Shown: piece after piece, positions 1 to 64,000 of the stretch
Numbering within the stretch: position 1 is the stretch's first letter
How the letters are laid out: the number at the start of each line of letters is the position of its first letter
Source: an uncultured Coxiellaceae bacterium
Lineage (GTDB): Bacteria; Pseudomonadota; Gammaproteobacteria; Coxiellales; Coxiellaceae
Reading direction: 5' to 3'
Assembly (NCBI GenBank): GCA_947084935.1
Contig: CAMTUH010000010.1
Span: forward strand, 4,538-68,537
DNA length: 64,000 nucleotides
Notes under the pieces: generated by a model
Databases searched by the model: none
What the model saw: the letters and a program-made list of their open reading frames with translations, nothing else
What the model was told of the DNA's origin: nothing
Position numbers and translations under genes: made by a program

Positions 1-939
1 CACAGCCTTATCTTTGCAAAGAGTAAAAAACAAAAATCGGCGGCTAAAGACGATAAGGCGCTGGCGCTCGCTAAAGCCAACACACGCAAATCCGTACGCG
101 AACACCGCAGCACCGATCCCACGCAAATTTATTTGCGGGAATTGGGCTATCAAGCGCTGCTGACGGCGAAGGAGGAAGTGCAGTTGGCGCGACGATTGCA
201 CAAAGGTGACAAAGAAGCGCGGAGACGAATGATTGAATGCAATTTGCGATTAGTCGTTAAAATTGCGCGGCATTACGTCAATCGGGGTTTGGCTTTTTTG
301 GATTTGATTGAGGAAGGCAATTTAGGTTTGATGACGGCGGTTGAAAAATTTGATCCGGAGCGGGGTTTTCGCTTTTCCACGTACGCGACGTGGTGGATAC
401 GTCAAACCATCGAGCGCGCGATCATGAATCAAAGCCGAACCGTGCGTTTGCCGATTCACGTGATTAAAGAACTCAATATTTATTTGCGTGCAGCAAAAAA
501 ACTCACGCAACAGTTGGATCATGAGGCGACGCCTGAGGAAGTCGCAAATCTGGTTGATAAGCCCGTTGAGGACATTCGTCGAATCATGAATCTTGCGCCC
601 GATACAACGTCCATCGATACACCAGTTTCCGACGATGGGCAAAAGACGTTAATCGATACCTTGGCTGATGATAATAATATTGATCCAGCACGCTTAATCC
701 AGAATGTGGATCTGCACGGCCATATTGAGCGGTGGCTCAATCAATTGGATGGGCGTTATCGTGAGGTAGTCATCCGTCGGTTCGGCTTACACGATCATGA
801 AAAAGGAACGTTGGAATCCGTCGGAAAGGCCGTAGGTTTGACGCGTGAACGCGTGCGACAAATTCAACTGGATGCGTTGACTCAATTGAAGGATATTCTT
901 TCCACGGAAGGGGTGACCGGGGAAGAAGTTAAGGATTAA
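1..939 (+). CDS. rpoS: RNA polymerase sigma factor RpoS (sigma-38); 5' end may lie outside the window
   Basis: The frame is open from base 1, so the TTG at 133 is only the ORF-track start. Sigma-70 family regions 2-4 are present: [73 protein letters not shown]-terminal [14 protein letters not shown]. Size and motifs fit RpoS rather than RpoD. Confidence 0.9.
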
Positions 940-1021
940 AATTTTTTACGGATTGACATCCTTGCCACAATAAGAAACACTCTACGGTTTTGGTGCTACA
1001 ACCGTCGATACTTAGGGCAGA

Positions 1022-1519
1022 ATGATGCACGGAAAGGCATCCCTGAAATACTCTATCCACTGGCTGTTCGAGCAATATAAAAATATTGTTCGACTTTATG
1101 CCCGGAAATACCCCTTTAAAATAATTGATATCGAGCAACACGATGGTGGAGGTGAAACTCAATTTGTCATTAAAATTGAGTATCGAATTTCAACCATAAA
1201 AAAAACTGCCCATGAGTTGGTCGCACACCCGGATTTTTTAGAAGGATTTTCAAGGAGCGATGTCCAAATCATTACTTATCACTTTTTCATCAATAATCAA
1301 AAACCTCAATATGAGTTAATCGGAGAAAAGCGAGCGGTAAACGGCACAGCCCTATTGCTTAAGGATAATAAGTGTTCCGTGACGCACGTCAAAAATGTCT
1401 CTGATTTTAGAGGCATCAAAAAATATATTTCAAAACTGAACCCAAAATCTGCATTTAGAATTGGTTTTTTAATGGGGACAAATTCAAAACGAAAATATCA
1501 TGCTAAAACCTCGCGCTGA
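1022..1519 (+). CDS. hypothetical protein, 165 aa, no recognised domain
   Basis: Only long ORF between rpoS and the next gene. Weak SD. 3' end overlaps the next ORF by 20 nt. No motif recognised. Confidence 0.4.
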   Translation: MMHGKASLKYSIHWLFEQYKNIVRLYARKYPFKIIDIEQHDGGGETQFVIKIEYRISTIKKTAHELVAHPDFLEGFSRSDVQIITYHFFINNQKPQYELIGEKRAVNGTALLLKDNKCSVTHVKNVSDFRGIKKYISKLNPKSAFRIGFLMGTNSKRKYHAKTSR

Positions 1520-2234
1520 ATATATACAATCCAATTATGTGATAGTTTTCGCAATGCTGTATTGTATGGCGCTTGTCATTCCGGTAGTGCTCGCATACCG
1601 ACCAGTGGCATTCGGCTTTTTTTCTGCAATACCTGGCGGCGCTCTTATTTTTCCTTCAACCTATTTATTCGGTGATATTATTAGCGAGGTATACGGCTAT
1701 AAGATAGCGAGGCAAATACTGTGGTGTTCCATTGGCGCGGAAATTTTATTTGCGCTTGGGATAACAGCAGTAATATATTCTCCATTTCCCAAAGGATGGC
1801 AGCAATATCACGAATACGTTGATGTTCTTGGGCATTCTTTACGGTTTGTAATGGCCAGCATCTTAGGGACAACCATAAGCGAATTCGTAAATATCTATAT
1901 TATTAGTAAGTCTAAAATTTATTATAAAGGTAGGCATTTTTGGCTAAGAAGCCTATTTTCAAGTGCGACGGGAGAAATAATTTTAACGATTATCGTTTAC
2001 TCAATCACATTTATGGGTATTTTTTCATTTATGGAAGTTATAAGGCTGATGATAAACGGGTATCTGTACAAGGTTGCTTTTTCAACGATAGGTGTCATTC
2101 CGGTAGTATTAATCACCACTTATCTTAAGAAAAAAGAAAATATAGATGTTTACGATCACAGTACCAATTTTAATCCTTTTATATTCGCATTGGAAAATTC
2201 TCACTTAAAGTCTGCTCCTAAATCGCCTATTTGA
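1500..2234 (+). CDS. yhhQ: queuosine-precursor transporter family membrane protein (YhhQ/COG1738-like)
   Basis: Polytopic membrane protein with the family-typical segment FPSTYLFGDIISEVYGYKIARQILW. About 6 predicted TM helices. Size (244 aa) fits. Confidence 0.65.
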   Translation: MLKPRAEYIQSNYVIVFAMLYCMALVIPVVLAYRPVAFGFFSAIPGGALIFPSTYLFGDIISEVYGYKIARQILWCSIGAEILFALGITAVIYSPFPKGWQQYHEYVDVLGHSLRFVMASILGTTISEFVNIYIISKSKIYYKGRHFWLRSLFSSATGEIILTIIVYSITFMGIFSFMEVIRLMINGYLYKVAFSTIGVIPVVLITTYLKKKENIDVYDHSTNFNPFIFALENSHLKSAPKSPI

Positions 2235-3065
2235 GGAGTCAAGGTTACTTTGATTTGTTGGAAAAAATTTCTGGGCATATATTTCTAATATATTAAACGT
2301 CATAAATACACTACCGTCCTCACCAGCAGGGCTTCGTCTTAAATAGGCCTCGCCAATCGACTCCATATACTCGTCTCTTTTATCTTTTGGCACGCAATTA
2401 ACGTGCGGCAACCAGGATTTTACAAAATTTAGTAAGGTAGCAATGTCGCGAAATTTATATGTAATTGGCTTTGATTGGATGCTGAGTACTTCAAAGCCCG
2501 CTTTAACGAGCAGTTTCTTGTATTGAGTTGGGGTGTAGAAAGTACGGGGATTCACAAAGTCGTTAAAGTACTCAGACCACTGATCGGATGAAACGGACTC
2601 ATCAACGATAGACCACAACGGTTCATGACGCATTCCAAAAGTTAAGATTAATTTTCCAGTGTCTTTAAGAATCGACTGTATTCTCGACAGAGCAAGCAGT
2701 TGCTCTTGTGGACTTAACCAATGTAGCGCATTGGCGGAAAAGACCCAATCCACTCTTTTAGGAAGGGTAAGGTTCTTTGCATCTGCAGTAAAAAACGTAA
2801 TATTTGGATATTGTGCAGCAGGATAGGCTTTTTTCGCAAACTCGATTGCTTTTACAGAAATGTCAAACGCATAAACTTTCCCTACGTATTTGGAAAGATA
2901 AACAGAAATAGCTCCAGTGCCACAACCCATATCAACAAGGATATCATCGGTTTTGAATTGCGCTTGAAATTGATCAATAAGCTCTTGAGCAGTGGCTATT
3001 TGTGGCTGGGAGTGTTCACTATATTCATGTGGGTTATTGCTGCCTCGTTCGGTTCTCATAGTCAC
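2205..3065 (-). CDS. class I SAM-dependent methyltransferase
   Basis: SAM-binding motif I LVDMGCGTGAISVYL followed by the acidic loop VYAFDIS. 286 aa. Start is 4 nt downstream of the stop of the repressor gene, so the two are probably co-transcribed. Confidence 0.75.
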   Translation of the reverse strand: MTMRTERGSNNPHEYSEHSQPQIATAQELIDQFQAQFKTDDILVDMGCGTGAISVYLSKYVGKVYAFDISVKAIEFAKKAYPAAQYPNITFFTADAKNLTLPKRVDWVFSANALHWLSPQEQLLALSRIQSILKDTGKLILTFGMRHEPLWSIVDESVSSDQWSEYFNDFVNPRTFYTPTQYKKLLVKAGFEVLSIQSKPITYKFRDIATLLNFVKSWLPHVNCVPKDKRDEYMESIGEAYLRRSPAGEDGSVFMTFNILEIYAQKFFPTNQSNLDSSNRRFRSRL

Positions 3066-3068
3066 ACC

Positions 3069-3716
3069 TCAGTCGACAAGATTAACAATGGTTTGAACGA
3101 CAACACCAATGATTCTGTCTTTTTCTCCCAGTTGTTGAGATATTTCAGCTTGACCTGGGGTGACAAAAAACCGAATATCATCATCGAAAACAATTTCTTT
3201 TAAATTAACAAATTTTTGACCCTTTAGTGCAACGATAACAAAGTCTCCATTTCCGGGTTCTACTTCGGGATCAACAATAATAATTGATCCCTTTTGAAAT
3301 TGGGGCTCCATGCTGGCTGTATTTATATTTAATGCAAAAGCATGTTTACTTGTAACGTGCTCGGTGAGCACCCGCTTAGCTTCTCTTTTTTTGCTAAAAA
3401 ATTCTTCTGGGTTATAAGCTTCATGCCAATTCAGTGCTGGAACAGAGTTGTCGGTTGCGGTAGCACGGTATTTTCCCAGGTCATCTTCTCTGAGCGGTAT
3501 CTCACCAATTAACTGCCCTACGGGGATAGAAAAAAAATTTGCAATAATACTTAAAGAATCAAGAGTTGGGTTGGGATTCTTTTCTTTTATTAATCTGTTG
3601 ATGACCGATTTGGAAATACCCGTCTTGCGAGAAAGCTCGCGCTCGCTTAATGCCGCTTTGCGCATCAGTAAAGAAAGTATGTTGCCAATTTTGTTTCCCA
3701 ATCCAGTGCCCCCCAA
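3069..3716 (-). CDS. LexA/CI-like repressor (XRE-type HTH plus S24 peptidase domain)
   Basis: N-terminal HTH LSERELSRKTGISKSVINRLIKE. C-terminal S24 signature with the catalytic-Ser context TASMEPQF and a downstream GDFVIVALKGQK segment. Start codon uncertain (TTG at 3716 or 3701). Confidence 0.75.
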   Translation of the reverse strand: MGGTGLGNKIGNILSLLMRKAALSERELSRKTGISKSVINRLIKEKNPNPTLDSLSIIANFFSIPVGQLIGEIPLREDDLGKYRATATDNSVPALNWHEAYNPEEFFSKKREAKRVLTEHVTSKHAFALNINTASMEPQFQKGSIIIVDPEVEPGNGDFVIVALKGQKFVNLKEIVFDDDIRFFVTPGQAEISQQLGEKDRIIGVVVQTIVNLVD

Positions 3717-3723
3717 CGCTGTC

Positions 3724-3779
3724 GGACTTTAAAAAAACCAATTATAGGTATTGACTCTTTTAAAGTCCATCGGTACCAT
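3724..3779 (+). promoter_or_regulatory. sigma-70-like promoter (TTGACT-17-TACCAT) overlapped by an 11-bp perfect inverted repeat; candidate operator
   Basis: GGACTTTAAAA at 3724..3734 and TTTTAAAGTCC at 3758..3768. -35 TTGACT at 3751..3756 and -10 TACCAT at 3774..3779. Lies in the divergent region between the repressor gene and the 110-aa ORF. Confidence 0.4.
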
Positions 3780-3826
3780 TGTTTACAGCCTCTTAGCTTA
3801 TTGGATTTTATTAAGGAGTAACACAA

Positions 3827-4159
3827 ATGTCTCTATCGATTGGAAATACTGTTTCCCCACCCCCCTTTCTGAATAGTGAAGCACTGCAAACTTCCTTGGA
3901 GCCTGATCCCGTCGAGCCAGATTACTACATTCGCAGTCTCGAGCGGTATGGGATTATCTGCTATAAGCAACTTACTGATCCAGCCCAGTGTTTTGTCTTT
4001 GCTTGGCAAATTGCAGAAAATCCTCGGTTATTGGCTCGATTTGACGAGCGCGATCGGCACTTTATTGAGTCTTCGGCAGCGTATGAGCGAAAGGACTCCT
4101 GGTACCGGAAGGCAGGGCTGCAATTACGGCAGCGGGGTTTTGAAGCATTCACGGAATGA
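3827..4159 (+). CDS. conserved hypothetical protein, 110 aa; paralog A of the ORF at 20997..21326
   Basis: Good SD (AAGGAG). Roughly two-thirds amino-acid identity by eye to the second copy (PVEPDYY, GIICYKQ, FAWQI, RFDERDRHFI, ERKDSWY, QLRQ.GFE.FTE). Many differences between the copies are synonymous third-position changes, which indicates real coding sequence. Confidence 0.65.
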   Translation: MSLSIGNTVSPPPFLNSEALQTSLEPDPVEPDYYIRSLERYGIICYKQLTDPAQCFVFAWQIAENPRLLARFDERDRHFIESSAAYERKDSWYRKAGLQLRQRGFEAFTE

Positions 4160-4223
4160 AAGTGTATTTACATTTTATGAATAGAATACTATTATTTGTA
4201 TATACGTCTTTTGGGGGTGTACG

Positions 4224-4472
4224 GTGAAACAAGCAATGAATTTTAGACTCAACAGCCGGACGGTTGCGCGTTTGTCGACGCTCTCTAAAGAGCTGCATTT
4301 GTCGAAGACAGACGTTTTGGAAAAAGCCATTGATTTTTATGCCAAAAAGCAAATGCGTTCACAATCGGATTTAATGAAATTCGCCGGAATTCTCAGCGAA
4401 GAAGACGCGAATAAGATGCAAAGTGCAATCCGAGAATCCAGGCATAATAAAGATGAGGACGTGGAATTGTGA
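4224..4472 (+). CDS. ribbon-helix-helix (CopG/VapB-like) antitoxin
   Basis: N-terminal MNFRLNSRTVARLSTLSKELHLSKTDVLEKAIDFY fits an RHH fold. Overlaps the downstream PIN toxin gene by 4 nt. Start may instead be the ATG at 4236. Confidence 0.7.
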   Translation: MKQAMNFRLNSRTVARLSTLSKELHLSKTDVLEKAIDFYAKKQMRSQSDLMKFAGILSEEDANKMQSAIRESRHNKDEDVEL

Positions 4473-4873
4473 AATACGTCTTGGATACGGATATTTTAAT
4501 TTATTTTTTGAAAGGCAAGGAAAGCGTCGTCACTAAAATAACAGAAATTCCTGTGGAGGATTTAAGCACGACGATCGTTAATCACACCGAATTACTGTTT
4601 GGTGCGCTAAACTCCACGCATAAAAAAGAAAACTTGATTAAGGTTACGGGATTATTGGGTAAATTAGAAATTTTACCCTTTTGTGAAAAGTCTTCTTACC
4701 GATTTGCAGAGAAAAAAGCCGAATTAAAGAAATCGGGAAGAATGCTTGCGGATCTTGATCTCATGATCGCAAGCATTTGTCTCCAAACCAATGCACTGTT
4801 GGTTACCAACAACACAAGGCATTTTGACCGAATTGCGGGCTTAACAGTAGAGAATTGGGCGCATGATGAATAA
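4469..4873 (+). CDS. vapC: PIN-domain toxin VapC
   Basis: PIN acidic residues in YVLDTDILIYFL, ..HTELLFG.., DLDLMIASICL and LLVTNNTRHFDRI. 134 aa. GTG start overlaps the antitoxin stop. Confidence 0.85.
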   Translation: MKYVLDTDILIYFLKGKESVVTKITEIPVEDLSTTIVNHTELLFGALNSTHKKENLIKVTGLLGKLEILPFCEKSSYRFAEKKAELKKSGRMLADLDLMIASICLQTNALLVTNNTRHFDRIAGLTVENWAHDE

Positions 4874-4971
4874 ACTAAATGGACGCTTTTAGGACCAGTC
4901 AGGGTCGCCACGATATAATCATTCGCAAAAATGGCCGGAGTGAGGCTAAGGCCAAGAAGACAAGTGATTAA

Positions 4972-5380
4972 GCAACCATTCTTCTGTAAATTAGCTAGAC
5001 GCTGTTTCAGGAGAGAGTCCCGTGAGTGCTCCCGGCACTCCTCAGCTTGCGCCGCTTCGGCATAACGGGGCCGCGAAATTCGACTTCCTGGTCTCAGATT
5101 CGCTCTCTGGGACATCCCTGTCCCAGAGACCCCGTTATGCCCGCGCGGCTCAGCTTGCGGGTGCTGGAGGAGCCCCCACGGGACTCTCTCCTGAAACAGC
5201 ATCAGCGGGATTTGCTGAATGGGCTGGAGGGGAGGTGTTATGAAACGCAAATAAAGCGCAGTCGGGCGGAGCCCGACGAGCCATTGCGTTTCATAACACC
5301 TCCCCTCCAAGCCCCTTGATGTCTGCTCGCGAAAAATACCTCACCAACAGCTTCAGCGGAATTTACAGAAGAATGGTTGC
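4972..5380. mobile_element. MITE-like nested palindromic element, about 409 bp, GC-rich
   Basis: Perfect 21-bp terminal inverted repeat GCAACCATTCTTCTGTAAATT (4972..4992 / 5360..5380). Internal perfect 24-bp IR (5001..5024 / 5177..5200) and 26-bp IR (5225..5250 / 5284..5309), plus smaller hairpins (5104..5127, 5261..5277). No coding capacity that I trust. Confidence 0.55.
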
Positions 5381-5457
5381 GTAATCATGTAAAACACATT
5401 GTGACGCACGCTGAATACAATAAGCTTTGTAAAAAGTATATGAGAGAAGGAGAGTAG
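5362..5457 (+). pseudogene. higB: 3' relic of a HigB-family toxin gene
   Basis: Translates to ..WLRNHVKHIVTHAEYNKLCKKYMREGE*. This resembles the HigB C-terminus (V.I..I.THAEYD). Its stop is 1 nt before the higA ATG. The frame hits a stop upstream at 5317 and there is no room for the N-terminal half. Confidence 0.45.
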
Positions 5458-5458
5458 T

Positions 5459-5872
5459 ATGGGTTTTGCATTGATAAAAAGAAAAGCGCATTCTTTATTT
5501 GAAGAAGCTCGTTTCATTGGTCATATCAATAATAACGAAGAGTACGAAAAAGCACTTACTTTAATGGATGAGCTCATCGAAGACTATGACTATAATCGCG
5601 TGTTAATTGAGATTCTTTCTGCCAGTATCGAGCGTTGGGAAAATGAGTCTAAAGAATTTAAAGACTTTAATGCGCGCATCGAATCGGTAGATTCAGGACG
5701 AGCCCTGTTAGAAATAATCATGGAGCAATATGAATTGGGCGTGGCTGACTTTCCTGAAGTGGGTTCTAAATCGTTGGTTTCAAAAATTTTAAATAATAAA
5801 CGTCGATTGACCTTAGGTCATATCCAAGCCCTGAGTAAACGATTTGGGATCGACCCCGGATTGTTTCTTTGA
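5459..5872 (+). CDS. higA: HigA-family HTH antitoxin / transcriptional regulator
   Basis: Collinear by eye with E. coli HigA: NEEYEKALTLMDELI, IERWE..SKEFKDFNA, IMEQYELGVADFPEVGSKSLVSKILNNKRRLTLGHIQALSKRFGIDPGLF. Good SD (GGAG). Confidence 0.8.
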   Translation: MGFALIKRKAHSLFEEARFIGHINNNEEYEKALTLMDELIEDYDYNRVLIEILSASIERWENESKEFKDFNARIESVDSGRALLEIIMEQYELGVADFPEVGSKSLVSKILNNKRRLTLGHIQALSKRFGIDPGLFL

Positions 5873-8293
5873 TTTTTCTGGAAGGTGGCCGTTGATGAGG
5901 TTTTTATTATTTGAGGTATCGGTCTTCGACAAGGTTAACCACGTTTTTAGAATAGAATCGGGGCTCAGAGACATGCTGTTGATGCCTTGTTCCAGGAGCC
6001 ATTGAGCAAAATCGATGTGATCCGATGGCCCCTGTCCGCAAATACCCACGTATTTATTCAGTCGCTTGCATGTTTGAATGGTTTGACTCAACAATGCTTT
6101 AACGGCGCTGTTCCGCTCATCGAATAAATGTGCAATTAATTCGGAATCGCGGTCGAGGCCCAGCGCTAATTGAGTCAGATCATTTGAACCAATGGAGAAC
6201 CCATCAAAATATTCCAGAAATTCTTCCGCTAAAATAACGTTGGAAGGGATTTCGCACATCATATAGAATTTCAGGCCATTTCCGCGCTTGAGCCCATGTT
6301 TTTCAGTCAGGGTGAGCAATTGCGTTGCCTCATTGACGGTACGAACAAACGGAAACATAATGTGTGTATTAATCAGTCCTTTTTCTTCACGAACGCGTCT
6401 CACCGCTTCACACTCGAGCGTGAAGCAGTCCCGAAAATTTCCCGAAGTATAACGCGAAGCTCCGCGATAACCGAGCATGGGATTTTCTTCGTGTGCTTCG
6501 TAAATAGCGCCGCCAATTAAATTCGCGTACTCATTCGATTTAAAATCGGAAAATCGTACAATGATGGGCTTGGGATAAAATGCAGCGGCAATGGTCGCAA
6601 TGCCTTCGGCCAGTTTTTCAATGTAAAATTCAATCGGATTTTTGTAGGCCGAAATTATTTTAGCGATTTTATTTTTTAGCGGCGGGGGCAATTTTTTATA
6701 ATCCAAAAGTGCGCGGGGGTGTATGCCGATCATGTTGTTAATAATAAATTCCAATCGCGCGAGTCCAACACCACCGTTGGGAATAAATTGGTAGACAAAT
6801 GCTTGTTCGGGGTTGGCGAGATTCATGCACAATTCGACGGGTAACGCGGGCAGTTGATCAATGGATGTTTTATCGATGCGGTATTTGGCATTACCTTTAT
6901 AAACGTAACCGGTTTCGCCTTCCGCACAGGAAACCGTAATTTTTTGGCCGTCTTTAATTACTCGGGTTGCATTACTGCAACCTACGACCGCAGGAATTCC
7001 CATTTCGCGCGCAATAATTGCCGCATGGCACGTGCGTCCACCCCGATTGGTGATGATGGCTGCGGCGCGTTTCATGATCGGCTCCCAATCGGGGTCCGTC
7101 ATGTCGGTTACTAAAATTTCGCCGGGCTTCAGTCGATCTTTTTGTTTCGGACTTTTAATTAAACGAGCAACGCCGTGCGTGATTTTTTGTCCGATGCTGC
7201 GTCCTTGGGTGAGGATGTGCCCTTTTTCTTCTAAACAATAGTGTTCGAGAACACGATGAGTTTCATTCGATTGTACGGTTTCCGGTCGTGCTTGCAGAAT
7301 ATAAATTTCATTGTCAATGCCGTCTTTCGCCCACTCGATATCCATCGGCTTTCCATAATGGGATTCGATTAACAGCGCTTGATTCGCCAGGACTAAAATG
7401 TCGTCGTCGCTGATACAAAAGCGTTGTTGATCCGCGATGGGAACGGATTGATTGACGGTAGCAGTTTTGTTTTTTTTCGATTTTTTTGCGTAGACAGTTT
7501 TTATCGATTTCGATCCCAGCTTTCGGCTGATGATGGATTTTTTTTCTTCGCGCAACGTGGGTTTGTGAACATAAAATTCATCGGGATTATTCAGACCCTG
7601 AACAATAGTTTCGCCAAGACCGTATGCGGCAGTAATAAAAATCACTTGATCAAATCCCGATTCCGTGTCGAGGGTAAACATCACGCCACTGGCGGCTAAA
7701 TCACTGCGCACCATTTTTTGTATGCCAGCGGAAATAGCCACTTGTGTGTGGTCGAATCCGTTGTGAATGCGGTATGAAATGGCACGTTCGGTAAACAGCG
7801 AAGAGAAAACTTTTTTGATTGCGGTGAGAAGGTCTTTTTCACCGCGGATATTTAAATACGTTTCTTGTTGTCCGGCGAATGAGGCCTGCGGCAAATCTTC
7901 CGCCGTGGCCGATGAGCGAACGGCAACCGACTGGGACGGTTTTAACTGAAGTTGCCGATATGCTCTTTTGATTTCTGAAACGAGTTCGTCTGGCAGCTCG
8001 GCGTTATCAATCCAGCGACGAATGTCCACGCTGGCTTTTTTCAGCTGGGTCATATTATTGATGTCTAACTGGAATAATGCTTTAGAGATTTTTTTATCTA
8101 GGTTATTTTTTTCTAGGAAGTCATAATAAGCGAAGGCGGTGGTAGCGAATCCCCCGGGAACCTTGATCCCCAGAGGGGAGAGCCTGTTGATCATCTCTCC
8201 GAGGGAGGCGTTTTTACCGCCGACGTCGGGGAGGTGCTCTAGGGTAACCTCGCGAAGGTCCAGTATATAAGTCATGTTTTGATCCATTTTCAT
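5813..8293 (-). CDS. ppsA: phosphoenolpyruvate synthase
   Basis: 826 aa. N-terminal GGKNASLGEM, the phosphohistidine swivel segment TNRGGRTCHAAIIAREMGIPAVVG, and the C-terminal PEP-utilising domain GFSIGSNDLTQL. C-terminus is about 35 aa longer than the usual end after ..TWL.L.. Confidence 0.95.
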   Translation of the reverse strand: MKMDQNMTYILDLREVTLEHLPDVGGKNASLGEMINRLSPLGIKVPGGFATTAFAYYDFLEKNNLDKKISKALFQLDINNMTQLKKASVDIRRWIDNAELPDELVSEIKRAYRQLQLKPSQSVAVRSSATAEDLPQASFAGQQETYLNIRGEKDLLTAIKKVFSSLFTERAISYRIHNGFDHTQVAISAGIQKMVRSDLAASGVMFTLDTESGFDQVIFITAAYGLGETIVQGLNNPDEFYVHKPTLREEKKSIISRKLGSKSIKTVYAKKSKKNKTATVNQSVPIADQQRFCISDDDILVLANQALLIESHYGKPMDIEWAKDGIDNEIYILQARPETVQSNETHRVLEHYCLEEKGHILTQGRSIGQKITHGVARLIKSPKQKDRLKPGEILVTDMTDPDWEPIMKRAAAIITNRGGRTCHAAIIAREMGIPAVVGCSNATRVIKDGQKITVSCAEGETGYVYKGNAKYRIDKTSIDQLPALPVELCMNLANPEQAFVYQFIPNGGVGLARLEFIINNMIGIHPRALLDYKKLPPPLKNKIAKIISAYKNPIEFYIEKLAEGIATIAAAFYPKPIIVRFSDFKSNEYANLIGGAIYEAHEENPMLGYRGASRYTSGNFRDCFTLECEAVRRVREEKGLINTHIMFPFVRTVNEATQLLTLTEKHGLKRGNGLKFYMMCEIPSNVILAEEFLEYFDGFSIGSNDLTQLALGLDRDSELIAHLFDERNSAVKALLSQTIQTCKRLNKYVGICGQGPSDHIDFAQWLLEQGINSMSLSPDSILKTWLTLSKTDTSNNKNLINGHLPEKSKKQSGVDPKSFTQGLDMT

Positions 8294-8365
8294 TGAACAA
8301 TAAAACTATAGCAGAGGATTGTTCAAAGATTGATATGATACTTTGGGGTGTTATGACTCAGGCAC

Positions 8366-8399
8366 GTAGCCTTGATGGAGCGCTAGCGAAATCAAGGAA
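8366..8399 (+). repeat. REP-like palindromic unit, copy A (GTAGCCTTGATGGAGC..GCGAAATCAAGGAA)
   Basis: Same termini as the inverted copy at 21362..21416. Forms a CCTTGAT/ATCAAGG hairpin. Embedded in a GC-rich structured intergenic segment (about 8355..8470) upstream of ppsA. Confidence 0.6.
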
Positions 8400-8469
8400 C
8401 TTAATTCCCGGGTTACGCTCCCCGCAAGGCGAGGACAGGCCACGAAGCGTGGCTCCACCCAGGCTACGG

Positions 8470-9063
8470 TTACTTTTTCCGCTTCTGCAGCTCCGACAGG
8501 CTTTGCGCCTTGGCAATGGCGTCTGAGATATCCATGTGCAATTGGCGACTGATCTGAGAGGTCGTGAAAATACCACGCAACATTTGCTTATCGTCGCCGT
8601 TGTCGTCATTGACCACCAAGGCGTAGTGGGTGCGCAAATTTTTCAACGTAACAACAATGTTGCCAACTTTAGCGTGTTCCAAGGTTTTCATATCAAAGGC
8701 GACGATTTTATTCAGGGGCGTCATTAACATTTTTACGAGAATTTGCGAGCGTTCAACGCGTCGTTCTTGAATAATTTTTATGGGCAACTCTCCCAAAATA
8801 TCTTCCGATCCAATAACACCGACCACGTTTCCCGCTTTTTCTTGGACCAACAACAAATGAACGCCGTGTACTTTCATTTCATCGAGGGCGTTATCCATGG
8901 GTTCATTGGGGCCGATGGTGCGCGGGCGTACGTGCGCAAAATCGGACATCACGGCAAACGCCGGATCATCGAGGTGGACGATTTCGAGCAACTTTCGCGA
9001 GCGCAAAAACGCGTTTTCGGGGGATAATTGTACGGTGCGCAGAGATTCGTAACGTGCCATGGC
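8470..9063 (-). CDS. CBS-domain protein
   Basis: Tandem CBS-like segments (MSDFAHVRPRTIGPNEPMDNALDEMKVHGVHLLLV..; LMTPLNKIVAFDMKTLEHAKVGNIVVTLKNLRTHYALVV). The ATG at 9063 (MARYESL..) is preferred over the longer ORF-track start at 9135. Confidence 0.65.
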   Translation of the reverse strand, partial: AMARYESLRTVQLSPENAFLRSRKLLEIVHLDDPAFAVMSDFAHVRPRTIGPNEPMDNALDEMKVHGVHLLLVQEKAGNVVGVIGSEDILGELPIKIIQERRVERSQILVKMLMTPLNKIVAFDMKTLEHAKVGNIVVTLKNLRTHYALVVNDDNGDDKQMLRGIFTTSQISRQLHMDISDAIAKAQSLSELQKRKK

Positions 9064-9172
9064 ACACATTGTCGAATATCTGTGGGTGGAGTGCAAGACG
9101 TAAGTTGTGCTAATATTTAAAAGAGTTTCGCACAAAGTGCGAAACTCCTGGAGATTTTAACGAGGATCCCAC

Positions 9173-9358
9173 ATGACTCAAACCGAAGGGTGTACGAAGC
9201 GACGTTACGTCGTCAGTCAAGAAGACTTGCCCCTGTGTTGCCCCATGCCAAAGTACCGATTGTGGGACGCACATCCGCGCGTGTATTTGCCGATTGAGCA
9301 AGAGGGGCACGTCGTATGCCCTTATTGTGACGCAGAATATGTATTGGAAGAGCGCTAA
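9173..9358 (+). CDS. small zinc-finger protein (zf-CHCC-like)
   Basis: 61 aa with the pattern LCCP....HPRVYL......VVCPYCDAEY, typical of the NDUFS6-like zinc-finger family. Lies 3 nt upstream of waaF. Confidence 0.55.
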   Translation: MTQTEGCTKRRYVVSQEDLPLCCPMPKYRLWDAHPRVYLPIEQEGHVVCPYCDAEYVLEER

Positions 9359-9361
9359 TCG

Positions 9362-10390
9362 ATGGAACGGATATTAATTGTGGGTCCCGCGTGGGTGGGG
9401 GACATGATGATGGCGCAAACGCTGTTTAAACTGATAAAACAGCGTAATCCCAACTCTGTGTTGGACGTGCTCGCTCCTTCCTGGACGAAACCTCTGTTGG
9501 ATCGCATGCCCGAGGTGAATGAATCCCTCGATTTACCGTTTGCACACGGGGAATTGCGCGTGCGTGATCGATATCGATTGGGCCGATTGTTGCGTTCGCG
9601 AGGTTACGATCAAGCTTTTGTGTTGCCGAACTCTTATAAATCCGCGCTTATTCCCTTTTGGGCGAATATTCCTCGGCGAACGGGCTGGGTGGGTGAATTG
9701 CGTTACGGATTACTCAACGATATCCGACATTTAGATGAAGCACGGTTTCCATTAATGATTCAGCGCTTTATGGCATTGGCGCTATTACCGAATGAAAATT
9801 TGCCGGAAGTTTATCCGCGTCCTGAATTAACGCTTTCTGCGGAAAGTGTTGCCAGCACGTTGCAACGATTTCGTTTAATGACATCTGATGAACCGATATT
9901 GGCGCTGTGTCCCGGTGCTGAGTTTGGTTCTTCGAAACGATGGCCCCCAGAATATTTTGCGGAAATTGCTAAAACGAAACTGTCGGAAGGCTGGCGCGTT
10001 TGGTTGCTGGGATCAGCGAAAGATAAAGTGATTACCGATCAAATCGATGCATTGACCGATCACCGTACGCTTAATTTAGCGGGCAACACGTCGCTGACGG
10101 AAGTCATCGATTTATTATCGTTAGCGAATTTCGTCGTGACCAATGATTCGGGATTGATGCACGTTGCTGCGGCGTTAAATCGTCCGACGGTGGTGATGTA
10201 TGGATCGACTTCACCGAAATTTACACCGCCTTTATCAGAACGCGTGCAAATCCTGCGGTTGGATTTGCCGTGCAGCCCTTGTTTTCAGCGTGAATGCCCG
10301 CTCCGACATTTTAATTGTATGATCGAGTTAAAACCGGATTTGGTTTTATCGGCGATGGATGCGATTATTGCTGAACCTATTGTTGCGTAA
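9362..10390 (+). CDS. waaF: ADP-heptose:LPS heptosyltransferase II
   Basis: Near-collinear by eye with E. coli RfaF: ILIVGPAWVGDMMMAQ, RMPEVNE, VLPNSYKSALIPFWANIPRRTGWVGELRYGLLND, NDSGLMHVAAAL. Confidence 0.88.
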   Translation: MERILIVGPAWVGDMMMAQTLFKLIKQRNPNSVLDVLAPSWTKPLLDRMPEVNESLDLPFAHGELRVRDRYRLGRLLRSRGYDQAFVLPNSYKSALIPFWANIPRRTGWVGELRYGLLNDIRHLDEARFPLMIQRFMALALLPNENLPEVYPRPELTLSAESVASTLQRFRLMTSDEPILALCPGAEFGSSKRWPPEYFAEIAKTKLSEGWRVWLLGSAKDKVITDQIDALTDHRTLNLAGNTSLTEVIDLLSLANFVVTNDSGLMHVAAALNRPTVVMYGSTSPKFTPPLSERVQILRLDLPCSPCFQRECPLRHFNCMIELKPDLVLSAMDAIIAEPIVA

Positions 10391-10402
10391 TACATCCATG
10401 TA

Positions 10403-10435
10403 AGGTTGGGCTTCATTTCATTTAGCCCAACCTTG
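10403..10435. repeat. hairpin AAGGTTGGGCT-N11-AGCCCAACCTT (REP-like; possible waaF terminator)
   Basis: 11-bp perfect stem directly after the waaF stop. No T-run follows. The AGGTTGGGC core recurs at 19984 and in the palindrome at 60599..60665. Confidence 0.5.
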
Positions 10436-10504
10436 CTCAGTTACGCACACGGGTACACTACTGAGAAAAAAAGAGTTAGCATCTCGTTAAACTAAAGGAG
10501 ATGC

Positions 10505-11344
10505 ATGATGAGTCAAAATTTAACACCCAAAAACCATATTGTTGTATTCAACAGCAACAAAATTAGGCGTGTATTTCATGGGAACATGTGGTGGTTTGTT
10601 ATTACCGATGTCATTGCAGCATTAACCGATTCTACTCAACCCACCGGATATCTTAAGGATATGCGCCGCCGAGACCCAGAGCTAAACAAAGGATGGGGGC
10701 AAATTGCCACCCCCCTTTTGGTAGAAACTGCTGGTGGCCCTCAGAAGCTTAATTGCGCAAATACAGAAGGGATTTTTCGCATTATTCAATCTATTCCGTC
10801 TCCAAAGGCAGAGCCTTTTAAGCGCTGGTTAGCCAAAATTGGTTACGAACGAGTGCAAGAAATAGAGGACCCAGAGTTGGCTTCCCAGCGTGCTCGCGAT
10901 CTTTATAAAGCTAAAGGTTACACCAAGAGTTGGATTGAAAAGAGAATGCGCGGAATTCAGATTCGCGAAGAATTAACAAATGAATGGAAACACCGTGCTG
11001 TCGGTGGTGAGAATGAATACGCCATTTTAACCGCAGAAATCTCTAAAGCTACCTTTGGTCTCACTCCTGCCGAGTATAAAAAACATAAGGGACTCAAGCG
11101 TGAAAATTTACGAGATCATATGACGGATTTAGAGTTGATTTTTTCTATGTTGGGGGAGGCTTCTACGACCGAAATTACTCGTGAAAACGAAGCCATAGGA
11201 TTCAAAGAAAATCGTACAGCCGCTCGTGCAGGCGGTGAGGTAGCCGGTAACGCTCGCAAAGATTTAGAATCCAAAACCCGTAAAAAAGTGGTGGGCAAGA
11301 AAAATTATTTGGCGAAGAAAAATAAATTAATTTCGAGAAATTAA
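10505..11344 (+). CDS. Bro-N domain protein (DinD / phage antirepressor-like)
   Basis: N-terminal Bro-N pattern (VVFNSNKIRRVFHGNMWWFVITDVIAALT..). KAEPFKRWLAKIGYERVQEIEDPE resembles DinD-type proteins. Strong SD (AAGGAG). Confidence 0.65.
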   Translation: MMSQNLTPKNHIVVFNSNKIRRVFHGNMWWFVITDVIAALTDSTQPTGYLKDMRRRDPELNKGWGQIATPLLVETAGGPQKLNCANTEGIFRIIQSIPSPKAEPFKRWLAKIGYERVQEIEDPELASQRARDLYKAKGYTKSWIEKRMRGIQIREELTNEWKHRAVGGENEYAILTAEISKATFGLTPAEYKKHKGLKRENLRDHMTDLELIFSMLGEASTTEITRENEAIGFKENRTAARAGGEVAGNARKDLESKTRKKVVGKKNYLAKKNKLISRN

Positions 11345-11465
11345 AACAGAATAATTCTTAACCGCTTGATTTTTGTGCTCGTTGGTGCTACAAAAGAAGC
11401 GTGACGGAGGAGTGCACTAACACCCCTCCGCCACTAACCACAATTAACTGACATAGGAGTTAATC

Positions 11466-11720
11466 ATGGCTGACGATAGTCTAAATGATGATGCTGGCGA
11501 TCGCCAGCACGACAAAAAAGTTACGTATTCCCTCACTTTTAAACGCGACCAGTGGTTTGCCTTTTGGCAATTGCTGACCGTGGGCTGCATGATGTCGGAT
11601 TATTTACTGGAAAACCCCGTTTTTGCAGCAATTGCAAGGCGGTGGAACCGGTTATCCGATCAATTGGCGCACGCCCTCGACAGCGGGGAAGTGAGCTACG
11701 AAAAAGTAACGACTTCTTAG
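11466..11720 (+). CDS. hypothetical protein, 84 aa
   Basis: ATG preceded by AGGAG. No recognised domain. An imperfect hairpin follows the stop. Confidence 0.45.
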   Translation: MADDSLNDDAGDRQHDKKVTYSLTFKRDQWFAFWQLLTVGCMMSDYLLENPVFAAIARRWNRLSDQLAHALDSGEVSYEKVTTS

Positions 11721-11796
11721 CCCGTGGTGGACCACTCGCGGATTGAGTGCCACCACACGGTTGTGCGCGCATTCGGTTCGCGAGGGTTTTGAATTG

Positions 11797-12258
11797 TTAC
11801 CAACGATGGTAAGCCGGATGTCCCGATGGCACAGCAACAAATTTACCTAAGCAGGTATCACAGAGTTTTTCATCGGCAAACAGTTTTCCCGAAATGATCG
11901 CTGCATTGCCGTTAATTTCTTCACACACCGCTTCTAAAGTCAGTGGCGTGTTCATGGGCGTTGGTCGTAATAATTTAATGGTGTATTCTGCCGTGACGGT
12001 GCACGGTGGGTGATCCAATTTTTGGTCTTGCATCAAATACCAGCAAGCCGCCCAATTGCAGTGGCAATCCAATAAGGTGCCGATGATTCCTCCATTTAAC
12101 ACGTTGGGAAATGCGTGGTGGTGGGGTTTTGGCCGATAGTGAGCGATCACGCGGTCGCCTTCTGCGTAACTTTCTAATTGCAGACCCTGTGCGTTTGCTG
12201 GGCCACACCCATAACAAATGCTTTGTTTAGCGTATTTGTGCTGTAAAGATTTTTTCAT
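11797..12258 (-). CDS. hotdog-fold (PaaI-type) thioesterase
   Basis: N-terminal CYGCGPANAQGLQL motif and the central NGGIIGTLLD segment typical of 4HBT/PaaI thioesterases. The ATG at 12258 (MKKSLQ..) is preferred over the ORF-track start at 12312. Confidence 0.55.
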   Translation of the reverse strand: MKKSLQHKYAKQSICYGCGPANAQGLQLESYAEGDRVIAHYRPKPHHHAFPNVLNGGIIGTLLDCHCNWAACWYLMQDQKLDHPPCTVTAEYTIKLLRPTPMNTPLTLEAVCEEINGNAAIISGKLFADEKLCDTCLGKFVAVPSGHPAYHRW

Positions 12259-13480
12259 ATTTAGGAAGTCGCAGAGGCAAGGTTGAAAATCCGAGTCCGG
12301 AAAATAAGGCAAACAGATGTAATTCGGTTGTGTCGCTCAGCCACGCATTGGCCAGGCATCCTAATACCATCCCAATGAGTAAAATTCGTGTGAGATAACG
12401 CCACTCGTCGTCTAAGTAAAGGCTGTTTTTCCACTGAAAAAGAAGCAATAAAATAATATACGCGATTCCGACGAGCCCTAATTCGACACCCACGTTAATA
12501 AAGCTGTTGTACGCGGTTCTTAAGATGTCGGTCGGTTGTGTTATTTCTCGTGGGAGGTTGGCATAAGCGGCAGAGAAACTTCCCGTACCATGACCCAAAA
12601 TGGGTTTTTGCTTAATCAGCTGAAATGCGTTTTTAATGGATTGAATGCGAATACCCATGGAAGTGAGTGCGTGGCTTTGTTGGTATTTTTGGGTTTCATT
12701 GATCGTGCTGATCATACGGTGCTTAAATTCGGTCGAGAAAGAAAAAGCCAACGTGCTGAGAGCCACCAGCGCAATGAATGCACCGAGAATGCCCCGCCAT
12801 CCGAAGTAAAGGCCCGAGGTATACAGAAGCAAAGCGGCGAAGATAACGTAACCGGATCGGCCATCACTAACGAACAATACGTTGTACACCATCAATAAAA
12901 TGAGTATGCCGTAAAACCAACGAAGTCGACGGGCATTCAGCCATCGATACATCAGAATAAAGGAAGCATAAGCCATGAGAAAATTTTGAATGATGTGGTC
13001 TTTAAACACGCTTCCCTGATCAAAACGCGTGTGGAATAAATCGTGTTTGAAATAATATTTCACGTAGGACAGGACGAGAGTAATCATCATCGCCAACAAA
13101 AATGCATCAATGGCATAACGCCGCCATCTTTGCCAGTGTTCACCGTGCAAAGAGATCATCAAGAAAGCTGCCGCTAGAAAGCAGCTCGTCCTGAAGAGGC
13201 CGCGCCACAGCTCGTGAGCGGGGGCAATTGAATAAGTCACCCCGATGAGGGACAACACAAAGAAGCCGATAAAAAGGAGCGCCACGGGATGCGCAATGAG
13301 GCGTCGCCACAGGGGCGCTTCTTTCACAGGGACAAAAAGGCTAAGCAGGGCGACCACGGGAAAAAGGGTGTCTGTCGCGCTAGTTGAGAGGGGTAGGGCA
13401 AAAGCGCAGACGACGAGCAGGCTCCCTACAACCCATTGAAAAATTCTCGGCAGCCACCAAGGATTTAGCGCATCGTGCAT
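12227..13480 (-). CDS. O-antigen ligase family membrane protein (WaaL-like)
   Basis: 417 aa with about 10-12 TM helices and a periplasmic loop (..HGTGSFSAAY..) in the Wzy_C position. Lies within the LPS core cluster. Confidence 0.6.
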   Translation of the reverse strand: MHDALNPWWLPRIFQWVVGSLLVVCAFALPLSTSATDTLFPVVALLSLFVPVKEAPLWRRLIAHPVALLFIGFFVLSLIGVTYSIAPAHELWRGLFRTSCFLAAAFLMISLHGEHWQRWRRYAIDAFLLAMMITLVLSYVKYYFKHDLFHTRFDQGSVFKDHIIQNFLMAYASFILMYRWLNARRLRWFYGILILLMVYNVLFVSDGRSGYVIFAALLLYTSGLYFGWRGILGAFIALVALSTLAFSFSTEFKHRMISTINETQKYQQSHALTSMGIRIQSIKNAFQLIKQKPILGHGTGSFSAAYANLPREITQPTDILRTAYNSFINVGVELGLVGIAYIILLLLFQWKNSLYLDDEWRYLTRILLIGMVLGCLANAWLSDTTELHLFALFSGLGFSTLPLRLPKYEKIFTAQIR

Positions 13481-13516
13481 GATTTTCTGTCTGAATCACA
13501 TTAGAATAAGCGACCA

Positions 13517-14644
13517 GTGTATCATGATGAATTTGAGATTTACACGATGGAATTACACCTTCTCGAGCCCACGTTAGCGGATCAAACGGGTCACTGCCAT
13601 GGTTACGTTCAGAGCCTGATTGAAGCCAATCGAGCCCAAGACCTCGCACTGCACGTGTGGTTGGATCGGCGCGGACGTCATTTGTATTCGGGATTGCCTA
13701 TACACAGCCACGGGTATTTTTCTCGGCGTTTGCGGCAGTGGCAAAAATTATGGTGCCTGCGATCGCTGATCAAATCACAACAGAATATTTTTATCCCGAC
13801 GGCGGGCCGAACGGATTTAGTTTATTTAAATTGGCTGCTTAAAGGAAAAAAATATTCAGGAAAAATATTTTTGCATTTTCATCAATTTAAAGCGACGTCA
13901 AAAAAAATGGCGCTATTAAAACGAATAGCCGCTGCTCATCCTCAATTCATTATTATGACGCCTACCGAAGGGTTGTCGGTAATTTTTAAAGAGAGTGGAT
14001 TCCTAAATTGTGAATGGGTGCCGTGCCCGGGTTACGCCCCGCGCTCTCATCCCGACAATAAAAATCCTCAATTTGGAAAAATTATTTTCGCGGGAGCCGC
14101 GCGTTCCGATAAAGGATTTCCCGAAGTAGTGCGTTTTGTGGAATACATGACGCAACGCTTGCCATCAGTTCGTTTTGAAATACAAATATCGCCGCCGCAT
14201 TCAGGACGATACGACAAAGCCAGTGAAAGCGCTTTGTCGCGATTAAAAAACGTAACTCACCCCAACTTAGTTTTGCACGAGAGAACTCTGGGCCGGGGTG
14301 CTTATCAGGCCTTGTTTACTAACGCTATTTGCTTATTGACCTACGATCCCGACAGCTATCGGCACAAGTTCAGCGGAGTTGCACTCGATGCTTTTTATGC
14401 AGGGTGTCCGGTTATTTCCGTGGTGAACACCTGGACCGGAGAGACGACGAAGCGTTTCGAGGCAGGAATTGCCCTCACCCATCGATCTCCAGAAAATATG
14501 TTCATCGCCCTGCAAACCATTCGTAAAAATTACGCCCACTATCAAAAAAATGCAAAACACGCCAGTACGATTTTGCAACAAGAACACAGTCCGCAGAATA
14601 CCCTGCGCACGATAAAAAAATATCTGGATCAGACGAATGAGTAA
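13517..14644 (+). CDS. putative glycosyltransferase (GT-B fold)
   Basis: Location in the LPS cluster and a C-terminal GT1-like region (FAGAARSDKGFPEVV...YDPDSYRHKFSGVALDAFYAGCPVI). Start uncertain (GTG at 13517 or ATG at 13547). Overlaps the next gene by 8 nt. Confidence 0.5.
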   Translation: MYHDEFEIYTMELHLLEPTLADQTGHCHGYVQSLIEANRAQDLALHVWLDRRGRHLYSGLPIHSHGYFSRRLRQWQKLWCLRSLIKSQQNIFIPTAGRTDLVYLNWLLKGKKYSGKIFLHFHQFKATSKKMALLKRIAAAHPQFIIMTPTEGLSVIFKESGFLNCEWVPCPGYAPRSHPDNKNPQFGKIIFAGAARSDKGFPEVVRFVEYMTQRLPSVRFEIQISPPHSGRYDKASESALSRLKNVTHPNLVLHERTLGRGAYQALFTNAICLLTYDPDSYRHKFSGVALDAFYAGCPVISVVNTWTGETTKRFEAGIALTHRSPENMFIALQTIRKNYAHYQKNAKHASTILQQEHSPQNTLRTIKKYLDQTNE

Positions 14645-15452
14645 AATATCGGTTTACATTATCGCCTTTAATCAAGCCGATAAAATAGAGTCGGCGATTA
14701 ATAGCGTGTTGTGGGCAGACGAAGTGGTGGTGGTGGATTCGCGCAGTACCGATGGCACATCGGAGTTGGCTGAAAAATTAGGTGCGCGTGTAGTGCACGT
14801 TCCTTTTTGCGGGTTTGGTGAGTTGCGAAATCGGGCGATTGAAGTGTGTCGGTACGAGTGGATTTTCAGTTTGGATTCGGACGAGCGCTGCACACCCGAA
14901 GTACGGGATGAAATTTTATCGATCGTTCATTCGAAAGATGCGCTCGACGTTTATTTAATTCCGCGGAAAAATTATTTTATGGGCCGTTGGATCAAACATT
15001 CAGGTTGGTTTCCTGATTATCGGCAACCTCAGTTATTTCGAAAAGGTTGCTTGTCTTACGCGCCCGACATTGTTCACGAAAATTATAATTGTCACAGCAA
15101 CAAGCCAACGGGTTACTTAATTAATATGATTTGGCAGGTTCCCTTTCAGAATTTATCGGAAATGATGGGTAAAGCGAATCGGTATTCCAGCTTGGGTGTG
15201 GGGCGACTGGAAAAAAAATACAAAACGGCTTCCATGGGAAGGGCGGTGATACACACGCTGTGGACGTTTTTTAAAGTGTACGTATTAAGACGAGGTTTTT
15301 TGGATGGATGGCCGGGATTCGTGATTGCCGTGGGACACAGTTACGGTGCTTTTTACCGATACGCTAAATTTTACGAGAAAGAAAAACAATGGCCGAATCT
15401 ACCGGCGTTTACTATTTATAAAGACCGTGTGGAAGAAAAGGAAATTCGATGA
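14637..15452 (+). CDS. family 2 glycosyltransferase
   Basis: ISVYIIAFNQADKIESAINSV..ADEVVVVDSRSTDGT...FSLDSDE (DxD) is a typical GT2 LPS core transferase pattern. Confidence 0.8.
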   Translation: MSKISVYIIAFNQADKIESAINSVLWADEVVVVDSRSTDGTSELAEKLGARVVHVPFCGFGELRNRAIEVCRYEWIFSLDSDERCTPEVRDEILSIVHSKDALDVYLIPRKNYFMGRWIKHSGWFPDYRQPQLFRKGCLSYAPDIVHENYNCHSNKPTGYLINMIWQVPFQNLSEMMGKANRYSSLGVGRLEKKYKTASMGRAVIHTLWTFFKVYVLRRGFLDGWPGFVIAVGHSYGAFYRYAKFYEKEKQWPNLPAFTIYKDRVEEKEIR

Positions 15453-16909
15453 ATAAACTTATTATTCCCGTTATTTTGGCCGGTGGAAGCGGAAGCCGGT
15501 TGTGGCCGCTCTCGCGCTCGGCTTATCCGAAACAGTTTTTATCGTTGATTCATGATCACGAAACGTTACTGCAATCCACATTATTGAGACTGTCGAAAAT
15601 GTCGGACGTTCAATCGCCCGTGGTTGTTTGCCATGAAGATCATCGTTTTATTGTGGCGGAACAGATGCGTGAACTGGGGATCAACGCGCGTGCGATTATT
15701 TTGGAACCGGCTGCAAAAAATACGGCACCCGCGATTGCGCTGGCTGCGAATTTTATTCACGCAGAAACTCCCGATGCGATTCTGTGGGTGATGCCGGCGG
15801 ATCACGTGATTCACGATCCTCAAGCACTGTTCGACGCATTGAAAGCTGCTGAAAGCGCGATCGAAGAAGAGAAATTAATTGCGTTTGGAATTCACGCGCA
15901 GTATCCGGAAACCGCATACGGTTATATCAAAGTGAAGGAACGAACACGAGACGGTGTTTATCCTATTGATCGATTCGTTGAAAAACCCGATTTTTCTACG
16001 GCAGAATCGTATGTCCGCACGGGACAATATTACTGGAATTGTGGTATTTTTGCATTTCGTGCTGAAACGTATTTACGCGAACTTGATCGTTTCTCTCCTG
16101 AGATGGCGAGCGCGTGTGAAAAAGCTGTAAAAACCGCGCAAAACGACGGAGATTTTGTTCGTCCTTCGAGGCCGTTGTTGGCGGCATGTCCCAGCAATTC
16201 GATTGATTACGCGGTGATGGAAAAAACGGATCGCAGTATCATGACGCTCTTGCAGTCTTCGTGGAACGACGTCGGTTCTTGGGATGCGCTCATGCGTGAA
16301 CACCAACGAGATGAATGGGGAAATGTAAAATTGGGCGACGTCATTACTCAAGGGGTGAATAATTCTTATCTCCGTTCCGATCATAAAATGTTAGCCGTTT
16401 CTGGCGTGAGTGATCACGTTGTCGTCGTCACCGACGATGCCGTATTGGTGGCGCACAAAGATCATTGTCAAAATATTAAGAATTTGGTCAATGTGTTAAA
16501 AACCGATAATCGTGAAGAAGCAGAATTACATTTAACCGTGCATCGTCCGTGGGGTTCTTACCACACTATTTCCGACGGGCCACATTTTAAAGTGAAAAAA
16601 ATTGTCGTCAAGCCGAAGCATCGCTTGTCGTTGCAGCGCCACCAACAACGCTCGGAACATTGGGTGATTATTTCGGGTGAGGCTAATATCATTAATGGAG
16701 AGCGATCGGTGACGCTTCGTGCGAATGAATCCGCGTTTATTCCGGCGAATACTCTGCATCGGTTATCGAATGAGACGGATGAGCCGCTGGAGTTGATAGA
16801 AGTTCAGGTGGGAACGTATTTGGGTGAGGATGATATTGAGCGCTTTGAGGACGTGTATGGGCGAGCTGGAAATTTCGCGCCCGACATGGTTACTGCTGAT
16901 GAAGTATAA
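15449..16909 (+). CDS. manC: mannose-1-phosphate guanylyltransferase / mannose-6-phosphate isomerase
   Basis: N-terminal PVILAGGSGSRLWPLSR. C-terminal cupin RPWGSY......KVKKIVVKPKHRLSLQRHQQRSEHWVIISG. 486 aa. Confidence 0.9.
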   Translation: MNKLIIPVILAGGSGSRLWPLSRSAYPKQFLSLIHDHETLLQSTLLRLSKMSDVQSPVVVCHEDHRFIVAEQMRELGINARAIILEPAAKNTAPAIALAANFIHAETPDAILWVMPADHVIHDPQALFDALKAAESAIEEEKLIAFGIHAQYPETAYGYIKVKERTRDGVYPIDRFVEKPDFSTAESYVRTGQYYWNCGIFAFRAETYLRELDRFSPEMASACEKAVKTAQNDGDFVRPSRPLLAACPSNSIDYAVMEKTDRSIMTLLQSSWNDVGSWDALMREHQRDEWGNVKLGDVITQGVNNSYLRSDHKMLAVSGVSDHVVVVTDDAVLVAHKDHCQNIKNLVNVLKTDNREEAELHLTVHRPWGSYHTISDGPHFKVKKIVVKPKHRLSLQRHQQRSEHWVIISGEANIINGERSVTLRANESAFIPANTLHRLSNETDEPLELIEVQVGTYLGEDDIERFEDVYGRAGNFAPDMVTADEV

Positions 16910-16930
16910 TGTCGACGACAAAGGTGAAAA

Positions 16931-18367
16931 ATGTTAAAACCCATTGATATTCCCTCTTATGAAAACGTGCGTGTGATCGTGTACGGCGATCTGATGTTGG
17001 ATCGATATTGGCATGGAGAAGCGTCGCGTATTTCTCCCGAGGCTCCCGTTCCGGTCGTGCGTGTCAATGAGGCACAAGCTAGGCCCGGCGGTGCAGCGAA
17101 CGTGGCGCTGAACATGGCGTCTCTGGGCGGTTGCGTCACGTTGATGGGGCTGGTGGGAGCGGATAAAGAAGCTGATGAATTGCGTACGGCACTGACGTCG
17201 CAGAACATCGTTTGCCGCTTTCAGTCGGTTCCTGAATATTCAACGGTGACGAAGCTGCGCGTGCTCGGACAAAACCAGCAATTATTGCGGTTGGATTTTG
17301 AGAACCCTCTGGACCACTATGACGATCGCGATCTCCTTAAAAAGTACGAGCAGGAATTAACTCAAAATCACGTGGTGGTACTTTCCGATTATTCAAAAGG
17401 CGCTTTATTTAATTCTCTCGTTCTCATTCAAAAAGCAAAAGAGCGCGGCATTCCGGTTTTCGTAGATCCCAAGTCCAGTGATTTTAATCGCTATCGCGGC
17501 GCTACGGTGGTGACGCCTAATTTAAAAGAATTTGAAGCCGTTGTCGGTGAATGTGAAAACGATGACGTGTTGATTCAACGCGCACGTCGGTTGATTGATG
17601 AGTTTGATTTTGGCGGCCTCCTCATCACGCGCGGTAAACAGGGAATGATGTTAATTCAGAAAAATTGTGAAGCAATTCATTTGCCCGCGCTCGCGCGGGA
17701 AGTGTATGACGTTACCGGTGCGGGCGACACGGTGATTGCCGTGTTGGTGGCGTCTGTTGCAGCGGGAAGTTCTTTAGCAGATGCAGCTGAATTATCCAAT
17801 CTCGCAGCCGGCATTGTCGTGCGAAAATTAGGGGCAGCTACCGTGACGCCACCGGAATTACGGCGTGAATTACAGACGGCTACGGGCTCACACGTGGGTG
17901 CACTCACGGAAAAAGAATTATTGTTGACGGTGGCTGATGCACGCGCGCAAGGTGAGCGAATCGTCATGACGAACGGGTGTTTCGATGTGTTGCACGCCGG
18001 CCATGTCGATTATTTAGAAAAAGCCAAAGCGTTAGGGGATCGGCTCATCGTTGCTGTGAATGATGATGCATCGGTATCCCGTTTAAAAGGCGCGGAGCGC
18101 CCGCTCAATCCGCTCGCCGCGCGGATGTCGGTGTTGGCGGCTTTACGCTTCGTCGATTGGGTAGTGCCCTTTTCGGAAGAGTCACCGGCTCGTTTGATTG
18201 GTGCGGTGCGTCCTGATGTGCTCGTGAAGGGGGATGATTATCAAATTGAAGAAATCGCGGGAAGCGATGCAGTGATTAAAAACGGCGGAACAGTACTGAC
18301 TATTCCTTTGCGCACGGGGTTTTCAACGACTGGCCTCATCGAGAAAATCAGAGGGATAAAAGTATGA
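16931..18367 (+). CDS. hldE: bifunctional D-beta-D-heptose 7-phosphate kinase / heptose 1-phosphate adenylyltransferase
   Basis: N-terminal PfkB kinase domain (VYGDLMLDRYWHG, DVTGAGDTV) fused to the cytidylyltransferase domain (TNGCFDVLHAGHVDYL). 478 aa. Confidence 0.92.
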   Translation: MLKPIDIPSYENVRVIVYGDLMLDRYWHGEASRISPEAPVPVVRVNEAQARPGGAANVALNMASLGGCVTLMGLVGADKEADELRTALTSQNIVCRFQSVPEYSTVTKLRVLGQNQQLLRLDFENPLDHYDDRDLLKKYEQELTQNHVVVLSDYSKGALFNSLVLIQKAKERGIPVFVDPKSSDFNRYRGATVVTPNLKEFEAVVGECENDDVLIQRARRLIDEFDFGGLLITRGKQGMMLIQKNCEAIHLPALAREVYDVTGAGDTVIAVLVASVAAGSSLADAAELSNLAAGIVVRKLGAATVTPPELRRELQTATGSHVGALTEKELLLTVADARAQGERIVMTNGCFDVLHAGHVDYLEKAKALGDRLIVAVNDDASVSRLKGAERPLNPLAARMSVLAALRFVDWVVPFSEESPARLIGAVRPDVLVKGDDYQIEEIAGSDAVIKNGGTVLTIPLRTGFSTTGLIEKIRGIKV

Positions 18368-19323
18368 TTATCGTTACCGGCGGCGCGGGATTTATTGGCA
18401 GCAATATCGTTCACGCATTAAATGCGCGTGGGCGGACGGATATTTTAGTCGTCGATGATTTAACCAACGGAAAGAAATACCGTAATCTCATCGGCGCACA
18501 ACTTTTTGATTATCAGGATTACGAAGATTTTTTAGCGGACGTTATTGCCGATAAAATTTTTGCTAAGAAAGTTGATGCAATTTTTCACGAAGGAGCGTGT
18601 TCCGCAACGACCGAGTGGGATGGTCGGCATATGATGCGCGCTAATTATGATTACTCGAAACATCTGTTTCACTACAGTGTGCAGCATTGCATTCCGTTCG
18701 TTTACGCGTCCAGCGCTGCCGTTTATGGGATGAATAGTCAATTTGAAGAATCGTCTGTTTTGGAAGCGCCGCTGAATGTGTATGGTTATTCAAAATGGAT
18801 TTTCGATCAGTACGTTTTGCGGCATTTGCCCGAGCTGCGTTCGCCGGTAGTTGGGTTGCGTTATTTTAATGTGTACGGACCGCGCGAGCAGCACAAAGGA
18901 TCGATGGCCAGTGTGGCCCTGCATGCCATGAGTCAATTGCGGGAGTCTGGTGTTGTGCGCTTGTTTGAGGGATGCGATGGCTATGCTCATGGAGAACAGG
19001 TACGCGATTTTATTTCGGTGGAAGACGTCGTAAAAGTAAATCTGTGGTTCATGGAAAATCCCGGTAAAACGGGGGTATTTAACGTAGGAACGGGTAAAGC
19101 CCGTCCTTTTAATGACGTCGCCAGAAATTTAATTTCGTTACACGGATCCGGAAAAATCGAATATATTCCCTTTCCCGAAAAATTACGCGGTGCCTATCAA
19201 AGCTTCACACAAGCAAACGTCACGCGATTACGTGACGCCGGTTACCACACATCTTTTCTCACGCTCGAAGAAGGATTGGAGCGATATTGGCAGTGGGTTA
19301 ATGCCACACCCATCAAGGTTTAA
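18364..19323 (+). CDS. hldD: ADP-L-glycero-D-manno-heptose 6-epimerase
   Basis: MIIVTGGAGFIGSNIV Rossmann motif, YGYSK catalytic motif, 319 aa. 4-nt overlap with hldE. Confidence 0.92.
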   Translation: MIIVTGGAGFIGSNIVHALNARGRTDILVVDDLTNGKKYRNLIGAQLFDYQDYEDFLADVIADKIFAKKVDAIFHEGACSATTEWDGRHMMRANYDYSKHLFHYSVQHCIPFVYASSAAVYGMNSQFEESSVLEAPLNVYGYSKWIFDQYVLRHLPELRSPVVGLRYFNVYGPREQHKGSMASVALHAMSQLRESGVVRLFEGCDGYAHGEQVRDFISVEDVVKVNLWFMENPGKTGVFNVGTGKARPFNDVARNLISLHGSGKIEYIPFPEKLRGAYQSFTQANVTRLRDAGYHTSFLTLEEGLERYWQWVNATPIKV

Positions 19324-19413
19324 TTCGCACAAACCCATTTATGGAAAAGGTTACTGTATTGAATACGGGATGAAAATTGGAGCAAACTGAGTATAATCCA
19401 AACAGGACAGATA

Positions 19414-19986
19414 ATGCGTACAACTAAAATGAACAATATTTGCGTATTTGCCGGTGCTGCTCAAAGCGGCAATTCAGCTTATACACAAGCAGCGTGCCAA
19501 CTGGGAGGCGCCCTGGTTTCAAAAAACTTAGGGCTTGTTTATGGTGGTGCTAATATTGGATTAATGGCTGAGCTGGCAAATTCCGTTCTCAGCCTAAATG
19601 GTACTGCAGTTGGCGTTATCCCAAAAGCACTCCTGCATCACGAAATTGCACATCAGCATTTGACCCATCTGCACATCGTTGATTCAATGCACGACAGAAA
19701 ACGGTTAATGGATGAATTGGCTGACGGCTTTATCGCATTCCCCGGGGGATTGGGAACATTGGAAGAAACTTTTGAGATATGGAATGCTATCAAAATGGGT
19801 TTGTGTAAAAAACCACTGGGTTTACTCAATATTAACGGTTATTTTAATGAATTACTTAATTTCTTAAATCACGCTATCAGAGAAGAATTTATAAAAAAGG
19901 ATCATCTCAAGATGATCATTATCGGTGATAATCCGTTGACGCTCGTCGAACAAGTGTCTGAGCTGATGTTGCATGAAATTTCTTAG
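19414..19986 (+). CDS. LOG-family (TIGR00730) nucleotide phosphoribohydrolase
   Basis: LVYGGANIGLM and FPGGLGTLEE signature motifs. 190 aa. Confidence 0.8.
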   Translation: MRTTKMNNICVFAGAAQSGNSAYTQAACQLGGALVSKNLGLVYGGANIGLMAELANSVLSLNGTAVGVIPKALLHHEIAHQHLTHLHIVDSMHDRKRLMDELADGFIAFPGGLGTLEETFEIWNAIKMGLCKKPLGLLNINGYFNELLNFLNHAIREEFIKKDHLKMIIIGDNPLTLVEQVSELMLHEIS

Positions 19987-20029
19987 GTTGGGCTATATGG
20001 TGCAATAAGTTAAGACTATAAAATGTGGT

Positions 20030-20893
20030 ATGGACGGCTTAATACTTAAAAATCATTTTTCATTAAATGCCAGCAGTGAAGTTGGAGAAATCTGCAATTC
20101 ACCCTTGCAGAGTATAGGAATAACCTATTTCAACTACATCAAGATTTATCAAGACGGATCTCGAGATCTCTTAACTAATAATGCTCCTTGGATAGATCAT
20201 TTTTATAGAAATGCACTCTATCAGTCGGCTGCCACAGTAGATATCGAGCATTTATTGCCAAAGGGGTATTTTCTCTGGTCCGAGTTGGAGAGAAGTGACC
20301 CTATCTATAGCCAAGGAAGGGAATCTTTTAACATCGACAACGGAGTGAGCTTTGTAATTAAGCGCAAAGATGCCACACTTTTATATATTTTTGCTTCGAC
20401 TCGTGAAAACTATACAATAAATAATTATTATTTGCGAAATATTGATTTATTTAAACGATTCATCTTGTTTTTTAACGATAAAGGCTCGGATTTAATAAAA
20501 AAATCTTCTAAAAACCGTATTTACCTTCCAGAAAAACAAATTATTACTCCCAATCGTTTACGAGAAATAAAGATCAGCATTTCTAAGAGAGAAGAGTTTT
20601 ATCGTGAGACGCCAATAGAAAGATTTTATCTGATAAACCAGTCAGATAAATGCTATTTGACTCAAAAACAGGCAGAATGCGCTGCCTATCTGGTAGCTGG
20701 GGCTACAGCAAAACAATCCGCCAAAGCGATCGGTATATCCTATCGCACAGTAGAGGGGTATATCGATAATATAAAAGAAAAGATTTTTCTTTTAACGGGT
20801 ATAAAACCAAGCAAGAATGAATTGATTAAGATATTGCGAGATTCAGGAGTCCACGATGTCGTTTATCCGAATAAAATCGAAATTTGTAAGTAA
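20030..20893 (+). CDS. LuxR-family transcriptional regulator
   Basis: C-terminal LuxR/GerE HTH: LTQKQAECAAYLVAGATAKQSAKAIGISYRTVEGYIDNIKEKI. About 200-aa N-terminal sensor-like domain of unclear type. Confidence 0.7.
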   Translation: MDGLILKNHFSLNASSEVGEICNSPLQSIGITYFNYIKIYQDGSRDLLTNNAPWIDHFYRNALYQSAATVDIEHLLPKGYFLWSELERSDPIYSQGRESFNIDNGVSFVIKRKDATLLYIFASTRENYTINNYYLRNIDLFKRFILFFNDKGSDLIKKSSKNRIYLPEKQIITPNRLREIKISISKREEFYRETPIERFYLINQSDKCYLTQKQAECAAYLVAGATAKQSAKAIGISYRTVEGYIDNIKEKIFLLTGIKPSKNELIKILRDSGVHDVVYPNKIEICK

Positions 20894-20920
20894 CCGAAGT
20901 ACACACGGTCTTTACAAGCA

Positions 20921-20935
20921 CCGTATTTAATACGG
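20921..20935. promoter_or_regulatory. 15-bp palindrome CCGTATTTAATACGG; candidate LuxR-type operator
   Basis: 7-bp arms. Centred about 44 nt upstream of the start site predicted from a TACTAT -10 at 20960..20965. Lies between the LuxR-family gene and paralog B. Confidence 0.3.
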
Positions 20936-20996
20936 ATATTTTACCCGTTATTAACGCCTTACTATCAATGCTGACTAAATTAAAAGGAAAACGCAT

Positions 20997-21326
20997 ATGG
21001 AAAATATTATTCCCATAGAATCAACAACCTCTTTTATGAACCTCGAGGCGCTACAAGCTTCCTTCGACCCCGAGCCCGTCGAGCCGGATTATTACGTCCG
21101 TAATCTCGAGCGTTTTGGGATTATTTGCTATAAGCAGATGGGAGATCTGACCCGGTGTTTTGCTTTTGCGTGGCAAATCACTGCAGACACTCGATTGTTT
21201 ATCCGATTTGATGAGCGTGATCGCCACTTCATTCAGTCGCTGGCGCGCAGAGAACGCAAAGACAGTTGGTATCAAGAAGCGGGCAAACAACTGCGGCAGC
21301 TCGGATTCGAAAAGTTTACGGAATAA
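20997..21326 (+). CDS. conserved hypothetical protein, 109 aa; paralog B of the ORF at 3827..4159
   Basis: See paralog A. SD AAGGAA. Same conserved blocks. Confidence 0.65.
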   Translation: MENIIPIESTTSFMNLEALQASFDPEPVEPDYYVRNLERFGIICYKQMGDLTRCFAFAWQITADTRLFIRFDERDRHFIQSLARRERKDSWYQEAGKQLRQLGFEKFTE

Positions 21327-21361
21327 TGTTGCTTTGTACGTATTACAATAGATAGCAGAAA

Positions 21362-21416
21362 TTCCTTGATTTCGCGAAGTTTACCCCTGCGAAAGCAGGG
21401 GCTCCATCAAGGCTAC
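21362..21416 (-). repeat. REP-like palindromic unit, copy B (inverted relative to 8366..8399, with an extra internal hairpin)
   Basis: TTCCTTGATTTCGC ... GCTCCATCAAGGCTAC is the reverse complement of the termini of copy A. An additional CCCCTGC-GAAA-GCAGGGG hairpin lies inside. Confidence 0.6.
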
Positions 21417-21514
21417 AATCTGCGGGCTCCGCCGCCCGGGTCACAGTTTAATTGTACAAGGGTACCCTGCCTTGAATGAGCGGCGATATCAGGCTTGCGA
21501 GGCGCTCATTCATG

Positions 21515-21535
21515 GTATATACTTTAAGTATATAC
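21515..21535. promoter_or_regulatory. two GTATATAC palindromes separated by 5 nt; candidate VapB operator / promoter
   Basis: GTATATAC at 21515..21522 and 21528..21535, directly upstream of the SD (GGAG) and ATG of the AbrB-type antitoxin. Confidence 0.4.
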
Positions 21536-21554
21536 ATTGTCGCGGAGTAGTACC

Positions 21555-21782
21555 ATGCGTAAAACTAAGGTATTCCGATCCGGAAATTCTCAGGCCGTCC
21601 GGCTCCCCAAAGACCTTCAATTGGATGTAGATGAGGTGGAGATTTTTAAACGCAATGATGAACTGGTGATTCGTAAAATCCCGGTGAATCTAGCGCAGGC
21701 CTTTACCTTGTTGGTCAAAATGCCTGAAGATTTTATGTCAGAAGGCCGAGAAGATGAGCCGCCTCAAGAGAGGGATTTTTAG
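21555..21782 (+). CDS. vapB: AbrB/SpoVT-type antitoxin VapB
   Basis: MRKTKVFRSGNSQAVRLPKDL is the canonical swapped-hairpin motif. The ATG at 21555 has an SD, so the ORF-track TTG at 21537 is probably not used. Confidence 0.85.
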   Translation: MRKTKVFRSGNSQAVRLPKDLQLDVDEVEIFKRNDELVIRKIPVNLAQAFTLLVKMPEDFMSEGREDEPPQERDF

Positions 21783-22186
21783 TGAAATTAACGTATATGC
21801 TGGATACCAATATATGTGTTTACATCGCAAAAGAAAAGCCAACGAGTGTCCTCCATCGTTTTGAGCGCCTGAGGGTTGGAGAGGTAGCCATGTCCACCAT
21901 TACCTATGGTGAATTACTCTACGGCGCCCATAAAAGTCAATACCGAGAAAAAGCCACTAAACAACTGGAAGCATTAACGCATTTTATTCCCCCGTTGCCA
22001 TTGCCCACGGATGTTGCTGATTATTACGGAAAGATAAGAAATACCCTGGCAAGGAAAGGAACGCCCATTGGAAATAATGACCTGTGGATTGCTGCACATG
22101 CATTATCGTTGGATATTATATTGGTCACAAATAATGAGAAAGAATTTCAACGGATTGCAGAGTTAAAAATTGAAAATTGGGTTTGA
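21782..22186 (+). CDS. vapC: PIN-domain toxin VapC
   Basis: MLDTNICVY, TYGELLYG, NDLWIAAHALS and LVTNNEKEFQRI are PIN catalytic blocks. Start overlaps the vapB stop. Confidence 0.85.
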   Translation: MKLTYMLDTNICVYIAKEKPTSVLHRFERLRVGEVAMSTITYGELLYGAHKSQYREKATKQLEALTHFIPPLPLPTDVADYYGKIRNTLARKGTPIGNNDLWIAAHALSLDIILVTNNEKEFQRIAELKIENWV

Positions 22187-22200
22187 ATAAGACGCGTGCT

Positions 22201-22219
22201 CGCCCCGTGAAACGGGGCG
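22201..22219. terminator. GC-rich hairpin between convergent vapC and icmX
   Basis: CGCCCCG-TGAAA-CGGGGCG. No clear U-tract on either strand. Confidence 0.35.
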
Positions 22220-22239
22220 CCCCATCAGTGCCATGGTTA

Positions 22240-23382
22240 TTATTTTGATTGATTCGCCTTCGGATCAATAATCGCATTCACGTCTTGCGCCTTCGTTTGC
22301 AACAGCAGTTGGTTAGATTGACTGGATTGCAACAGCATGGCCGACAAAGTCGCTAATATTCTTTCGTTATCTAAATGGCTGCGTTGCAGTTGACTTTCAA
22401 TCTCAGCCAAAATGAGCACTTGTTCGCGTTGCACGGCGGTGGGTGAAGCCGTTTTAATCTCCTTATACCAGTCCGGGCTGTTGACGCGTTGGTTGGCGAT
22501 GTAATTTTCCACTTCGAGAGGGCTCGCGTATCCGGCTGGTAAATTTGGATTATTTGGCATGCCCGTTTGCGTGGCGAGATCTTTTACGGGAGTACGTTCG
22601 GCATGCAATAAATTTAAATTGCTGAGTGCCACGGATTTTGATGCCAACAAAGAACGCACCGCCAACTGGTATTGTTGATACACCGGGTTTGTAACGAAAT
22701 TATATAATGCCTGCGCGCGCTTATCTGGACTCATATCATTAATTTTTGATTTTAATTTCGCGAAGTCAATGCCACCCAGCAATGATTGGTATTGTTGGGT
22801 AACGTATTCAATGTAAGATTGTGACGCTTGTTGCTGATCGGTGCTGTAGGCTGAGGGGGTGATCAGAGAGTCGAAATTAAAATAATTGTCGTACGTCGTT
22901 GACGGTTTGCTGATGTTATCGAGCGAAGCCAAGGGATCCGTCATACTGTTTAAATAGAGCGTGTCATTTCCCGGCGTATTCGTAGTTAAATTTGCTAATA
23001 ATTGCTGACGATTATTAATATCGGCCGCTGTTTGCGGATCCGTTAATTGGCTTGCATTGATGACTTGTTCGGGAAATTCCATCAGGCTGGTGTCGAGTTG
23101 ATTTTGGGTATTGGCTGCTGCAGTGTTCCCCGCGTTCGCCAGCGCACCGCTTTTTTGAGAATTGGCTTGCATCGCCGTCGCCAGGTTTTGATCGAGTTGA
23201 TACAGCATCTCGTTGTACCCTTTCGATGCTGCTAGTGAAATCGCTTGAACTTCAACACCCAATTGTTTGATGGCGGCGATCACCCCGGCCAGTGGATCGT
23301 CAGCGGCAAACGTGGCACTTGAAATCGATAAAAGTCCAGCAATGGTGAGTAAGCAAAATAAACGTCTTTTTTTCATCTTCAA
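22240..23382 (-). CDS. icmX: Dot/Icm T4BSS periplasmic protein IcmX
   Basis: Sec signal peptide (MKMKKRRLFCLLTIAGLLSISSATFA). Sits downstream of icmW in the same operon, as in Legionella and Coxiella. Q/N-rich secreted protein. The call rests mainly on synteny. Confidence 0.7.
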   Translation of the reverse strand: MKMKKRRLFCLLTIAGLLSISSATFAADDPLAGVIAAIKQLGVEVQAISLAASKGYNEMLYQLDQNLATAMQANSQKSGALANAGNTAAANTQNQLDTSLMEFPEQVINASQLTDPQTAADINNRQQLLANLTTNTPGNDTLYLNSMTDPLASLDNISKPSTTYDNYFNFDSLITPSAYSTDQQQASQSYIEYVTQQYQSLLGGIDFAKLKSKINDMSPDKRAQALYNFVTNPVYQQYQLAVRSLLASKSVALSNLNLLHAERTPVKDLATQTGMPNNPNLPAGYASPLEVENYIANQRVNSPDWYKEIKTASPTAVQREQVLILAEIESQLQRSHLDNERILATLSAMLLQSSQSNQLLLQTKAQDVNAIIDPKANQSK

Positions 23383-23392
23383 ACCCTTCTTT

Positions 23393-23842
23393 TTAGAACC
23401 AGTGTATGGATGAACCGGTGGTGTTGTTGGTTTTTGTTTGATTATCCGTTTCGCTAACTGTGTTTTGCGTGGCGGTGGATTTTATATTTGTATCCGATTT
23501 TGGGAGGCTGACAATGGGAGCGGGTACATTGCCCGGCGTTGGATTTTCGCTGAAATTGGCGTAGTAATTGCTTTCAAAGGCGCGTGTGGCTAATAGCGAG
23601 GCGCAATTATCCGCACTGCTGAGTACGGAGCACGAGTTTGCAATTTGGCATGCGCTGAGGGCCTGTGCGATAGTGTTTGCAGTCGAACGGTTTGAAGCAA
23701 CCAACGCCAGAAATGCGGAATCAGAATAATTATTTAAATACGCGTTGCAGGCAGCAGAAGGATCATCGGCAAAGCTGCTCGTTGAAGCGATCAGTAGTGC
23801 AAGCGCGCTCGTCGTCAGTAAACGGTGATGATTTCGTTTCAT
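23393..23842 (-). CDS. secreted Cys-rich hypothetical protein, 149 aa, between icmW and icmX
   Basis: Signal peptide ..LLIASTSSFA/DD and six Cys in the mature part. Start overlaps the icmW stop by 4 nt, and its stop is 10 nt from the icmX start. SD GAGGA lies inside the icmW 3' end. Confidence 0.55.
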   Translation of the reverse strand: MKRNHHRLLTTSALALLIASTSSFADDPSAACNAYLNNYSDSAFLALVASNRSTANTIAQALSACQIANSCSVLSSADNCASLLATRAFESNYYANFSENPTPGNVPAPIVSLPKSDTNIKSTATQNTVSETDNQTKTNNTTGSSIHWF

Positions 23843-24288
23843 ATTCCGCCATCCTCAAGAGTTTTTAATACCAGTTTGAATCGATCGGGAGCAAAGACGC
23901 GGCTCAATAATCTCAGCCGTTCAAAAACGATATTACGCCGCAAAAAAATTCCTGCGGTATCCGTGTCGGATTTTGTGATTTCTTCGGCGTGCATCAGTGT
24001 TTTCGCTGCGGCGCCGGGATACGCGGTATCCAAACACATTAAAAGACGTAGTCCACGTCCGGTTTTAAGGCTGGAGACGAGTTTGATCATGGCGTCTTGT
24101 TGTTGCAAATCGATGTTGCCGATGTCGTCGAGGGTTTCACCGAGTTTTTTTAATGCGGCTTCCAGTTCGGAGTTGTTGTCGGCAGTCCAATCTTCGACGC
24201 CTTCCATAAAGGAAATAACGCGATAGATGACGGGATCTTTGTAGTCACGCCAAAATTGATGGACGGCTTTGTGGCTGAGATCTGGCAT
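23839..24288 (-). CDS. icmW: Dot/Icm chaperone/adaptor IcmW
   Basis: Collinear by eye with L. pneumophila IcmW: MPDLSH, DP.IYRVI.FME.VE.WT, KTGRGLRLL, IHAEE, FL.RNIVFERLRLLSRVF. Confidence 0.88.
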   Translation of the reverse strand: MPDLSHKAVHQFWRDYKDPVIYRVISFMEGVEDWTADNNSELEAALKKLGETLDDIGNIDLQQQDAMIKLVSSLKTGRGLRLLMCLDTAYPGAAAKTLMHAEEITKSDTDTAGIFLRRNIVFERLRLLSRVFAPDRFKLVLKTLEDGGI

Positions 24289-24314
24289 TTCTGACCTTTT
24301 TAAATGGTTAGATC

Positions 24315-24347
24315 AGGATACACCCAGAACCTTAAGAAAATATTAAG
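24315..24347 (-). promoter_or_regulatory. PmrA-box promoter of icmW
   Basis: Minus strand reads CTTAATATT-TT-CTTAAGG-N9-TATCCT. The -10 ends 26 nt before the icmW ATG. Confidence 0.65.
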
Positions 24348-24431
24348 TAAATGTTAAAATTTCACGAATTCGTGCGGCTTTTAATTTCAAATTAATTTTA
24401 CTCACAAAAAAATCCTTTCTTTTAATTGATC

Positions 24432-24464
24432 CTTAATAATACCTTAAGGAGTGGGTGCTAGCAT
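24432..24464 (+). promoter_or_regulatory. PmrA-box promoter of icmV-dotA
   Basis: CTTAATAAT-AC-CTTAAGG-N9-TAGCAT. The -10 ends 21 nt before the icmV ATG, which has the SD GAGAGGAG. Confidence 0.65.
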
Positions 24465-24485
24465 GATCAAACGAGAGGAGACCCC

Positions 24486-24950
24486 ATGGGCTTTAAAAAT
24501 GTCATGAAGAAGGGCTTGTTTTCGGGGCTGAATCCCATGCGGTGGATCGGTTTCGAGCAAATCGCCGGCAATGCCAAAACGATTAAAAATCTCGCCGACG
24601 GCATTGTCAAAGCTTCCGGTAAAGAAGAATCCCCCACGCATCCCCATTCGTTTGAAGAAGCCATGCAACGTTATGGGTTAAGCGAAGACGATATCAAACA
24701 GCGTATGCGCACGGCCGTGCAAATCAGCGTCATCTGCCTGCTGCTCAGCATTCCAATGATGGGTTACGCGATTTATCTCTTTGTGAAAAACTTTCCCTTG
24801 TCCGCGTTTGTTTGCATTATGTTGACGCTGTTGTTGTGGGCCTACGCGTTTCGCGAACATTTTAATTATTTCCAAATGAAGCAGCGCCGTTTGGGGTGCA
24901 CGTTTAAAGAATGGTTTGTTTACACCGTTAAGGGTAAGGGGTCACGATGA
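24486..24950 (+). CDS. icmV: Dot/Icm inner-membrane protein IcmV
   Basis: 154 aa with two TM helices. Divergent from icmW and 4-nt overlap with dotA, as in known loci. Confidence 0.78.
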   Translation: MGFKNVMKKGLFSGLNPMRWIGFEQIAGNAKTIKNLADGIVKASGKEESPTHPHSFEEAMQRYGLSEDDIKQRMRTAVQISVICLLLSIPMMGYAIYLFVKNFPLSAFVCIMLTLLLWAYAFREHFNYFQMKQRRLGCTFKEWFVYTVKGKGSR

Positions 24951-27331
24951 AAAAAATAGCCGCGGCATTTTCGACACTGTTTTTATGGATTATTTCAAAC
25001 GCAGCCTGGGCGACGGATTTCACCGATAACACCGCGATGAATAATCATCACGATTTATCGATGGCTTATCTCGGTCAGGTGTTTGGTAGCGTCGGCAATG
25101 TGTTGCAGGGCACCAGCGGCCAGATGCTCGGGCATATATTTTATAAATTTAATGAAGGCATCATCATCGTTGCGGGTTTGTGGTTGGCCTACACCGTTTT
25201 CACGATTGTTTTGCGTGCGGCGCAAGAAGGCTCGTTTATGGGAGCCAATAAAAGTGTGGCCTTGACGTTTTTAAGAATTGCTCTGGGTTTTAGTTTATTA
25301 ATTCCCAGTGCATCGACCGGTTATTCGCTGTTGCAAGATATTGTGATGAAAGTCGTGGTGCAAGGTGTTGGGCTTGCGGATCAAACGTGGGAATACGGTT
25401 TAAAATACCTCGATAATGGTGGCAGCGTGTGGCGTCGTCCCGAAGAACAAGGCGGCGGTAGCGATATTATCAATCAAACAACGGCGCAGAATATTTTGGG
25501 GGAAAGCAATAAGGTGGGTCCCGGTCAGCAAATTTTTGCTGATGAAGTGTGCATGTATTCCAGCAACGATAATCAACCTTCGGCGCGTACTTCCGGTGGT
25601 AATATCGGACCTGCCGTGCAAGGAACTCCAGGAGTTCAATACGATATCGTGACGAACGATGCCAATCATTTATTTCAATTTCCGGGCGTGGGTAATGTCG
25701 AACCGTTGGGGCCCGGTGCGAATAATTGCGGACAAGTCTCCTGGGACATTCAGAATGCGTGTACGGGGAGTGGTTCCAATGATACGAAATGTGCGATGGC
25801 CAAACAAGCGTTGAGTGAATTAGTGACGAGTTTACAGCCTGCTGCGAAAAAATATTACTGTTCACAGCACGCCAATGCCGCTTCGTGTACGGGCACGGGT
25901 ACGGAAAATACAGCGAGCGATAACGAAGAAACATTTTTTAATGGGCTAGTTAATTACGTGAATTTGATCGTGCCGTTGGTACAAAGCAACGTGGGTGGTG
26001 CCGAATCCACAAAACAATTTATCAACGAGGCAGAAAACGAAGGCTGGTTGAGCGCGGGTCGCTATTACTGGGATATGGCGCAAATTCAATCGCAATACGA
26101 TTCGATTTCAGACATCACCAATTATTCGCCGGCCAATGCAGTAGCGCCCACTTTGTCGGGTCAACCGTTGTCGGATGCCAATAGTGCGCTTTCAGAAGCA
26201 CAAAGGTACATGCCAACGGTGTTCAGTACCATTCAAAAGTGGAGTCAATCGGAAAACGCCGGTGATACCGGAGGCGGATTTCAACCACAAGGGGGTGGAG
26301 CTGGCTTTGGATTCATGAGCAGCATTTTAGGTGTTGTGGTGGGCGATATTACTGCCCTCATCATAACATTCACTACGGGAAATGGGGGATTGATGGGCCC
26401 GGACCCGATCATGTTCTTACACCACGTAGGAATGGCGTGCATTGGCTTGGCTGGGGATATTTGGCTTGGGTCATTAGGGTTGCTTGCGGGTGTTTTTTTG
26501 GCGGCGGGTATTTGTAATGCGGAATATAATGCGGGGCCGGCTATGCAATCCGTGGTAGAGTGGGTCAAGCCGTTATTAATGGTACTCGCGACGGCATTCT
26601 GGGGCGTGGGATTTGTGTTGGGTTTCTACGTGCCGATGTATCCTTATATTATTTACACGTTTGGTATTATTGGTTGGATTATCGCAGTGATTGAAGCGAT
26701 GGTTGCGGCGCCGTTGGTGTGTTTCGGACTCACCCATCCCGAAGGACACGATTTTCTTGGTGAGGCTAAGCAAGCATTGATGTTATTGCTGGGTGTGTTT
26801 TTACGTCCGGTGCTAATGGTCATCGGGTTGATTGCAGCGATGATTCTGTCTTACGTTTCATTACGGATTGTCGTGTATACGTTTTCGGGGTTCGCGAGTG
26901 ATCTGTTTTATCAAGCATCATTGGGGATGGCGCCTGCTTCCGGTCCAGCGGATGGAAGTATTTTAGGAGCCGCTGGTACGTTGATGGGGCATTCCATGGT
27001 GGGTTCCGGAAGTATCACTGGATTTGTTCTTTGCATTTTCGTTTTTCCATTGACGTTAATTGTTTTTACCGCGCTGGTTTATACGGTGACGACGCAGTGT
27101 TTCAGCCTGATTTTTGCGTTACCCGATAATATCCTTCGTTGGATCGGTGGGCCGATGCATCAAAGCTCGGCTGCACAAATGGCGCAACAAATTCAAGGTA
27201 CTTTGGGCGGCGCAACCAGCAGCGTGGGCAAAGGTATTCAAGAAAGCAGCGCGGCTCAGGACAAACGCGACGAACTCGCCAAGCAATCTCAACTGGTGCG
27301 GAGTCGTGGAGGCCGTGGGCGCACAAATTAA
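24947..27331 (+). CDS. dotA: Dot/Icm polytopic membrane protein DotA
   Basis: 794 aa. Signal/TM at the N-terminus, a large periplasmic domain, then a cluster of C-terminal TM helices. Position after icmV. Confidence 0.82.
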   Translation: MKKIAAAFSTLFLWIISNAAWATDFTDNTAMNNHHDLSMAYLGQVFGSVGNVLQGTSGQMLGHIFYKFNEGIIIVAGLWLAYTVFTIVLRAAQEGSFMGANKSVALTFLRIALGFSLLIPSASTGYSLLQDIVMKVVVQGVGLADQTWEYGLKYLDNGGSVWRRPEEQGGGSDIINQTTAQNILGESNKVGPGQQIFADEVCMYSSNDNQPSARTSGGNIGPAVQGTPGVQYDIVTNDANHLFQFPGVGNVEPLGPGANNCGQVSWDIQNACTGSGSNDTKCAMAKQALSELVTSLQPAAKKYYCSQHANAASCTGTGTENTASDNEETFFNGLVNYVNLIVPLVQSNVGGAESTKQFINEAENEGWLSAGRYYWDMAQIQSQYDSISDITNYSPANAVAPTLSGQPLSDANSALSEAQRYMPTVFSTIQKWSQSENAGDTGGGFQPQGGGAGFGFMSSILGVVVGDITALIITFTTGNGGLMGPDPIMFLHHVGMACIGLAGDIWLGSLGLLAGVFLAAGICNAEYNAGPAMQSVVEWVKPLLMVLATAFWGVGFVLGFYVPMYPYIIYTFGIIGWIIAVIEAMVAAPLVCFGLTHPEGHDFLGEAKQALMLLLGVFLRPVLMVIGLIAAMILSYVSLRIVVYTFSGFASDLFYQASLGMAPASGPADGSILGAAGTLMGHSMVGSGSITGFVLCIFVFPLTLIVFTALVYTVTTQCFSLIFALPDNILRWIGGPMHQSSAAQMAQQIQGTLGGATSSVGKGIQESSAAQDKRDELAKQSQLVRSRGGRGRTN

Positions 27332-28659
27332 TTCGTAACCAACAACGCCAACGGCAAGGCAAGGAATAGGATACTTAAAAATATCAAGGCGGGGAAAAAG
27401 AAAACGTTGAGCAACGCCACGCCACCGACCAAATAGATCACCAACATCAACGCGGAAAATTGGCTGATTTTAACGATAAATCGATCGAAAGGACGATATT
27501 TAAGGGCACCCCCTTTCGGAATCATCATTTGCGTCAACCACGCGAATGTGTGTCGAGGAGCGATAATCGTTAATAAGCCGAACAATCCTAACACGGAAAC
27601 GATCATCGCGATCCAATGCGGTATTTCGTGGATTGTGTGCGACGACACCCAGAAACACAATAAATAAAAAACCAAGGGCAGTGCACAGGTAGCCAGAATA
27701 ATGGCGCGTAGGGAGTAACCTCGCGATAAACGCGCAATGAATAGACCCGCTACCGGCATCCAACTCAGCCACCACAAAATAGCAAATAATTGCCAATTCA
27801 ACAGCGCTCCCGGTTTCAACAGCGCGAAAAGAAAATGGGGCGTGTTAAACTTCATAGAAAAACCGGTCCCAAAAAACAGCGCCAAAACAATCACGATAAA
27901 TGCTAAAAACACGAACAATCCAAACAGAGCGGTAATCGGTGACAAATCGTATCGGGTTATTAAGTGGTGACTTTGCCGTTTTATGAATTTAGAACTCATG
28001 AAAAAAAGCACCAAGCATGAGAAAATCAAACCAGCAAAATGGGTTTCTTTTAGCGCATTCATATTCGTCGGCGCCAGCGTGGATGCAATCAACAGCGTGA
28101 TCAGAGCAATCGTCGAGCTCAGCGCAAACATCATGGCGGCGCGCGTCGTCGTGTTCACGATTAACGAAAACGGTTTATCCGGTACGGCATTCGGAAAAAA
28201 AGTATTCGCCATCAACGTATTGTGGTCGCGACGAAACCCCAAATACCCGAGGGCACTGGCAATCAGCGCCACTCCAACCCACGGAAAAAGCCCCCTCGTT
28301 AATAAAGTATGTGCGATCGTGTTGCTGAATAAAGGCGGTTTTACGTCAGTAAAAACAGGGAGCGTGTTCCCCGAAAGCACGCAAATTCCCCAGAAAACCG
28401 CGAATAAACTGAGTTCTAGAATAAAAATTTGTGACAGCCATTGTACGGGATTTAGAACCGTCATTCCGTCAGGGATCTTCAATTTTTTATTACCCAATGG
28501 TGAGAAAATCACAACGGCTGCTCCGATGACCCACAGCCAATACCCGTGATAGCTCCAAACGACTTGTGTCATGAAATTTAAAAGCAGAACCAGGCTGATG
28601 ATTATCGAAACGATAACCATAAAAAATAATAATCTAAGTTGTGGCTTTAATAATTTCAT
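27328..28659 (-). CDS. polytopic inner-membrane protein, 443 aa, unknown function
   Basis: About 12 hydrophobic helices. Convergent 4-nt overlap with the dotA stop. Weak BCCT-like flavour (GLFPWVGVALIASALGYLGFRR), not secure. Confidence 0.55.
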   Translation of the reverse strand: MKLLKPQLRLLFFMVIVSIIISLVLLLNFMTQVVWSYHGYWLWVIGAAVVIFSPLGNKKLKIPDGMTVLNPVQWLSQIFILELSLFAVFWGICVLSGNTLPVFTDVKPPLFSNTIAHTLLTRGLFPWVGVALIASALGYLGFRRDHNTLMANTFFPNAVPDKPFSLIVNTTTRAAMMFALSSTIALITLLIASTLAPTNMNALKETHFAGLIFSCLVLFFMSSKFIKRQSHHLITRYDLSPITALFGLFVFLAFIVIVLALFFGTGFSMKFNTPHFLFALLKPGALLNWQLFAILWWLSWMPVAGLFIARLSRGYSLRAIILATCALPLVFYLLCFWVSSHTIHEIPHWIAMIVSVLGLFGLLTIIAPRHTFAWLTQMMIPKGGALKYRPFDRFIVKISQFSALMLVIYLVGGVALLNVFFFPALIFLSILFLALPLALLVTN

Positions 28660-28691
28660 ATTTTACCCATGACAATTGCACTCAAGTGTAG

Positions 28692-28787
28692 CGACGTCCC
28701 GCGGCCCCGGATCGAGTCCGGGGCAAGCTTTTTTGTCCGCGGGATCCAGCGAGTTTCTGGATGCCGCGAACAAGTCGCGGCACGTCG
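28692..28787. repeat. GC-rich REP-like element with an outer stem and two internal hairpins
   Basis: Outer IR CGACGTCCCGCG / CGCGGCACGTCG (11/12). Hairpins CCCCGGA-TCGAG-TCCGGGG (28705..28723) and CGCGGGATCCAG..CTGGATGCCGCG (28738..28768). Lies between the dotB stop and the start of the 443-aa gene. Confidence 0.6.
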
Positions 28788-28821
28788 AAAAGATATAGTT
28801 AAGTGCGATTGCCATGGTATT

Positions 28822-29991
28822 TTACCGAGCATTCATCGATTGATATTTCGCCTGTGCGGATAAAATTTTATACGTGCGTTCTGAAATCAACCCGGCTTGG
28901 TATTTGTGTTCAACATCAACGTGCATGAGTTGCCCGTGTTCCTCGACGAGGCGACGCGTGACGGCCGTGACTTTGTCGGGGTCGGCTTCGAGCAACTGAT
29001 CGCGGATTTTTTCGTTGAACACCAAAAATTCTCTTAATGCCACGCGTCTGCCGTCGACCGATGGAACCAAACGCTGCCAGATCACCAAGCGCATCGTTTC
29101 AATAATGTCGATGGTGCGGCCGATGCGTTCTTCTTTCGGAAAACTGCCAACCAGTCGTCGAATCGTTTCTGCAACGCCGTTGCTGTGTAACGTAGTATAA
29201 ACCGGATGGCCGGTTAATGCAGCTTCTAACACGGCAGAAATAGTCTCGTTGTCGCGCGCTTCACCGACTAAAATTAAATGCGGTTTGCGGCGAAGCGCGT
29301 TTCGAACGCCTGCAGCAAACGAGGGTAAATGCCGCGGAATTTCCGATTGAGAAATCGTGGCGGTCGGTGTTTCGAGCGAATCGTACACGTATTCGATGGG
29401 CGCTTCGTAAGTGAGTATTTTGCGGTTGCTGTTCGGATCTTCTGCAAGCTCTTTTACCATCGCCGCGAGTAAAGTGCTTTTCCCTGAACCCGTGGCGCCC
29501 GTGACGTAAATCACGCCTTCTTGCGGTGCAATTGCATCGACAATCGCTTTTGGCAATTCTAATTTTGATAAAGAAGGCGGTTCTGCGGGAATGGTTCGAA
29601 TGGTAATTTGAATACCTTCCTGACCGTCCACGTGACAGCCGGTACCATTTACCCGGTGTCGAAACCGTTCATTGCGATTGGGGCGTACTTCGTAGTGCGT
29701 GTCTAAATCTACGCCGCGCATAATTTGCGTGGTGCCATTCGGTCCGTAAATCGCGTTGAGTAAGTCGCCGACTTCGGCATTAGATAATTCGCGTCGCGTG
29801 ATTTTTTGAATGCGCCCGTACACTTCGGCGATAATGGGCGATCCCGTTTGAATCGTGATATCCGATGCCCCTAATTGGTGGCAATACACGAGCAAATGAT
29901 CGATGTGCTTCGCTTCAAAGCGCGCAGGTTCCTTCGGATAAAAATCGTCGCTCAATGACTCAACGCTCCATTCGTCAGCACCGGCTTCCAT
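28822..29991 (-). CDS. dotB: Dot/Icm ATPase DotB (PilT/VirB11 family)
   Basis: Walker A GATGSGKST, Walker B-like LILVGEARD, His box TGHPVYTTLH. 389 aa. Confidence 0.9.
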   Translation of the reverse strand: MEAGADEWSVESLSDDFYPKEPARFEAKHIDHLLVYCHQLGASDITIQTGSPIIAEVYGRIQKITRRELSNAEVGDLLNAIYGPNGTTQIMRGVDLDTHYEVRPNRNERFRHRVNGTGCHVDGQEGIQITIRTIPAEPPSLSKLELPKAIVDAIAPQEGVIYVTGATGSGKSTLLAAMVKELAEDPNSNRKILTYEAPIEYVYDSLETPTATISQSEIPRHLPSFAAGVRNALRRKPHLILVGEARDNETISAVLEAALTGHPVYTTLHSNGVAETIRRLVGSFPKEERIGRTIDIIETMRLVIWQRLVPSVDGRRVALREFLVFNEKIRDQLLEADPDKVTAVTRRLVEEHGQLMHVDVEHKYQAGLISERTYKILSAQAKYQSMNAR

Positions 29992-30761
29992 TGATTACTG
30001 TTGGGTTGCAGAGCCGAAGCTGCGGTAATACGCATGATTTCATCGTTAATGCGAATTTGATCCGCATTTCCGGTAACGCCGAGATCGGCCTTCGAAACGA
30101 TCGGCGAAGTAATAATGCCTTCTGACAGTAATTTGCGGTATAAAATCATACCCAAATAATCGCGTTTTAATCGATTTAAATCCGCCTCAAAGATGTCGTT
30201 GGCTTGTTGAAGGCCGTCTTTCCAGCCACTTTGCAAATAGAAATTCCAGACTTGCGCTTCATCTTGATTTACTGGAAGCAGCGTATTATCGGGAACGTCG
30301 GGTTTTTTGAAATTCAGCCACAAATAATTACGCCACGTGGGAGGCGCGGTGACAAAACGAGCCGGGGCAACGATTTTGTAAGTTTTATCCGCCATGCGAA
30401 TGGTGTTACCGTCGTCTAAATTCAAATTACCGTTGGACTCAACGATGACGGGTGGCACGACATTGTGTTTTAACAATAATTGATTGAAATCGAAAACTTG
30501 ATCCATATACGTGGCTTGTTGTTTCAGGGCGCTGTTGATGTGTTCGGCGCGCCACGCTAAAGCGCCGCGAGCGCCGAGTGTGGTTGCCGTTTCACGCAGT
30601 GCTTGCATGCGAATGGGATTAATTAGACCGTTTCCCGTGGGCAATTGATTGATGTTGACGTAACCCAGTTCGGCCATTGGCGCCGATCCCGCGGAAGAAT
30701 TCGCGGCGCAACCCGTTGCTAAGCAAGCCGCGATCAGAATAATGCAAATGGTTTTTCCCAC
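29952..30761 (-). CDS. dotC: Dot/Icm outer-membrane lipoprotein DotC
   Basis: Lipobox LATGC. Collinear blocks with Legionella DotC (LGARGALAWRAEHIN, FNQLLLKHNVVPPV). Confidence 0.85.
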   Translation of the reverse strand: MGKTICIILIAACLATGCAANSSAGSAPMAELGYVNINQLPTGNGLINPIRMQALRETATTLGARGALAWRAEHINSALKQQATYMDQVFDFNQLLLKHNVVPPVIVESNGNLNLDDGNTIRMADKTYKIVAPARFVTAPPTWRNYLWLNFKKPDVPDNTLLPVNQDEAQVWNFYLQSGWKDGLQQANDIFEADLNRLKRDYLGMILYRKLLSEGIITSPIVSKADLGVTGNADQIRINDEIMRITAASALQPNSNQWKPVLTNGALSH

Positions 30762-30770
30762 GCTGACCTC

Positions 30771-31274
30771 TTAACTCGAGTAATAACGCAACTCAATCGT
30801 TCGAGTGGCCGGATAAAGCGTGATATTCGCTTTATTTTCCACTTGGAACGTAGCGTTACGCAAAATATCCGCAAGCGGAACATTGTTCGCATTAATGGCC
30901 ACGATTACCGGAATGGGCGGTTTGTCGCCCAGCACGCGTAAACGGTAATGGCTGGCTTGCGCGATTTTTTTTAGTAACGGCTCAATGGGTCCCGTCCAAT
31001 CCAGTGAAGTTTGTTGCGCCATGCCGATGAGATCGGGATTCAACGGCTCGGCTAATTTCGCTTTCGGATGAGTCGCCAATTGGATGGCGGCGATTTGTTG
31101 TAACGAATGGCCGACGTCCACGGAAGCTTCGGACAGCTGGGCCTGAGCGTTAACGTCGGTTGCTTGGACCGGAGCGCTGTCGGTGGTGATGTACGAATAG
31201 GTTAACTTTTTATGGACGGTACAGCCGGCGAGGATACAGAACAGGGGTATAAGCCACAAGTGTTTTATTTTCAT
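30771..31274 (-). CDS. dotD: Dot/Icm outer-membrane lipoprotein DotD
   Basis: Lipobox ILAGC, 167 aa, first gene of the dotD-dotC-dotB operon. Confidence 0.85.
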   Translation of the reverse strand: MKIKHLWLIPLFCILAGCTVHKKLTYSYITTDSAPVQATDVNAQAQLSEASVDVGHSLQQIAAIQLATHPKAKLAEPLNPDLIGMAQQTSLDWTGPIEPLLKKIAQASHYRLRVLGDKPPIPVIVAINANNVPLADILRNATFQVENKANITLYPATRTIELRYYSS

Positions 31275-31355
31275 AGTCTTGCGATCGCTTGGTATGATAA
31301 CGGTGTTGCAACAAGGTCCTACCCTTTAGTGACCGATCCGTGGCTTATGCGGATC

Positions 31356-31388
31356 ATTCTACGACAGTAACCTTAAGAGAATATTAAG
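31356..31388 (-). promoter_or_regulatory. PmrA-box promoter of dotD-dotC-dotB
   Basis: Minus strand reads CTTAATATT-CT-CTTAAGG-N9-TAGAAT. The -10 ends 81 nt upstream of the dotD ATG. Confidence 0.65.
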
Positions 31389-31436
31389 AAATATCCGTTT
31401 GCTTACCGCGGCACATTTACTTACACTTGCCTCTTT

Positions 31437-32438
31437 TTGATACAAACCGAAGTGAGAAGGCCTGTGGATGAGAAAGAAGTGGGTAATTATCTGCACGGAG
31501 TCGCTAGAGAAATCGCCAGGGAGAGGTCTTCATGGAATGGTCCGAAAGAACTAGGGTTAAAAAATAGAATAAGACAGGAGTTGCTTAATAAAGGGATTAC
31601 ATACCCGGATTTTAAGCGCATTAGTGAAATTCTGGGCGAGCGCTGCGGTAAAGTGGCGGCAAAAGCCGTGAAACGCCTGCGTAGTATATTGAGTTCTTTA
31701 GCCGAGGAGTTGAAGGCAAAAACTCAGAAACGGCCATTTGGCGACGAGGTATGGGAACCTGCTGAAGGTGGACCACCAGCAAAAAGACGAGCGTATGGTC
31801 CGCTGGCCATTACCACAGAGCTGTCAAACACCTTTTCGGAACATTCAGAGCATCTTAACGAGAAAGATGCTCAATTGGTGGATCAACTTTTGGGTGCGAT
31901 GGAGGAACTCAAAGATGGCACAAAGGTAATGGAGCTTCTTCCCTTCTTGGGTTCAGAAAATTCAGAAATAGGCTTGACCCCTGAGCAAGCCGGTACTTTA
32001 TTACAGAATTTAGATGATATGGGAAAAGACTTCGCGGATCCTGATAATATATTTCGCAATTGGCTCAGGACTTTTCTTCCGAAAGAAAACCCTATCTCTT
32101 CTCACACGGATTTACCACAACCTACTTTTGATATGCAGGGGGAGGTATTACCAACATTTGAATTTGCTTCGATGGAAGAGGTCGTCGCTTTTGCAAATGC
32201 ACTCTCAACTCCCGATAAAATAATCACTCGGGTGGACGAAAAACCCACCCGTGCTGCAACCACAGCTGCCACAACTACAGTTAACGTTGAAGTCAGAGCC
32301 CCGTCACCGGCGGGTTCGCTTTATGTTGGGGCCGGCAGCGTTTTTTCGTCTGGAAGTCGTTCTACTGTCAGTATTAGTTCGTGCGAAGAAAAAGGCCCAG
32401 AAACTCAAAAAGAAGGGTCTCGTAGTCCAAAACGTTAG
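31437..32438 (+). CDS. hypothetical protein, about 333 aa; candidate Dot/Icm substrate
   Basis: Long ORF with no TM segment or signal peptide. Acidic, low-complexity C-terminal third ending in a Ser/Glu-rich tail (..SSGSRSTVSISSCEEKGPETQKEGSRSPKR). Start codon uncertain (TTG at 31437 or internal GTGs). Confidence 0.5.
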   Translation: MIQTEVRRPVDEKEVGNYLHGVAREIARERSSWNGPKELGLKNRIRQELLNKGITYPDFKRISEILGERCGKVAAKAVKRLRSILSSLAEELKAKTQKRPFGDEVWEPAEGGPPAKRRAYGPLAITTELSNTFSEHSEHLNEKDAQLVDQLLGAMEELKDGTKVMELLPFLGSENSEIGLTPEQAGTLLQNLDDMGKDFADPDNIFRNWLRTFLPKENPISSHTDLPQPTFDMQGEVLPTFEFASMEEVVAFANALSTPDKIITRVDEKPTRAATTAATTTVNVEVRAPSPAGSLYVGAGSVFSSGSRSTVSISSCEEKGPETQKEGSRSPKR

Positions 32439-32472
32439 TCATACATCAACTCATCCAAAGATACCGTGTCTG
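32436..32472. repeat. 37-bp duplicate of the icmS 3' end (direct repeat of 33868..33904)
   Basis: TAGTCATACATCAACTCATCCAAAGA[T/C]ACCG[T/C]GTCT. The minus strand of this copy would encode ..TVSLDELMYD* versus the genuine icmS ..DAVSLDELMYD*. Confidence 0.8.
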
Positions 32473-32535
32473 GGCTATAGGCGGTTCAGCATTCCCGGCG
32501 AACCGCCCCCAGAGCCTATCTGGGTCAGCATTTAT

Positions 32536-32616
32536 AATAACGATTGGACGCACTTGCAATAACGATTGGACGCTACTAGAATAACGATTAGACGAGAACC
32601 TAATCACGATTGGACG
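32536..32616 (+). repeat. four direct repeats with an exact 22-bp period (AATAACGATTGGACG core)
   Basis: Cores start at 32536, 32558, 32580 and 32602 (variants AATAACGATTAGACG and AATCACGATTGGACG). The last ends 1 nt before the ATG at 32617. Confidence 0.8.
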
Positions 32617-33858
32617 ATGATGGCTGACACCCATTTTAAGCGCTATTCTGCTCGCAAGGTGCAAGAAGCCTTACAGGATACCCCGGTCGTATTCATTATG
32701 GGCCCTAGGCAAAGTGGCAAAACCACCTTAGTAAAGTCATTAATCACGAATCGCTGGGAATACATAACCTTGGATGATCAGGCTCAGTTGGCTATTGCGG
32801 CTGCTGATCCGGTGGGTTTTATAAAAAACTTGCCCGAAAAACCCATAGCCATTGATGAAATCCAGCGGTTGCCCCAAATGCTGCTGAGCATTAAACAAGT
32901 GGTTGATGAAAATCGCATGCCCGGACGATTTTTATTAACGGGATCTGCCAATGCGCTTGTGTTTCCCCAAGTAGCTGACTCCTTAGCGGGTAGGGTAGAG
33001 GCAATACATTTGAATACGCTTTCTGAATGTGAAATTCGAGGTGTGTCGCCCTCTTTTCTATCCATGCTACTGGCTTGCAAGACCCCTTCAGCAAGTGAAA
33101 TTAGGATTAGAGATTATTTGATTAAACGTCTCGTGACAGGCTGTTTCCCCGAGCCCTTACAAAGGAAAACCGAGCGCCGAATTAAAGCGTGGTACAGACA
33201 ATATATCAATTCTTTAATCCAAAAAGACATTAAAGAAATTGAGCAAATTGATCACCCTGAAAAGATGTTAAAATTACTTAAACTCACTGCCTTTTATTCA
33301 AGTAAGCTGGTTAATTTTTCAGAATTAGGAGATAAAGTAGGTTTAGATCGATTAACCACGAAAAAATACATTAATCTTCTTGAACAACTATTTTTATTGA
33401 AACAATTGCCGGCTTGGCATACCAATGAATATAAAAGATTAGTAAAAACGCCTAAATTACATTTAGTGGATACCGGTTTGATTTGTGCGGCCCGAGATAT
33501 CAACAGTGAGTTTCTGTTGCGCCATCCAAAAGAATTGGGCTTTTTATTGGAATCTTTCGTTTATAACGAATTGCAAAAACAAGCGGATTGGTTGGAAGAA
33601 GATATCTTTTTTTACCATTATCGCGATAAGGACAAAAAAGAGGTTGATATCATCATAGAGAATGCACGCGGAGATTGTTTTGCCATTGAGATAAAAGCAG
33701 CGGCTACGTTAAGTTCGAGTGATTTTTCGGGTCTTACACGTTTTCGAGAGATCGCTGGGAAGCGATTTAAGTTTGGTATACTGCTGTATGATGGAGATCA
33801 GACTACCGCGTTTAGTGACGACGTGTTTGCCGTACCTTTTGGTGCGCTGTGGTCGTAA
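32617..33858 (+). CDS. AAA+ ATPase of the AAA_14/DUF4143 family
   Basis: Walker A GPRQSGKTTL, Walker B PIAIDEIQ, sensor LLTGSA. The C-terminal half fits DUF4143 (KLHLVDTGL.., restriction-endonuclease-like tail EVDIIIE). ATG at 32617 preferred over the ORF-track TTG at 32566. Confidence 0.78.
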   Translation: MMADTHFKRYSARKVQEALQDTPVVFIMGPRQSGKTTLVKSLITNRWEYITLDDQAQLAIAAADPVGFIKNLPEKPIAIDEIQRLPQMLLSIKQVVDENRMPGRFLLTGSANALVFPQVADSLAGRVEAIHLNTLSECEIRGVSPSFLSMLLACKTPSASEIRIRDYLIKRLVTGCFPEPLQRKTERRIKAWYRQYINSLIQKDIKEIEQIDHPEKMLKLLKLTAFYSSKLVNFSELGDKVGLDRLTTKKYINLLEQLFLLKQLPAWHTNEYKRLVKTPKLHLVDTGLICAARDINSEFLLRHPKELGFLLESFVYNELQKQADWLEEDIFFYHYRDKDKKEVDIIIENARGDCFAIEIKAAATLSSSDFSGLTRFREIAGKRFKFGILLYDGDQTTAFSDDVFAVPFGALWS

Positions 33859-33866
33859 ATATCGGA

Positions 33867-34205
33867 CTAGTCATACATCAACTCATCCAAAGACACCGCG
33901 TCTTTGGATGAGCTGTTTTTGACGAGTTCATTGACGACGTCGAGAATACAAAATAACCGCAAAATATCCGGCGTGAATTGATCGAATTTCACTTTCACAC
34001 CAAGCAGAGATTTTTCAACGTCTTCGTAGGTGGCGCCTAATCCGTATCCTAAACACAGTGAAGCCAATTGATCCGCCCGCTTGGTAAGGCCAGGCAATAA
34101 TCCGGTTTCAGAAAACATTTCCGTGTGCGTGATGGGGCGGCCTTTTAAGGTAAAGGTAGCGCCGAGTTCTTTGGCCATGGCCGCGAGTTTTGTCCCGATA
34201 TCCAT
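33867..34205 (-). CDS. icmS: Dot/Icm chaperone/adaptor IcmS
   Basis: FSETGLLPGLTKRADQLASLCLGYGLGATYED ... LDELMYD* is near-collinear with Legionella IcmS. Confidence 0.92.
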   Translation of the reverse strand: MDIGTKLAAMAKELGATFTLKGRPITHTEMFSETGLLPGLTKRADQLASLCLGYGLGATYEDVEKSLLGVKVKFDQFTPDILRLFCILDVVNELVKNSSSKDAVSLDELMYD

Positions 34206-34463
34206 TTAGGTATCCCACCACGGGACGGCGATTTTACGCCGTCCCGCAATTAAGTTGCGAAACCACCGAAAAAAAACTTCAATGCTAAAACCATAGCGGT
34301 TAAGAATGGTGAAAAACAGCATGGCAACGACCGCCACGATGAGTGTCCACCAACGAATATGCAGTAAAAACAATAACATTGGGAATGCCGTTTTACCGTC
34401 CCAAATGAAAAATTTGACCGGCCGTGCCGAATCGCGCCAGTGTGCTTCGTTGAGTGGTTTCAT
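34206..34463 (-). CDS. icmT: Dot/Icm inner-membrane protein IcmT
   Basis: AHWRDSARP..F..D...AFP.LLFLLHI.WWT.IVAV..MLFFT.LNRYGF.....FRW.RN..AG.RK.A.PWW matches IcmT. Confidence 0.92.
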   Translation of the reverse strand: MKPLNEAHWRDSARPVKFFIWDGKTAFPMLLFLLHIRWWTLIVAVVAMLFFTILNRYGFSIEVFFRWFRNLIAGRRKIAVPWWDT

Positions 34464-34472
34464 AGAGGTTTA

Positions 34473-34505
34473 ATTCTATGGGCAAAACCTTAAGAAAGTA
34501 TTAAA
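34473..34505 (-). promoter_or_regulatory. PmrA-box promoter of icmT-icmS
   Basis: Minus strand reads TTTAATACT-TT-CTTAAGG-N9-TAGAAT. Only 9 nt separate the -10 from the icmT ATG. Confidence 0.6.
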
Positions 34506-34520
34506 TAATGCAATATTTAT

Positions 34521-34553
34521 GTTAATGTTTCCTTAAGCTTCGTATCGTAGAAT
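34521..34553 (+). promoter_or_regulatory. PmrA-box promoter of the icmQ operon
   Basis: GTTAATGTT-TC-CTTAAGC-N9-TAGAAT. The -10 ends 30 nt before the ATG at 34584. Confidence 0.6.
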
Positions 34554-34558
34554 GGGTT

Positions 34559-34576
34559 CTTAATCAATATTTAAGG
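34559..34576 (+). promoter_or_regulatory. third PmrA-like box without a -10, overlapping the RBS of the small ORF
   Basis: CTTAATCAA-TA-TTTAAGG starts 6 nt after the icmQ-side -10. No TAnnnT follows at +9. Confidence 0.3.
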
Positions 34577-34583
34577 ACCTATT

Positions 34584-34730
34584 ATGCGCACAGAACCCGA
34601 TACAATTAAACAAGCGTGTAACGATTTTTCGCAGCTGTTATCCTCCGTTTTAGAGGACGTTACGAATCATTGCGATCAGAACAACAATTCGATCAAAATG
34701 ATCAAATCTCTCGGAGGCGGGCACCCGTGA
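34584..34730 (+). CDS. small ORF (48 aa) immediately upstream of icmQ; candidate IcmR-type (FIR) partner
   Basis: ATG with SD AAGGA at 6-nt spacing. MRTEPDTIKQACNDFSQLLSSVLEDVTNHCDQNNNSIKMIKSLGGGHP. Its TGA overlaps a GTG (GTGA) that has its own GGAGG SD 9 nt upstream. Confidence 0.3.
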   Translation: MRTEPDTIKQACNDFSQLLSSVLEDVTNHCDQNNNSIKMIKSLGGGHP

Positions 34731-35440
34731 CCTTCCCATTATCCACTGCACACGTTGATTTAAAAAACGAAGAATTAAAGCGTCGTTTGATGGAATGCGT
34801 CAATGAGGAAAAGAATAGTTTCTTGCCTCTGGCTGAAAAATTTTATCAAACCCGAAAACGCAGCGATACTGATTATCATCAATTGTGCACCGCGATTATT
34901 GCCGCGGTCGATCACGTGTTAAATGCGGGCGAGTGGGATTCGTCTTTATTTCTACGCAGCACGCTAAAACCGCTCAAAGAAATCCGCGAGCACGCGTTGA
35001 AATTGCTGGAAAATTTAAGCGGCGCACAAACACCTGCCAAATACACATCGCCAACGCTGTCTGAGAATTTTGTTAAATTATATATTTCCTTGTATCAAGC
35101 CGCCGGGCACGATCTTAATTTGTGGGCGGCGCAACTGGCATCGATTTCCAGCTACACGATTGGCCGTCCGGTTTATGAATCGGAAGAAAATGTCGTTCAG
35201 TCCATTCGTCGAAAGTTGTCTCAAGTATCTGAGGCCTACATCGTGGTTTCCGTGGATAAATCGAAAATTTTAGGCGTCGATAATTTTCGTCCGCGCAAAG
35301 ATCGATTCGGGAACACCTTAGTCAGCTTGTTGCCGAATGCGGTTTGCAGCGAAGACATTCTTGAATTTGTTCATCTGGAAAAGCGTTATTATTTTTCCCA
35401 CGGGAATTTATTACCAATAAATAACGAGGTCGCCGCGTAA
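34727..35440 (+). CDS. icmQ: Dot/Icm protein IcmQ
   Basis: AGEWDSSLFLRSTLKPLKEIREHALKLL parallels Legionella IcmQ GPWDKSNFLRVIGKKLIAIRDRF. GTG at 34727 (SD GGAGG) preferred over the ORF-track TTG at 34670. Confidence 0.75.
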   Translation: MTFPLSTAHVDLKNEELKRRLMECVNEEKNSFLPLAEKFYQTRKRSDTDYHQLCTAIIAAVDHVLNAGEWDSSLFLRSTLKPLKEIREHALKLLENLSGAQTPAKYTSPTLSENFVKLYISLYQAAGHDLNLWAAQLASISSYTIGRPVYESEENVVQSIRRKLSQVSEAYIVVSVDKSKILGVDNFRPRKDRFGNTLVSLLPNAVCSEDILEFVHLEKRYYFSHGNLLPINNEVAA

Positions 35441-36604
35441 ATGAATCCCTCGCAGCAAAATGCCACGGATCAAACCGCCAATTTCTTTTGGCTATTGGCG
35501 TTGCTCACCATGGGCGCTATTGTGCTCTGGTGGCTCGAAGAGCGGTGGATTGTCGCTGGGATTTTTTTCATCCGCCACTATGAAATCGATCTGATTCAAT
35601 GGATCGTGAGCGGAATTAACAAGCTAATAGCATGGATAAATTTTCCATCTATTGATTTGCATAAATTGAATTATTGGCAACATTTTATGGCAGTTGCGGA
35701 TAAAGAAAAAGTTACTTTTCCGCAGGTGGGCTCGCTCAGTCATGCGGTGGGCCTTTGGATGCGTTATCCCGTGATGGTTATTTTGCTGGGTCTTGCGGCG
35801 TGGATGTTGTATCGAAATAAAAACTCACGATTTCATCACACGTATACCATGGACAGCTTAAAGAAATACGAAGTGGAGAACTGGCCGCAAATTACGCCCG
35901 TATTGTCGTTAAATTTATTACAAGAAGACTTGGATAAAGGCCGATGGGCGATGGCTAAATTGCCAATGGATTTTTGCAAAGAGAATGATTTACTGGAGCT
36001 GGGTGAAAGCCCCGATAAAAAAAAGACGTGGTCGATCAAAGAAGGTCCGGCAGAACGGTGTTTGGTGCTGCAACTGGGCCCGTTGTGGCAAGGGCCGTTG
36101 GCGTTGCCCATTCACGTCAAAGCGCTGTTGGTTATTTTTATCGCGCGCGCGAAACGCGAACATAAAATTGCAGAAAACTTTATTGATCAAATCAGTCATT
36201 CCGCAATTCATGGGAAGTTAGATTTTACTGGCGTTGAAGAGCAATTGGAGAAATACAAAGACTCGAAAGTGCTTAAATGGATCGAGAGACGACATGCGTA
36301 CGTCGGTACATTGATGGCTTCGTTATTAGAAATTGCGCGGTTGGAAGGCGTGTTGGCGTCGGCTGAATTTTTATGGCTAAAGCCCGTCGATCGACGCTTG
36401 TGGTACATACTCAATAGCGTGGGGCGACAAACGGCGGTGGTTGAAGTGGCGGGGTTGTTCGCACATTGGTTGGCGGAAAAACGTTTGAAGCAGTCGCTTC
36501 GTACACCCATGGTTGTTGAAGCCGTCAAAGCTTTGCAAGAGGACGTGAAAAACATACTCTACATTGGAGAAGAAGAACGATGGCATACCAGCCGCGCGGC
36601 CTAG
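35441..36604 (+). CDS. icmP: Dot/Icm coupling-complex protein IcmP/DotM
   Basis: 387 aa with N-terminal TM helices and a cytoplasmic domain. Start abuts the icmQ stop. Position upstream of icmO. Confidence 0.8.
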   Translation: MNPSQQNATDQTANFFWLLALLTMGAIVLWWLEERWIVAGIFFIRHYEIDLIQWIVSGINKLIAWINFPSIDLHKLNYWQHFMAVADKEKVTFPQVGSLSHAVGLWMRYPVMVILLGLAAWMLYRNKNSRFHHTYTMDSLKKYEVENWPQITPVLSLNLLQEDLDKGRWAMAKLPMDFCKENDLLELGESPDKKKTWSIKEGPAERCLVLQLGPLWQGPLALPIHVKALLVIFIARAKREHKIAENFIDQISHSAIHGKLDFTGVEEQLEKYKDSKVLKWIERRHAYVGTLMASLLEIARLEGVLASAEFLWLKPVDRRLWYILNSVGRQTAVVEVAGLFAHWLAEKRLKQSLRTPMVVEAVKALQEDVKNILYIGEEERWHTSRAA

Positions 36605-38946
36605 AAGAAAAACACGAGCGCTTTCACTCGCACGTGCTGCGCGATACGCGCACGCTCAGTGTTCGCATTGCCGATTTCCTCAAGAATCCGCGGCAGATGG
36701 CGCTGTTTTTATGCGTCTGTACCGCGTTTGCATTTGTCATTCCTTATTTCAGCGATTTAATCTTGCTGATTGGTGTGGGTGCTTTTTTTTATTGCTACAC
36801 GAGAAAGCAAGTACTTCCGTTTCGCATGCCCATGCGTTCACGTCTAAAAGATCACAACGATCCCCTGCCGGGTGGCCGCAATAAACCTCGAGCGGCGCGA
36901 GGAATTTATTATTTTGGCAACGCGAATAAAACAAAAGAAGAGCTTTGGTTCAGCAACGAAGACATGCGAACGCACGTCTTGATTTTCGGATCGACCGGTA
37001 GCGGTAAAACGGAAGCAATGATTTCGCTTGCGTACAACGCGCTGTTGCAATCCAGCGGCTTTATTTACGTCGACGGTAAGGGCGACAATTCGCTATACGC
37101 CAAACTGTTTTCTATGGCGCGAAGCATGGGGCGCGAAGACGATTTACTGCTGATTAATTTTATGACGGGTGCACGCGATATTATCGGGCCACAAGAAAAA
37201 CGGTTGTCCAACACACTGAATCCATTTGCGCGCGGTTCGTCCAGCATGTTGGCTCAATTGGTTGTGAGCATGATGGACAAAGCGGCCGGCACTCCCGATG
37301 GCGATATGTGGAAAGGCCGTGCGATTGCGTTTACTGAGGCGCTGATGAAAGTTTTGGTGGCCATGCGTGATGCCGGACACATTTTGCTTGATGCCAACTC
37401 GATTCGAAATTATTTTCACTTGCCAAAACTGGAGGCCATCGTTTGCGATAAATTATTCTTGCGCGACGGTGAAGAGCCTATTAATTTAGAAAACGTACCG
37501 CCCTCGGTCATCGAGCCGATCGTTAATTACGTACTGACCTTACCCGGTTACAACAAAGAGAAAAAGGGAAAACAAGTCTCGCAAGTGTTGGAGCAACACG
37601 GATTCATTACGATGCAATTGGTGCGGGTGTTTACCTCGTTGGCCGACACCTACGGTCACATTATGCGAACCAAGCTTGCTGAAGTGGATTTGCACGACGT
37701 TGTGCTCAATCGACGAATTTTATGCGTGCTGTTGCCCGCATTGGAAAAATCGCCTGATGAATTATCGAACTTGGGTAAAATCATCGTATCCACGTTGCGG
37801 GCCATGATGGCTTCGGGTTTGGGCGAACACGTGGAGGGGGAATATTCCGATTTAATCGATGCAAAACCCACTAATGCGCGAACGCCTTATTTGTGTATTC
37901 TTGATGAATACGGTTACTACGCCGTCGAAGGTTTTGCCGTTGTGCCGGCACAAGCTCGATCGTTGGGATTTTCGGTGGTATTTGCCGGACAAGATTTACC
38001 GGCGTTTCAAAAGGCTTCTAAAGAAGAAGCGGCGTCGATTGGTGCCAACACCAACATTAAAATTTGTATGAAGCTCGAAGATCCGACGGAAACCTGGGAT
38101 TTCTTCATGAAGTCCGCCGGGGAATCGTACGTGACGCACGTGGAAAGTTTTCAAGTCGATCAAGGCAGCGTTTTGGGGACGTATCAGGATGCACGCGGTG
38201 CCCGCGTAGAAAAACGCGCGCGAATTGATTTGTTGGATTTGAAAGAGCAGCGTGAAGGAGAGGCGCATTTCTTTTTTAAATCGAAAGTCGTTCGGGGTAA
38301 ATTTTTCTACGCCAATCCAAAAGCCGTTAAACGAATGCGATTGAATCACTTACTTAAAGTAGACGATCCCGAAGACGCGGAAGTTGAAAAATTGATAAAA
38401 TCTTTTGATCAATTCGAAAAATTATCGAGCGCGGGTGTCGTATTCTCCGATATGGAGGCCAGCAATGAGGAGGTGGATCGAATAGCGCAAGTATTTCATG
38501 AGAACGAAACGATGCAACCAATCGATTGTTCCGTAGCGGCCTTGAGCAAATTCTTCACGAAAACCGATATCCCTGTTTCTTTTTTAAGTGAGGCACCAGA
38601 AACGATCGACGTCGATAACCTCAATGTATTTGCGCCGCTGCGTATTTCCAATCACTTAAAAGGTTTGATTATCACAAAAGATTTGGATCAGTTTCGGAAA
38701 CCTTTGCTCACTCGTTCCGATACGCGCGATCAAGTTGAATACATACAGCGATTGTGTGGAAAATCGAGTCAGCAAGCGATGAACATTGCTATTGAATTGG
38801 TGGGGGATATGGAAAAGGGGACTCAATATCCACCGGAAGTTAAATCGAAGGCGACGGGGCCTGAGTTGGCGCAAGGTGTTGAAGCAATGATACAAGCGAT
38901 TACGCTGAAGAAGAAAGAGGCGCAAGACAAGAATAAGTCGAAGTAA
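36580..38946 (+). CDS. icmO: Dot/Icm type IV coupling protein IcmO/DotL
   Basis: 788 aa with two N-terminal TM helices, Walker A GSTGSGKTE and Walker B CILDEYG. VirD4/TraG-like ATPase. Confidence 0.92.
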   Translation: MAYQPRGLEEKHERFHSHVLRDTRTLSVRIADFLKNPRQMALFLCVCTAFAFVIPYFSDLILLIGVGAFFYCYTRKQVLPFRMPMRSRLKDHNDPLPGGRNKPRAARGIYYFGNANKTKEELWFSNEDMRTHVLIFGSTGSGKTEAMISLAYNALLQSSGFIYVDGKGDNSLYAKLFSMARSMGREDDLLLINFMTGARDIIGPQEKRLSNTLNPFARGSSSMLAQLVVSMMDKAAGTPDGDMWKGRAIAFTEALMKVLVAMRDAGHILLDANSIRNYFHLPKLEAIVCDKLFLRDGEEPINLENVPPSVIEPIVNYVLTLPGYNKEKKGKQVSQVLEQHGFITMQLVRVFTSLADTYGHIMRTKLAEVDLHDVVLNRRILCVLLPALEKSPDELSNLGKIIVSTLRAMMASGLGEHVEGEYSDLIDAKPTNARTPYLCILDEYGYYAVEGFAVVPAQARSLGFSVVFAGQDLPAFQKASKEEAASIGANTNIKICMKLEDPTETWDFFMKSAGESYVTHVESFQVDQGSVLGTYQDARGARVEKRARIDLLDLKEQREGEAHFFFKSKVVRGKFFYANPKAVKRMRLNHLLKVDDPEDAEVEKLIKSFDQFEKLSSAGVVFSDMEASNEEVDRIAQVFHENETMQPIDCSVAALSKFFTKTDIPVSFLSEAPETIDVDNLNVFAPLRISNHLKGLIITKDLDQFRKPLLTRSDTRDQVEYIQRLCGKSSQQAMNIAIELVGDMEKGTQYPPEVKSKATGPELAQGVEAMIQAITLKKKEAQDKNKSK

Positions 38947-39030
38947 AAAATTTTGGGTATTAGCCTTAAGAGGTCGTTAAATTAAAGCAAGGAGAAATTA
39001 TCAATGGATTGATAAACATGATGAGTAAAA

Positions 39031-39576
39031 ATGTTTATGAATCGTTATATAAAAACTCTGATTTTACTAAGCGCTGTATTGGCGTTGAGCGCGTGTGCGC
39101 CGAAAGTCCACTATAAGCCAGCACCGAATCCAACCTTAGCTGAAATTCGCGACACGTATATTCAAGAATTGCGTGACAGCGGGGTTCAAGTCATTCAGCT
39201 GGGCGAAACCCTGCGTTTTGTGGTGCCGAGTGATGGCGTGTTTAATCCGGGCTCGGCGAACCTCATCGATAATTTCCGGCCTACGCTGAAAATGCTGGCG
39301 CACTTGATGCGAACCTACGATAAAGTCAACGTGAAAGTGGCGGCGTATACCGATAATTCTGAAACCATTAATCACCAACAGGCATTAACGACGCGACAGG
39401 CACAAGTCATTGCAAGTTACTTGTGGGCGCATGGCGTTGACGCCCGATTGGAATACGCCGTTGGCTACAACCGAAAAAATCCGGTGGATTCGAACGGGAG
39501 TGATGGTGGGCGTCATAACAATCGACGTGTTGAAATCAGTTTTCGATTTTATCCGAAACAACTGGGTTATGTGTGA
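39031..39576 (+). CDS. icmN: Dot/Icm OmpA-like lipoprotein IcmN/DotK
   Basis: Lipobox LALSAC. C-terminal OmpA/peptidoglycan-binding motif (TDN....NHQQALTTRQAQVIASYL...NRRVEISF). Confidence 0.85.
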   Translation: MFMNRYIKTLILLSAVLALSACAPKVHYKPAPNPTLAEIRDTYIQELRDSGVQVIQLGETLRFVVPSDGVFNPGSANLIDNFRPTLKMLAHLMRTYDKVNVKVAAYTDNSETINHQQALTTRQAQVIASYLWAHGVDARLEYAVGYNRKNPVDSNGSDGGRHNNRRVEISFRFYPKQLGYV

Positions 39577-40205
39577 CAGTGATGAACGTTGATATTGAAC
39601 AAGGTGCAATGCAAAAAAACAATTACTACCGCGATAATTATCGTCGCGTGATGTTCTTTTTGCTAATCTTAATCGCGATTGCGTTGGGATTGTCGGGTGT
39701 ACTGGCTTATCAGATTCTGACAACCTCGCAACCCAAATATTTCGCCAGCACCACTACGGGTCGCGTTATTCCGTTGCAGTCGTTGAGCATGCCGGTCGTA
39801 ACGAATTCGTATTTGTTGCAATGGGCCGAGTTGGCCGCTCGATCGTGCTACAACTTGGATTTTCTTAATTATCCGAAGCAGCTCGATCAAGCGGTTTCAT
39901 ATTTTACGCCCGACGGTTGGCAGTCGTTTACGAGCGCCATGAAGTCAGCCGGGGTCATTGATTCGTTGAAAGAGAATAAGCTGTTTATGGCGGCCGTCGT
40001 CGATGGCCCGCCGGTTATTTTAGGGCAAGAAGTGATTCGTGGACGATACGCGTGGCGTGTGCAGTTGCCGCTGTTGGTGACGTACACCAGTGCCAATGAA
40101 CAACGCAAATCGCATTTTATTATCACGATGGATATCGTGCGCGTGCCCGTCATCGATGCAGTTAAAAGCATACAAATTAATAATTTTAGCGCGGCTAGAG
40201 AGTGA
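39573..40205 (+). CDS. icmL.1: IcmL/DotI paralog 1 (in the icmM/dotJ position)
   Basis: Full-length paralog of the next gene. Shared blocks: YRDNYRR, TM helix, YFA(S/T)T..GR.I.L, LQWA, F.PDGW, G.(Y/F)AW.(V/I), (L/I)LV.YTS, I.INNF. Confidence 0.75.
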   Translation: MTVMNVDIEQGAMQKNNYYRDNYRRVMFFLLILIAIALGLSGVLAYQILTTSQPKYFASTTTGRVIPLQSLSMPVVTNSYLLQWAELAARSCYNLDFLNYPKQLDQAVSYFTPDGWQSFTSAMKSAGVIDSLKENKLFMAAVVDGPPVILGQEVIRGRYAWRVQLPLLVTYTSANEQRKSHFIITMDIVRVPVIDAVKSIQINNFSAARE

Positions 40206-40206
40206 T

Positions 40207-40881
40207 ATGGCAAAACCCAATGAAGGACTAAAATTAATTATCCTACGAAACGCGTTTTATCGTGATAATTACCGGCGCGCACTCATTGCTGCGCTGTTGG
40301 TTTTTGTATTTAATTGCGTTTTGGTGGGCTTGATTTTTTATCAGTGGGAAAATCCCCCGCCGCCGGAATATTTTGCGACAACGGCGGACGGAAGAATTAT
40401 TATGCTGCATCCGTTAAGCGATCCGGTGTTGCCCGATGACTTCGTTTTGCAGTGGGCCACGAATTCCGTTCATAAAGCTTTTAGCTTGGACTACGTGCAT
40501 TGGCGTGAACAGTTGCAAGACGCTTCTAATAATTTTACACCGGATGGTTGGAAGTGGTTTTTAAACAGTTTAAAGAGCACGAATAATTTAAAAACTTTAA
40601 CCGATTTAAAAATGGTTTCGGATGCAACCGTAACCGGATCTCCTCAGGTTCAGGAAAAAGCGGTTATTGACGGCCATTTTGCCTGGAAGATAACGATGCC
40701 AATTTTAGTCGCGTACACGAGTGAAGGGCACAACATCAACATGCCCATGAACGTGACGTTGATTGTTATTCGTATGCCGGTGCAAGATTATCCGCAACGA
40801 ATTGCCATCAATAATTTTTTGGCGCAAACGATTAGTACGAATGCGTTGGGTGATCAATTGTCGGGTAATCCGAATGAGTAG
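40207..40881 (+). CDS. icmL.2: Dot/Icm inner-membrane protein IcmL/DotI (paralog 2)
   Basis: ATG at 40207 (MAKPNEGLK..) lies 1 nt after the previous stop, so the ORF-track start at 40090 is an upstream read-through. Same family blocks as above. Confidence 0.85.
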   Translation: MAKPNEGLKLIILRNAFYRDNYRRALIAALLVFVFNCVLVGLIFYQWENPPPPEYFATTADGRIIMLHPLSDPVLPDDFVLQWATNSVHKAFSLDYVHWREQLQDASNNFTPDGWKWFLNSLKSTNNLKTLTDLKMVSDATVTGSPQVQEKAVIDGHFAWKITMPILVAYTSEGHNINMPMNVTLIVIRMPVQDYPQRIAINNFLAQTISTNALGDQLSGNPNE

Positions 40882-40897
40882 GGTAGGGTTGAATAAT

Positions 40898-41887
40898 ATG
40901 AAAATACGAAAAATAGTCATGTGCATCGTTTTTATTAGTTTGAGCGCGAGCGGTGCGTCGATATTTGCCGATACTGGCTATGGCATTCAAACCAACAATC
41001 AACAAACCTCGATCAATGCATTACTGCAAAAAGCGCAAACGAATGTTGCGCAAAATACGAGTCAAACTAATAATTCTAATTCAGCAAATTCGCAAAGTGC
41101 ATCGAATTCAAACCCGAGCACCGGGCTTGGTGATGATGCTTTTGCAAACACGGTACGCAACATGATGCCGTTGTCGCCCGACCAAATTCGCACCTTGCGT
41201 TATTTATTCGATCAAAGTCAACGAGCGGCTTCAACGGATCCGGGAGTGCCGCCGAAACCGACGTCGACGTCGGTGATCGTTAATTTATCGCCAGGAGCAA
41301 CGCCGCCCGTCATTCGTTTGTCGGCGGGATTTGTGACTTCCTTGGTTTTTGTGGATTCCACGGGAGCGCCATGGCCGATTCAAGCGTACGATTTGGGTGA
41401 TCCGCAAACGTTTAACGTCGAATGGGATAAAGTTGGCAACACGTTATTGGTGCAGGCGCTTCGACGGTACACGTCCGGTAATTTGGCGGTGATCTTAAAA
41501 GGATTGGATACGCCTGTCATGGTGACGTTATTGCCCGGACAAGATGCCGTGGATTACCGCGTGGATTTACGTGTTCCCGGTGTTGGGCCTAACGCGAATC
41601 CCGTTTTGGATGGGCTTCCCAATACCGAAAGCCCGGAATTACTCAATGTGTTAAATGGGATACCGCCGCAAGGCAGTCAACAAGTCACCGTGACCGGTGG
41701 AGATTGCGATGCGTGGGTATTAAACGGAAATCTCTTTTTGCGAACGCGTCTTACGGTTTTATCGCCGGCCTGGATTTCGACGATGAGCAGCGCGGACGGC
41801 ACCAACGCATACGAATTGCAAACGACGCCGGTTATACTCGCGTCGCAACGCGGCAAATTAGTTAAATTGACGATTGAAGGGTTGTAA
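40898..41887 (+). CDS. icmK: Dot/Icm outer-membrane core protein IcmK/DotH
   Basis: ATG at 40898 yields a signal peptide (MKIRKIVMCIVFISLSASGASIFA). About 329 aa. Position between icmL and icmE. Confidence 0.85.
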   Translation: MKIRKIVMCIVFISLSASGASIFADTGYGIQTNNQQTSINALLQKAQTNVAQNTSQTNNSNSANSQSASNSNPSTGLGDDAFANTVRNMMPLSPDQIRTLRYLFDQSQRAASTDPGVPPKPTSTSVIVNLSPGATPPVIRLSAGFVTSLVFVDSTGAPWPIQAYDLGDPQTFNVEWDKVGNTLLVQALRRYTSGNLAVILKGLDTPVMVTLLPGQDAVDYRVDLRVPGVGPNANPVLDGLPNTESPELLNVLNGIPPQGSQQVTVTGGDCDAWVLNGNLFLRTRLTVLSPAWISTMSSADGTNAYELQTTPVILASQRGKLVKLTIEGL

Positions 41888-41889
41888 TT

Positions 41890-44538
41890 ATGATAGAGCA
41901 TCCGAAAAATTTTTTACAGAACGCTAAATTTCGTGTCATAGCCGCCATTGTTGCGTTAGTGGTAGTAGTCGTTGTTGTGATCGCGGTGTGGCATCGCCAC
42001 GAAGTGAACAGCGCGTTTAAGAGTTCGTCTTCCGTCGCCGCGAGTCCGGCTATTCAATCGCTGCCGGGTGCGGGAAATCCGACGAACGCCTACGTGCAAA
42101 CACAAAATATTCAAAATGCAGAACAAGCACAACAAGCGCGAAAAGACGCGACGAGTTTCGTTCCAACGATGACGCGCCAAGGTTTTGTGGGGTCACCTGA
42201 GTCGTTTGAACAAGATAATTCAATACCCGATGCGGTGCAGAAAAAATTGCAGTGCCCGATTAAGAAAGTAGTTTATATGTATAAACCCAATCCCGCGAGT
42301 TGCACGGTGGACAACTTAAGATTGGCGAGAAGTGCGGGTGTTACGGCCGAAGAATTGCTGTGCCAATCGTGTTCGTGTCCGGCTTTGCGCGTAGCGGGAT
42401 ATACGGTGGGTGAACTCAAAGACGTCGGTTATTCCGCGACGGATTTACGCCAATGCGGTTATTCTTTGTCGGAATTAAAAGCATCTGGGTTTTCCGCAGC
42501 CGATTTAAAGGCAGCAGGATTCACCGCGCAACAGTTACACGACGCGGGATTTTCTGCAGGAGAACTAGCGGCCGCTGGATTTACTCCCGATCAAATTCGA
42601 GCGGGGGGATATTCACAAGCCGAGTTGCAAGCCGCCGGTGTTCGATCCGTCAGTACCGATTGCAGCGTGGATGCGCTTAAGAAAGCGCGCGCCAACGGCG
42701 TGACAGCTGCGGAGTTGAAACAGGAAGGTTGTGGCTTAGCGGCGTTAAAAACTGCGGGTTACAGCGCAGCCGAGTTGAAATCGGCGGGCTTTACGGCAGC
42801 GGAATTAAAATCCGCTGGATTCAGTGCAAAAGATTTGAAAGCCGCGGGTTTCAGCGCGAGCGATCTTGCCAATGCAGGATTCAGCATAGCGGATTTGAAA
42901 GCAGCCGGATATTCACCGGAAGAAATCAGAGCCGCTCAGTTAGCTTCAAAAGTGTGTAACGTGGGGGGGCTTAAAAAGGCCCGCGCGGCGGGCGTTTCCG
43001 CAACCGAATTAAAAGAAAAAGGTTGTGGTTTGGCAGCGTTAAAAGCAGCGGGTTATACCGCGGCTGAGTTAAAGAACGCGGGTTTTTCCGCAGCGGATTT
43101 AAAGGCGGCAGGATTCACTGCGCAGGATTTGAAAGACGCGGGATTTTCAGCATCGCAATTAAAAGCGGCTGGATTCAGTGCGCAAGATCTGAAAAATGCG
43201 GGCTACAGTGCAAGCGATCTTGCGAATGCAGGATTCAGTGCGGCGGATTTGAAAAACGCGGGGTTCAGTGCGAAAGACCTCAAGGAGGCCGGATTCAGTG
43301 CGGACGCATTGAAAGACGCTGGATTTAGCGCTAAAGACTTAAAAGACGCGGGCTTTTCTGCATCGCAATTAAAGGCAGCTGGATTCAGTGCCGGCGATTT
43401 AAAATCTGCAGGATTTTCGGCGGCGCAATTGAAGTCCGCGGGATATTCGGCGCAGCAATTACACGACGCAGGGTTCAGTGCCGCGGATTTAAAAACAGCA
43501 GGATTCACGGCGGATCAATTGCGAAACGCCGGTTACACCAAGGGTGATTTGCTGCGGGCGGGATATACGCCGAAAGAAGCGGGTTACAATCCTGCGCCGC
43601 CGGCGCAAGCAGCACAAACCGTGCAACCGACGTTGTCTGTCAATAATTTGGAAAATACGCAGCCTAATAACGCGAACTCGGATGCAAGCGCCGCTATGCC
43701 ATCGATCAACAGTAATTCGGCGGCACAACGGTTGCAGGAAATTCAGCGGCTGCAACAGGAGCAACTCAACGCGCAACAACGTCGAGACATGATGCAACAA
43801 ATGCAAGGACAAATGAGCATGCAGGCGCAAAAACTCATGGCGGAATGGAGTAACAACAACGCGCAAGCGTATGAGGTTGCCGTGCAGCAACCCGAACAAA
43901 ATACACTGGGAGGTAGTACGACCAATGCGGCTCAATCGGCGGCTGTTGCAAAAGCCACCGGACCGACGATTAAAGCGGGAACCGTTTTATTTGCGGTGCT
44001 GGATACCTCGGTAAACAGCGATGAGAAAAGTCCGATTCTCGCTACGATCGTGACGGGAAACCTCAAGGGGGCGAAACTCATTGGAAATTTCGATCGGGTC
44101 GATAAAAAAGTATTGATGCGATTTAACTTGATGAACGTACCGGATTTCGATCATTCGTTGGGCGTCAATGCGGTCGCGATCGATCCTAATACGGCACGAA
44201 CGGCAATCTCCGGCTACGTGAATAATCATTATTTATTGCGTTATGGAACTTTGTTTGCCTCGGCATTTTTGTCGGGACTTTCGCAAGGGATTATTCAATC
44301 GGGCGCCACGCAGGATTGCTTTTTAGGTTTCTGTCACACCACGTATCAGAAACTCTCGCCAGGACAATACGTAGCGATTGGTATGGGCAACGTCGGTCAG
44401 CAGTATGCCACTACCATGGGACAAAATTTCAATGTTCCACCGACGATTAAAGTTTCCGGCGGAACGGGCATCGGCTTGTTATTCATGACCGATGTCACTT
44501 TACCGGAACCCATACCAACGAAAAATTTAAATTCATAA
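41890..44538 (+). CDS. icmE: Dot/Icm core protein IcmE/DotG
   Basis: 882 aa. N-terminal TM helix, a long array of 10-residue AGFSAxDLKx repeats, and a C-terminal VirB10-like domain. Confidence 0.92.
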   Translation: MIEHPKNFLQNAKFRVIAAIVALVVVVVVVIAVWHRHEVNSAFKSSSSVAASPAIQSLPGAGNPTNAYVQTQNIQNAEQAQQARKDATSFVPTMTRQGFVGSPESFEQDNSIPDAVQKKLQCPIKKVVYMYKPNPASCTVDNLRLARSAGVTAEELLCQSCSCPALRVAGYTVGELKDVGYSATDLRQCGYSLSELKASGFSAADLKAAGFTAQQLHDAGFSAGELAAAGFTPDQIRAGGYSQAELQAAGVRSVSTDCSVDALKKARANGVTAAELKQEGCGLAALKTAGYSAAELKSAGFTAAELKSAGFSAKDLKAAGFSASDLANAGFSIADLKAAGYSPEEIRAAQLASKVCNVGGLKKARAAGVSATELKEKGCGLAALKAAGYTAAELKNAGFSAADLKAAGFTAQDLKDAGFSASQLKAAGFSAQDLKNAGYSASDLANAGFSAADLKNAGFSAKDLKEAGFSADALKDAGFSAKDLKDAGFSASQLKAAGFSAGDLKSAGFSAAQLKSAGYSAQQLHDAGFSAADLKTAGFTADQLRNAGYTKGDLLRAGYTPKEAGYNPAPPAQAAQTVQPTLSVNNLENTQPNNANSDASAAMPSINSNSAAQRLQEIQRLQQEQLNAQQRRDMMQQMQGQMSMQAQKLMAEWSNNNAQAYEVAVQQPEQNTLGGSTTNAAQSAAVAKATGPTIKAGTVLFAVLDTSVNSDEKSPILATIVTGNLKGAKLIGNFDRVDKKVLMRFNLMNVPDFDHSLGVNAVAIDPNTARTAISGYVNNHYLLRYGTLFASAFLSGLSQGIIQSGATQDCFLGFCHTTYQKLSPGQYVAIGMGNVGQQYATTMGQNFNVPPTIKVSGGTGIGLLFMTDVTLPEPIPTKNLNS
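42331..43590 (+). repeat. coding tandem repeat inside icmE: about 38 units of 30 nt (AGF/YSAxxLKx)
   Basis: Visible 30-nt periodicity. Explains the many spurious ORFs on both strands here. Confidence 0.9.
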
Positions 44539-44556
44539 TTAAAGGGGCAGTTATCC

Positions 44557-45276
44557 ATGAATACGAAAGATAAAAAAATATCGGGTGATGAAGAATATCA
44601 GTACCCAAACGAAGAATACGTGACTGAAACCACACCGCCGGAGGAGCAGCCAGTGCACGACAAGCAGCCGAACTTTTTTATTCGGTTGATGCAAAACAAT
44701 AAACGCGTGACCGTTGTGATTGTGCTTATTTTTGTTGCGCTGATCGGGTTTAAATTATTCGGTTCGCGTAAACCGACGATGTCGATCAAACCGGCTGCTC
44801 AACCCCTTGTTCCTCAACCCACGATGGTTCAGCCGAGCCCTGAATTCGTGAATCAATTGAGTAGCTTGAAACAAGACGAGCAAAGCAACCAGTCGAGTCT
44901 TGGTCAATTGCAGGGTCAAATTCAAGATCTGCGTAATCAACTGGGTCAGACAACCACGCAGCAGGCGCAAGTCAGTCAAGCCATGATGGCCATGGTGCAA
45001 CAAATAAAACAATTGGAGCAAGACGTGCAAGCGGTGACGGCTAAACACGGCGCGGCGCCAAAGAAAGTGAGACCAACTCCGCCGCCGATGGTGTTTCATC
45101 TGCGCGCCATCGTACCGGGGCGGGCGTGGATTATCAGTAACGACGGTTTGTCGGAATCGGTTTCCGAAGGTGATACCGTTCCACAATACGGTACGGTGCA
45201 GGTGGTGGATGCCAATCGCGGTATGGTGTTGACGAGTTCAGGCAAGGTGATTGGCTACGGGCCGAACGATCGATAA
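44557..45276 (+). CDS. icmG: Dot/Icm protein IcmG/DotF
   Basis: 239 aa with a single TM helix (VTVVIVLIFVALIGF) and a Q-rich coiled-coil periplasmic region. Synteny. Confidence 0.8.
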   Translation: MNTKDKKISGDEEYQYPNEEYVTETTPPEEQPVHDKQPNFFIRLMQNNKRVTVVIVLIFVALIGFKLFGSRKPTMSIKPAAQPLVPQPTMVQPSPEFVNQLSSLKQDEQSNQSSLGQLQGQIQDLRNQLGQTTTQQAQVSQAMMAMVQQIKQLEQDVQAVTAKHGAAPKKVRPTPPPMVFHLRAIVPGRAWIISNDGLSESVSEGDTVPQYGTVQVVDANRGMVLTSSGKVIGYGPNDR

Positions 45277-45281
45277 GGTGA

Positions 45282-45797
45282 GTGATGAGTTTTGGAGTTG
45301 ATCCTAATCTCTTAATGCAAAACTTAGGAACGATTGCGAATATCGTTCAGTCGGTCACCGTTTTGATGGGGGTAGGGCTCTTCATGATGGGTATTTTCCG
45401 CTTGAAACGGTACGGGGAAATGCGAACCTTTATGTCCCATCAAATGACCATCGCCTCACCGTTATTGATGATGTTTGGCGGGATTGCATTGCTCTGCCTC
45501 CCACTCGTTTTACGTACGGCTTTATTGAATTTTTGGTCGACGAGCAACCCCCTTCATTACGAAGGACCTTTGTCTTCGTGGGAGCTTTTAATCCCCCCTA
45601 TTATCGTCTTCGTTCGTTTGATTGGAGTGGGTGCCTTCATTAGGGGTGTCCTTTTGTTTTCCCGATGTGGGAGCGAGCAGGGGCATCAGGGCATGATGGG
45701 CCGAGCCCTACTGCATATTTTGGGGGGTATGTTGTGCGTCCATATTTTGGGAACCGTGCGATTGTTAAAGGAAATCCTGGGGTTCACTGTTTCTTAA
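45282..45797 (+). CDS. icmC: Dot/Icm inner-membrane protein IcmC/DotE
   Basis: 171 aa with four hydrophobic helices. Synteny between icmG and icmD. Confidence 0.78.
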   Translation: MMSFGVDPNLLMQNLGTIANIVQSVTVLMGVGLFMMGIFRLKRYGEMRTFMSHQMTIASPLLMMFGGIALLCLPLVLRTALLNFWSTSNPLHYEGPLSSWELLIPPIIVFVRLIGVGAFIRGVLLFSRCGSEQGHQGMMGRALLHILGGMLCVHILGTVRLLKEILGFTVS

Positions 45798-45810
45798 GAT
45801 TTTTTTGGAC

Positions 45811-45843
45811 TTTAATATTTCCTTAAGGTTTAAACGTTATATT
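45811..45843 (+). promoter_or_regulatory. PmrA-box promoter of icmD-icmJ-icmB
   Basis: TTTAATATT-TC-CTTAAGG-N9-TATATT. Confidence 0.65.
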
Positions 45844-45910
45844 ATGAGAATATTAAACTGATAACAATGACAGGGATCGTCAGTCAACTTAACCGTGGAG
45901 ATTGACGACT

Positions 45911-46303
45911 ATGCGAAAGCTGATTAAACCGTTATTAATCTTAGGCTCTATTTTTGGAGTACTTTTTGCAGGTGCTGCCCTGGCAAGCGTAACATCGGGA
46001 ATTCCCTTAACCAGTATTGCCAACAACGTGGATACCTCCGTAAAAGAGCTTTCCACGGTGTTAACCGACGTTTCGCTGATTGCGGGGGTTGGTTTTGTGA
46101 TGGCGTCCTTTTTCAAGTTCCATCAACATAAATTGAATCCCACGCAAGTACCGATCAGCCAAGGGGTTACCTTGTTATTGATTGGTGCCGGCTTAGTGCT
46201 GTTCCCCACGATGATACCGACCGCTAAACGCGCGGTATTCGGTTCCAGCGCGACGATTGCAAAAGTGGGCGGTGGCCAGATTCACAGTATTATCGGATCT
46301 TAA
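45911..46303 (+). CDS. icmD: Dot/Icm inner-membrane protein IcmD/DotP
   Basis: About 130 aa with 3-4 TM helices, paralogous in style to IcmC. ATG at 45911 (SD GGAG) preferred over the TTG at 45902. Confidence 0.8.
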   Translation: MRKLIKPLLILGSIFGVLFAGAALASVTSGIPLTSIANNVDTSVKELSTVLTDVSLIAGVGFVMASFFKFHQHKLNPTQVPISQGVTLLLIGAGLVLFPTMIPTAKRAVFGSSATIAKVGGGQIHSIIGS

Positions 46304-46324
46304 CGATCCGATTCGATTGCACCG

Positions 46325-46951
46325 ATGGCACTGCACGATCTTACTTTGTCGGCCACGGAGAGCAATTGGCGATTGTTTATGGTGAGGAAAGCGGATCCCA
46401 CTTTCCTCACCTTCCAAGAAAAAATACATGCTCGTGATAATTACGTTTGCCAATATTGTGGCTTTCATGCCAAGAAACACCTTGAGGTCGTCAATCTCAA
46501 TGGTAATTATCGCGATAATCGTGCGGACAATTTGCGGACGGCCTGCAGCTTTTGCGCGCAGTGCTTTTTTTTAGAGGCCATTGGGAAAGGTGAATTTGGG
46601 AGTGGCACGTTAATCTATCTTCCCGAAATGACACAAGGAAAACTCAACGCGCTGTGCCACGTGCTGTTTGCAACGATGTTGGGAGGAAGTTCGAACGCCA
46701 CGCAAGCGCGCACGATTTATCGAAGCTTTAAATTACGCGGACAAGTGATCGAAAAAAAATTGGGGGAAGGGTTCAGCAATCCGGCTTTACTGGGACGACT
46801 GTTGGTGGATTCGCGGGCGGTAAACGTCGAGAAATTAAACGCCGAGTTGGAATCCAAAGTGCGTTTATTGCCGGACATGACCAGCTTTGCCGTGAATATC
46901 GTTGAGTGGATAAAAGATGGGCTTAATGAGCTAACGTTGGATGCTGCATGA
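46325..46951 (+). CDS. icmJ: Dot/Icm protein IcmJ/DotN
   Basis: 208 aa with zinc-binding Cys pairs (CQYCGF ... CSFCAQC) as in DotN. Confidence 0.85.
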   Translation: MALHDLTLSATESNWRLFMVRKADPTFLTFQEKIHARDNYVCQYCGFHAKKHLEVVNLNGNYRDNRADNLRTACSFCAQCFFLEAIGKGEFGSGTLIYLPEMTQGKLNALCHVLFATMLGGSSNATQARTIYRSFKLRGQVIEKKLGEGFSNPALLGRLLVDSRAVNVEKLNAELESKVRLLPDMTSFAVNIVEWIKDGLNELTLDAA

Positions 46952-49900
46952 TTAAATCCATTAAATCTTTTCTTGAGATTTTTGAGAGCTTGTTTTCTTG
47001 GCTCAGTCATTCCTTGAAACAAAACACCAGCTCTTATTGTGAATTACAAACCGCCGACAGTGAGACGGTTCTCGTTGCGCACGACGGATCGTTGGTGTCC
47101 GTTCTGCGTTTGCGCGGAGTGACCTCTCTGATTGGAAAAGAGGAATTCAATCACGTGCAAAACGGTTTGCAGCAGTCGCTACAAACTGTCATGTCGCAGC
47201 CCGGTCATGTGATTCAAGTCTATTTCAGTTACAACAAAGACGAAGCGCACGGAGAGATCAGTGAAATTCTCACGCCAGCCACTGAAACGGCAAAACGATT
47301 GGGATTGAATTTAGACGATTTGTTTAAAGAACGCATTAATTATTTAACCGGCTATTGTGCGCACGAAGAAGTCTACGTGGTTTTGTGGACGCGGTTAAAA
47401 TCATTGACGAGTGAACAGACCAAGCGTGCGCAAAAAGACAAGCGTAAAACTATTAAGAAGCAAAACATACCGCCGTTTAAATCCACGCAAAATTTAATTG
47501 CTGCGATTCCTGATCTGCGTGAAAATCACGACTCTTTTGTTCGCTCCGTGATGAGCGATTTTAATAACTATGGCCTGGTGACTGAATTGCTTAAAGTGCA
47601 CGAGGCGGTTTACGTGATGCGAAAAAGCGCCGATCCCGAATTCACCGCCCGCGAGTGGCGGCCGTCCTTGCCCGGCGATAAAATTACGATTAAAACAACG
47701 AAAGAATTTACGGGGGAGATTTCCGATATTTTATGGCCGTCGTTAGCCAGGCAAATTTTACCGCGCGACGCGGAAAATCTTAATTTGCGAACGGCGCGCG
47801 TGGGCGATCGTATTTTTGCAACGGTTTTTATTAATTTATTTCCAAAAGACATTCAAACTTTTGTGCGTTTGTTTTCACGCACTTTGCAGACCCAAATTCC
47901 GTGGCGAATTTCATTTTTATTTGAAAGCGATGGTCTTGCGGGAACGGCAATTCGTAAGGCGCTTTCGTCCGTGCTGAGCGTCACGTCTGCACAGAATCGA
48001 TTGATCCACGATTCGCTCAATTTATTAAATTATATCAAATTAAATACCGACGACGCCGTAGTGAAATTACGCGTTTCAGCAGCCACGTGGGCCCCAGAGG
48101 GAGATGTTCGTCTGCTGCGTGCGCGTGCATCGATGTTGGCGAAAGCGATTGAAGGTTGGGGTTCCTGCGACGTATCTGAAATTTCAGGAGATGCGTATGA
48201 AGGCGTGGTGTCTACCATGGTTGGCGTGTCGGGTACCAGTGTAGCGTCTTCGTCCATTGCTCCGCTGTCGAGTGTGTTGCACATGTTACCGTTATTTCGT
48301 CCGGCTTCACCGTGGCAGCACGGCGCCATTTTGTTCCGTTCGCCCGATGGGAAACCGTGGCCGTATCACCCAGGTTCGCACCATCAAACGACATGGATTG
48401 ATTTATTTTACGCGCGTCCGGGTTCGGGTAAGTCCGTATTGTCCAACGCGATTAATTTAGCAGTATGCCTGTCGTCTGGAATTCAGCGATTGCCGCGTAT
48501 TTCCATCATCGACATCGGCCCTTCAAGCAGCGGGCTTATTTTATTATTGAAAGACGCATTGCCTGCCGATAAAAAACATTTGGTGGCTTATCATCGTCTG
48601 CGCATGCGTTCCGATTACGCAATTAATCCGTTTGACACTCAATTAGGTTGTCGGTATCCAACCCCGCAAGAGCGCGCTTTTTTAGTGAATTTCTTAAGTT
48701 TGTTGGCGACGCCCATTGGTTCGGATAAAGCGTACGATGGCGTTGCCGATATGTCCGGTTTGATCGTCGATGAGCTTTATAAAAGTAAGGCAGACGACGG
48801 AAATCCTAATATTTATGCGCCGGGCCTCGAAGAAGGCATCGACGGAATTTTAGAAGAAGTGGGTTTTGTTCGAGACGCACAAACCACGTGGTGGGAAATC
48901 ACCGATGCTTTATTTATGGCGGGATTTGTGCACGAAGCCCTATTGGCACAACGGTATGCAGCGCCGGTGTTGGCGGACGTAGCGGCCATTTGTCGATTGC
49001 CCGCGATTCAGGATTTATACGGAAAAATTACCGCGCCGACGGGTGAATCGTTAATGAATGCTTTTGCGCGTATGATTTCGAGCGCCGTGCGAGAATATCC
49101 GATTATTTCGCAAGTCACGCGTTTTGATTTGGGCGATGCGCGCGTGGTGGCACTGGATTTAGATGAAGTCGCTCGAAGTGGTGGAGATGCGGCCAATCGT
49201 CAAACGGCCGTCATGTACATGCTCGCGCGTTACGTTTTGGCGCGCCATTATTTTCTGACGGAAGATAACGTGTCGGATATGCCCGAGGCGTATCGTCGCT
49301 ATCATCAAGGTCGAATCGCTGAAATCCGCGAAGATCCCAAGCGCATTGTCTGCGATGAATTCCACCGCACCGCAAAAGCACAAGCCGTTCGTGATCAAGT
49401 CATTCAAGACATGCGAGAAGGAAGAAAGTGGAAAGTGCAAATAGCTTTGTTGTCGCAATCGCTGGATGATTTTGATGACATCATGGTGGAGTTCGCAACG
49501 TCGGTATTTATTATGGATGCCGGTCCCGAACAAGCGATTCGCAAAACCGCTGAGATTTTTGGGTTATCGAGCACGGCTGAAAGCGCACTGAAAACGCGCG
49601 TGCACGGTCCTCGTGAGGGAGGTGCGACGTTCTTAGCGCAATTTGCGACGAAACACGGATTGAATACACAATTATTGACAGCTACTTTAGGACCTGTTGA
49701 ATTGTGGGCTCTGAGTACGACGGCCGAAGACGTCAATATTCGCAATCACCTGTATAAAAAAATTGGGCCTGCCGAAGCACGCCGCGTTTTATCGGCTCGC
49801 TTCCCTTCTGGTACTGCTGCGAAAATGCTGGAAGACCGCTACGCGGAATACAAAGAAGAAGGCCGCGTGGTGGATGAAGAAGCAAAGAATGGCGTGCTGC

Positions 49901-49962
49901 AAGGGCTGGTTGACGAGATCTTAACCGAATATTATTCAGAAAATGCCGAAGCCGTTGCGTAG
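46948..49962 (+). CDS. icmB: Dot/Icm ATPase IcmB/DotO (VirB4-like)
   Basis: 1004 aa. Walker A ARPGSGKS, Walker B-like region IVCDEFH. 4-nt overlap with icmJ. Confidence 0.92.
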   Translation: MIKSIKSFLEIFESLFSWLSHSLKQNTSSYCELQTADSETVLVAHDGSLVSVLRLRGVTSLIGKEEFNHVQNGLQQSLQTVMSQPGHVIQVYFSYNKDEAHGEISEILTPATETAKRLGLNLDDLFKERINYLTGYCAHEEVYVVLWTRLKSLTSEQTKRAQKDKRKTIKKQNIPPFKSTQNLIAAIPDLRENHDSFVRSVMSDFNNYGLVTELLKVHEAVYVMRKSADPEFTAREWRPSLPGDKITIKTTKEFTGEISDILWPSLARQILPRDAENLNLRTARVGDRIFATVFINLFPKDIQTFVRLFSRTLQTQIPWRISFLFESDGLAGTAIRKALSSVLSVTSAQNRLIHDSLNLLNYIKLNTDDAVVKLRVSAATWAPEGDVRLLRARASMLAKAIEGWGSCDVSEISGDAYEGVVSTMVGVSGTSVASSSIAPLSSVLHMLPLFRPASPWQHGAILFRSPDGKPWPYHPGSHHQTTWIDLFYARPGSGKSVLSNAINLAVCLSSGIQRLPRISIIDIGPSSSGLILLLKDALPADKKHLVAYHRLRMRSDYAINPFDTQLGCRYPTPQERAFLVNFLSLLATPIGSDKAYDGVADMSGLIVDELYKSKADDGNPNIYAPGLEEGIDGILEEVGFVRDAQTTWWEITDALFMAGFVHEALLAQRYAAPVLADVAAICRLPAIQDLYGKITAPTGESLMNAFARMISSAVREYPIISQVTRFDLGDARVVALDLDEVARSGGDAANRQTAVMYMLARYVLARHYFLTEDNVSDMPEAYRRYHQGRIAEIREDPKRIVCDEFHRTAKAQAVRDQVIQDMREGRKWKVQIALLSQSLDDFDDIMVEFATSVFIMDAGPEQAIRKTAEIFGLSSTAESALKTRVHGPREGGATFLAQFATKHGLNTQLLTATLGPVELWALSTTAEDVNIRNHLYKKIGPAEARRVLSARFPSGTAAKMLEDRYAEYKEEGRVVDEEAKNGVLQGLVDEILTEYYSENAEAVA

Positions 49963-49985
49963 AAATTTAAACTGGGAGAAATATC

Positions 49986-50108
49986 ATGTCAAGAGCAAGT
50001 AATGAGTATCAAGAATTATTAACGGAAAGAACTTCGTCTCAAACTCAAGATAGAAAAAGAACTGTCAGTGATCAGCTTAAGTCAATGTTGAACTACTTCA
50101 AAAAATAG
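49986..50108 (+). CDS. small ORF (40 aa) directly after icmB
   Basis: ATG preceded by GGGAGA. MSRASNEYQELLTERTSSQTQDRKRTVSDQLKSMLNYFKK. Hydrophilic, no domain recognised. Confidence 0.3.
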   Translation: MSRASNEYQELLTERTSSQTQDRKRTVSDQLKSMLNYFKK

Positions 50109-50166
50109 CGAGGGTGTCGTATAGTAAACAGACCCCTCTTATGGATATTAAAAAACAGGAGTTGGG

Positions 50167-51879
50167 ATGTCGTACAAAATTATTCGCGATCGTGCAGGAC
50201 GCATTGAGCACATTGAAACCTCATTCACGGGTCGGGATTTATTGAGTACACCCTTATTAAATAAGGGAACCGCGTTTACTGAAGAAGAACGTAAGACGTT
50301 TAAATTATTGGGGTGGTTACCCGAACGCATTGAAACATTGGAGCATCAGGCTTCCCGCGCGTATGCTCAATTCTCCGAAAAAAAGACTAATCTTGGAAAA
50401 AGCGTTTATCTGAACAGTTTGTTTGATACCAACGGAACCGTGTTTTATCGCTTAGTGAGCGATCACATCATCGAGATGCTTCCCATTATTTATACGCCCA
50501 CCGTGGGCGAAGCCGTCGAAAAATACAGCTTGGAATTGCGCCGTTCTCGGGGATTATTCGTCAGTTACCCAAACCAAGACCACATGGATGTTCTTTTAGA
50601 AAATCGGGCCCTCAAAGAGGTGGATATTATTTTAGTAACGGACGGGGAAGGTGTTTTGGGCATTGGTGATCAAGGCGTTGGGGGCATGGACATTGCGATC
50701 GCGAAGCTCATGGTGTACACCTTGTGCGCGGGCATTAATCCGGGGCGTGTTTTACCGATTCAACTCGACGTGGGGACTAATAATGAAGCACTCTTAAAAG
50801 ATCCGATGTATTTGGGTTGGCGCCACGAACGAATTTCGGGCCAAGCGTACGACGATTTTATCGACAAATTTGTCACGACCGTTCAGAAAAAATTTCCGAA
50901 CGCTTATTTGCACTGGGAAGATTTTGGGCGTGAAAACGCACGCAAAAATCTCAATCGATACCGCGATAAAATGGCGACTTTTAACGATGACATGCAAGGC
51001 ACGGGAGCAACGGCGCTGGCTTGCATTTTGGCGGGGGTGAAGGCTACTAACACGCACTTGAGCGATCATCGTATCGCGATTTTGGGTGCGGGAACCGCGG
51101 GCGCTGGGATTGCCGATCAAATACACGACGCGATGGTGCTGCAGGGTTTGTCAGAAGAAGAAGCGCGGAAACGCTTTTGGTTGGTGGATCGTCAGGGATT
51201 GTTGACGACAGCCACGCCGGATTTAGCTTCTTTTCAGAAGCCGTACGTACGTGATTTATCGGAAATTCAATCGTGGTCGCTGGACGACAAAAATAAAATC
51301 TCTTTTTATGAAGTCGTAAAAAATGCAAGGCCCACCATTATTATTGGGTGTTCGACCGTTCACGGCGCATTCGATGAACGCATTGTGAAAATAATGACAC
51401 GAAATACTCCTCAGCCGTTGATATTTCCTTTATCTAATCCGACCTCAAAATCGGAAGCGCAACCTGACGACGTTTATCGTTGGTCGGACGGAAAAGCCCT
51501 GGTGGCCACTGGAAGTCCGTTTGCGCCTGTTCAGTGGAAGGGAAAAAGTATTGCCATTACGCAAGCCAATAATGCCTATGTGTTTCCTGGTTTAGGATTG
51601 GGCGTGGTCGCCGGGAAAGTTAAACGAGTGACCGACGCCATGTTGCAGGTGGTGGCTGATACGTTAAGTGATTACGCCCCCGCGATGCACGATAAATCGG
51701 CCCCCTTGCTGCCGAGTCTGAATGGCATTCGTGAGATCAGCAAACAACTCGCTTTATCGGTGATGCAACAAGCGCGAAAAGAAGGATTGCTTGGAATTGC
51801 AGACGATGCGGATTTTACGCAAGAGATTAATCGAGTATTTTGGGAGCCCAACTACTATCCCTATAAAAAATTATCTTAA
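50167..51879 (+). CDS. maeA: NAD-dependent malic enzyme
   Basis: 570 aa. YTPTVGEA, FNDDMQGTGA, GAGTAGAGIA dinucleotide-binding motif, LSNPTSKSE. Confidence 0.92.
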   Translation: MSYKIIRDRAGRIEHIETSFTGRDLLSTPLLNKGTAFTEEERKTFKLLGWLPERIETLEHQASRAYAQFSEKKTNLGKSVYLNSLFDTNGTVFYRLVSDHIIEMLPIIYTPTVGEAVEKYSLELRRSRGLFVSYPNQDHMDVLLENRALKEVDIILVTDGEGVLGIGDQGVGGMDIAIAKLMVYTLCAGINPGRVLPIQLDVGTNNEALLKDPMYLGWRHERISGQAYDDFIDKFVTTVQKKFPNAYLHWEDFGRENARKNLNRYRDKMATFNDDMQGTGATALACILAGVKATNTHLSDHRIAILGAGTAGAGIADQIHDAMVLQGLSEEEARKRFWLVDRQGLLTTATPDLASFQKPYVRDLSEIQSWSLDDKNKISFYEVVKNARPTIIIGCSTVHGAFDERIVKIMTRNTPQPLIFPLSNPTSKSEAQPDDVYRWSDGKALVATGSPFAPVQWKGKSIAITQANNAYVFPGLGLGVVAGKVKRVTDAMLQVVADTLSDYAPAMHDKSAPLLPSLNGIREISKQLALSVMQQARKEGLLGIADDADFTQEINRVFWEPNYYPYKKLS

Positions 51880-52025
51880 CGCGCGTCTTGTTGTGAGCAC
51901 GGATTCCACTCGACGTGTTGCTCGGCAAGCCAGGCGTCGTAGATTGCTTTGGCGGCTGGAAAGTCATCGGCCCTTAAGTAACCCAGTACCCGTTGTTTGA
52001 TTGGGTCCGGCAATTCATTGTACAT
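51876..52025 (-). CDS. small ORF (49 aa), convergent with maeA and overlapping its stop
   Basis: ATG at 52025 preceded by GAGGAAAACC. MYNELPDPIKQRVLGYLRADDFPAAKAIYDAWLAEQHVEWNPCSQQDAR. Below the ORF-track cutoff. Confidence 0.4.
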   Translation of the reverse strand: MYNELPDPIKQRVLGYLRADDFPAAKAIYDAWLAEQHVEWNPCSQQDAR

Positions 52026-52163
52026 GGTTTTCCTCGGTCTTTGCGCATTTTTCGAACTAACGCAAATATACTCAGCCTGATGGTCGGGAGGGAATGGCGA
52101 ATTTCTTACAATAGTGCGAGCTATTTCTGATTTTGGGAAAAATCAGGGTTTCTTAATTTATTT

Positions 52164-54455
52164 TTAAGTTTTCCCAGAAGGTTTTTCCGGCCAACTTTTG
52201 ATGTAAATATCCTGTTGTGGAAAGGCAATGGTGATGTGGTTTTGGCGGAATTCGCGGTCAATCGCAAAGTTGAGGTCGCTGTGCACTTGAAACTTTAAAT
52301 TCACGTCACGGATGATGCACCACAGCTCAAAGTTAAGGCTGCTTTCTCCAAACCCACGAAATAATACGGCGGGCCCCGGATGTTCTTTGTCAACCTCGGG
52401 ATGCGCGTGCGCTACTTCCAGTAAGATTTTCCTTACGGTATCTACATCACTTCCATAAGCTACGCCAACGGCTACTTCAATCCGCCAAAAGGTGTCACGG
52501 AACATAAAATTAGTTACTTGTTTTGAAATTAATTCATAGTTAGGAATAATGACATCGGAATGTTTCAAAGTAGAAATTTGTGTGGAACGAATACGAATTT
52601 TTTTAACAAATCCCTCAGTGTCACCGACGGTAATGCGATCGCCGGGTTTAATCGGGCGTTCCGTTAATAAAATAATTCCGGAAATAAAGTTAGCGACGAT
52701 ATCGCGTAATCCAAATCCAATACCGACGGATAACGCGCCGGCGATGACGGCTAATCCGGTAAAACTAACGCCCGCGATCAACAGCGCAAATAACAGAGAG
52801 GCAGCGAATCCAATATAACCGACGATTGAACCAAAGGCCAGTGTGGCTCCTTCATCCATTTTCATACTGGGATGCCGGAAAATAAAAGCGCGGAGCCACC
52901 GGGTAAATAAGACAAATACGGTGAAAATGGTGAGAGCAATCATAATTTTTGAAGGGACAACGATGCTTTTACCGATGGTAAAACCTTCCGTGAGGTATCG
53001 AATTAATCCGTGCAGTTCGTGTCTGGGTAAACCCCAGGTGTCGAGCAGCAGCAAAATCAAAATGCTTAACGCAAGAACAAAGATTACCCACCGAATACAC
53101 AACAGTTCGGGTAATGATCTCCGTCGTGATAGGCCGAGATAATTGCGAAAACTCTTTTGCCATTCGTATTCATTGTCAGCGAGAAGATCGATGAAATAAG
53201 TAAGCAATTTGTAGGCAAACCAGGTGGCGGTGAGATAAATAAAAGAGAGTGCAATGCCAATTAATAAAAATACCGACAATCCTTGATAGCCAATCCAATC
53301 TGCAACGACGATAGCAATAAATGCAGCGCTGAGCACGATGCTGAATAGAATTCGCCACGGTCGGTAGAATTTAAATCGCGGGATGTCGTTGAGTAACCAG
53401 ATAATCGCAATCAAGTTGAATGTCAGCACGGTGATGTAAATGGTGCGCAGCGCGCGATAGAGATCTTCGGGAATAATTTTATAGTGAAACAAAACGGTGA
53501 AGAGATATCCAATGAATAACAATACGCCGAACGTTATTATTCGTCGTTTGAACGACAGGGATATTTCTTTGGGAAGCGATAGGAGCCCTGGAGTTGGTTT
53601 GGGCGGAGAAAATAGTATCCGTGTCAGCATGACAAATAGAAGGAGAGCAGTTATTCCATAAATCAGTAGCCCGATAAGCGGAACGGTTGTCGCGTCTCGA
53701 TAAAGAATGGCGACGTAAATCGACAAGAATGCGAACAGTAAAAATGGAATGCTGTATTTGACGAACACGCCGATTAGCGCTTGCACGAGTCGATCGCCAA
53801 AGGAAGGCTCTTTTTTCGATTTAAGCAGAGGTTTTATGGTTCTTGAAATCCACAGGCCGCCCAGAATTGCAATAGTCGCGAAAATAAACAGAAAAATCAC
53901 AGCAAGTGTGCTAAAAAACGAGAGACCGCTCTGCGCAAAAAATTGAGTGGTATCAAAAGTCTGATAAAACGATGGCAGGTTTTTAAATCCGGTAATCAGA
54001 TTCGCGAAAAAATGCGGTTCTTTTTTGATGAGTTTTGTTGTGGTGAGTTTTTGCGTGGCAGTTTTGAATGCGAGAATAGCCTCGTCGGCGCGGTGTACGA
54101 ATAGCTGGCAACGGGATCTCTGCTGAGTCAAGGTAGATTTTTTCTTAATTAAATACCGTTGGGTTTCGGTGGACGTTGCGGTTCTTGCATTGGCTTCTTG
54201 TGGAGCCAGTTCTTCATTAATCGTATTGATTTCGGAGGTAGTTTGTGCGACGCAAACCTTCGCTTTGTTGAGCAGTGCGGTTAACGTGTCAATCGACTTT
54301 TCTAAATTATTAACATTTACATTCTGCACTGAGAGTTCAATGCTGATTTTATCCAGAGTTTTATGCGCGGCGTTTGCGTCGAAGGGTTCTTGAGCTACGG
54401 TGCAGGTTAAAACCGTGAACAGAAATCCAATAATAAATATCCCTATTTTTTTCAT
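52164..54455 (-). CDS. mechanosensitive channel, MscK/KefA-like
   Basis: Signal peptide plus periplasmic coiled-coil domain, about 10 TM helices, and a C-terminal MscS core (FISGIILLTERPIKPGDRITVGDTEGFVKKIRIRST). ATG at 54455 (MKKIGIF..) preferred because it avoids overlap with rimK. Confidence 0.8.
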   Translation of the reverse strand: MKKIGIFIIGFLFTVLTCTVAQEPFDANAAHKTLDKISIELSVQNVNVNNLEKSIDTLTALLNKAKVCVAQTTSEINTINEELAPQEANARTATSTETQRYLIKKKSTLTQQRSRCQLFVHRADEAILAFKTATQKLTTTKLIKKEPHFFANLITGFKNLPSFYQTFDTTQFFAQSGLSFFSTLAVIFLFIFATIAILGGLWISRTIKPLLKSKKEPSFGDRLVQALIGVFVKYSIPFLLFAFLSIYVAILYRDATTVPLIGLLIYGITALLLFVMLTRILFSPPKPTPGLLSLPKEISLSFKRRIITFGVLLFIGYLFTVLFHYKIIPEDLYRALRTIYITVLTFNLIAIIWLLNDIPRFKFYRPWRILFSIVLSAAFIAIVVADWIGYQGLSVFLLIGIALSFIYLTATWFAYKLLTYFIDLLADNEYEWQKSFRNYLGLSRRRSLPELLCIRWVIFVLALSILILLLLDTWGLPRHELHGLIRYLTEGFTIGKSIVVPSKIMIALTIFTVFVLFTRWLRAFIFRHPSMKMDEGATLAFGSIVGYIGFAASLLFALLIAGVSFTGLAVIAGALSVGIGFGLRDIVANFISGIILLTERPIKPGDRITVGDTEGFVKKIRIRSTQISTLKHSDVIIPNYELISKQVTNFMFRDTFWRIEVAVGVAYGSDVDTVRKILLEVAHAHPEVDKEHPGPAVLFRGFGESSLNFELWCIIRDVNLKFQVHSDLNFAIDREFRQNHITIAFPQQDIYIKSWPEKPSGKT

Positions 54456-54459
54456 GAAT

Positions 54460-55359
54460 TTATCCTTGGTAACGGTTTGAAACCGGTTTTGCGTGTTTCT
54501 CAATAAATTCAATCACCAAATCGGCGATGTCTTTGTTGGTGTTTTTTTCGATGCCTTCCAAACCCGGTGACGAGTTAACTTCAATGACTAACGCGCCGCG
54601 TTTTGAGCGTAACAAATCAACTCCCGCGACATTGAGCCCCATCACTTTAACGGCACGAATGGCAATCTCACGTTCTTCTTTCGTTATTTTAATTACTTTT
54701 GCCGATCCACCGCGATGCACGTTAGATCGAAAATCTCCAGGGCGTGCTTCACGCTGCATGGCTGCTACGACTTTATTACCAATGACGAAGCAGCGAATGT
54801 CTCGTCCTTTACTTTCTTCTATAAATTCTTGCACCACGATATTCGCTTTTAAACCGAGAAATGCCTGGATAACACTTTCCGCAGCTTTTTTTGTCTCTGC
54901 TAGTACAACACCGATTCCTTGAGTGCCTTCGATCAGTTTAATAATAACCGGTGCGCCACCTACCATTGTGGTGAGATCATCGATATCATCGGGTGAGTGC
55001 GCAAATCCCGTAGTGGGCAGATTAAAGCCCTTTCGAGCGAGTAATTGCATCGCGCGAAATTTATCGCGCGAGCGGGTGATGGCTATCGATGAATTCAAGG
55101 AAAAAACGCCCATCATTTCGAATTGCCGAACAACGGCTGCTCCGTAAAAAGTAATGGATGAACCAATTCGAGGGATAACGGCATCGTATTTTGTTAATTC
55201 CTTTCCCATATAGTGAACGGAAGGTTTTTCAGAGCTCACGTTCATGTAGCAGCGCAAGGTATTGATGATTTTCACTTCGTGCCCACGATGTAAAGCCGCT
55301 TCTTTCAAGCGCTGCGTGGAATACAATTCTGGTTTCCGTGATAAAATGGCAATCTTCAC
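54460..55359 (-). CDS. rimK: ribosomal protein S6 glutamate ligase RimK (ATP-grasp)
   Basis: [47 protein letters not shown]. 299 aa. Confidence 0.92.
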
Positions 55360-55364
55360 AACTG

Positions 55365-55823
55365 TTACCTTTTATTATTTGTTGTCAAAAATGATTGATA
55401 AGGATTAACGAGAAAACGTCCTTTAATGGCGGAACGCCCCAACAACATTCGAAATCCCATTGTGTCGCGCTTAGTTAACGTTACTTCGATGGGCCACGCG
55501 GTGTTATTCATCATGAGCGCCGTTCGTATCACGTATCGTAACTCTTTGTGACCGCCCGAGTCCATCACCCAGCGTTCGTCAATGACATCCGCTTCGCACT
55601 GCACGACAGTTTTTTCGTCTTTTTGAATGGGGTGTAACAGGAAGCGCGCACGTTGTTGTTTATCTTGAGTGTATACTTCCAGAGAGAAAGCGTGCAGTGC
55701 CGACGTTCGAGCACCGCTGTCAATTTTTGCTTTAATACAAGTGATGCCGAGATCGGGAAGCGCGACCCATTCTCGCCACCCGATGATTTGTTTAGTGTAT
55801 GTTCTAGATGGATTACGTTTCAT
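55365..55823 (-). CDS. retropepsin-like aspartic protease partner of RimK (annotated in databases as ATP-dependent zinc protease)
   Basis: [30 protein letters not shown] is the family signature. Lies immediately upstream of rimK. Confidence 0.8.
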
Positions 55824-56001
55824 TCCCGATTCCTTATCATCAATAATACAAGACCTTACGGAATCCTGCCAATTAAGTGGAAGCGATAGTGCCCAGCACG
55901 GTATTTACAATTGAGTGTAATGTGTATTAAATAGCTGAGACTTAGGGAATGCGGTTCGAGGAAAGGAGAACAATTATTGTGATTAATAAACGGAGAAACT
56001 C

Positions 56002-56553
56002 ATGATTAAGCGATTAATTACAGCCAGTCTTGTTAGCCTTGCGACTTTGGGTACCGCTTTTGCGGATGAGCCTGCTAATTCGCAAACACCACTTAATGTT
56101 GGACCTTATGTGGGTGTCCACGGTGGTATAGCCATCCTGAGTAGCGATGGTTGGAACGTCGGTCCCGATGTAGGGGGTCAGGTCGGTTATAAAATAGGCA
56201 ACGTTCGTGTAGAAGGAGCCTTCAGTTACTACAGCAACAGTACAGATTTTCTGGGGGACAACATTGTTCTGCACATGACGACCTTGATGGCAAATGGTTA
56301 TTACGATTTTAATTTTGGTTCCCGGGTTATCCCATTTGTGGGTGCGGGTATCGGTTGGCTCCACGCCTGGTTGAGCGACTCAGTTGGTCTTGTTGTTCCA
56401 GATGATAATGAGTTCGCTTATCAAGGTATTGCGGGTTTGAATTTTCAGATTAATGACCGCCTGACGTTCGGATTGAGTTACCACTATTTGGGTTGGTCCG
56501 ATGGTGGTGGGCATCAGAATTTAGTCGAAGCCAGTTTAAATTACGCATTTTAG
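56002..56553 (+). CDS. small outer-membrane beta-barrel protein (OMP_b-brl-like)
   Basis: Signal peptide ..LGTAFA/DE, alternating hydrophobic beta-strand pattern, and a C-terminal aromatic residue (..SLNYAF*). Confidence 0.7.
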   Translation: MIKRLITASLVSLATLGTAFADEPANSQTPLNVGPYVGVHGGIAILSSDGWNVGPDVGGQVGYKIGNVRVEGAFSYYSNSTDFLGDNIVLHMTTLMANGYYDFNFGSRVIPFVGAGIGWLHAWLSDSVGLVVPDDNEFAYQGIAGLNFQINDRLTFGLSYHYLGWSDGGGHQNLVEASLNYAF

Positions 56554-56682
56554 TGTTAGGGCGATTTCCGCAGGGATGCGGATCTCTCCTCGATATCTTT
56601 AGTAAAATCAATCAATTGCTAATATTTTTCTGGGCCCCTGATGGTCTATAGTTATGGGAGTTTATAAATTCAGGTAGGCTTC

Positions 56683-57126
56683 ATGCGTAAAATTAGCACC
56701 ATGAGCGCATTAGGGTTGATTTTGGGAATATTAGCGAGTCCTGTCATGGGGCAGCAGGACAGCTATCATATCTCGGGCGGAGAATTATTAGACTACTGCA
56801 AAGATACGGCCGCGATGATGGAAAAGAAAGCATATAACGTGTCTAAATCCAGTTGGTGCATTGGGTTCGTTCAAGGAGCCGTAACGTCGCACCGATTTTA
56901 CAGTGCGTTTTATGCCGTGCAAAATCCGCAGAATAAAAATTTATCGAATGAAGCATTAGGGAAAAAAGTCGAAGAAAATCAAGTATTCTGCGTGCCGACC
57001 TCGGTAACGTTAGGGCAGGTCGTGAAAGACGTGGTATCCTTTTTAGAAGCGAATCCCTCTTATCAGAAAGAACAAGCCAGTATGGCTGTTGCGCGAGCGT
57101 TATATAAGACTTATCCCTGCAAATGA
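56683..57126 (+). CDS. secreted Rap1a/Tai4-like protein (putative orphan amidase-immunity protein)
   Basis: Signal peptide, then GGELLDYC ... WCIGFVQG ... FCVPTSVTLGQVVKDVVSFLEANP .... AVARALYKTYPC. This Cys spacing and ending, from memory, characterise the Rap1a/Tai4 family. Confidence 0.5.
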   Translation: MRKISTMSALGLILGILASPVMGQQDSYHISGGELLDYCKDTAAMMEKKAYNVSKSSWCIGFVQGAVTSHRFYSAFYAVQNPQNKNLSNEALGKKVEENQVFCVPTSVTLGQVVKDVVSFLEANPSYQKEQASMAVARALYKTYPCK

Positions 57127-57181
57127 GTAACCCTCTTCTTGACTGACCTTCGGTGTGAAGTTATCGTTAGCTTCCGCGTGC

Positions 57182-57255
<74 letters not shown>

Positions 57256-57351
57256 TACTCATTGACTTTGATATCCCGGCGTGCCGGGCAGCCGTCCATA
57301 GTGATAAGTCCGGCCCGCACTTTAAATCAAATTTTTTATAGGACTTGATCC

Positions 57352-58077
57352 ATGCGACAGGTACCTCGTTATTTAATCATCGGCTCAGGCCGAATGGCGC
57401 GGCATTTTCAGCATTACCTGAACTTGCTTAATATTCCCTTCGTTACGTGGGCACGTCGATATAATACTTCTGAAGAGCTTCTTCTTTCGTGCCGCGCGTG
57501 TTCCAACATTTTATTACTGATCAACGATACTGAAATTGAAAATTTCACTAATAAACATCCTTTTTTAAAAGAAAAAGTGCTTGTCCATTTTTCGGGACAA
57601 TTATCTTTAGAAGATGTTTATAGCGCTCATCCACTGATGACTTTTGGGAATGCTCTTTATGACTTAAAAACCTATCAGGACGTTGCTTTTATTTTAGAAG
57701 AAAACGGGCTGGAAATGAGAGAAATTTTGCCCGGATTGGCTAATCAAAATTTTAAGATATCCAGACAACTAAAAGCATATTACCACGCACTGTGTGTCAT
57801 GAGTGGAAATTTTACCTGTATTCTATGGGAAAAGTTTTTTAACGAGATTGAAAATAGGTTCTCGATACCCAAATCAGCGGTTTTCCCTTATCTAGAACGA
57901 ATTACCAAAAATCTTATAGAAAATCCGGGAAGTGCGTTAACGGGCCCTTTGATTAGAAAAGACGTCAGCACCATCCAGGCCAATCTCGCAGCTTTACAGA
58001 CGGATGAATTCGAAGCAGTTTACCGAGCGTTTGTCACCGTCTTTCACAAAAGGAGTGCGGAACATGAAAGTGCATGA
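57352..58077 (+). CDS. panG: Rossmann + DUF2520 protein; putative PanG-type ketopantoate reductase
   Basis: N-terminal IIGSGRMARHF dinucleotide fold. C-terminal ALTGPLIRKDVSTIQANLAAL resembles the DUF2520 signature. Overlaps panB by 14 nt. Confidence 0.5.
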   Translation: MRQVPRYLIIGSGRMARHFQHYLNLLNIPFVTWARRYNTSEELLLSCRACSNILLLINDTEIENFTNKHPFLKEKVLVHFSGQLSLEDVYSAHPLMTFGNALYDLKTYQDVAFILEENGLEMREILPGLANQNFKISRQLKAYYHALCVMSGNFTCILWEKFFNEIENRFSIPKSAVFPYLERITKNLIENPGSALTGPLIRKDVSTIQANLAALQTDEFEAVYRAFVTVFHKRSAEHESA

Positions 58078-58849
58078 TTTTCAAAAAATGAAAGAAAGCG
58101 GAAAGAAAATCAGCGTGGTTACGTGTTATGATTATTGGTCCGCGCATATTATTTCCTACAGCAATATCGATTGCGTATTGGTCGGCGATAGTTTGGCGAT
58201 GGTCATGTACGGTTACCCAACCACCTTGTCGGCTACCGTAGATATGATTGCACGGCACGTTGAAGCCGTGTCGAAAGGCTGCCCCGGTAAGTTTATCATT
58301 GCGGATATGCCATTTCTTTCTTATCGAAAAGATTTAGCCGCCAATATGAGTGCGATTGAAGCAATGATGCGCTCAGGAGCGCATGCGATTAAATTAGAAA
58401 GGGCGGACGGTAACTTAGCGCTCATTGAACACGTTGTGCAATCGGGTATACCGGTAATGGGGCATGTGGGATTAACCCCACAATCGTTTTATACGATTGG
58501 TGGGTTTGTCATTCAAGGGAAAGAGCAGAAAGGGGCTGAAAAATTAAAAGAGGATGCTCGACAATTAACGAGAGCCGGCTGTTTTTCCCTTGTGTTAGAG
58601 TGCATACCCAGTGTGCTTGCGCAGCAGATTACCGATGAGATTCCTATTCCAACAATAGGCATCGGTGCGGGCCCTGATACTTCGGGACAAGTGCTGGTCT
58701 TGCATGATCTCCTGGGCCTAACTCCATTCACCCCTAAGTATTTGAAAAAGTTTTTAGACGGCTTTACTCTTATCAAAGACGCTTTAAATTCCTTTGATCG
58801 GGAAGTAAAAACGTCTGCTTATCCGCAGGTTTATGAACACACTTATTGA
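58064..58849 (+). CDS. panB: 3-methyl-2-oxobutanoate hydroxymethyltransferase
   Basis: ATG at 58064 (SD AGGAG). KISVVTCYDYWSA, LVGDSLAMVMYGY, MPFLSY, KLE, GHVGLTPQS. Confidence 0.92.
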   Translation: MKVHDFQKMKESGKKISVVTCYDYWSAHIISYSNIDCVLVGDSLAMVMYGYPTTLSATVDMIARHVEAVSKGCPGKFIIADMPFLSYRKDLAANMSAIEAMMRSGAHAIKLERADGNLALIEHVVQSGIPVMGHVGLTPQSFYTIGGFVIQGKEQKGAEKLKEDARQLTRAGCFSLVLECIPSVLAQQITDEIPIPTIGIGAGPDTSGQVLVLHDLLGLTPFTPKYLKKFLDGFTLIKDALNSFDREVKTSAYPQVYEHTY

Positions 58850-58858
58850 AGAATAAAA

Positions 58859-59626
58859 ATGACCAAAATAATTGAATCACTAAAAGAGTGGCAGTTAATA
58901 AGGAAAAAGTTATCCCACGATACTGTTGATCTGGGTTTTGTACCCACCCTGGGTAATTTACATGCGGGCCACGAAAGCTTATTGCAGCGCTCTCAGCGGG
59001 AGAATTCAATAACGGTTTTAAGTGTGTTTGTTAATCCAACGCAGTTTGATAATAAAAATGATTTTAAAAATTATCCGCGCACTTTAGATCAAGACGTATT
59101 AACAGCGGAAAAAAATGGCATTGATTATGTTTTAGCGCCTGACTTTACTGCACTTTATCCCGATAATTACGCGTATAAAATAGTTAATGCTGACATGAGT
59201 TCTCCACTAGAAGGAGCTTTTCGTCCTGGCCATTTTGATGGAGTATTAACCATTGTGTTGAAATTATTGCTCCTCGTAAAACCCACGCACACCTACTTTG
59301 GTGAAAAAGATTATCAACAATTGACATTGATAAAAGGTTTAGCGAAAGCATTTTTTTTAGAAACTGAAATAGTAGAATGTGCGACGGTTCGCAATGAATT
59401 TGGGCTGCCACTAAGTTCGCGTAATAGTCGTCTGACTGAAGAGCAGTACCGTTTGGCACAGTGGTTCCCCAAGATTTTTCATTCTGGAGAATCGTGCGAA
59501 AACATCAAAAAACAACTGATCCAGAAGGGGTTCACCGTCGATTATGTTGAAGACTATGAAAGAAGACGATTTGCAGCGGTTAGGCTGGCTGATATTCGAT
59601 TGATCGATAATATTGTTTTAGAATAG
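58859..59626 (+). CDS. panC: pantoate--beta-alanine ligase
   Basis: GFVPTLGNLHAGHESL, SVFVNPTQF, GHFDGVLTIV, YFGEKDYQQ. Confidence 0.92.
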   Translation: MTKIIESLKEWQLIRKKLSHDTVDLGFVPTLGNLHAGHESLLQRSQRENSITVLSVFVNPTQFDNKNDFKNYPRTLDQDVLTAEKNGIDYVLAPDFTALYPDNYAYKIVNADMSSPLEGAFRPGHFDGVLTIVLKLLLLVKPTHTYFGEKDYQQLTLIKGLAKAFFLETEIVECATVRNEFGLPLSSRNSRLTEEQYRLAQWFPKIFHSGESCENIKKQLIQKGFTVDYVEDYERRRFAAVRLADIRLIDNIVLE

Positions 59627-59644
59627 GAGCAGGAAGATGATTTT

Positions 59645-60394
59645 ATGAGCATACTCAACGAAAAACAAAAGGCGTTATGCAACAAAGCGCCCGCTGATTA
59701 TTCCGATTTGAAGGCATTATTTTTAAATTGTACGCTGAAACGGTCGCCCGAGCTTTCGCATACGGAAGGCTTGATACGCATTTCAAAAGCGATTATGGAA
59801 AAAAATCACGTTGCAGTAGAAGTGATTCGCCCGGTGGATTACGCTATTGCTTATGGTGTTTATGGGGATATGCGCGAGCACGGTTGGGACCATGACGACT
59901 GGCCTTCGATTTACGAAAAGGTACAAAAAGCGGATATTTTGGTCATCACGACACCCATTTGGCTCGGTGATAAATCATCCGTTTGTACCAAGACGATCGA
60001 GCGTTTATACGGAAATTCGGGTGATCTTAATGAGCATGGTCAGTATGCTTATTATGGAAAAGTGGGTGGCTGTTTAATTACCGGCAATGAAGACGGCGCC
60101 AAGCATTGCGCCATGAATATCCTCTATTCTTTGCAGCACCTTGGTTACGTGATCCCTCCACAAGCCGATGCGGCTTGGCTGGGTGGAGTAGGGCCCGGGC
60201 CTTCTTATCTGGATCCTGATTCGGGTGGTCCCGAAAATGATTTCACCAATCGCAATACGACGTTCATGACGTGGAACCTCTTACATCTGGCCAGAATACT
60301 GAAGGACGTCGGTGGAATCCCGGCGCACGGTAATCAGCGTTCGGAGTGGGACGCCGGTTGCCGATTTGATTACCCGAATCCCGATTACCGTTAA
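59645..60394 (+). CDS. flavodoxin-like NAD(P)H-dependent FMN reductase family protein
   Basis: Flavodoxin-like fold pattern (LFLNCTLKRSPELSHT ... ADILVITTPIWLGDKSS ... GNEDGAKH). 249 aa. Confidence 0.7.
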   Translation: MSILNEKQKALCNKAPADYSDLKALFLNCTLKRSPELSHTEGLIRISKAIMEKNHVAVEVIRPVDYAIAYGVYGDMREHGWDHDDWPSIYEKVQKADILVITTPIWLGDKSSVCTKTIERLYGNSGDLNEHGQYAYYGKVGGCLITGNEDGAKHCAMNILYSLQHLGYVIPPQADAAWLGGVGPGPSYLDPDSGGPENDFTNRNTTFMTWNLLHLARILKDVGGIPAHGNQRSEWDAGCRFDYPNPDYR

Positions 60395-60598
60395 TAAAAT
60401 TTACAGAAGAATTGTTGCTTAATCCACAATGAAGCAACCTGATTTTTCGGGAAAATATTTTGTGTATTCTATTGCAGCCAATGAGCAAGTAGAAATCAAT
60501 AATAAGAATAGGGCAGATGATATTTTTTTCATTTTTTTTTGCGCACGGTTTTTATAGCATCCTTAACATCTTGTTTTGTAAGACCAGTTCGCCTGGAT

Positions 60599-64000: not shown

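Follow-up and report, generated by a model that had tools for sequence, protein, structure and literature searches.

A rare orphan small-protein family next to transcription-factor genes and VapBC pairs in an uncultured Coxiellaceae bacterium

Does a small protein encoded between a transcription factor and a VapBC toxin-antitoxin (TA) pair belong with the toxin pair, with the regulator, or with neither? The question is raised by a 64,000-nucleotide stretch of DNA (the window) from an uncultured Coxiellaceae bacterium, where such an arrangement occurs twice. We use X as the label for the orphan family of these small proteins, X1 being its member in module 1 and X2 its member in module 2. ORF calls and searches with Pfam and NCBIfam profiles recovered all elements of the layout at the positions given in the first-pass annotation (Table 1). 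Module 1 consists of an HTH+S24 repressor gene on the minus strand followed on the plus strand by X1, a ribbon-helix-helix (RHH) antitoxin and a PIN toxin. In module 2, a LuxR-type regulator, X2, an AbrB-type antitoxin and a PIN toxin are all encoded on the plus strand; Pfam confirmed that the second module has a different regulator and a different antitoxin fold. The modules are flanked by rpoS...ppsA and hldD/LOG...secreted-protein genes. A Dot/Icm region is also present in the 64-kb window.

Table 1. Genes and predicted sites of the two modules and the genes next to module 1 (window coordinates).
Feature	Coordinates	Strand	Basis or remark
Vut_1/queuosine-precursor transporter	1500..2234	+	Pfam
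Class I SAM methyltransferase	2205..3065	-	Pfam
LvrR-like CI/LexA-type repressor, N-terminal XRE HTH and C-terminal S24	3069..3716	-	Pfam
Putative divergent control region with inverted repeat	3724..3779		Consensus matches only
X1, 110 aa	3827..4159	+	AAGGAG 8 nt upstream of ATG
Predicted sigma-70-like vapBC1 promoter	4167..4195	+	Consensus match only
VapB1, ribbon-helix-helix antitoxin	4224..4472	+	Pfam VAPB_antitox E=3.7e-6, RHH_3
VapC1, PIN-domain toxin	4469..4873	+	Pfam PIN E=1.3e-13
LuxR-type regulator, C-terminal GerE HTH	20030..20893	+	Pfam
Promoter-like site upstream of X2	20911..20940	+	TTTACA-18-GATATT
X2, 109-aa paralog of X1	20997..21326	+	
Structured spacer of 210 nt, X2 to vapB2	21327..21536	+	
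Predicted vapBC2 promoter and palindrome	21495..21535	+	Promoter-like part 21495..21523
VapB2, AbrB/MazE-fold antitoxin	21555..21782	+	Pfam MazE_antitoxin
VapC2, PIN toxin, tRNA(fMet)-endonuclease VapC type	21782..22186	+	Pfam PIN E=4.6e-20

The small proteins had been described as paralogs, about two-thirds identical, and the description held: X1 and X2 share 67% identity across 101 aa (BLASTP E=2e-53), and all the shared sequence blocks quoted earlier are found in both. Third codon positions carry 54 of the 94 nucleotide differences, which bears out the bias that had been noticed. Purifying selection was confirmed as well, with dN=0.22 by the NG86 method and a dN/dS ratio of only about 0.08, an approximate value because dS is saturated. 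The nucleotide similarity is confined to the ORF and ends at its boundaries. X is a real gene under constraint.

Residues 1-30 of the protein are predicted to be disordered, and the conserved core (residues of about 30-110) is modeled by AlphaFold, with pLDDT >90 across residues 30-110, as three beta strands followed by helices. We found no transmembrane segment, no HTH and no conserved basic surface, and the pI ranges across the family from 4.5 to 9.95. In one contig pair the X orthologs are 44% identical, whereas the identity is 70% in the regulator, 74% in RnpA and 68% in YidC; by this comparison X appears to evolve faster than the neighbouring genes.

The family had not been recognised in the first reading of the sequence, and X indeed had no match in any profile library or structure database tried. 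There were no Pfam matches for X1 or X2, and no single Pfam family matched more than one of the 14 members used in profile tests at E<=5; NCBIfam, PHROGs and PADLOC gave no match either. The best hit of a PDB sequence search had a non-significant E-value of 0.18, while Foldseek with the AlphaFold model found no neighbour (best E=2.3 in PDB and E=0.44 in BFVD). The size of the family was taken from an exhaustive scan with HMMER, in which 1.84 billion representatives yielded 13 clusters only. Nothing significant was detected in 72,556 plasmids, 50,697 phages and IMG/VR, tblastn against all plasmids had no match at E<=1, and a scan of JGI metagenomes had none. The sole GTDB match, a Limisphaerales locus (L001), was rejected as a chance match, since a search with the family HMM misses it.

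A survey of the neighbours of X homologs, proposed in the first-pass annotation, had a divided outcome. The set comprised 11 loci, i.e. the two modules of the window and L006, L008, L009, L010, L013-L016 and L022; P0009, P0011, P0015, P0016 and the short contigs L017 and L018 were left out of the counts. A regulator gene adjoins X in eight of the 11 loci, or in 7 of 10 when loci are counted independently, since L014 and L015 are orthologous. The regulator is a divergent HTH+S24-like (LvrR-like) gene in five loci (module 1, L006, L008, L014 and L015) and a LuxR/GerE-type gene in three (module 2, L013 and L022); no recognisable regulator was found beside X in L009, L010 and L016. An upstream fragment in L018, similar by eye to a LuxR C-terminus, was not counted, as it had no Pfam support. 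Conversely, a PIN or VapB gene was found beside X in none of the six informative loci outside the window (L006, L008, L013, L014, L015 and L022). The suggested link of X to transcription factors proved to be a family-wide trait. Since the transcription factor, and not the toxin pair, stays beside X in other genomes, X looks like a regulator-linked small protein rather than a third toxin-antitoxin component. The paralogy, the purifying selection, the rarity of the family, the retained adjacency to transcription factors and the absence of TA adjacency elsewhere are established. At 12 loci, the regions upstream of X genes had only generic AT-rich 8-mers in common.

The explanation that we prefer, and to which we give about even credence, is that each module holds two independent units, a regulator-coupled X and an autonomous VapBC addiction module. 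The first unit would comprise the transcription-factor gene, LvrR-like in module 1 and LuxR-type in module 2, together with X, which would have its own promoter controlled by the adjacent regulator. Inactivation of the regulator (in module 1 perhaps by self-cleavage) or its activation would lead to production of X, which is predicted to be a compact domain (beta-3/alpha, about 80 residues) with no DNA-binding signature. X would act through protein contacts, most likely by binding another protein, as suggested by its rapid sequence evolution and by a net charge that differs widely between family members; the regulator is one candidate target. The second unit would be an ordinary type II VapBC cassette that regulates itself from a promoter and operator of its own, and both pairs would have an addiction role. 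Low-GC islets acquired horizontally are a common place for TA cassettes, which tend to stabilise them. The second unit may therefore stand beside the first because both are islets of this kind, small, horizontally acquired and low in GC. Two unrelated regulator families beside X, three loci with no recognisable regulator and the lack of a motif common to the upstream regions of X genes count against the regulator coupling.

The module-1 repressor matches Pfam families Peptidase_S24 (E=1e-11), HTH_26 (E=7.5e-9) and HTH_3, and the long ORF is preferred to a 198-aa gene call on account of a conserved upstream block, 'L..LS.LM'. In our alignment of S24 domains (A5) the repressor has a residue aligned with each catalytic position, Ser and Lys, so its self-cleavage is possible; most partner S24 domains have G/D/T at the Ser position and R/C at the Lys position, with no canonical Ser/Lys pair, and these calls are uncertain because the alignment has only 17-34% identity.

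The divergent promoter proposed for module 1 stands as a prediction from consensus matches only, with promoter-like sites TTGACT-17-TACCAT on the plus strand (3751..3779) and TGGACT-17-TATAAT on the minus strand (3769..3741). A 19-nt inverted repeat (3724-3742 / 3750-3768) spans both sites and overlaps the -35 element of the plus-strand promoter; exact matches to the half-site GGACTTTAAAA occur in the window only in the two arms of this repeat. The repeat (3724..3768), overlapping both divergent promoters, is a putative repressor operator through which X1 would be controlled.

The N-terminal domain of the LuxR-type regulator of module 2, about 200 aa long, matched no family. The regulator is 25% identical over 241 aa to the LuxR-type neighbour of X in L013 and 33% identical to a regulator on a Legionella adelaidensis plasmid. 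The promoter-like site upstream of X2 encloses a palindrome, CCGTATTTAATACGG (20921-20935), whose role is ambiguous: it could be a regulator site or a weak terminator of the LuxR gene.

Pairs of a regulator and a small output or anti-regulator gene under repressor control, e.g. PrtR/PrtN, AlpR/AlpA, the division inhibitors divergent from lexA (YneA) and TraR/TraM, serve here purely as analogies, and in such pairs the small gene is the output or the modulator of a switch. The X loci have the same arrangement, a CI/LexA-like or LuxR-type regulator and an adjacent gene for about 100 aa, often divergent; X differs from PrtN-, AlpA-, YneA- and TraM-type genes in having no sequence or fold similarity to them (Pfam, Foldseek).

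A narrower possibility is that X binds, inactivates or modulates the adjacent transcription factor, with a double-negative bistable switch as the result. There are precedents, as TraM acts on the LuxR-type TraR, and Tum, Ant and CarS act on CI-type repressors. Regulator adjacency is the conserved trait of X loci, and the non-canonical S24 partners could not self-cleave and would need other means of inactivation. A small size, the varied pI, the lack of a conserved basic surface and the fast evolution are also as for a co-evolving binder. On the other hand, a single fold would have to target the unrelated XRE-S24 and LuxR/GerE families, the three loci with no recognisable regulator do not fit, and X has neither a structural neighbour nor a match in Pfam, where TraM and the known antirepressors are represented. 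Given also the uncertainty of the catalytic-residue calls at the low identity of A5, we consider an anti-regulator role unlikely.

The first-pass annotation had seen a loose likeness of module 1 to lvrRABC, a regulatory cassette found on conjugative and integrative elements of Legionella (Wee et al. 2013, PMC3864950). The likeness held for the repressor, which is LvrR-like, and failed for X, which is not a homolog of LvrA, LvrB or LvrC. We compared the repressor with S24/XRE genes that head the transfer regions of L. pneumophila conjugative plasmids (L011 and L012) and found 34% and 31% identity over >95% of the length. The repressor-methyltransferase-Vut trio is present on both plasmids, with the methyltransferase and Vut genes on the 3' side of the repressor. 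The first gene is divergent in the lvr cassette too, and long inverted repeats are also seen in the Legionella plasmid lvrR intergenic regions. In contrast to the lvr arrangement, no LvrA-, LvrB- or CsrA-type (LvrC) gene follows the module-1 repressor, its place being taken by X and vapBC, and the regulator of module 2 is LuxR-type; furthermore, neither module has adjacent tra or lgi genes or lies at the 5' end of a conjugative T4SS or genomic island. Homology of X to LvrA, LvrB or LvrC was ruled out with hmmsearch --max of the family HMM, which gave at most 0.7 bits for the 324-aa 'Vir protein' and the 157-aa and 67-aa proteins encoded between lvrR and csrA on L012, where LvrA and LvrB would be expected. 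No CsrA-like ORF was found within either module, and our literature search found no paper linking lvrR to toxin-antitoxin genes.

The same plasmid likeness could be explained by decay: the modules would be ends of former integrative or conjugative elements, with module 1 retaining, from a transfer region of the Legionella type, the lvrR-methyltransferase-Vut end, the TA pairs as former stability genes, and X as leftover cargo tied to neither neighbour. TA genes commonly serve mobile elements as stability genes, and the trio does head tra regions of L. pneumophila plasmids. Low GC is observed in both islets: it is 0.37-0.40 in the stretch of Vut_1 and the methyltransferase (1500..3065) and 0.35-0.40 in the regulator genes (0.35 in the LuxR-type gene), compared to 0.456 in the whole window. 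Palindromic repeat elements flank vapC1 and occur inside the module-2 spacer as well. The X genes, however, have a GC of 0.48-0.49, which is host-like and differs from that of their regulators, and they are under strong purifying selection. The modules carry no integrase, transposase, relaxase or T4SS gene, no flanking direct repeats or att sites were found around either of them, and no tRNA gene adjoins them (the only tRNA in the window is at 57 kb, and Rfam found nothing else). X is also absent from the plasmid, phage and IMG/VR collections searched. Elsewhere, X homologs adjoin rpmH-rnpA, secG-tpiA or dnaKJ with no mobile-element genes beside them, and L014 and L015 hold X at the same locus with no element remnants. 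We regard the decay scenario as quite improbable. The idea of a common cassette of integrated elements is likewise not general, because genes for integrase, transposase or conjugation are missing from the X loci outside the window, which are surrounded by housekeeping genes.

We now return to the preferred reading and its second unit, the VapBC pairs. Both resemble canonical VapBC of the Shigella/Leptospira tRNA(fMet)-endonuclease type, in which the antitoxin gene, here RHH or AbrB, comes first and overlaps the PIN toxin gene; each pair has a promoter-like site upstream, and module 2 has a palindrome in addition. The overlap of vapB1 and vapC1 is 4 nt, and vapB2 ends at the position, 21782, at which vapC2 starts. 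An alternative start of VapB1 at 4236 gives a 78-aa gene call; for VapB2 the likelier start at 21555 gives a 75-aa call, the ORF being open from 21537. The NCBIfam model of tRNA(fMet)-specific VapC was the best match for both toxins. VapC2 scored 157.8 bits with NF047863, over the 140-bit cut-off, and VapB2 scored 66.1 bits with TA_anti_VapB, over its 60-bit cut-off. Nothing in the pairs is unusual. VapC1, at 118.9 bits, is under the 140-bit equivalog cut-off. In the NNT(R/K)xF motif, compared by eye, VapC1 has His where VapC2 has Glu. The modules do not represent a single duplicated block, because VapC1 and VapC2 are only 31% identical and the antitoxin folds differ (RHH vs AbrB).

A site TTTACA-17-TATTAT (10 of 12 consensus matches) lies in the 64-nt spacer after X1, upstream of vapBC1, and a site TTGCGA-17-TATACT lies upstream of vapBC2. 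The -10 element of the latter is covered by a perfect 10+10 palindrome, GTATATACTT/AAGTATATAC, which is likely to be a VapB operator. The closest plasmid-borne relative of vapBC2, on an Aquicella lusitana plasmid, encodes a VapC 62% identical to VapC2; the same palindrome precedes its vapB, and both X and the LuxR gene are absent there. vapBC2 is portable together with its putative operator palindrome.

The tripartite reading, by which X would be the third partner of VapBC (a chaperone, a trigger or an extra regulator) and the transcription factor its input signal, draws on the arrangement within this genome. The only two PIN genes of the window adjoin its only two X genes; by random placement both adjacencies would occur with a chance of ~6e-4, an estimate that assumes about 60 gene slots. 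With both X copies of the window paired in this way (2 of 2), chance is hard to accept as the cause, and the argument from islets weakens this objection to the two-unit reading without removing it. X, vapB and vapC have the same orientation, X and vapB are spaced by 64 and 210 nt with no terminator-like site found in between in either module, so read-through co-transcription from X into vapBC is possible. The pairing also persists despite the differing antitoxin folds, so X could relate to the shared VapC type. Three-component TA systems are known (omega-epsilon-zeta, PaaR-PaaA-ParE and the HigBA-SecB-type TAC), and in these the third gene travels with the pair and shares its operon. X is similar in that it precedes a TA pair on the same strand and has a regulator close by, but it does not travel with vapBC, which follows X in this genome only and in 0 of 6 informative loci elsewhere. 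The conserved three-component unit that had been suggested finds no support in this count, and each pair has its own promoter-like site, accompanied in module 2 by the putative operator palindrome. The nearest plasmid homolog of vapBC2 has the same palindrome and no X, a structured, repeat-bearing spacer parts X2 from vapB2, and neither PADLOC nor any TA family matched X. A tripartite system is therefore quite improbable, and since the idea fails the main comparative test the locus should not be annotated as one; the negative result has value for the annotation of this locus.

If the preferred reading of two units is true, one very rare orphan family joins the small genes that are connected with CI/LexA-like or LuxR-type regulators, and the LvrR-type head of Legionella conjugative elements can be reused on a chromosome with a different first gene. 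This would be of interest for regulation in Legionellales and for small proteins, and would be no surprise. A role of X as modulator of the regulator or of VapBC would matter more, because signal-controlled triggering of VapC is poorly understood, and the within-genome pairing leaves room for it. In the boldest version, a long shot in our estimate, X founds an unrecognised class of LvrR/LuxR-controlled small switch proteins of Legionellales-like Gammaproteobacteria that either feed back on the regulator or couple to VapC. In the second branch, limited to this lineage, a signal to the regulator would activate the neighbouring VapC, a tRNA(fMet)-cleaving toxin, in a signal-gated three-tier circuit of regulator, modulator and toxin-antitoxin pair in a Dot/Icm-carrying bacterium.

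Two further candidate relatives of X were set aside. A third copy suggested by tblastn at 35061..35249 (E=0.008) falls within an ORF of 256 aa in the Dot/Icm region and is a chance match, because the family HMM does not recover that ORF. A 180-aa protein encoded between the Vut and methyltransferase genes on plasmid L012 scored 11.7 bits and was dropped, with an hhalign probability of 4.4%; it is also unlike the 165-aa ORF of the window.

The spacer between X2 and vapB2 contains inverted repeats and has an RNA fold z-score of -2.66. Repeat-like pieces of it recur at 8366..8399, as seen in exact 16-nt and 14-nt matches to other parts of the window.

The first-pass annotation had described one gene order twice in the window, namely a regulator, a small ORF, an antitoxin and a toxin, with different regulators and different antitoxin folds. 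All of these parts were found in both modules. The small ORFs (X1 in module 1, X2 in module 2) are the sole copies of the small-protein family X in the window, VapC1 and VapC2 are its sole PIN genes, and VapBC lies directly 3' of X in 2/2 copies. Since VapC1 and VapC2 are 31% identical and the antitoxin folds differ, the recurring part is the X gene and the layout, and no duplicated block is present.

Features of the two modules in window coordinates
Feature	Position	Strand	Remark
HTH + Peptidase_S24 repressor, module 1	3069..3716	-	domain families
X1, 110-aa ORF, module 1	3827..4159	+	ribosome-binding site AAGGAG
Promoter-like site of vapBC1	4167..4195		TTTACA-17-TATTAT
Ribbon-helix-helix antitoxin (VapB1), module 1	4224..4472		
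PIN toxin (VapC1), module 1	4469..4873		
LuxR/GerE regulator, module 2	20030..20893	+	
X2, 109-aa ORF, module 2	20997..21326		
Promoter-like site of vapBC2	21495..21523		TTGCGA-17-TATACT
AbrB/MazE-fold VapB (VapB2), module 2	21555..21782		start per gene call
PIN VapC (VapC2), module 2	21782..22186		

The two X proteins, judged earlier to be paralogs about two-thirds identical, proved 67% identical over 101 residues (E=2e-53). The proposed purifying selection was also borne out: third codon positions hold 54 of the 94 nucleotide differences and, with dN of 0.22 and dS saturated, dN/dS is about 0.08. The DNA similarity stops at the ORF borders. At the protein level X1 and X2 are direct repeats (about 72% DNA identity over 300 nt; 3827..21326) that bracket, probably by coincidence, 17 kb of DNA that holds ppsA together with an LPS-core/O-antigen cluster (glycosyltransferases, Wzy_C ligase, ManC, HldE, HldD). 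Inside this cluster are a gene for a Bro-N domain (phage antirepressor-type N-terminal domain) at 10505..11344 and small unassigned ORFs accompanying it.

The family had not been recognised, and every library searched agreed. Neither window paralog matched Pfam, where at E<=5 each family was matched by at most 1 of 14 X members; NCBIfam, PHROGs and PADLOC gave zero matches, and the best hit of a PDB sequence search had E=0.18. HMMER, run exhaustively over 1.84 billion cluster representatives, yielded 13 clusters at E<=1e-3, mostly of 1 to 3 members each, and the taxon label on the two named clusters was 'Gammaproteobacteria bacterium' only. X was not found in 72,556 plasmids, 50,697 phage genomes or IMG/VR. 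It is a new, extremely rare orphan family.

AlphaFold modelled X confidently from a 14-sequence alignment (mean pLDDT 86; >90 over residues 30-110); in the predicted structure a disordered N-terminus precedes three short strands, two short helices and a hairpin of long helices. Foldseek found no neighbour of this model, its best hits having E=2.3 in PDB and E=0.44 in BFVD. Conserved positions are mainly aromatic, hydrophobic and acidic (GIICYK, FAWQI, RFD..DR.FI, D.WY..AG) and the pI spans 4.5 to 9.95 across the family; by these two measures X seems not to be a DNA-binding protein. Between the orthologous loci L014 and L015, identity is 44% for X, compared to 70% for the regulator, 74% for RnpA and 68% for YidC; X is therefore kept yet fast-evolving. 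One X clade (P0003, P0015, P0016, L022) carries a ~57-aa in-frame insertion within the GIICYK strand, palindromic in its DNA (L017 ~205..375; L022 2..415), of which a 28-nt end (GAGTTTCGCAC..GTGCGAAACTC) matches at 96% a window intergenic hairpin at 9123..9150. From its sequence this looks like a palindromic repeat that was inserted in frame, and it calls to mind the Rickettsia palindromic elements.

Neighbourhoods of X were surveyed at 11 loci in all, window modules included; contigs L017 and L018 were too short for such a reading. The suggested co-occurrence with regulators held: a divergent HTH + S24-like regulator lies upstream of X at five loci (module 1, L006, L008, L014, L015) and a LuxR/GerE-type regulator near X at three (module 2, L013, L022), with none recognisable at L009, L010 and L016. 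The LuxR gene of module 2 is upstream of X2 in the same direction, and that of L013 is divergent from X, its product 25% identical over 241 aa to the window LuxR. On such neighbourhoods X might be an anti-regulator of the adjacent transcription factor, which we consider unlikely.

Six loci outside the window had enough sequence downstream of X, and VapBC was found there in 0/6. The downstream genes are secG (L006), an MFS transporter (L008), rpmH-rnpA-yidC (L014, L015) and, at L013 (6001..6853) and L022 (2..910), a 66-69-aa ORF followed by the gene of a stand-alone 84-aa GerE-type HTH protein. The last arrangement, on unrelated contigs (small ORFs 59%, GerE proteins 64% identical), makes up another X-containing gene set that recurs, one that the window lacks. 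All six loci have housekeeping-gene surroundings with zero mobile-element genes, so the suggested cassette of integrated elements does not hold in general; that each module is the relic end of a mobile element, with X as unrelated cargo, we find very doubtful. About as doubtful, with 0/6 elsewhere despite the 2/2 adjacency here, is a true tripartite TA system, the conserved three-component unit proposed earlier. The conserved partner of X is a transcription factor, not a TA pair.

The VapBC pairs are probably not part of the X unit. On Aquicella lusitana plasmid 3, which carries the closest plasmid relative of VapC2 (62% identity), a vapB-vapC pair has the same GTATATAC...GTATATAC putative operator as vapBC2 but lacks both X and a LuxR gene upstream, so the TA cassette travels independently. 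Each pair in the window has a promoter-like site to itself, and that of vapBC2 has a perfect 10+10 palindrome over its -10 element. X2 and vapB2 are also set apart by a structured 210-nt spacer (21327..21536), whose fold is more stable than those of shuffled controls (z = -2.66); its exact 16-nt and 14-nt stretches that recur at 8366..8399, intergenic and upstream of ppsA, suggest a family of short repeats dispersed in the genome. Against autonomy, no terminator-like site was found between X and vapB in either module, so read-through is possible, and the X-VapBC adjacency in this genome remains in excess of random placement. This unexplained pairing is the one feature able to raise the interest of the locus; in themselves, the VapBC pairs and the regulators are of ordinary kinds.

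Just 3' of vapC1 is a GC-rich (0.52) region of ~420 bp with nested long inverted repeats (4965..5387), resembling a MITE or composite palindromic element; a copy of its 27-nt terminal sequence lies at 60398..60424, and a copy of another piece in a sequence upstream of the window (L002). A 137-aa protein at 5459..5872 (+) has a C-terminal XRE HTH (Pfam HTH_3, E=2e-4) and is, by eye, presumably HigA-antitoxin-like, with no toxin gene evident beside it; the 3' end of its gene overlaps that of ppsA by 60 nt.

The suggested resemblance of module 1 to lvrR-lvrA-lvrB-lvrC stood for the regulator and its 3' side and failed for X. The repressor is 31-34% identical to S24/XRE regulators heading L. pneumophila conjugative plasmid transfer regions, and its 3' neighbours are a class I methyltransferase and a Vut transporter, as on those plasmids. 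Divergent from the regulator, plasmid L012 encodes a 324-aa 'Vir protein', two small proteins and CsrA, a set that fits the lvrRABC cassette as described (PMC3864950). However, X matched none of these proteins and no transfer genes follow it, so in module 1 an LvrR-type head is reused in front of another first gene. An LvrR-type regulator, a class I SAM methyltransferase and a Vut (queuosine-precursor) transporter occur together at 1500..3716 in the window and on two L. pneumophila conjugative plasmids, L011 (4001..6432) and L012 (3995..7009). The recurrence of this trio suggests that a conserved unit, functional or mobile, heads Legionella transfer regions.

In a low-identity alignment of the S24 regulators of the window, L006, L008, L014, L015 and plasmids L011 and L012, the window repressor alone has, tentatively, both Ser and Lys where the dyad is expected. 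In most others, including the plasmid ones, the Ser position is taken by G, D or T and the Lys position by R or C; the L014 regulator has Ser at the Ser position. Most LvrR-like regulators thus appear to be without the canonical S24 Ser/Lys dyad and may therefore not self-cleave.

The locus is best described as a regulator-headed small-gene cassette adjoining autonomous TA modules. From this architecture we infer regulation, binding and function in a best-supported model of two independent units side by side, to which we give about an even chance. In the first unit the regulator would control the X promoter, in module 1 via a 19-nt inverted repeat (3724-3742 / 3750-3768) overlapping both predicted divergent promoters, and X would be the small protein output, acting by binding another protein. 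The second would be an ordinary autoregulated VapBC, adjoining the first because both are, as we propose, small, low-GC, acquired islets of the kind populated and stabilised by TA cassettes.

As to the host, we take the genes at 33867..38946, recognised by eye, to be Dot/Icm type IVB secretion genes (an IcmS-like 112-aa gene, an IcmT-like 85-aa gene, and DotM/IcmP-like and DotL/IcmO-like genes), and the organism is therefore probably in or near Legionellales.

Follow-up and report, generated by a model that had tools for sequence, protein, structure and literature searches.

A nested palindrome in an uncultured Coxiellaceae bacterium is probably a composite of three independent repeat families

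A 423-nt unit of nested palindromes (positions 4965–5387) in the genome of an uncultured Coxiellaceae bacterium is probably non-coding DNA in which three independent selfish repeats are combined; we term them shell A, family B and family C. Positions refer to the window, that is, the whole 64,000-nt stretch of DNA that was analysed, which belongs to contig C10 of a 14-contig MAG (1.74 Mb, 94.5% complete; G000). When the unit was BLASTed against its own genome, one full copy was recovered together with one copy of positions 5202–5387 on contig C2 (97% identical), and many separate loci matched positions 5028–5170 (family B) and 5234–5300 (family C). Because B and C match many separate loci and the full unit matches once, we describe it as a three-part composite and not as one MITE. 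An earlier, sequence-only reading had proposed a MITE-like element of about 410 bp. What stands of that proposal is the non-coding, nested repeat DNA bounded by transposon-type inverted repeats; the single family does not, given one full and one deleted copy and inner palindromes that belong to two separate families, each distributed independently and at a copy number of its own. As a class the unit is ordinary, its members being known kinds of repeat, and family C alone is undescribed and absent from Rfam. The features discussed are collected in Table 1.

Table 1. Coordinates of the repeat unit, its parts and related loci. Plain numbers are window positions; C1 to C12 are contigs and L numbers are loci.
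Feature	Position	Strand	Remarks
Left terminal inverted repeat, shell A (IS256-family type)	4965..4992	+	28 nt, one mismatch to right arm
Family B long-hairpin repeat, TwoAYGGAY-like	4998..5203	.	outer stem 5001-5024/5177-5200; direct repeat 5041-5051, 5149-5159
Two adjacent hairpins with GGA-containing loops, B core	5056..5134	-	RF01731, 41.4 bits vs gathering score 43
Small hairpin TCAGC-GGGATTT-GCTGA	5202..5222	+	compared by eye with 5352-5375
Family C hairpin repeat	5225..5309	+	invariant tip 5247-5287, GGGC-GGA-GCCC apical hairpin
Linker between C and right inverted repeat	5310..5359	.	shared with the contig C2 paralogue alone
Right terminal inverted repeat, shell A	5360..5387	-	same as right end of C2 paralogue, C2:80892-80919
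higB toxin relic, C-terminal	5383..5457	+	abuts right end of unit; followed by intact higA 5459-5872
Solo shell inverted repeat	60398..60425	-	26/28 nt identical; no partner arm nearby
Repeat D, intact	C1:211436-211550, C11:55761-55874		
Repeat D at contig ends	C2, C3, C4, C6, C9, C10, C11, C12		
Family F, examples	C7:985-1143; C10:3404-3520		C10 example ~1 kb upstream of window start
Family E, examples	C4:307111-307260, C1:39431-39581		outer palindrome layers in L044, L119, L102, L051
GTAG-type REP-like hairpin	C2:63400, C6:87190, C6:135940, C11:66190		flanks of C copies
C-type loci of JANQFH01	L042, L057, L067, L072, L073, L088, L094, L108, L114, L116		

The architecture of the unit was recovered much as it had been reported. 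The perfect 21-nt terminal repeat (4972–4992/5360–5380) is present and proved to be longer, reaching 28 nt with one mismatch (4965–4992/5360–5387; 27/28 complementary). Positions 5001–5024 pair with 5177–5200 as stated, this 24-bp left stem being part of a 35-nt arm pair that is 91% complementary, and the right stem is perfect over 26 nt (5225–5250 with 5284–5309). The small hairpins described within the stems (5104–5114/5119–5129, 5048–5070/5130–5152 and the tip GTCGGGC-GGA-GCCCGAC) were likewise found, as was the 11-nt direct repeat CTCAGCTTGCG at 5041 and 5149. The GC content, which had been called elevated, measures 0.60–0.64 within the unit versus 0.35–0.45 in the flanks. Folded as a single strand, 4965–5387 reaches –158.5 kcal/mol compared with –65.6 ± 4.5 kcal/mol for shuffled sequences (z = –20.7). 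The unit is bordered by a vapBC pair (4224–4873) on one side and an orphan higA (5459–5872) on the other, and it lies upstream of convergent ppsA.

Open reading frames called within the unit had been taken for by-products of its symmetry, a view with which our data agree, as neither frame is kept in any other copy. Pfam gave no match to either ORF (97 and 204 aa), and the other copies match them in fragments only, with stops and frame changes. Copies of family B moreover vary by single-base indels. With no Pfam match, frames that are not kept and single-base indels among the B copies, protein coding was rejected. For annotation this means that ORF calls in such repeat regions are to be discarded.

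The 28-nt terminal repeat of shell A occurs five times in the genome at up to six mismatches: at both ends of the unit, at the right ends of the C2 copy and of a 155-bp element on contig C7, and as the solo repeat at 60398–60425. The solo repeat lies three bases past the stop codon of an ORF at 59645–60394. Scanning metagenome contigs with the full inverted repeat yielded no match; a scan with its inner 20 nt yielded 24 loci. At L158, L161, L151 and L147, a repeat motif of 20–27 nt lies just beyond a Transposase_mut gene (PF00872; E = 1e-104 to 1e-108), 40–600 nt past its stop codon, and a TTCTGTAAATTC box is found at both ends of the metagenome Transposase_mut elements. Because the motif bounds Transposase_mut elements at these four loci, we assign the ends of shell A to the IS256 family. 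Judged from these ends, shell A is a putative miniature IS256-family derivative, or MITE shell. A search of its own genome (94.5% complete) for Transposase_mut (PF00872) returned no match; since the assembly holds no such gene, the shell is probably stranded, and it would move only with a Mutator-type (Transposase_mut) transposase supplied in trans.

The composite duplicated once as a unit to contig C2 and then underwent a 224-bp internal deletion there. Of the left repeat, the C2 paralogue has kept the outermost 13 nt, and window positions 4978–5201 have no counterpart in it. The sequence CACGACT stands at either side of the paralogue, within a plausible 8-bp duplication in which seven of eight positions match. 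Because the paralogue carries both a remnant of the left repeat and a flanking duplication, the composite must have moved at least once as a unit. No target duplication was found at the window copy or at the C7 copy. Over 187 nt, window and paralogue differ at six positions, three of which are adjacent (5290–5292; TTC versus GGA). This change makes the stem in the window perfect, removing an internal mismatch that is typical of its subfamily. Quasi-palindrome template switching, a mechanism reportedly worked out by Ripley and by Lovett, gives rise to clustered changes of this perfecting kind, and this single instance points to it. For an empty-site comparison, the sole genome of the same genus (G001) is 73% identical and fragmented, hence too distant, and searches for identical proteins led back to the same strain alone.

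The small hairpin at 5202–5222 may derive from the right repeat, as a degenerate copy of its inner portion. A right-repeat remnant (...GAATTTACAGAA) also follows directly after the B copies at C1:305402 and C6:128878, as it does at window 5202–5222. This shared remnant suggests that an older unit may have existed, consisting of left repeat, B and right repeat. In their own genome, the ends of shell A usually enclose family F, a GC-rich core of ~100 nt present in 13–15 copies that is bracketed by decayed IS256-type repeats like those of the shell.

Like MITEs in general, the unit possesses terminal inverted repeats, measures 423 bp and carries neither a transposase nor a conserved ORF. However, the composite is not multi-copy, and its repeat ends are multi-copy only around family F. 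The likeness to MITEs of the IS256 family is more specific: the 27–28-nt ends share 20–24 nt with the ends of Transposase_mut elements, and the C2 copy has its flanking repeat of 8 bp with a 7/8 match. IS256 target duplications typically measure 8–9 bp (ISfinder). The unit differs in that its interior holds two unrelated hairpin repeats in place of an internally deleted IS; its own genome is without the parent IS, and the window copy is without a target duplication.

The unit is linked to the decay of a higBA toxin–antitoxin pair. The higB relic at its right border has a weak Pfam HigB_toxin match (profile positions 60–73 of 74, E = 0.0085, below the cut-off), and the HigA encoded at 5459–5872 has an HTH_3 match. 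Most of higB has been lost at the window site. The unit appears to have inserted in higB, with an adjacent deletion occurring afterwards. Only the last ~14 codons of the higB-like toxin precede the orphan higA, and the point of truncation coincides exactly with the right end of the shell.

Family B comprises ~10 copies in the genome, of which eight are full and bear the signature CTCRGCTTGCG...GCTCASCYTGCG, with further partial ones; the signature was found in one copy each in two other genera. The repeat is ~200 nt long. Its 143-nt core is 75–87% identical among copies, and its outer stems of 25–30 bp are highly divergent with complementarity kept. Across seven copies, 95.6% of cells are paired versus 35–49% in slid controls, a level that none of 500 shuffles reached, and 29 of 73 pairs show a change on both sides.

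The core of B is reminiscent of the TwoAYGGAY RNA motif (Rfam RF01731; Weinberg et al. 2010, PMC2864571). RF01731 matches occur at nine loci of the genome with 24–41 bits, all below the gathering score of 43, and no match of at least 43 bits was found among the Coxiellaceae genomes. Both B and the motif have two adjacent GGA-loop hairpins inside a long stem that contains internal loops, with AG and CGG as joining bases; in five copies of B the model aligns over its full length, and both are multi-copy. In the cmscan alignments of three copies, the GGA-type loops and joining bases of B align to RF01731. There are nonetheless differences, as the loops of B read AGGGAU or CUGGAA in place of AYGGAY, and B has an additional hypervariable outer stem of 25–30 bp. 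The Rfam matches fall on the same relative strand in the five copies worked out, opposite to the plus strand of the window. The wobble pairs of B favour the strand opposite to the Rfam strand.

Family C is present at ~30 loci in the genome, with a common 41-nt tip and two stem subfamilies. A covariance model built from 16 copies of this genome has 21 matches there, the copies split by repeat D being additional. Among species-representative genomes, the tip pattern was found at 95 loci, carried by water or soil Gammaproteobacteria or Coxiellaceae MAGs, by one Legionella MAG and by one MAG titled Oligoflexia. Applied to the tip-pattern loci of other genomes, the model recognised 93 hairpins, mostly full-length. 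Model matches occur in eight of 64 Coxiellaceae genomes and in none within the genus Coxiella. About a dozen C-type hairpins are found in JANQFH01 (titled Oligoflexia bacterium), a MAG that is assigned to another phylum than the other carriers.

The outer stem of C covaries strongly. Within its own genome, two-sided changes affect 20 of 26 pairs; across genomes this rises to 25 of 26, with all four Watson–Crick types at nearly every position and 94.9% of cells paired versus ~37% in slid controls. The non-Watson–Crick cells across genomes comprise 61 G–T versus 11 A–C, and when related copies are collapsed the bias persists with 48 G–T versus 11 A–C events (p = 1e-6). This bias points to possible pairing on the strand that bears the GGA loop. 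Within its own genome the bias is gone (3 G–T versus 6 A–C). In some MAGs the palindrome remains perfect for at least 60 nt past the C model, running through other repeat modules. No recurrent gene was found beside C copies in 80 loci, and searches for Y1_Tnp (PF01797) and IS110-family transposases in its own genome (94.5% complete) gave no match. One copy (C2:63423-63495; L018) is chimeric, its left and right arms deriving from different stem subfamilies and meeting at the invariant tip. This chimera suggests that recombination may take place between C copies at the tip.

Some C hairpins are interrupted by a further repeat, D, an insert of ~103–115 nt that sits at the foot of the apical hairpin, on its 5′ side. 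It has 11 copies of 95–100% identity, eight of which are located at contig ends. D is probably the youngest repeat of the genome and the chief cause of its assembly breaks, so that for assembly it would account for most of the contig breaks. An insertion of IS1111 type in C tips was considered and ruled out, as the insert is the ~110-nt repeat D and the genome has no IS110 or Y1 transposase.

Elements of comparable design are known from Coxiella burnetii, in which QMITE1 has terminal inverted repeats of ~21–28 nt and a size of 300–400 bp, and the small QMITE2 is a REP-like hairpin that receives insertions, its GTAG REP being the target of IS1111 (Wachter et al. 2018, PMC5896051). The unit shares with QMITE1 the length of its terminal repeats, the 300–400-bp size class and the bacterial family. 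Family C resembles QMITE2 as a REP-like hairpin hosting insertions, and GC-rich palindromes with spurious ORFs are common to our repeats and both QMITEs. Unlike QMITE2, C is without a GTAG REP, the genome is without an IS1111/IS110 transposase, and the C-tip insert is the ~110-nt repeat D. The 2.0-Mb genome G044 of the genus Coxiella (probably C. burnetii), which was compared by pattern counts only and stood outside BLAST and model scoring, gave no pattern match for the A repeat, the B signature or the C tip. The resemblance to Coxiella elements that had been proposed thus extends to an architecture like that of QMITE1 and QMITE2, but not to sequence kinship, with zero A, B or C pattern matches in G044.

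When C is compared with the REP/REPIN-RAYT system, both are short intergenic hairpins in tens of copies with pairing kept across copies, and a constraint on a single strand is suggested for C as well. However, C is built the other way round from a REP, with an invariant tip on a free stem. In addition, C is without the GTAG tetranucleotide and its genome is without a Y1_Tnp gene.

Three other explanations of the unit were weighed. It could have arisen during assembly, as a chimera of repeats joined artificially within a metagenome bin. This is a 14-contig MAG with eight contig ends within repeat D, and the Logan contigs of ERR3478686, an independent assembly, are interrupted within the repeat at 5251–5357, and only there; the sequence of this junction comes from the MAG assembly and the C2 paralogue only. 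Yet the Logan contigs give both sides of the unit at 100% identity: window 1469–5250 takes in vapC, the left repeat, family B and the left half of C, and window 5358–8394 takes in the right repeat and higA. As the join of C, linker and right end also recurs at C2 with other flanks, we give this explanation next to no weight. A single MITE family of ~410 bp with integral palindromes would account for the transposon-type 28-nt repeats that enclose the whole unit and for the C2 locus, where the C–linker–right-end part recurs at 97% with a plausible target duplication. It is nevertheless improbable: the full unit has just one copy, B and C each recur on their own (about 10 and 30 times) and are found in other genera without the shell, and the same inverted repeats normally hold a different core, family F.

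The strongest of these alternatives takes B and C for genes of structured small RNAs, B of the TwoAYGGAY class and C of a new GGA-tip class, with the repeats reflecting family expansion and the shell being incidental. Both families covary strongly, the B copies have RF01731 matches with GGA loops on a consistent strand, and G–T wobbles outnumber A–C mismatches in C stems across genomes. C. burnetii MITEs are moreover known sources of sRNAs (PMC5896051). The covariation of C and its strand-specific wobble would suit a functional RNA, too. Several observations weigh on the other side, and we regard RNA genes as unlikely. No sigma-70-like promoter was found within or adjoining the unit, and copies lie in every orientation relative to adjacent genes. 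The C stems are nearly all Watson–Crick with very few one-sided changes, the clustered 3-nt perfecting change indicates a process at the DNA level, and in some genomes the palindromes are perfect for at least 60 nt past the model. For B, the strand matched by Rfam is not the one that is rich in wobbles.

We thus favour the composite of three selfish repeats. Beyond what was observed, namely how the repeats sort into families, how many copies they have, how they covary and that the shell has IS256-type ends, a course of events can be proposed. An IS256-derived shell A would enclose one B copy with one C copy alongside. B and C may spread as gene-less hairpin DNA via a single-stranded intermediate and by means of some enzyme, and a tendency to settle within or next to other palindromes would lead to nesting. 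The complementarity of the B and C arms might owe part of its upkeep to template switching between arms, a process at the DNA level, and part to selection acting on one of the strands. It is conceivable, though the odds are clearly against it, that mobile hairpin DNA includes a distinct class to which C and its insert D belong. Members of this class would be recognised by their invariant asymmetric tip, insert preferentially at the tips or centres of other palindromes, restore or extend their arms by mirror copying, use a strand-specific single-stranded intermediate and no known transposase family, and be common to bacteria of the Coxiellaceae/Legionellales type and the Oligoflexia MAG.

The composite reading resolves a striking nested palindrome into known kinds of selfish DNA and provides its outer repeats with a concrete parent, the IS256 family. 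Family C, with its invariant tip of 31–41 nt and essentially free stem, is multi-copy in several uncultured lineages of intracellular type. Its wobble bias and nested growth make it a tractable case for how hairpin repeats spread and how their arms are kept matched.

Two further repeats accompany family C. Family E, with ~40 BLAST matches, consists of ~150-nt palindromes that contain a CGTCATTGCGAGG motif. At two loci it takes the place of the left half of the C hairpin, and in another MAG it forms perfect outer layers surrounding C hairpins. Separately, a GTAG-type REP-like hairpin (CCTTGAT...ATCAAGGCTAC) is often located immediately upstream of C hairpins.

Follow-up and report, generated by a model that had tools for sequence, protein, structure and literature searches.

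How the operons of a single Dot/Icm secretion locus, dispersed over both DNA strands, are brought under common control is the question raised by this DNA of an uncultured Coxiellaceae bacterium. The window, i.e., the whole 64-kb stretch that was analysed, belongs to an assembly of 1.74 Mb in 14 contigs, with a G+C content of 46.4% and a completeness of 94.5%. The closest named relative is Candidatus Paracoxiella cheracis (82% for IcmW and 92% for PmrA), the other relatives being Coxiellaceae MAGs. The gene names of the locus were confirmed with NCBIfam and Pfam. The minus strand carries icmX, a 149-aa ORF and icmW, then a BCCT-like gene with dotB, dotC and dotD, and finally icmS-icmT; the plus strand carries icmV-dotA, the series icmQ, P, O, N, L.1, L.2, K, E, G and C, and icmD, J and B. 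That Dot/Icm forms a single locus, and that icmL occurs in it twice, corresponds to the arrangement of the Coxiella type.

Scanning of the entire window with the pattern TTAAT-NNT-NN-CTTAAG-N10-TANNNT yields exactly six matches, at 24315-24346 (minus strand), 24433-24464 (plus), 31356-31387 (minus), 34473-34504 (minus), 34522-34553 (plus) and 45812-45843 (plus), while in 100 dinucleotide-preserving shuffles of the window both the mean and the maximum number of matches are 0. An earlier note on this DNA had listed six 33-nt sites, and the scan agrees with it in their coordinates, strands and oriented letters. All six have the form YTTAAT-N5-CTTAAG, that is, two direct YTTAAK half-sites placed 11 bp apart, and at each of them the start codon of the first gene lies 9-81 nt past the -10 element.

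The icmW promoter (24315..24347, minus strand) comprises CTTAAT-N5-CTTAAGG, a 9-nt gap and the -10 element TATCCT, and reaches 26.9 bits with the published PmrA matrix; transcription is predicted to start near 24308 and to cover icmW, the 149-aa ORF and icmX (24288..22240). Upstream of this box, and in phase with it at 11 bp, a third half-site, TTTAAC, is found (24348..24358, minus strand), so that a triple array TTTAAC-N5-CTTAAT-N5-CTTAAG is formed, with an overlapping box match of 14.5 bits at 24341-24358 on the minus strand. The divergent icmV promoter (24432..24464, plus strand) has the -10 element TAGCAT with a TGn extended -10 and precedes icmV-dotA (24486..27331); with 18.1 bits on the published matrix it is the weakest of the six. 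The highest score, 29.0 bits, is that of the dotD promoter (31356..31388, minus strand; -10 TAGAAT), whose predicted transcription unit is dotD-dotC-dotB (31274..28822), perhaps with the next, BCCT-like gene. The icmT promoter (34473..34505, minus strand; -10 TAGAAT; 23.8 bits) serves icmT-icmS (34463..33867). As the icmT ATG lies only 9 nt past the -10 element, the icmT mRNA is likely to be leaderless or nearly so. Back to back with the icmT box, across a 15-nt gap, lies that of the icmQ-side promoter (34521..34553, plus strand; CTTAAGC-type box; -10 TAGAAT; 25.0 bits), which precedes a small ORF (34584..34730) followed by icmQ-P-O-N-L.1-L.2-K-E-G-C (to 45797). The last of the six, the icmD promoter (45811..45843, plus strand; -10 TATATT; 26.5 bits), precedes icmD-icmJ-icmB (45902..49962). 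The claim that every operon start in the window carries a box holds for all six Dot/Icm operons, but not for two embedded non-Dot/Icm genes, both on the plus strand: the matrix scan of the window gave no box of their own before a gene for a 333-aa orphan protein (31437) and one for an AAA/DUF4143 ATPase (32566). A box before an F-box gene (61614-61631) was left uncounted, as it scores 10.5 bits and has no -10 element at 9 nt.

The resemblance of these sites to the tandem repeat bound by the response regulator PmrA in Legionella and Coxiella, proposed in the earlier note, was assessed with the published L. pneumophila PmrA matrix (Burstein et al. 2009, Table S5), which is independent of the six sites. 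All six score 18.1-29.0 bits, the maximum possible being 35.6, and share the same 33-position layout, with one repeat at positions 1-9, the other at 12-20 and the -10 element at 28-33. The proximal repeat differs: at position 17 the Legionella matrix has T at 0.65 and G at 0.19, and at position 18 A at 0.5, whereas here both positions are G.

The spacing between box and -10 element was examined with a box-only matrix, the -10 element being left out of the box search. TAnnnT follows box position 18 at a distance of exactly 9 nt in 19 of the 35 matches in the genome, and never at 8 or 10 nt; in 54 related loci it is found at 9 nt in 89 of 108 matches, with one match each at 8 and 10 nt, and the TTAA cores are invariant across these 89 related sites. 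No -35 element is discernible in the six promoters: 16-18 nt upstream of the -10, agreement with TTGACA is limited to 0-3 of six positions, usually one, and a scan for the sigma-70 consensus called none of the six sites. The proposal that the box takes the place of the -35 element is thus borne out by its fixed distance of 9 nt from the -10 element and by the lack of any TTGACA-like element in these promoters. The end of the proximal hexamer is separated from the -10 by 10 nt, that of the distal hexamer by 21 nt. With transcription starting 7 nt past the -10, the box would cover about -39 to -22, a class II arrangement such as has been established for PhoB and proposed in a model of Klebsiella PmrA (PMC4660055).

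The motif is not confined to the window, and its distribution is strongly biased towards intergenic DNA. A neutral box, YTTAAK-NNTNN-YTTAAK, with no -10 element demanded, occurs 29 times in the genome (5 times in the reversed control), and 25 of the 29 copies (86%) are intergenic, although the intergenic share of the genome is about 9% according to a crude ORF map (binomial p about 1e-22). An equal frequency in coding DNA, which the earlier note had named as grounds for abandoning its proposal, is therefore not observed. Moreover, three matches labelled as coding have a -10 element at 9 nt, and since an ORF starts 27-45 nt downstream of each, the label is probably an error of the crude map. 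With a box-only matrix derived from the six sites and a threshold of at least 20 bits, 18 matches are found in the genome as against one in the reversed-sequence control; the published PmrA matrix at 18 bits or more gives 53 matches, of which 47 are intergenic, and three in the reversed control.

Altogether, about 45-50 promoters genome-wide fit the published PmrA matrix, many of them situated before orphan or eukaryote-like genes. Outside the window, the genes that follow well-formed boxes are mostly orphans with no Pfam match; others code for a eukaryote-like Ser/Thr kinase, an LRR protein, a GNAT acetyltransferase, a PAP2 phosphatase and a DUF3413-sulfatase membrane protein. Judged by its predicted products, this set has the profile expected for a PmrA regulon that includes candidate effectors. 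Several strong boxes have no -10 element at 9 nt, among them those before leuS, a DUF520 gene and a gene for an OmpR-like regulator; they may be chance matches or act in a different mode, and not every box need therefore mark an activated promoter.

A pmrAB pair, whose presence the earlier note had proposed to check, is located on contig C4 (G000:C4:227072-229182) and comprises a PmrA/QseB-type response regulator and, directly after it, a 477-aa histidine kinase of the PmrB type, with PmrA/QseB and QseC/PmrB as the respective best NCBIfam families. It is one of three full OmpR-family regulators in the genome, the two others being OmpR/CpxR-like proteins encoded on contig C2. The best solved relatives of the C4 regulator are the Klebsiella PmrA/BasR structures, the DNA complex included. 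In that complex the residues reported to contact the bases are N188, V192, H195, N196 and R210 (PMC4660055); upon alignment to Klebsiella PmrA, all five are identical in the protein encoded here, and T187 is replaced by S. The protein scores 241 bits, short of the 330 bits that the NCBIfam equivalog model of enteric PmrA requires. Autoregulation of pmrA was considered and rejected, as there is no tandem box within 350 nt upstream of the gene.

The boxes are retained in orthologous promoters of related bacteria. The upstream regions of icmW and of the divergent icmV carry a box with a -10 element at 9 nt in most of the 54 related loci, including those of Paracoxiella cheracis, Coxiella mudrowiae CRt and a tick-symbiont Coxiella, and the spacer bases of orthologous boxes vary freely. 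Counted over the related loci, boxes lie before icmW (34), icmV (29), dotD (14), icmQ (7) and icmT (1), and only 8 are found elsewhere. At the level of the family, the strict CTTAAG pattern is present in 55 of 64 genomes, with 556 matches as against one in the control; among these 64 genomes it is missing from the eight of 0.6-1.2 Mb assigned to genus g11 and from the sole representative of genus g14. A PmrA ortholog 73-92% identical to that described here is encoded in nearly all family genomes in which the box is accompanied by an intact icmW, and in the reduced genomes of genus g11, where the box is absent, PmrA and IcmW are absent or pseudogenised. The latter observation agrees with the loss of the T4BSS and PmrAB reported for tick endosymbionts (PMC8290121). 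The co-occurrence of box, PmrA and IcmW across the family is supportive and is no statistical proof, because the family genomes are related to one another and do not represent independent observations. A literature search returned nothing explicit on conservation of the PmrA box across Coxiellaceae.

The proximal half-site CTTAAG had been described in the earlier note as a local variant of the consensus. It does depart from the Legionella matrix, as described above, but it is not local: when the pattern leaves that position free, a G is found as the last base of the proximal half-site at 79 of 84 Dot/Icm promoters from related genomes. At other promoters in the same related loci the ratio is 7 G to 6 T, and family-wide a TTAAT-type proximal site is the commoner one, with 877 strict matches (about 22 in the control) compared with the 556 of CTTAAG type. 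On these three counts CTTAAGG looks like a conserved form at Coxiellaceae apparatus promoters. The genome described here has 7 TTAAT-type and 10 CTTAAG-type strict matches; a 2.0-Mb, two-contig Coxiella-genus genome, presumably that of C. burnetii, has 24 and 10, respectively. It is conceivable, though rather doubtful, that Coxiellaceae apparatus promoters are held to a distal YTTAAT and a proximal CTTAAGG, with a proximal TTAAT in most of the remaining regulon, and that the difference encodes two tiers of affinity or activation; if so, apparatus and effector genes would respond at different levels of phosphorylated PmrA.

Among characterised systems, that of C. burnetii is the closest. Its PmrAB regulon is described as up-regulating Dot/Icm genes (PMC7104363, PMC4117601) and as reacting to amino acids of the lysosome (PMC7104363); effector translocation is lost in mutants of either pmrA or pmrB (PMC4117601). 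The Coxiella consensus given in bioRxiv 10.1101/679134 is cTTAA-N2-TT-N2-cTTAA, placed immediately upstream of the -10 element. The two organisms share the box, at the level of the published consensus, the PmrA/PmrB type and the single Dot/Icm locus with two icmL copies; they also share the set of targets, namely most dot/icm operons plus dozens of other genes. They differ in that PmrA sites before five dot/icm operons are reported for C. burnetii (PMC4117601), compared with six boxed operons here. In three Legionella-like loci no comparable box was found upstream of icmW, the best scores reaching up to 9.4 bits. In Legionella, PmrA is known to drive mainly effector genes, and less so the apparatus operons.

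The enterobacterial PmrA box likewise consists of two hexamers, of the CTTAAG/xTTAAT type, with 5 bp between them, and in the pbgP box of Salmonella and Klebsiella, CTTAAT-ATTAT-CCTAAG, the T-ending hexamer is distal and the G-ending one proximal, in the same order as here (PMC3973317). Enterobacterial PmrA/BasR (PDB 4S04, 4S05, 8JO2) is also an activator placed over the -35 region, and the base-contact residues of its recognition helix and wing are kept in the protein described here. The regulons diverge, as the enterobacterial one is made up of lipid A modification genes (arn/pbgP, eptA), whereas that predicted here comprises the T4BSS and candidate effectors. Lipid A modification targets were not encountered: those in the window are Dot/Icm genes, and the sole boxed envelope candidate genome-wide is the DUF3413-sulfatase.

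Taken together, the six sites are very probably class II PmrA-type, activator-dependent sigma-70 promoters, through which PmrAB would switch on six Dot/Icm operons and about 40 other promoters. Three other explanations deserve consideration. The boxes could be real but bound by another OmpR-family regulator, PmrA being uninvolved; two such proteins, the OmpR/CpxR-like ones of contig C2, are indeed encoded, one of them with a strong box upstream of its own gene. However, a YTTAAK half-site with N5 spacing is the PmrA/BasR box (PMC3973317), and the published CpxR matrix is different, with GTAAA-type repeats. Of the three regulators, the C4 protein alone finds its best family match in PmrA/QseB and its best structural match in Klebsiella PmrA, with an almost identical recognition helix, and it is with the C4 ortholog that the box vanishes in the reduced genomes, all of which makes binding by another family member very unlikely. 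The sign of regulation could also be the opposite, PmrA binding the boxes and switching the operons off by promoter occlusion, given that the box extends into DNA with which RNA polymerase has to make contact and that OmpR/PhoB regulators can repress from such positions. Yet promoters with no -35 element are expected to be weak unless an activator assists them, the box is placed as in activation by PhoB and PmrA (PMC4660055), and in C. burnetii PmrAB is described as up-regulating Dot/Icm, with loss of translocation in pmrA mutants (PMC7104363, PMC4117601); repression is thus equally improbable.

The least probable explanation, with hardly any weight left to it, takes the sites for promoters of an alternative sigma factor, with CTTAAG as the -35 element, or for a chance likeness in AT-rich DNA or a dispersed repeat. 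AT-rich intergenic DNA does yield TTAA-rich strings, and a rigid two-block layout would suit sigma-factor promoters as well. An alternative sigma factor, or either hexamer as a -35 element, was rejected on the spacing, since hexamers ending 10 and 21 nt before the -10 do not fit a -35/-10 spacer. Chance and a dispersed repeat were rejected on the shuffled and reversed controls, which give 0-5 matches compared with the 29-53 observed; besides, neither the flanks nor the spacer are conserved between copies, which argues against a mobile repeat.

Activation by PmrA from class II promoters, the preferred reading, would proceed as follows. Each of the six promoters offers a usable -10 element and no -35 element, the place of the latter being filled by two direct YTTAAK hexamers that, at 11 bp from each other, would lie on the same side of the helix. 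Phosphorylated PmrA, a winged-helix protein of the OmpR/PhoB family, would bind the two hexamers as a head-to-tail dimer and recruit RNA polymerase through region 4 of sigma, in the manner demonstrated for PhoB and proposed by modelling for Klebsiella PmrA. The contact between protein and polymerase would be set by the gap to the -10 element, which is invariably 9 nt. Upon a presumed inducing signal, the PmrB kinase would thereby turn on the six Dot/Icm operons together with some 40 further promoters, many of them preceding orphan or eukaryote-like candidate effector genes. The locus is thus a further member of a control circuit already described in C. burnetii and Legionella, and no new mechanism comes to light.

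For the family as a whole, these findings indicate that the link from PmrAB to Dot/Icm, as known from C. burnetii, is an ancestral trait kept by nearly all members of the Coxiella family, and that tick symbionts with reduced genomes have lost it together with Dot/Icm itself. The box also offers an inexpensive and specific means of drawing up lists of candidate secreted effectors for uncultured relatives.

The icmQ reading frame (window positions 34670-35440, plus strand) codes for 256 amino acids, of which the match to the IcmQ family comprises only those from residue 75 on, and in the relatives the distance from the -10 hexamer to the onset of icmQ homology is 214 to 297 nt. A 48-aa ORF preceded by a Shine-Dalgarno sequence is located at 34584-34730 of the same strand, and its start lies 30 nt past the icmQ-side -10. 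Taken together, the late onset of the match, the gap in the relatives and the short ORF suggest that a small non-conserved gene precedes icmQ, perhaps one coding for an icmR-like partner.

At the icmT start (34461-34478, minus strand) the -10 hexamer and the ATG are separated by only 9 nt, which implies a probably leaderless or nearly leaderless icmT mRNA. In one relative, locus L031, the onset of icmT homology is likewise found ca. 11-14 nt past the -10. The icmW promoter (24330-24358, minus strand) comprises a third half-site in phase with the two of its box, giving three units, TTTAAC-N5-CTTAAT-N5-CTTAAG, with an 11-bp period.

Two non-Dot/Icm genes, coding for a 333-aa orphan and an AAA_14/DUF4143 ATPase, are embedded in the locus (31437-33858, plus strand), neither with its own PmrA box. 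A gene resembling those of BCCT-family transporters (27328-28659, minus strand) follows dotB by 162 nt on the same strand and may be co-transcribed with dotDCB. The weak PmrA-like box preceding the F-box gene (61614-61631, minus strand) scores only 10.5 bits and lacks a TAnnnT -10 at 9 nt; it is unconvincing as a PmrA promoter.

Outside the window, contig C2 of the same genome carries a strong box (94911-94928, minus strand; 23.8 bits) 35 nt upstream of a gene pair coding for an OmpR-like response regulator and a kinase, with no TAnnnT at 9 nt; it could reflect cross-regulation between two-component systems. On contig C12, two near-identical PmrA-type promoters (46741-46773 and 49707-49739, plus strand) precede two genes, 3 kb from each other, that code for paralogous orphans of 387 and 378 aa. 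PmrA-type promoters also precede the genes for a eukaryote-like Ser/Thr protein kinase of 466 aa (contig C3, 190625-192089, minus strand) and an LRR protein of 493 aa (C12, 12896-14446, minus strand), both of which are effector candidates.

Follow-up and report, generated by a model that had tools for sequence, protein, structure and literature searches.

An apparent insertion of a candidate defense gene beside icmS in a Coxiellaceae-type Dot/Icm locus, flanked by two copies of the icmS 3' end

An ATPase-nuclease gene between dotD and icmS

The stretch of DNA analyzed here, 64 kb long and referred to below as the window, comes from a Coxiella-like intracellular bacterium and carries a type IVB (Dot/Icm) secretion locus. 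This locus resembles those of Coxiella and Legionella in its gene order (dotB-dotC-dotD ... icmS-icmT / icmQ-icmP-icmO) and in bearing TTAATATT-N2-CTTAAGG boxes before dotD and in the icmT/icmQ intergenic region, but an additional 2.47 kb, made up of ORF333 and an ATPase module and missing from the nearest relatives, separates the dotD promoter box from the stop codon of icmS (Table 1). We take the box upstream of dotD to be PmrA-like, going by the Legionella/Coxiella consensus; the same box recurs in both orientations at positions 34473-34554 of the window and lies 3-12 nt past the icmS stop codon in four relatives (L002, L025, L026 and L087).

Table 1. Features of the dotD-icmS interval (window positions)
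Feature	Position	Strand	Remarks
dotD	30771..31274	-	Pfam DotD, E=7e-39; left anchor of the variable spacer
dotD promoter module	31355..31394	-	PmrA-like box (TTAATATTCTCTTAAGG) plus GTAGAAT; left limit of homology with empty-site relatives
ORF333	31437..32438	+	Lineage-specific ORFan; its TAG stop codon opens the left repeat copy
Direct repeat, left copy	32436..32471	.	Relic copy of the icmS 3' end
Spacer, 63 nt	32472..32534	+	GC hairpin GGCGGTTC-N12-GAACCGCC at 32480-32507
Four boxes, (T/C/G)AATAACGATTGGACG	32535..32616	+	22-bp period; directly upstream of the ATPase gene
Sigma-70-like promoter, TTGCAA-17-TAGAAT	32554..32582	+	Inside the box array; consensus match alone
ATPase-nuclease, 412 aa	32620..33858	+	AAA_14 plus DUF4143; intact
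icmS, 112 aa	33867..34205	-	Pfam T4bSS_IcmS, E=8e-32; intact
Direct repeat, right copy	33868..33903	.	Functional 3' end of icmS
Palindrome, 16-bp arms, 5-nt loop, then TTTTT	33879..33921	+	Terminator scan match, convergent to the ATPase gene

The first-pass annotation had described the inserted gene as encoding an AAA_14/DUF4143-type ATPase and, indeed, both Pfam domains scored above their gathering cut-offs (AAA_14, E=5e-25, 88 bits, cut-off 27; DUF4143, E=3e-45, 154 bits, cut-off 28). The protein is made up of an AAA+ domain, a winged helix and a PD-(D/E)XK domain, and the PADLOC PDC-S01 model PDLC04790 matched it over its full length (residues 1-412, E=1e-156). Both the Walker A (GPRQSGKTT, G28-T36) and Walker B (D79-E80) motifs and the PD-(D/E)XK residues (D343 and E357-I-K359) are invariant or nearly so among 30 homologs. 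A search of solved structures with the ATPase sequence found none. An AlphaFold model of the protein had a pLDDT of 84.6, and the fold search returned an archaeal Walker ATPase (2qen) as the best PDB match, followed by RFC, ORC and STAND proteins, that is, generic AAA+/ORC/RFC/STAND matches with TM-scores of at most 0.42.

PDC-S01 (COG1373) is a very common single-gene phage defense candidate, its defense function being without validation (PMC12988326), in which an ATPase is fused to a PD-(D/E)XK nuclease (PMC12988326, PMC3424549). The window protein shares this architecture and, like PDC-S01, belongs to a one-gene unit, widely transferred and often found on plasmids and transposons. In contrast to PDC-S01, the window gene lies outside a defense island and within the Dot/Icm locus, where its neighbors are dotD, ORF333, icmS and icmT and no defense gene was found beside it, whereas proximity to such genes had been the ground for the PDC prediction; furthermore, its clade has a conserved box array of 22-bp period, none having been described in the literature searched. 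We suggest that the ATPase is a candidate nucleic-acid-targeting defense or anti-mobile-element protein.

In three relatives (L002, L025 and L087), icmS is followed by the PmrA-like box and then dotD, with a gap of 118-127 nt that holds neither the ATPase gene nor ORF333. The closest relative found, L025, shares 82% identity in IcmS and 83% in DotD, and the three cassette-free relatives are only 77-82% identical to the window in IcmS. In two others (L023 and L024), the icmS-dotD spacer is occupied by a gene for a 642-residue kinase/response regulator. The empty sites indicate that the extra segment is, by comparison with relatives, an insertion, in a spacer whose occupancy varies among them. 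The first-pass annotation had anticipated an empty site of this kind and proposed ORF333 abutting icmS as the ancestral state; the relatives do lack the ATPase gene, but they lack ORF333 as well, and the proposed arrangement was not seen. The gene appears to have been captured in the secretion locus without disruption of icmS, as had been suggested earlier; the C-terminal DELMYD of IcmS is invariant among relatives.

ORF333 matched only itself among 5.8 billion proteins and gave just a weak repeat-protein match (E=2e-6) against 1.84 billion representatives; tblastn found no match in the relatives' loci, all empty-site relatives being without it, and a PADLOC search returned none. Its GC3 is the same as that of the ATPase gene (0.395), compared with 0.50-0.58 in the flanking dot/icm genes. 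This lower GC3 is the only informative G+C evidence on origin; we discounted the low G+C of the 3' half of the ATPase gene as proof of foreign origin, since a 5'/3' dip is a trait of the family. The equal GC3 of the two genes could also mean that they arrived together, in which case the left repeat copy would lie inside an insert of 2.47 kb, an observation that counts against the explanation favored below. No second genome of the species was found: look-ups of the exact ATPase and IcmS sequences returned nothing, and for IcmS, DotD, ORF333 and the ATPase alike the clusters at 90% contain the window's own proteins alone. The pre-insertion state, including whether ORF333 preceded the cassette, is thus seen only through more distant relatives, which also counts against that explanation.

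A box array and two hairpins around the gene

Between the repeat copies, the first-pass annotation had listed only four short repeats and one gene. The four boxes and the single open reading frame are present, but the list omitted a GC hairpin in the 63-nt spacer that precedes the boxes. This hairpin is unique in the window and without counterpart in other modules; with the left repeat copy included in the fold, it reaches -32 kcal/mol (z -2.9). The spacer showed no similarity to the regions upstream of three homologous modules (L001, L016 and L078), and a scan of positions 31200-34700 for known RNA families gave no match at E up to 1.

The last box adjoins the start codon of the ATPase gene and contributes the GGA of its ribosome-binding site. 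Of 39 non-identical regions upstream of ATPase homologs, 29 contain arrays of three to six boxes spaced 21-23 bp apart. The array is a cis element conserved in this clade of ATPases and is probably an operator. Such arrays are not universal in the family, as an Agrobacterium plasmid homolog (46% identity) and homologs at 31-38% identity are without boxes. A reading of the boxes as CsrA (GGA) sites in a leader RNA was rejected because many homologous arrays consist of AGACG boxes devoid of GGA; it is also opposed by the promoter-like site that sits within the array. Likewise, we found no support for a role of the ATPase in sensing such arrays in phages, as a scan of viral contigs yielded six two-box matches, at chance level and with no ATPase.

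Iteron or operator arrays of 22-bp period are also a feature of the replication origins of plasmids RK2 and R6K, and the ends of Tn7 bear 22-bp TnsB sites. The array described here resembles these in having three to six direct boxes two helical turns apart beside a gene for an ORC/STAND-like AAA+ winged-helix protein. It differs in that it lies directly before the start codon of the gene itself, without a counterpart on the other side, and over a promoter-like site and the ribosome-binding site, and no replication or transposition genes were found with it. We suggest that the winged helix of the ATPase probably binds the box array of its own gene, by which the protein would regulate its own expression.

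At the other end of the gene, the palindrome within icmS is built from the codons for SSSKD and SLDEL. Its predicted folding energy is -26.3 kcal/mol (z -5.9), compared with -7 to -18 kcal/mol (z +0.2 to -1.7) for the icmS ends of five relatives. The hairpin is thus, as judged from predicted folding, specific to the window, terminator-like and facing the ATPase gene. Together with its T-run it probably stops ATPase transcription, which would keep antisense RNA out of icmS and icmT.

The direct repeat and the origin of the insertion

The two copies of the icmS end form a 36-nt direct repeat with two mismatches (34/36 identical). An earlier delimitation to 37 nt (32436..32472 and 33868..33904) placed the right end one base too far. 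The repeat is the only pair at three or fewer mismatches in the 64-kb window, and 100 shuffles produced no match; the repeat is real, with none expected by chance. The bases preceding the copies (T at 32435, C at 33867) keep a minus-strand stop codon, TAA or TAG, at each copy, and the left copy read with base 32435 gives DTVSLDELMYD followed by the stop; both points agree with the first-pass reading, which gave TVSLDELMYD and a stop, as does the finding that nothing like icmS lies upstream of the left copy. With the preceding base included, the left copy matches the window's own icmS end at 34 of 37 positions and those of six relatives at 27-30 of 37. Its synonymous codons are those of this lineage's own icmS, and this codon match, a comparison of sequences, marks the left copy as local in origin. 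At all three differences the left copy has T and the right copy C. The three mismatches fall either side of a 26-nt identical core; they would also fit a crossover of attB with an attP that differs slightly from it, a point that counts against the explanation favored below. A search with the repeat sequence across loci matched the icmS ends of relatives only, and the exact 23-nt core had no match in JGI metagenome contigs.

Both repeat junctions are known from a single assembly, and the repeat might be a chimeric join in a metagenome-assembled contig. The source is a contig of this type, the exact ATPase, ORF333, IcmS and DotD proteins are recorded in NCBI and Logan sources and nowhere else, and the one independent contig retrieved, L079 from Logan, which equals window positions 30771-32422 at 100%, ends 14 nt before the left copy; a DotD search led to two short Logan contigs, both ending before the repeat. 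We nevertheless regard an artifact as most improbable. A k-mer mis-join would leave one copy of a common sequence and not two that differ at two positions, the ATPase gene and the flanking open reading frames are intact with in-frame stop codons, and each of the four proteins is found in both sources.

Homologs of the ATPase at 65-80% identity occupy unrelated contexts. The closest module, L078 (80% identical, with the same boxes), is separated by 31 nt from the 3' end of a tRNA-Pro gene, of which no duplication was found; L016 adjoins a glutamate synthase gene, L041 lies near tRNA-Arg, one homolog sits beside a Tn3 transposase on a Marinobacter plasmid, and the family is present on 185 plasmids. 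The module in L001 (79% identical) is located in a different Dot/Icm junction; its presence in such a locus could mean vertical inheritance plus rearrangement, a point that counts against a fresh insertion. Similarity between the window and its closest modules begins at the first box and stops at the stop codon. While the window has flanking repeats of 36 nt, the best in 37 other box-plus-ATPase loci are 8-11 nt; the different flanking duplications that the first-pass annotation had proposed to look for at further cassette copies were thus not found. Moreover, neither icmS-like sequence nor common end sequences were found among these modules.

Genomic islets at the 3' ends of genes, such as tRNA-targeting islands and SCC elements at the rlmH 3' end, are inserted by site-specific recombinases. 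The window segment resembles them in its direct repeats, one copy of which is the 3' end of the target gene with frame and stop codon kept. It differs in lacking a recombinase, in its size of 1.4 kb, in having no recurrence with repeats and in the local origin of the repeat. The first-pass annotation had read the repeats as the attL and attR sites left by an integrative element directed at the icmS 3' end and supplying a replacement end, its integrase lost by internal deletion or acting in trans. We consider this unlikely, although the arrangement is the classic footprint of site-specific integration, the mismatches flank an identical core, the pattern expected of a single crossover, and the tRNA-proximal modules in L078 and L041 sit at or near typical integration targets. 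A Pfam scan of 36 open reading frames of the window detected neither an integrase nor a transposase domain, in agreement with the earlier note; the remaining large ones were judged dot/icm-type by position and homology to relatives, several of them on these grounds alone. Only 1.4 kb separates the repeats, and the 9 nt between the ATPase stop codon and the right copy are too few for an att arm. In addition, the 37 repeat-free modules without shared ends or icmS-like sequence, and the absence of a tRNA duplication at L078, argue against an element carrying its own end, and an attP would need to match the synonymous codons of this lineage at 34 of 37 positions, compared with 27-30 for relatives. 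The codons of the left copy and its all-T differences therefore fit a decaying copy of a local target better than an imported att site.

Two further kinds of element were rejected. A transposon or insertion sequence would leave terminal inverted repeats and a transposase, neither of which is present, and a 36-bp duplication is far beyond the usual; to our knowledge, all target duplications made by known transposases are much shorter. An integron cassette is ruled out because positions 32430-32540 and 33850-33930 contain no RYYYAAC ... GTTRRRY attC cores (GTTAGTC at 32433 fails the consensus) and because no intI was found in the window.

A local origin of the left copy would also be expected if it were the relic of a Dot/Icm rearrangement, either a partial icmS duplication or the icmT-icmS inversion, with the cassette and ORF333 gathered in a recombination-prone spacer. 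Compared with most relatives (L003, L005-L013, L015 and L026), the window, L002, L025, L023 and L087 have the icmT-icmS pair in inverted orientation, different lineages carry different genes in the spacer, and PmrA-like boxes recur, direct and inverted, around the segment. On the other hand, the foreign module is bracketed exactly, with 63 nt between the left copy and the boxes and 9 nt between the stop codon and the right copy; L002, L025 and L087, which share the inversion, show no icmS-end duplicate; and no more icmS-like sequence adjoins the left copy. We hold such a rearrangement to be quite unlikely.

Since no recombinase was found, the 37 modules have neither repeats nor common ends, and the left copy is local, we interpret the repeat as a duplication of the host target. 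With modest confidence we thus favor the explanation that positions 32472-33867 are a horizontally acquired, non-autonomous single-gene module whose insertion duplicated 36-37 bp of the host's icmS end. The module, a four-box operator/promoter array plus a PDC-S01-type ATPase-nuclease, would have entered a Coxiellaceae-type Dot/Icm locus at the spacer between icmS and dotD; of the two repeat copies, the one adjoining the gene body would keep icmS intact, and the far one would be a non-functional relic with three C-to-T changes. The duplication is most likely the product of either a filled-in staggered break or one crossover of the Campbell type at the target, and is less likely to stem from an imported att site. 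A 36-bp duplication with no matching enzyme counts against this explanation.

A far bolder possibility is that the box array and ATPase constitute a minimal mobile element of a new kind, in which the protein recognizes the 22-bp iteron-like array and its PD-(D/E)XK nuclease inserts the module at convergent gene ends or hairpins by a long staggered cut, the window being the one copy young enough to keep its 36-bp duplication; alternatively, Dot/Icm loci might acquire such modules repeatedly and specifically, the window and L001 being examples, because the modules serve the secretion system. We consider these proposals very improbable. The module is an ordinary gene insertion, and nothing shows a self-mobile element.

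A cargo site in the Dot/Icm locus and a handle on PDC-S01

A candidate defense gene thus appears to have been captured in the Dot/Icm locus of a Coxiella-like intracellular bacterium with icmS left undamaged, and the icmS-dotD junction is a natural cargo site, empty in three relatives and holding another gene elsewhere among them. The 36-bp duplication itself is a curiosity, and would matter only if same-species genomes showed excision or repeated insertion. The more useful by-product is the conserved TTGGACG-type box array, with a period of 22-23 bp, that lies over the gene's own putative promoter and ribosome-binding site. As PDC-S01 is reported to be among the most common candidate defense systems and is uncharacterized, this array offers a concrete, testable handle on the target of its winged helix and on how the system is regulated.

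A duplicated icmS end around an ATPase gene

The 3' end of icmS is present twice, as a 36-nt direct repeat whose copies are identical at 34 positions and start 1432 nt apart; at up to three mismatches no other such pair occurs in the window, and shuffled sequence is expected to contain none. The duplication reported in the first-pass annotation, with its two mismatches, is thus real, but its ends had been drawn one base too long. As also reported there, the base preceding the copies (T at 32435, C at 33867) preserves a minus-strand stop codon in both, and icmS is undamaged, the right copy being its true 3' end. The opening triplet of the left copy doubles as the stop codon of ORF333. The four 22-bp repeats and the single AAA_14/DUF4143 gene were correctly placed between the copies, where a spacer hairpin is found as well.

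Features of the window and of compared loci (handles denote loci or contigs of relatives or homologues)
Locus	Feature	Position	Remarks
Window	Left copy	32436-32471	would encode DTVSLDELMYD*
Window	Right copy	33868-33903	genuine icmS end, encodes DAVSLDELMYD*
Window	ORF333	31437-32438	333-aa ORFan; TTG or GTG start; low-complexity S/T/E-rich C-terminus
Window	Spacer, left copy to boxes		63 nt; contains GC hairpin
Window	Four boxes, (T/C/G)AATAACGATTGGACG	32535-32616	period 22 bp
Window	ATPase ORF	32620-33858 (+)	start most likely ATG at 32620 (MADTHFKRY, as in homologues); AAA_14 + DUF4143
Window	icmS	33867-34205 (-)
Window	Palindrome	33879-33915	16-nt arms (one mismatch), 5-nt loop, then TTTTT (to 33921)
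Window	TTAATATT-CT-CTTAAGG box before dotD	31355-31394	followed by GTAGAAT
Window	DNA extra to L002, L025, L087	about 31393-33866	2.47 kb
Window	PmrA-like box, icmT/icmQ intergenic region	34473-34554	both orientations
L002; L025; L026; L087	PmrA-like box near icmS stop	815-845; ~1834-1850; 695-711; ~745-765
L023; L024	642-aa gene between icmS and dotD	7723-10000; 728-1606	HATPase_c/Response_reg
L001	ATPase module	5786-7352
L078; L041	Module next to tRNA gene	1682-1786; 1556-1856
L001; L016; L078	Box arrays	5915-5997; 3905-4000; 355-437	also in L067 and L068 upstream regions
L078, L016, L056	Box AATAACGATTGGACG		as in window
L001	Box TAATCTTGATTGGACG
L067	Box CCACAATTGGACGC		46% identity
L070	Box AAAAACGCA x3		38% identity; same period
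Window	dotA and convergent 443-aa ORF	27328-28659 (-) and 24947-27331 (+)	4-nt overlap
Window	F-box protein	60798-61586 (-)	eukaryote-like candidate effector
Window	Bro-N domain protein	10505-11344 (+)
Window	HTH/S24 repressor	3069-3716 (-)	LexA- or CI-like

That the repeat arose as an assembly artefact is hardly credible, because a mis-join would yield one copy of a shared sequence, whereas the two copies here have diverged, and because none of the three ORFs is damaged. L079, the only independent contig retrieved, is 100% identical over 30771-32422 and stops 14 nt before the left copy, so both junctions rest on one assembly.

The right copy lies within a palindrome composed of icmS sequence encoding SSSKD and SLDEL. 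On the + strand, facing the convergent ATPase gene, this palindrome is scored as an intrinsic terminator having 13 uninterrupted pairs. Its folding energy is -26.3 kcal/mol (z -5.9), while the equivalent stretch in five relatives yields -7 to -18 kcal/mol (z +0.2 to -1.7) despite encoding nearly the same peptide. Codon choice here may, we infer, have been shaped to stop ATPase transcripts running antisense into icmS/icmT. Another possibility is that the palindrome contributed to defining the break repaired when the module inserted.

The icmS-dotD junction in relatives

None of 19 related Dot/Icm loci, collected by an IcmS scan of GTDB species genomes and by IcmT 90%-cluster protein look-ups, carries the ATPase near icmS. 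In the empty-site relatives L002, L025 and L087, the genes run icmT-icmS-dotD-dotC-dotB, and icmS and dotD are just 118-127 nt apart; of all relatives found, L025 is the closest (IcmS 82%, DotD 83% identical). The ancestral state previously proposed, ORF333 abutting icmS, was not observed, as in these three icmS is followed by dotD without ORF333. In each of them the TTAATATT-CT-CTTAAGG box, which we take to be the PmrA-type box known from promoters of Legionella and Coxiella, lies 3-12 nt past the icmS stop codon. As a box of this kind closely follows icmS in the relatives and precedes dotD in the window, the intervening DNA, comprising ORF333, the left copy and the ATPase module, is extra in the window. 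PmrA-like boxes near the icmS stop were seen irrespective of icmT-icmS orientation.

In L023 and L024, a histidine-kinase/response-regulator gene, preceded by its own PmrA-like box, separates icmS from dotD; IcmT of the host relative is ~90% identical. Because a different gene is found there and because the icmT-icmS pair is oppositely oriented in most other relatives, the icmS-dotD junction is, on these comparisons, a variable, rearrangement-prone spot and an accessory-gene hotspot. The left copy might then be a relic of an unrelated rearrangement, which we consider rather improbable. ORF333, for which protein database searches returned no homologues, has the same GC3 as the ATPase gene (0.395), the flanking dot/icm genes having 0.50-0.58; it may be a candidate lineage-specific Dot/Icm substrate.

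Module contexts and the origin of the repeat

The first-pass annotation had interpreted the copies as attL/attR of an element importing a replacement icmS end. It rightly noted the absence of a recombinase: no integrase or transposase domain was detected in the window ORFs scanned. When 500 nt upstream were compared with 250 nt downstream in 37 homologous modules with sufficient flanks, the longest direct repeat measured 8-11 nt in every one, and 36 nt in the window only; the further cassette copies with flanking duplications of their own that had been envisaged were thus not encountered. Searches with the repeat sequence matched only icmS ends of relatives, never adjoining another module, and no terminal sequences or inverted repeats common to the modules were found.

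The contexts of the modules are unrelated to one another. In L001, the Dot/Icm locus of another Coxiellaceae-like organism, a 79%-identical module without flanking repeat lies next to dotA, where an acyl-carrier-protein gene and a BCCT transporter gene converge; this location may be coincidental, may stem from vertical inheritance plus rearrangement, or may mean that such loci are preferred. In the window, the 443-aa ORF beside dotA is presumed, by position alone, to be the BCCT-type transporter gene; extra genes of relatives at this dotA/BCCT junction are the acyl-carrier-protein gene and ATPase (L001) and a 145-aa ORF (L025). Two modules lie just past the 3' end of a convergent tRNA gene (31 nt from tRNA-Pro in L078, where no tRNA-end duplication was found on checking; 225 nt from tRNA-Arg in L041); others adjoin a glutamate synthase gene (L016) or overlap a convergent gene (L018). 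On Marinobacter plasmid pMAQU-type contigs (L019-L022: M. nauticus VT8 plasmid NC_008739/CP000516 and marine metagenome contigs), a 67%-identical module is divergent to a Tn3-family transposase gene and precedes the gene for a P-type cation ATPase; this arrangement is identical on many marine contigs, and the module is therefore transposon or plasmid cargo there. The family is present on 185 plasmids in PLSDB. Overall, this is the pattern of a cargo gene that travels on other vehicles or spreads through recombination.

The left copy matches the organism's own icmS end at 34/37 positions, lineage-specific synonymous codons included, and the icmS ends of six relatives at only 27-30/37. At all three differing positions the left copy has T where the right one has C, as expected if a copy of local sequence decays free of constraint. 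An imported attP would need to mimic the codon choices of this lineage, possible only for a species-confined element. With no recombinase domain in the ORFs scanned, no long repeats at the 37 modules and a left copy of local character, the evidence points against a mobile element with att sites, and a decayed att-type element is unlikely.

We somewhat favor insertion of the module at icmS with duplication of the host's own target. The module would have inserted at the icmS stop codon, duplicating 36-37 bp by staggered-break fill-in or a single Campbell-type crossover; the copy joined to the icmS gene body would have stayed under selection while the other decays. To our knowledge, 36 bp far exceeds the target duplications of known transposases.

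The ATPase unit and its box array

The 412-aa ATPase matches the PADLOC model PDC-S01 across its whole length (E=1e-156) and, by sequence, belongs to the known PDC-S01/COG1373 family, with homologues at 65-80% identity plentiful in Gammaproteobacteria and metagenomes. PDC-S01, which combines an ATPase and a PD-(D/E)XK nuclease in one protein, is a single-gene candidate for phage defence; it is reported to rank fourth in frequency among prokaryotic defence candidates and still awaits experimental validation (PMC12988326); DUF4143 has been placed in the PD-(D/E)XK superfamily (PMC3424549). The gene looks functional, since 30 homologues show no or almost no variation in Walker A (G28-T36), Walker B (D79-E80) and D343/E357-x-K359. 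No relative of solved structure was detectable by sequence. An AlphaFold model (pLDDT 84.6) places a helical and winged-helix region between an AAA+ core and a C-terminal alpha/beta domain; its top structural neighbours, all at low TM-scores, are the archaeal Walker ATPase PAB2304, clamp-loader subunits, ORC/Cdc6 and STAND proteins.

Similarity between the window and L001, the closest long-flanked locus, extends from the box array to the stop codon. The array is a conserved part of the ATPase unit: 29 of 39 non-identical upstream regions of homologues contain 3-6 [G/A]GACG-type boxes, spaced 21-23 bp, up to the start codon. TTGGACG- or ATAGACG-type arrays with a 22-23 bp period were observed immediately 5' of PDC-S01-clade ATPase genes. 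Box flavour tracks the protein clade, and the array is clade-specific, as an Agrobacterium plasmid homologue (46% identity) has none. The window's array contains a promoter-like TTGCAA-17-TAGAAT, and its final box provides the GGA of the ribosome-binding site; it is probably a self-operator, putatively bound by the ATPase's own winged helix. No Rfam family matched the module region, and the array appears undescribed. That the ATPase-nuclease inserts itself by recognising this iteron-like array is very improbable, because no insertion footprint is seen at any of the 37 other copies.

The event is an ordinary accessory-gene insertion into a variable spacer. Less ordinary are the length of the target duplication, the conserved array, for which the literature searched gave no description, and the Dot/Icm location, with a second such module at a different junction of another Dot/Icm locus.
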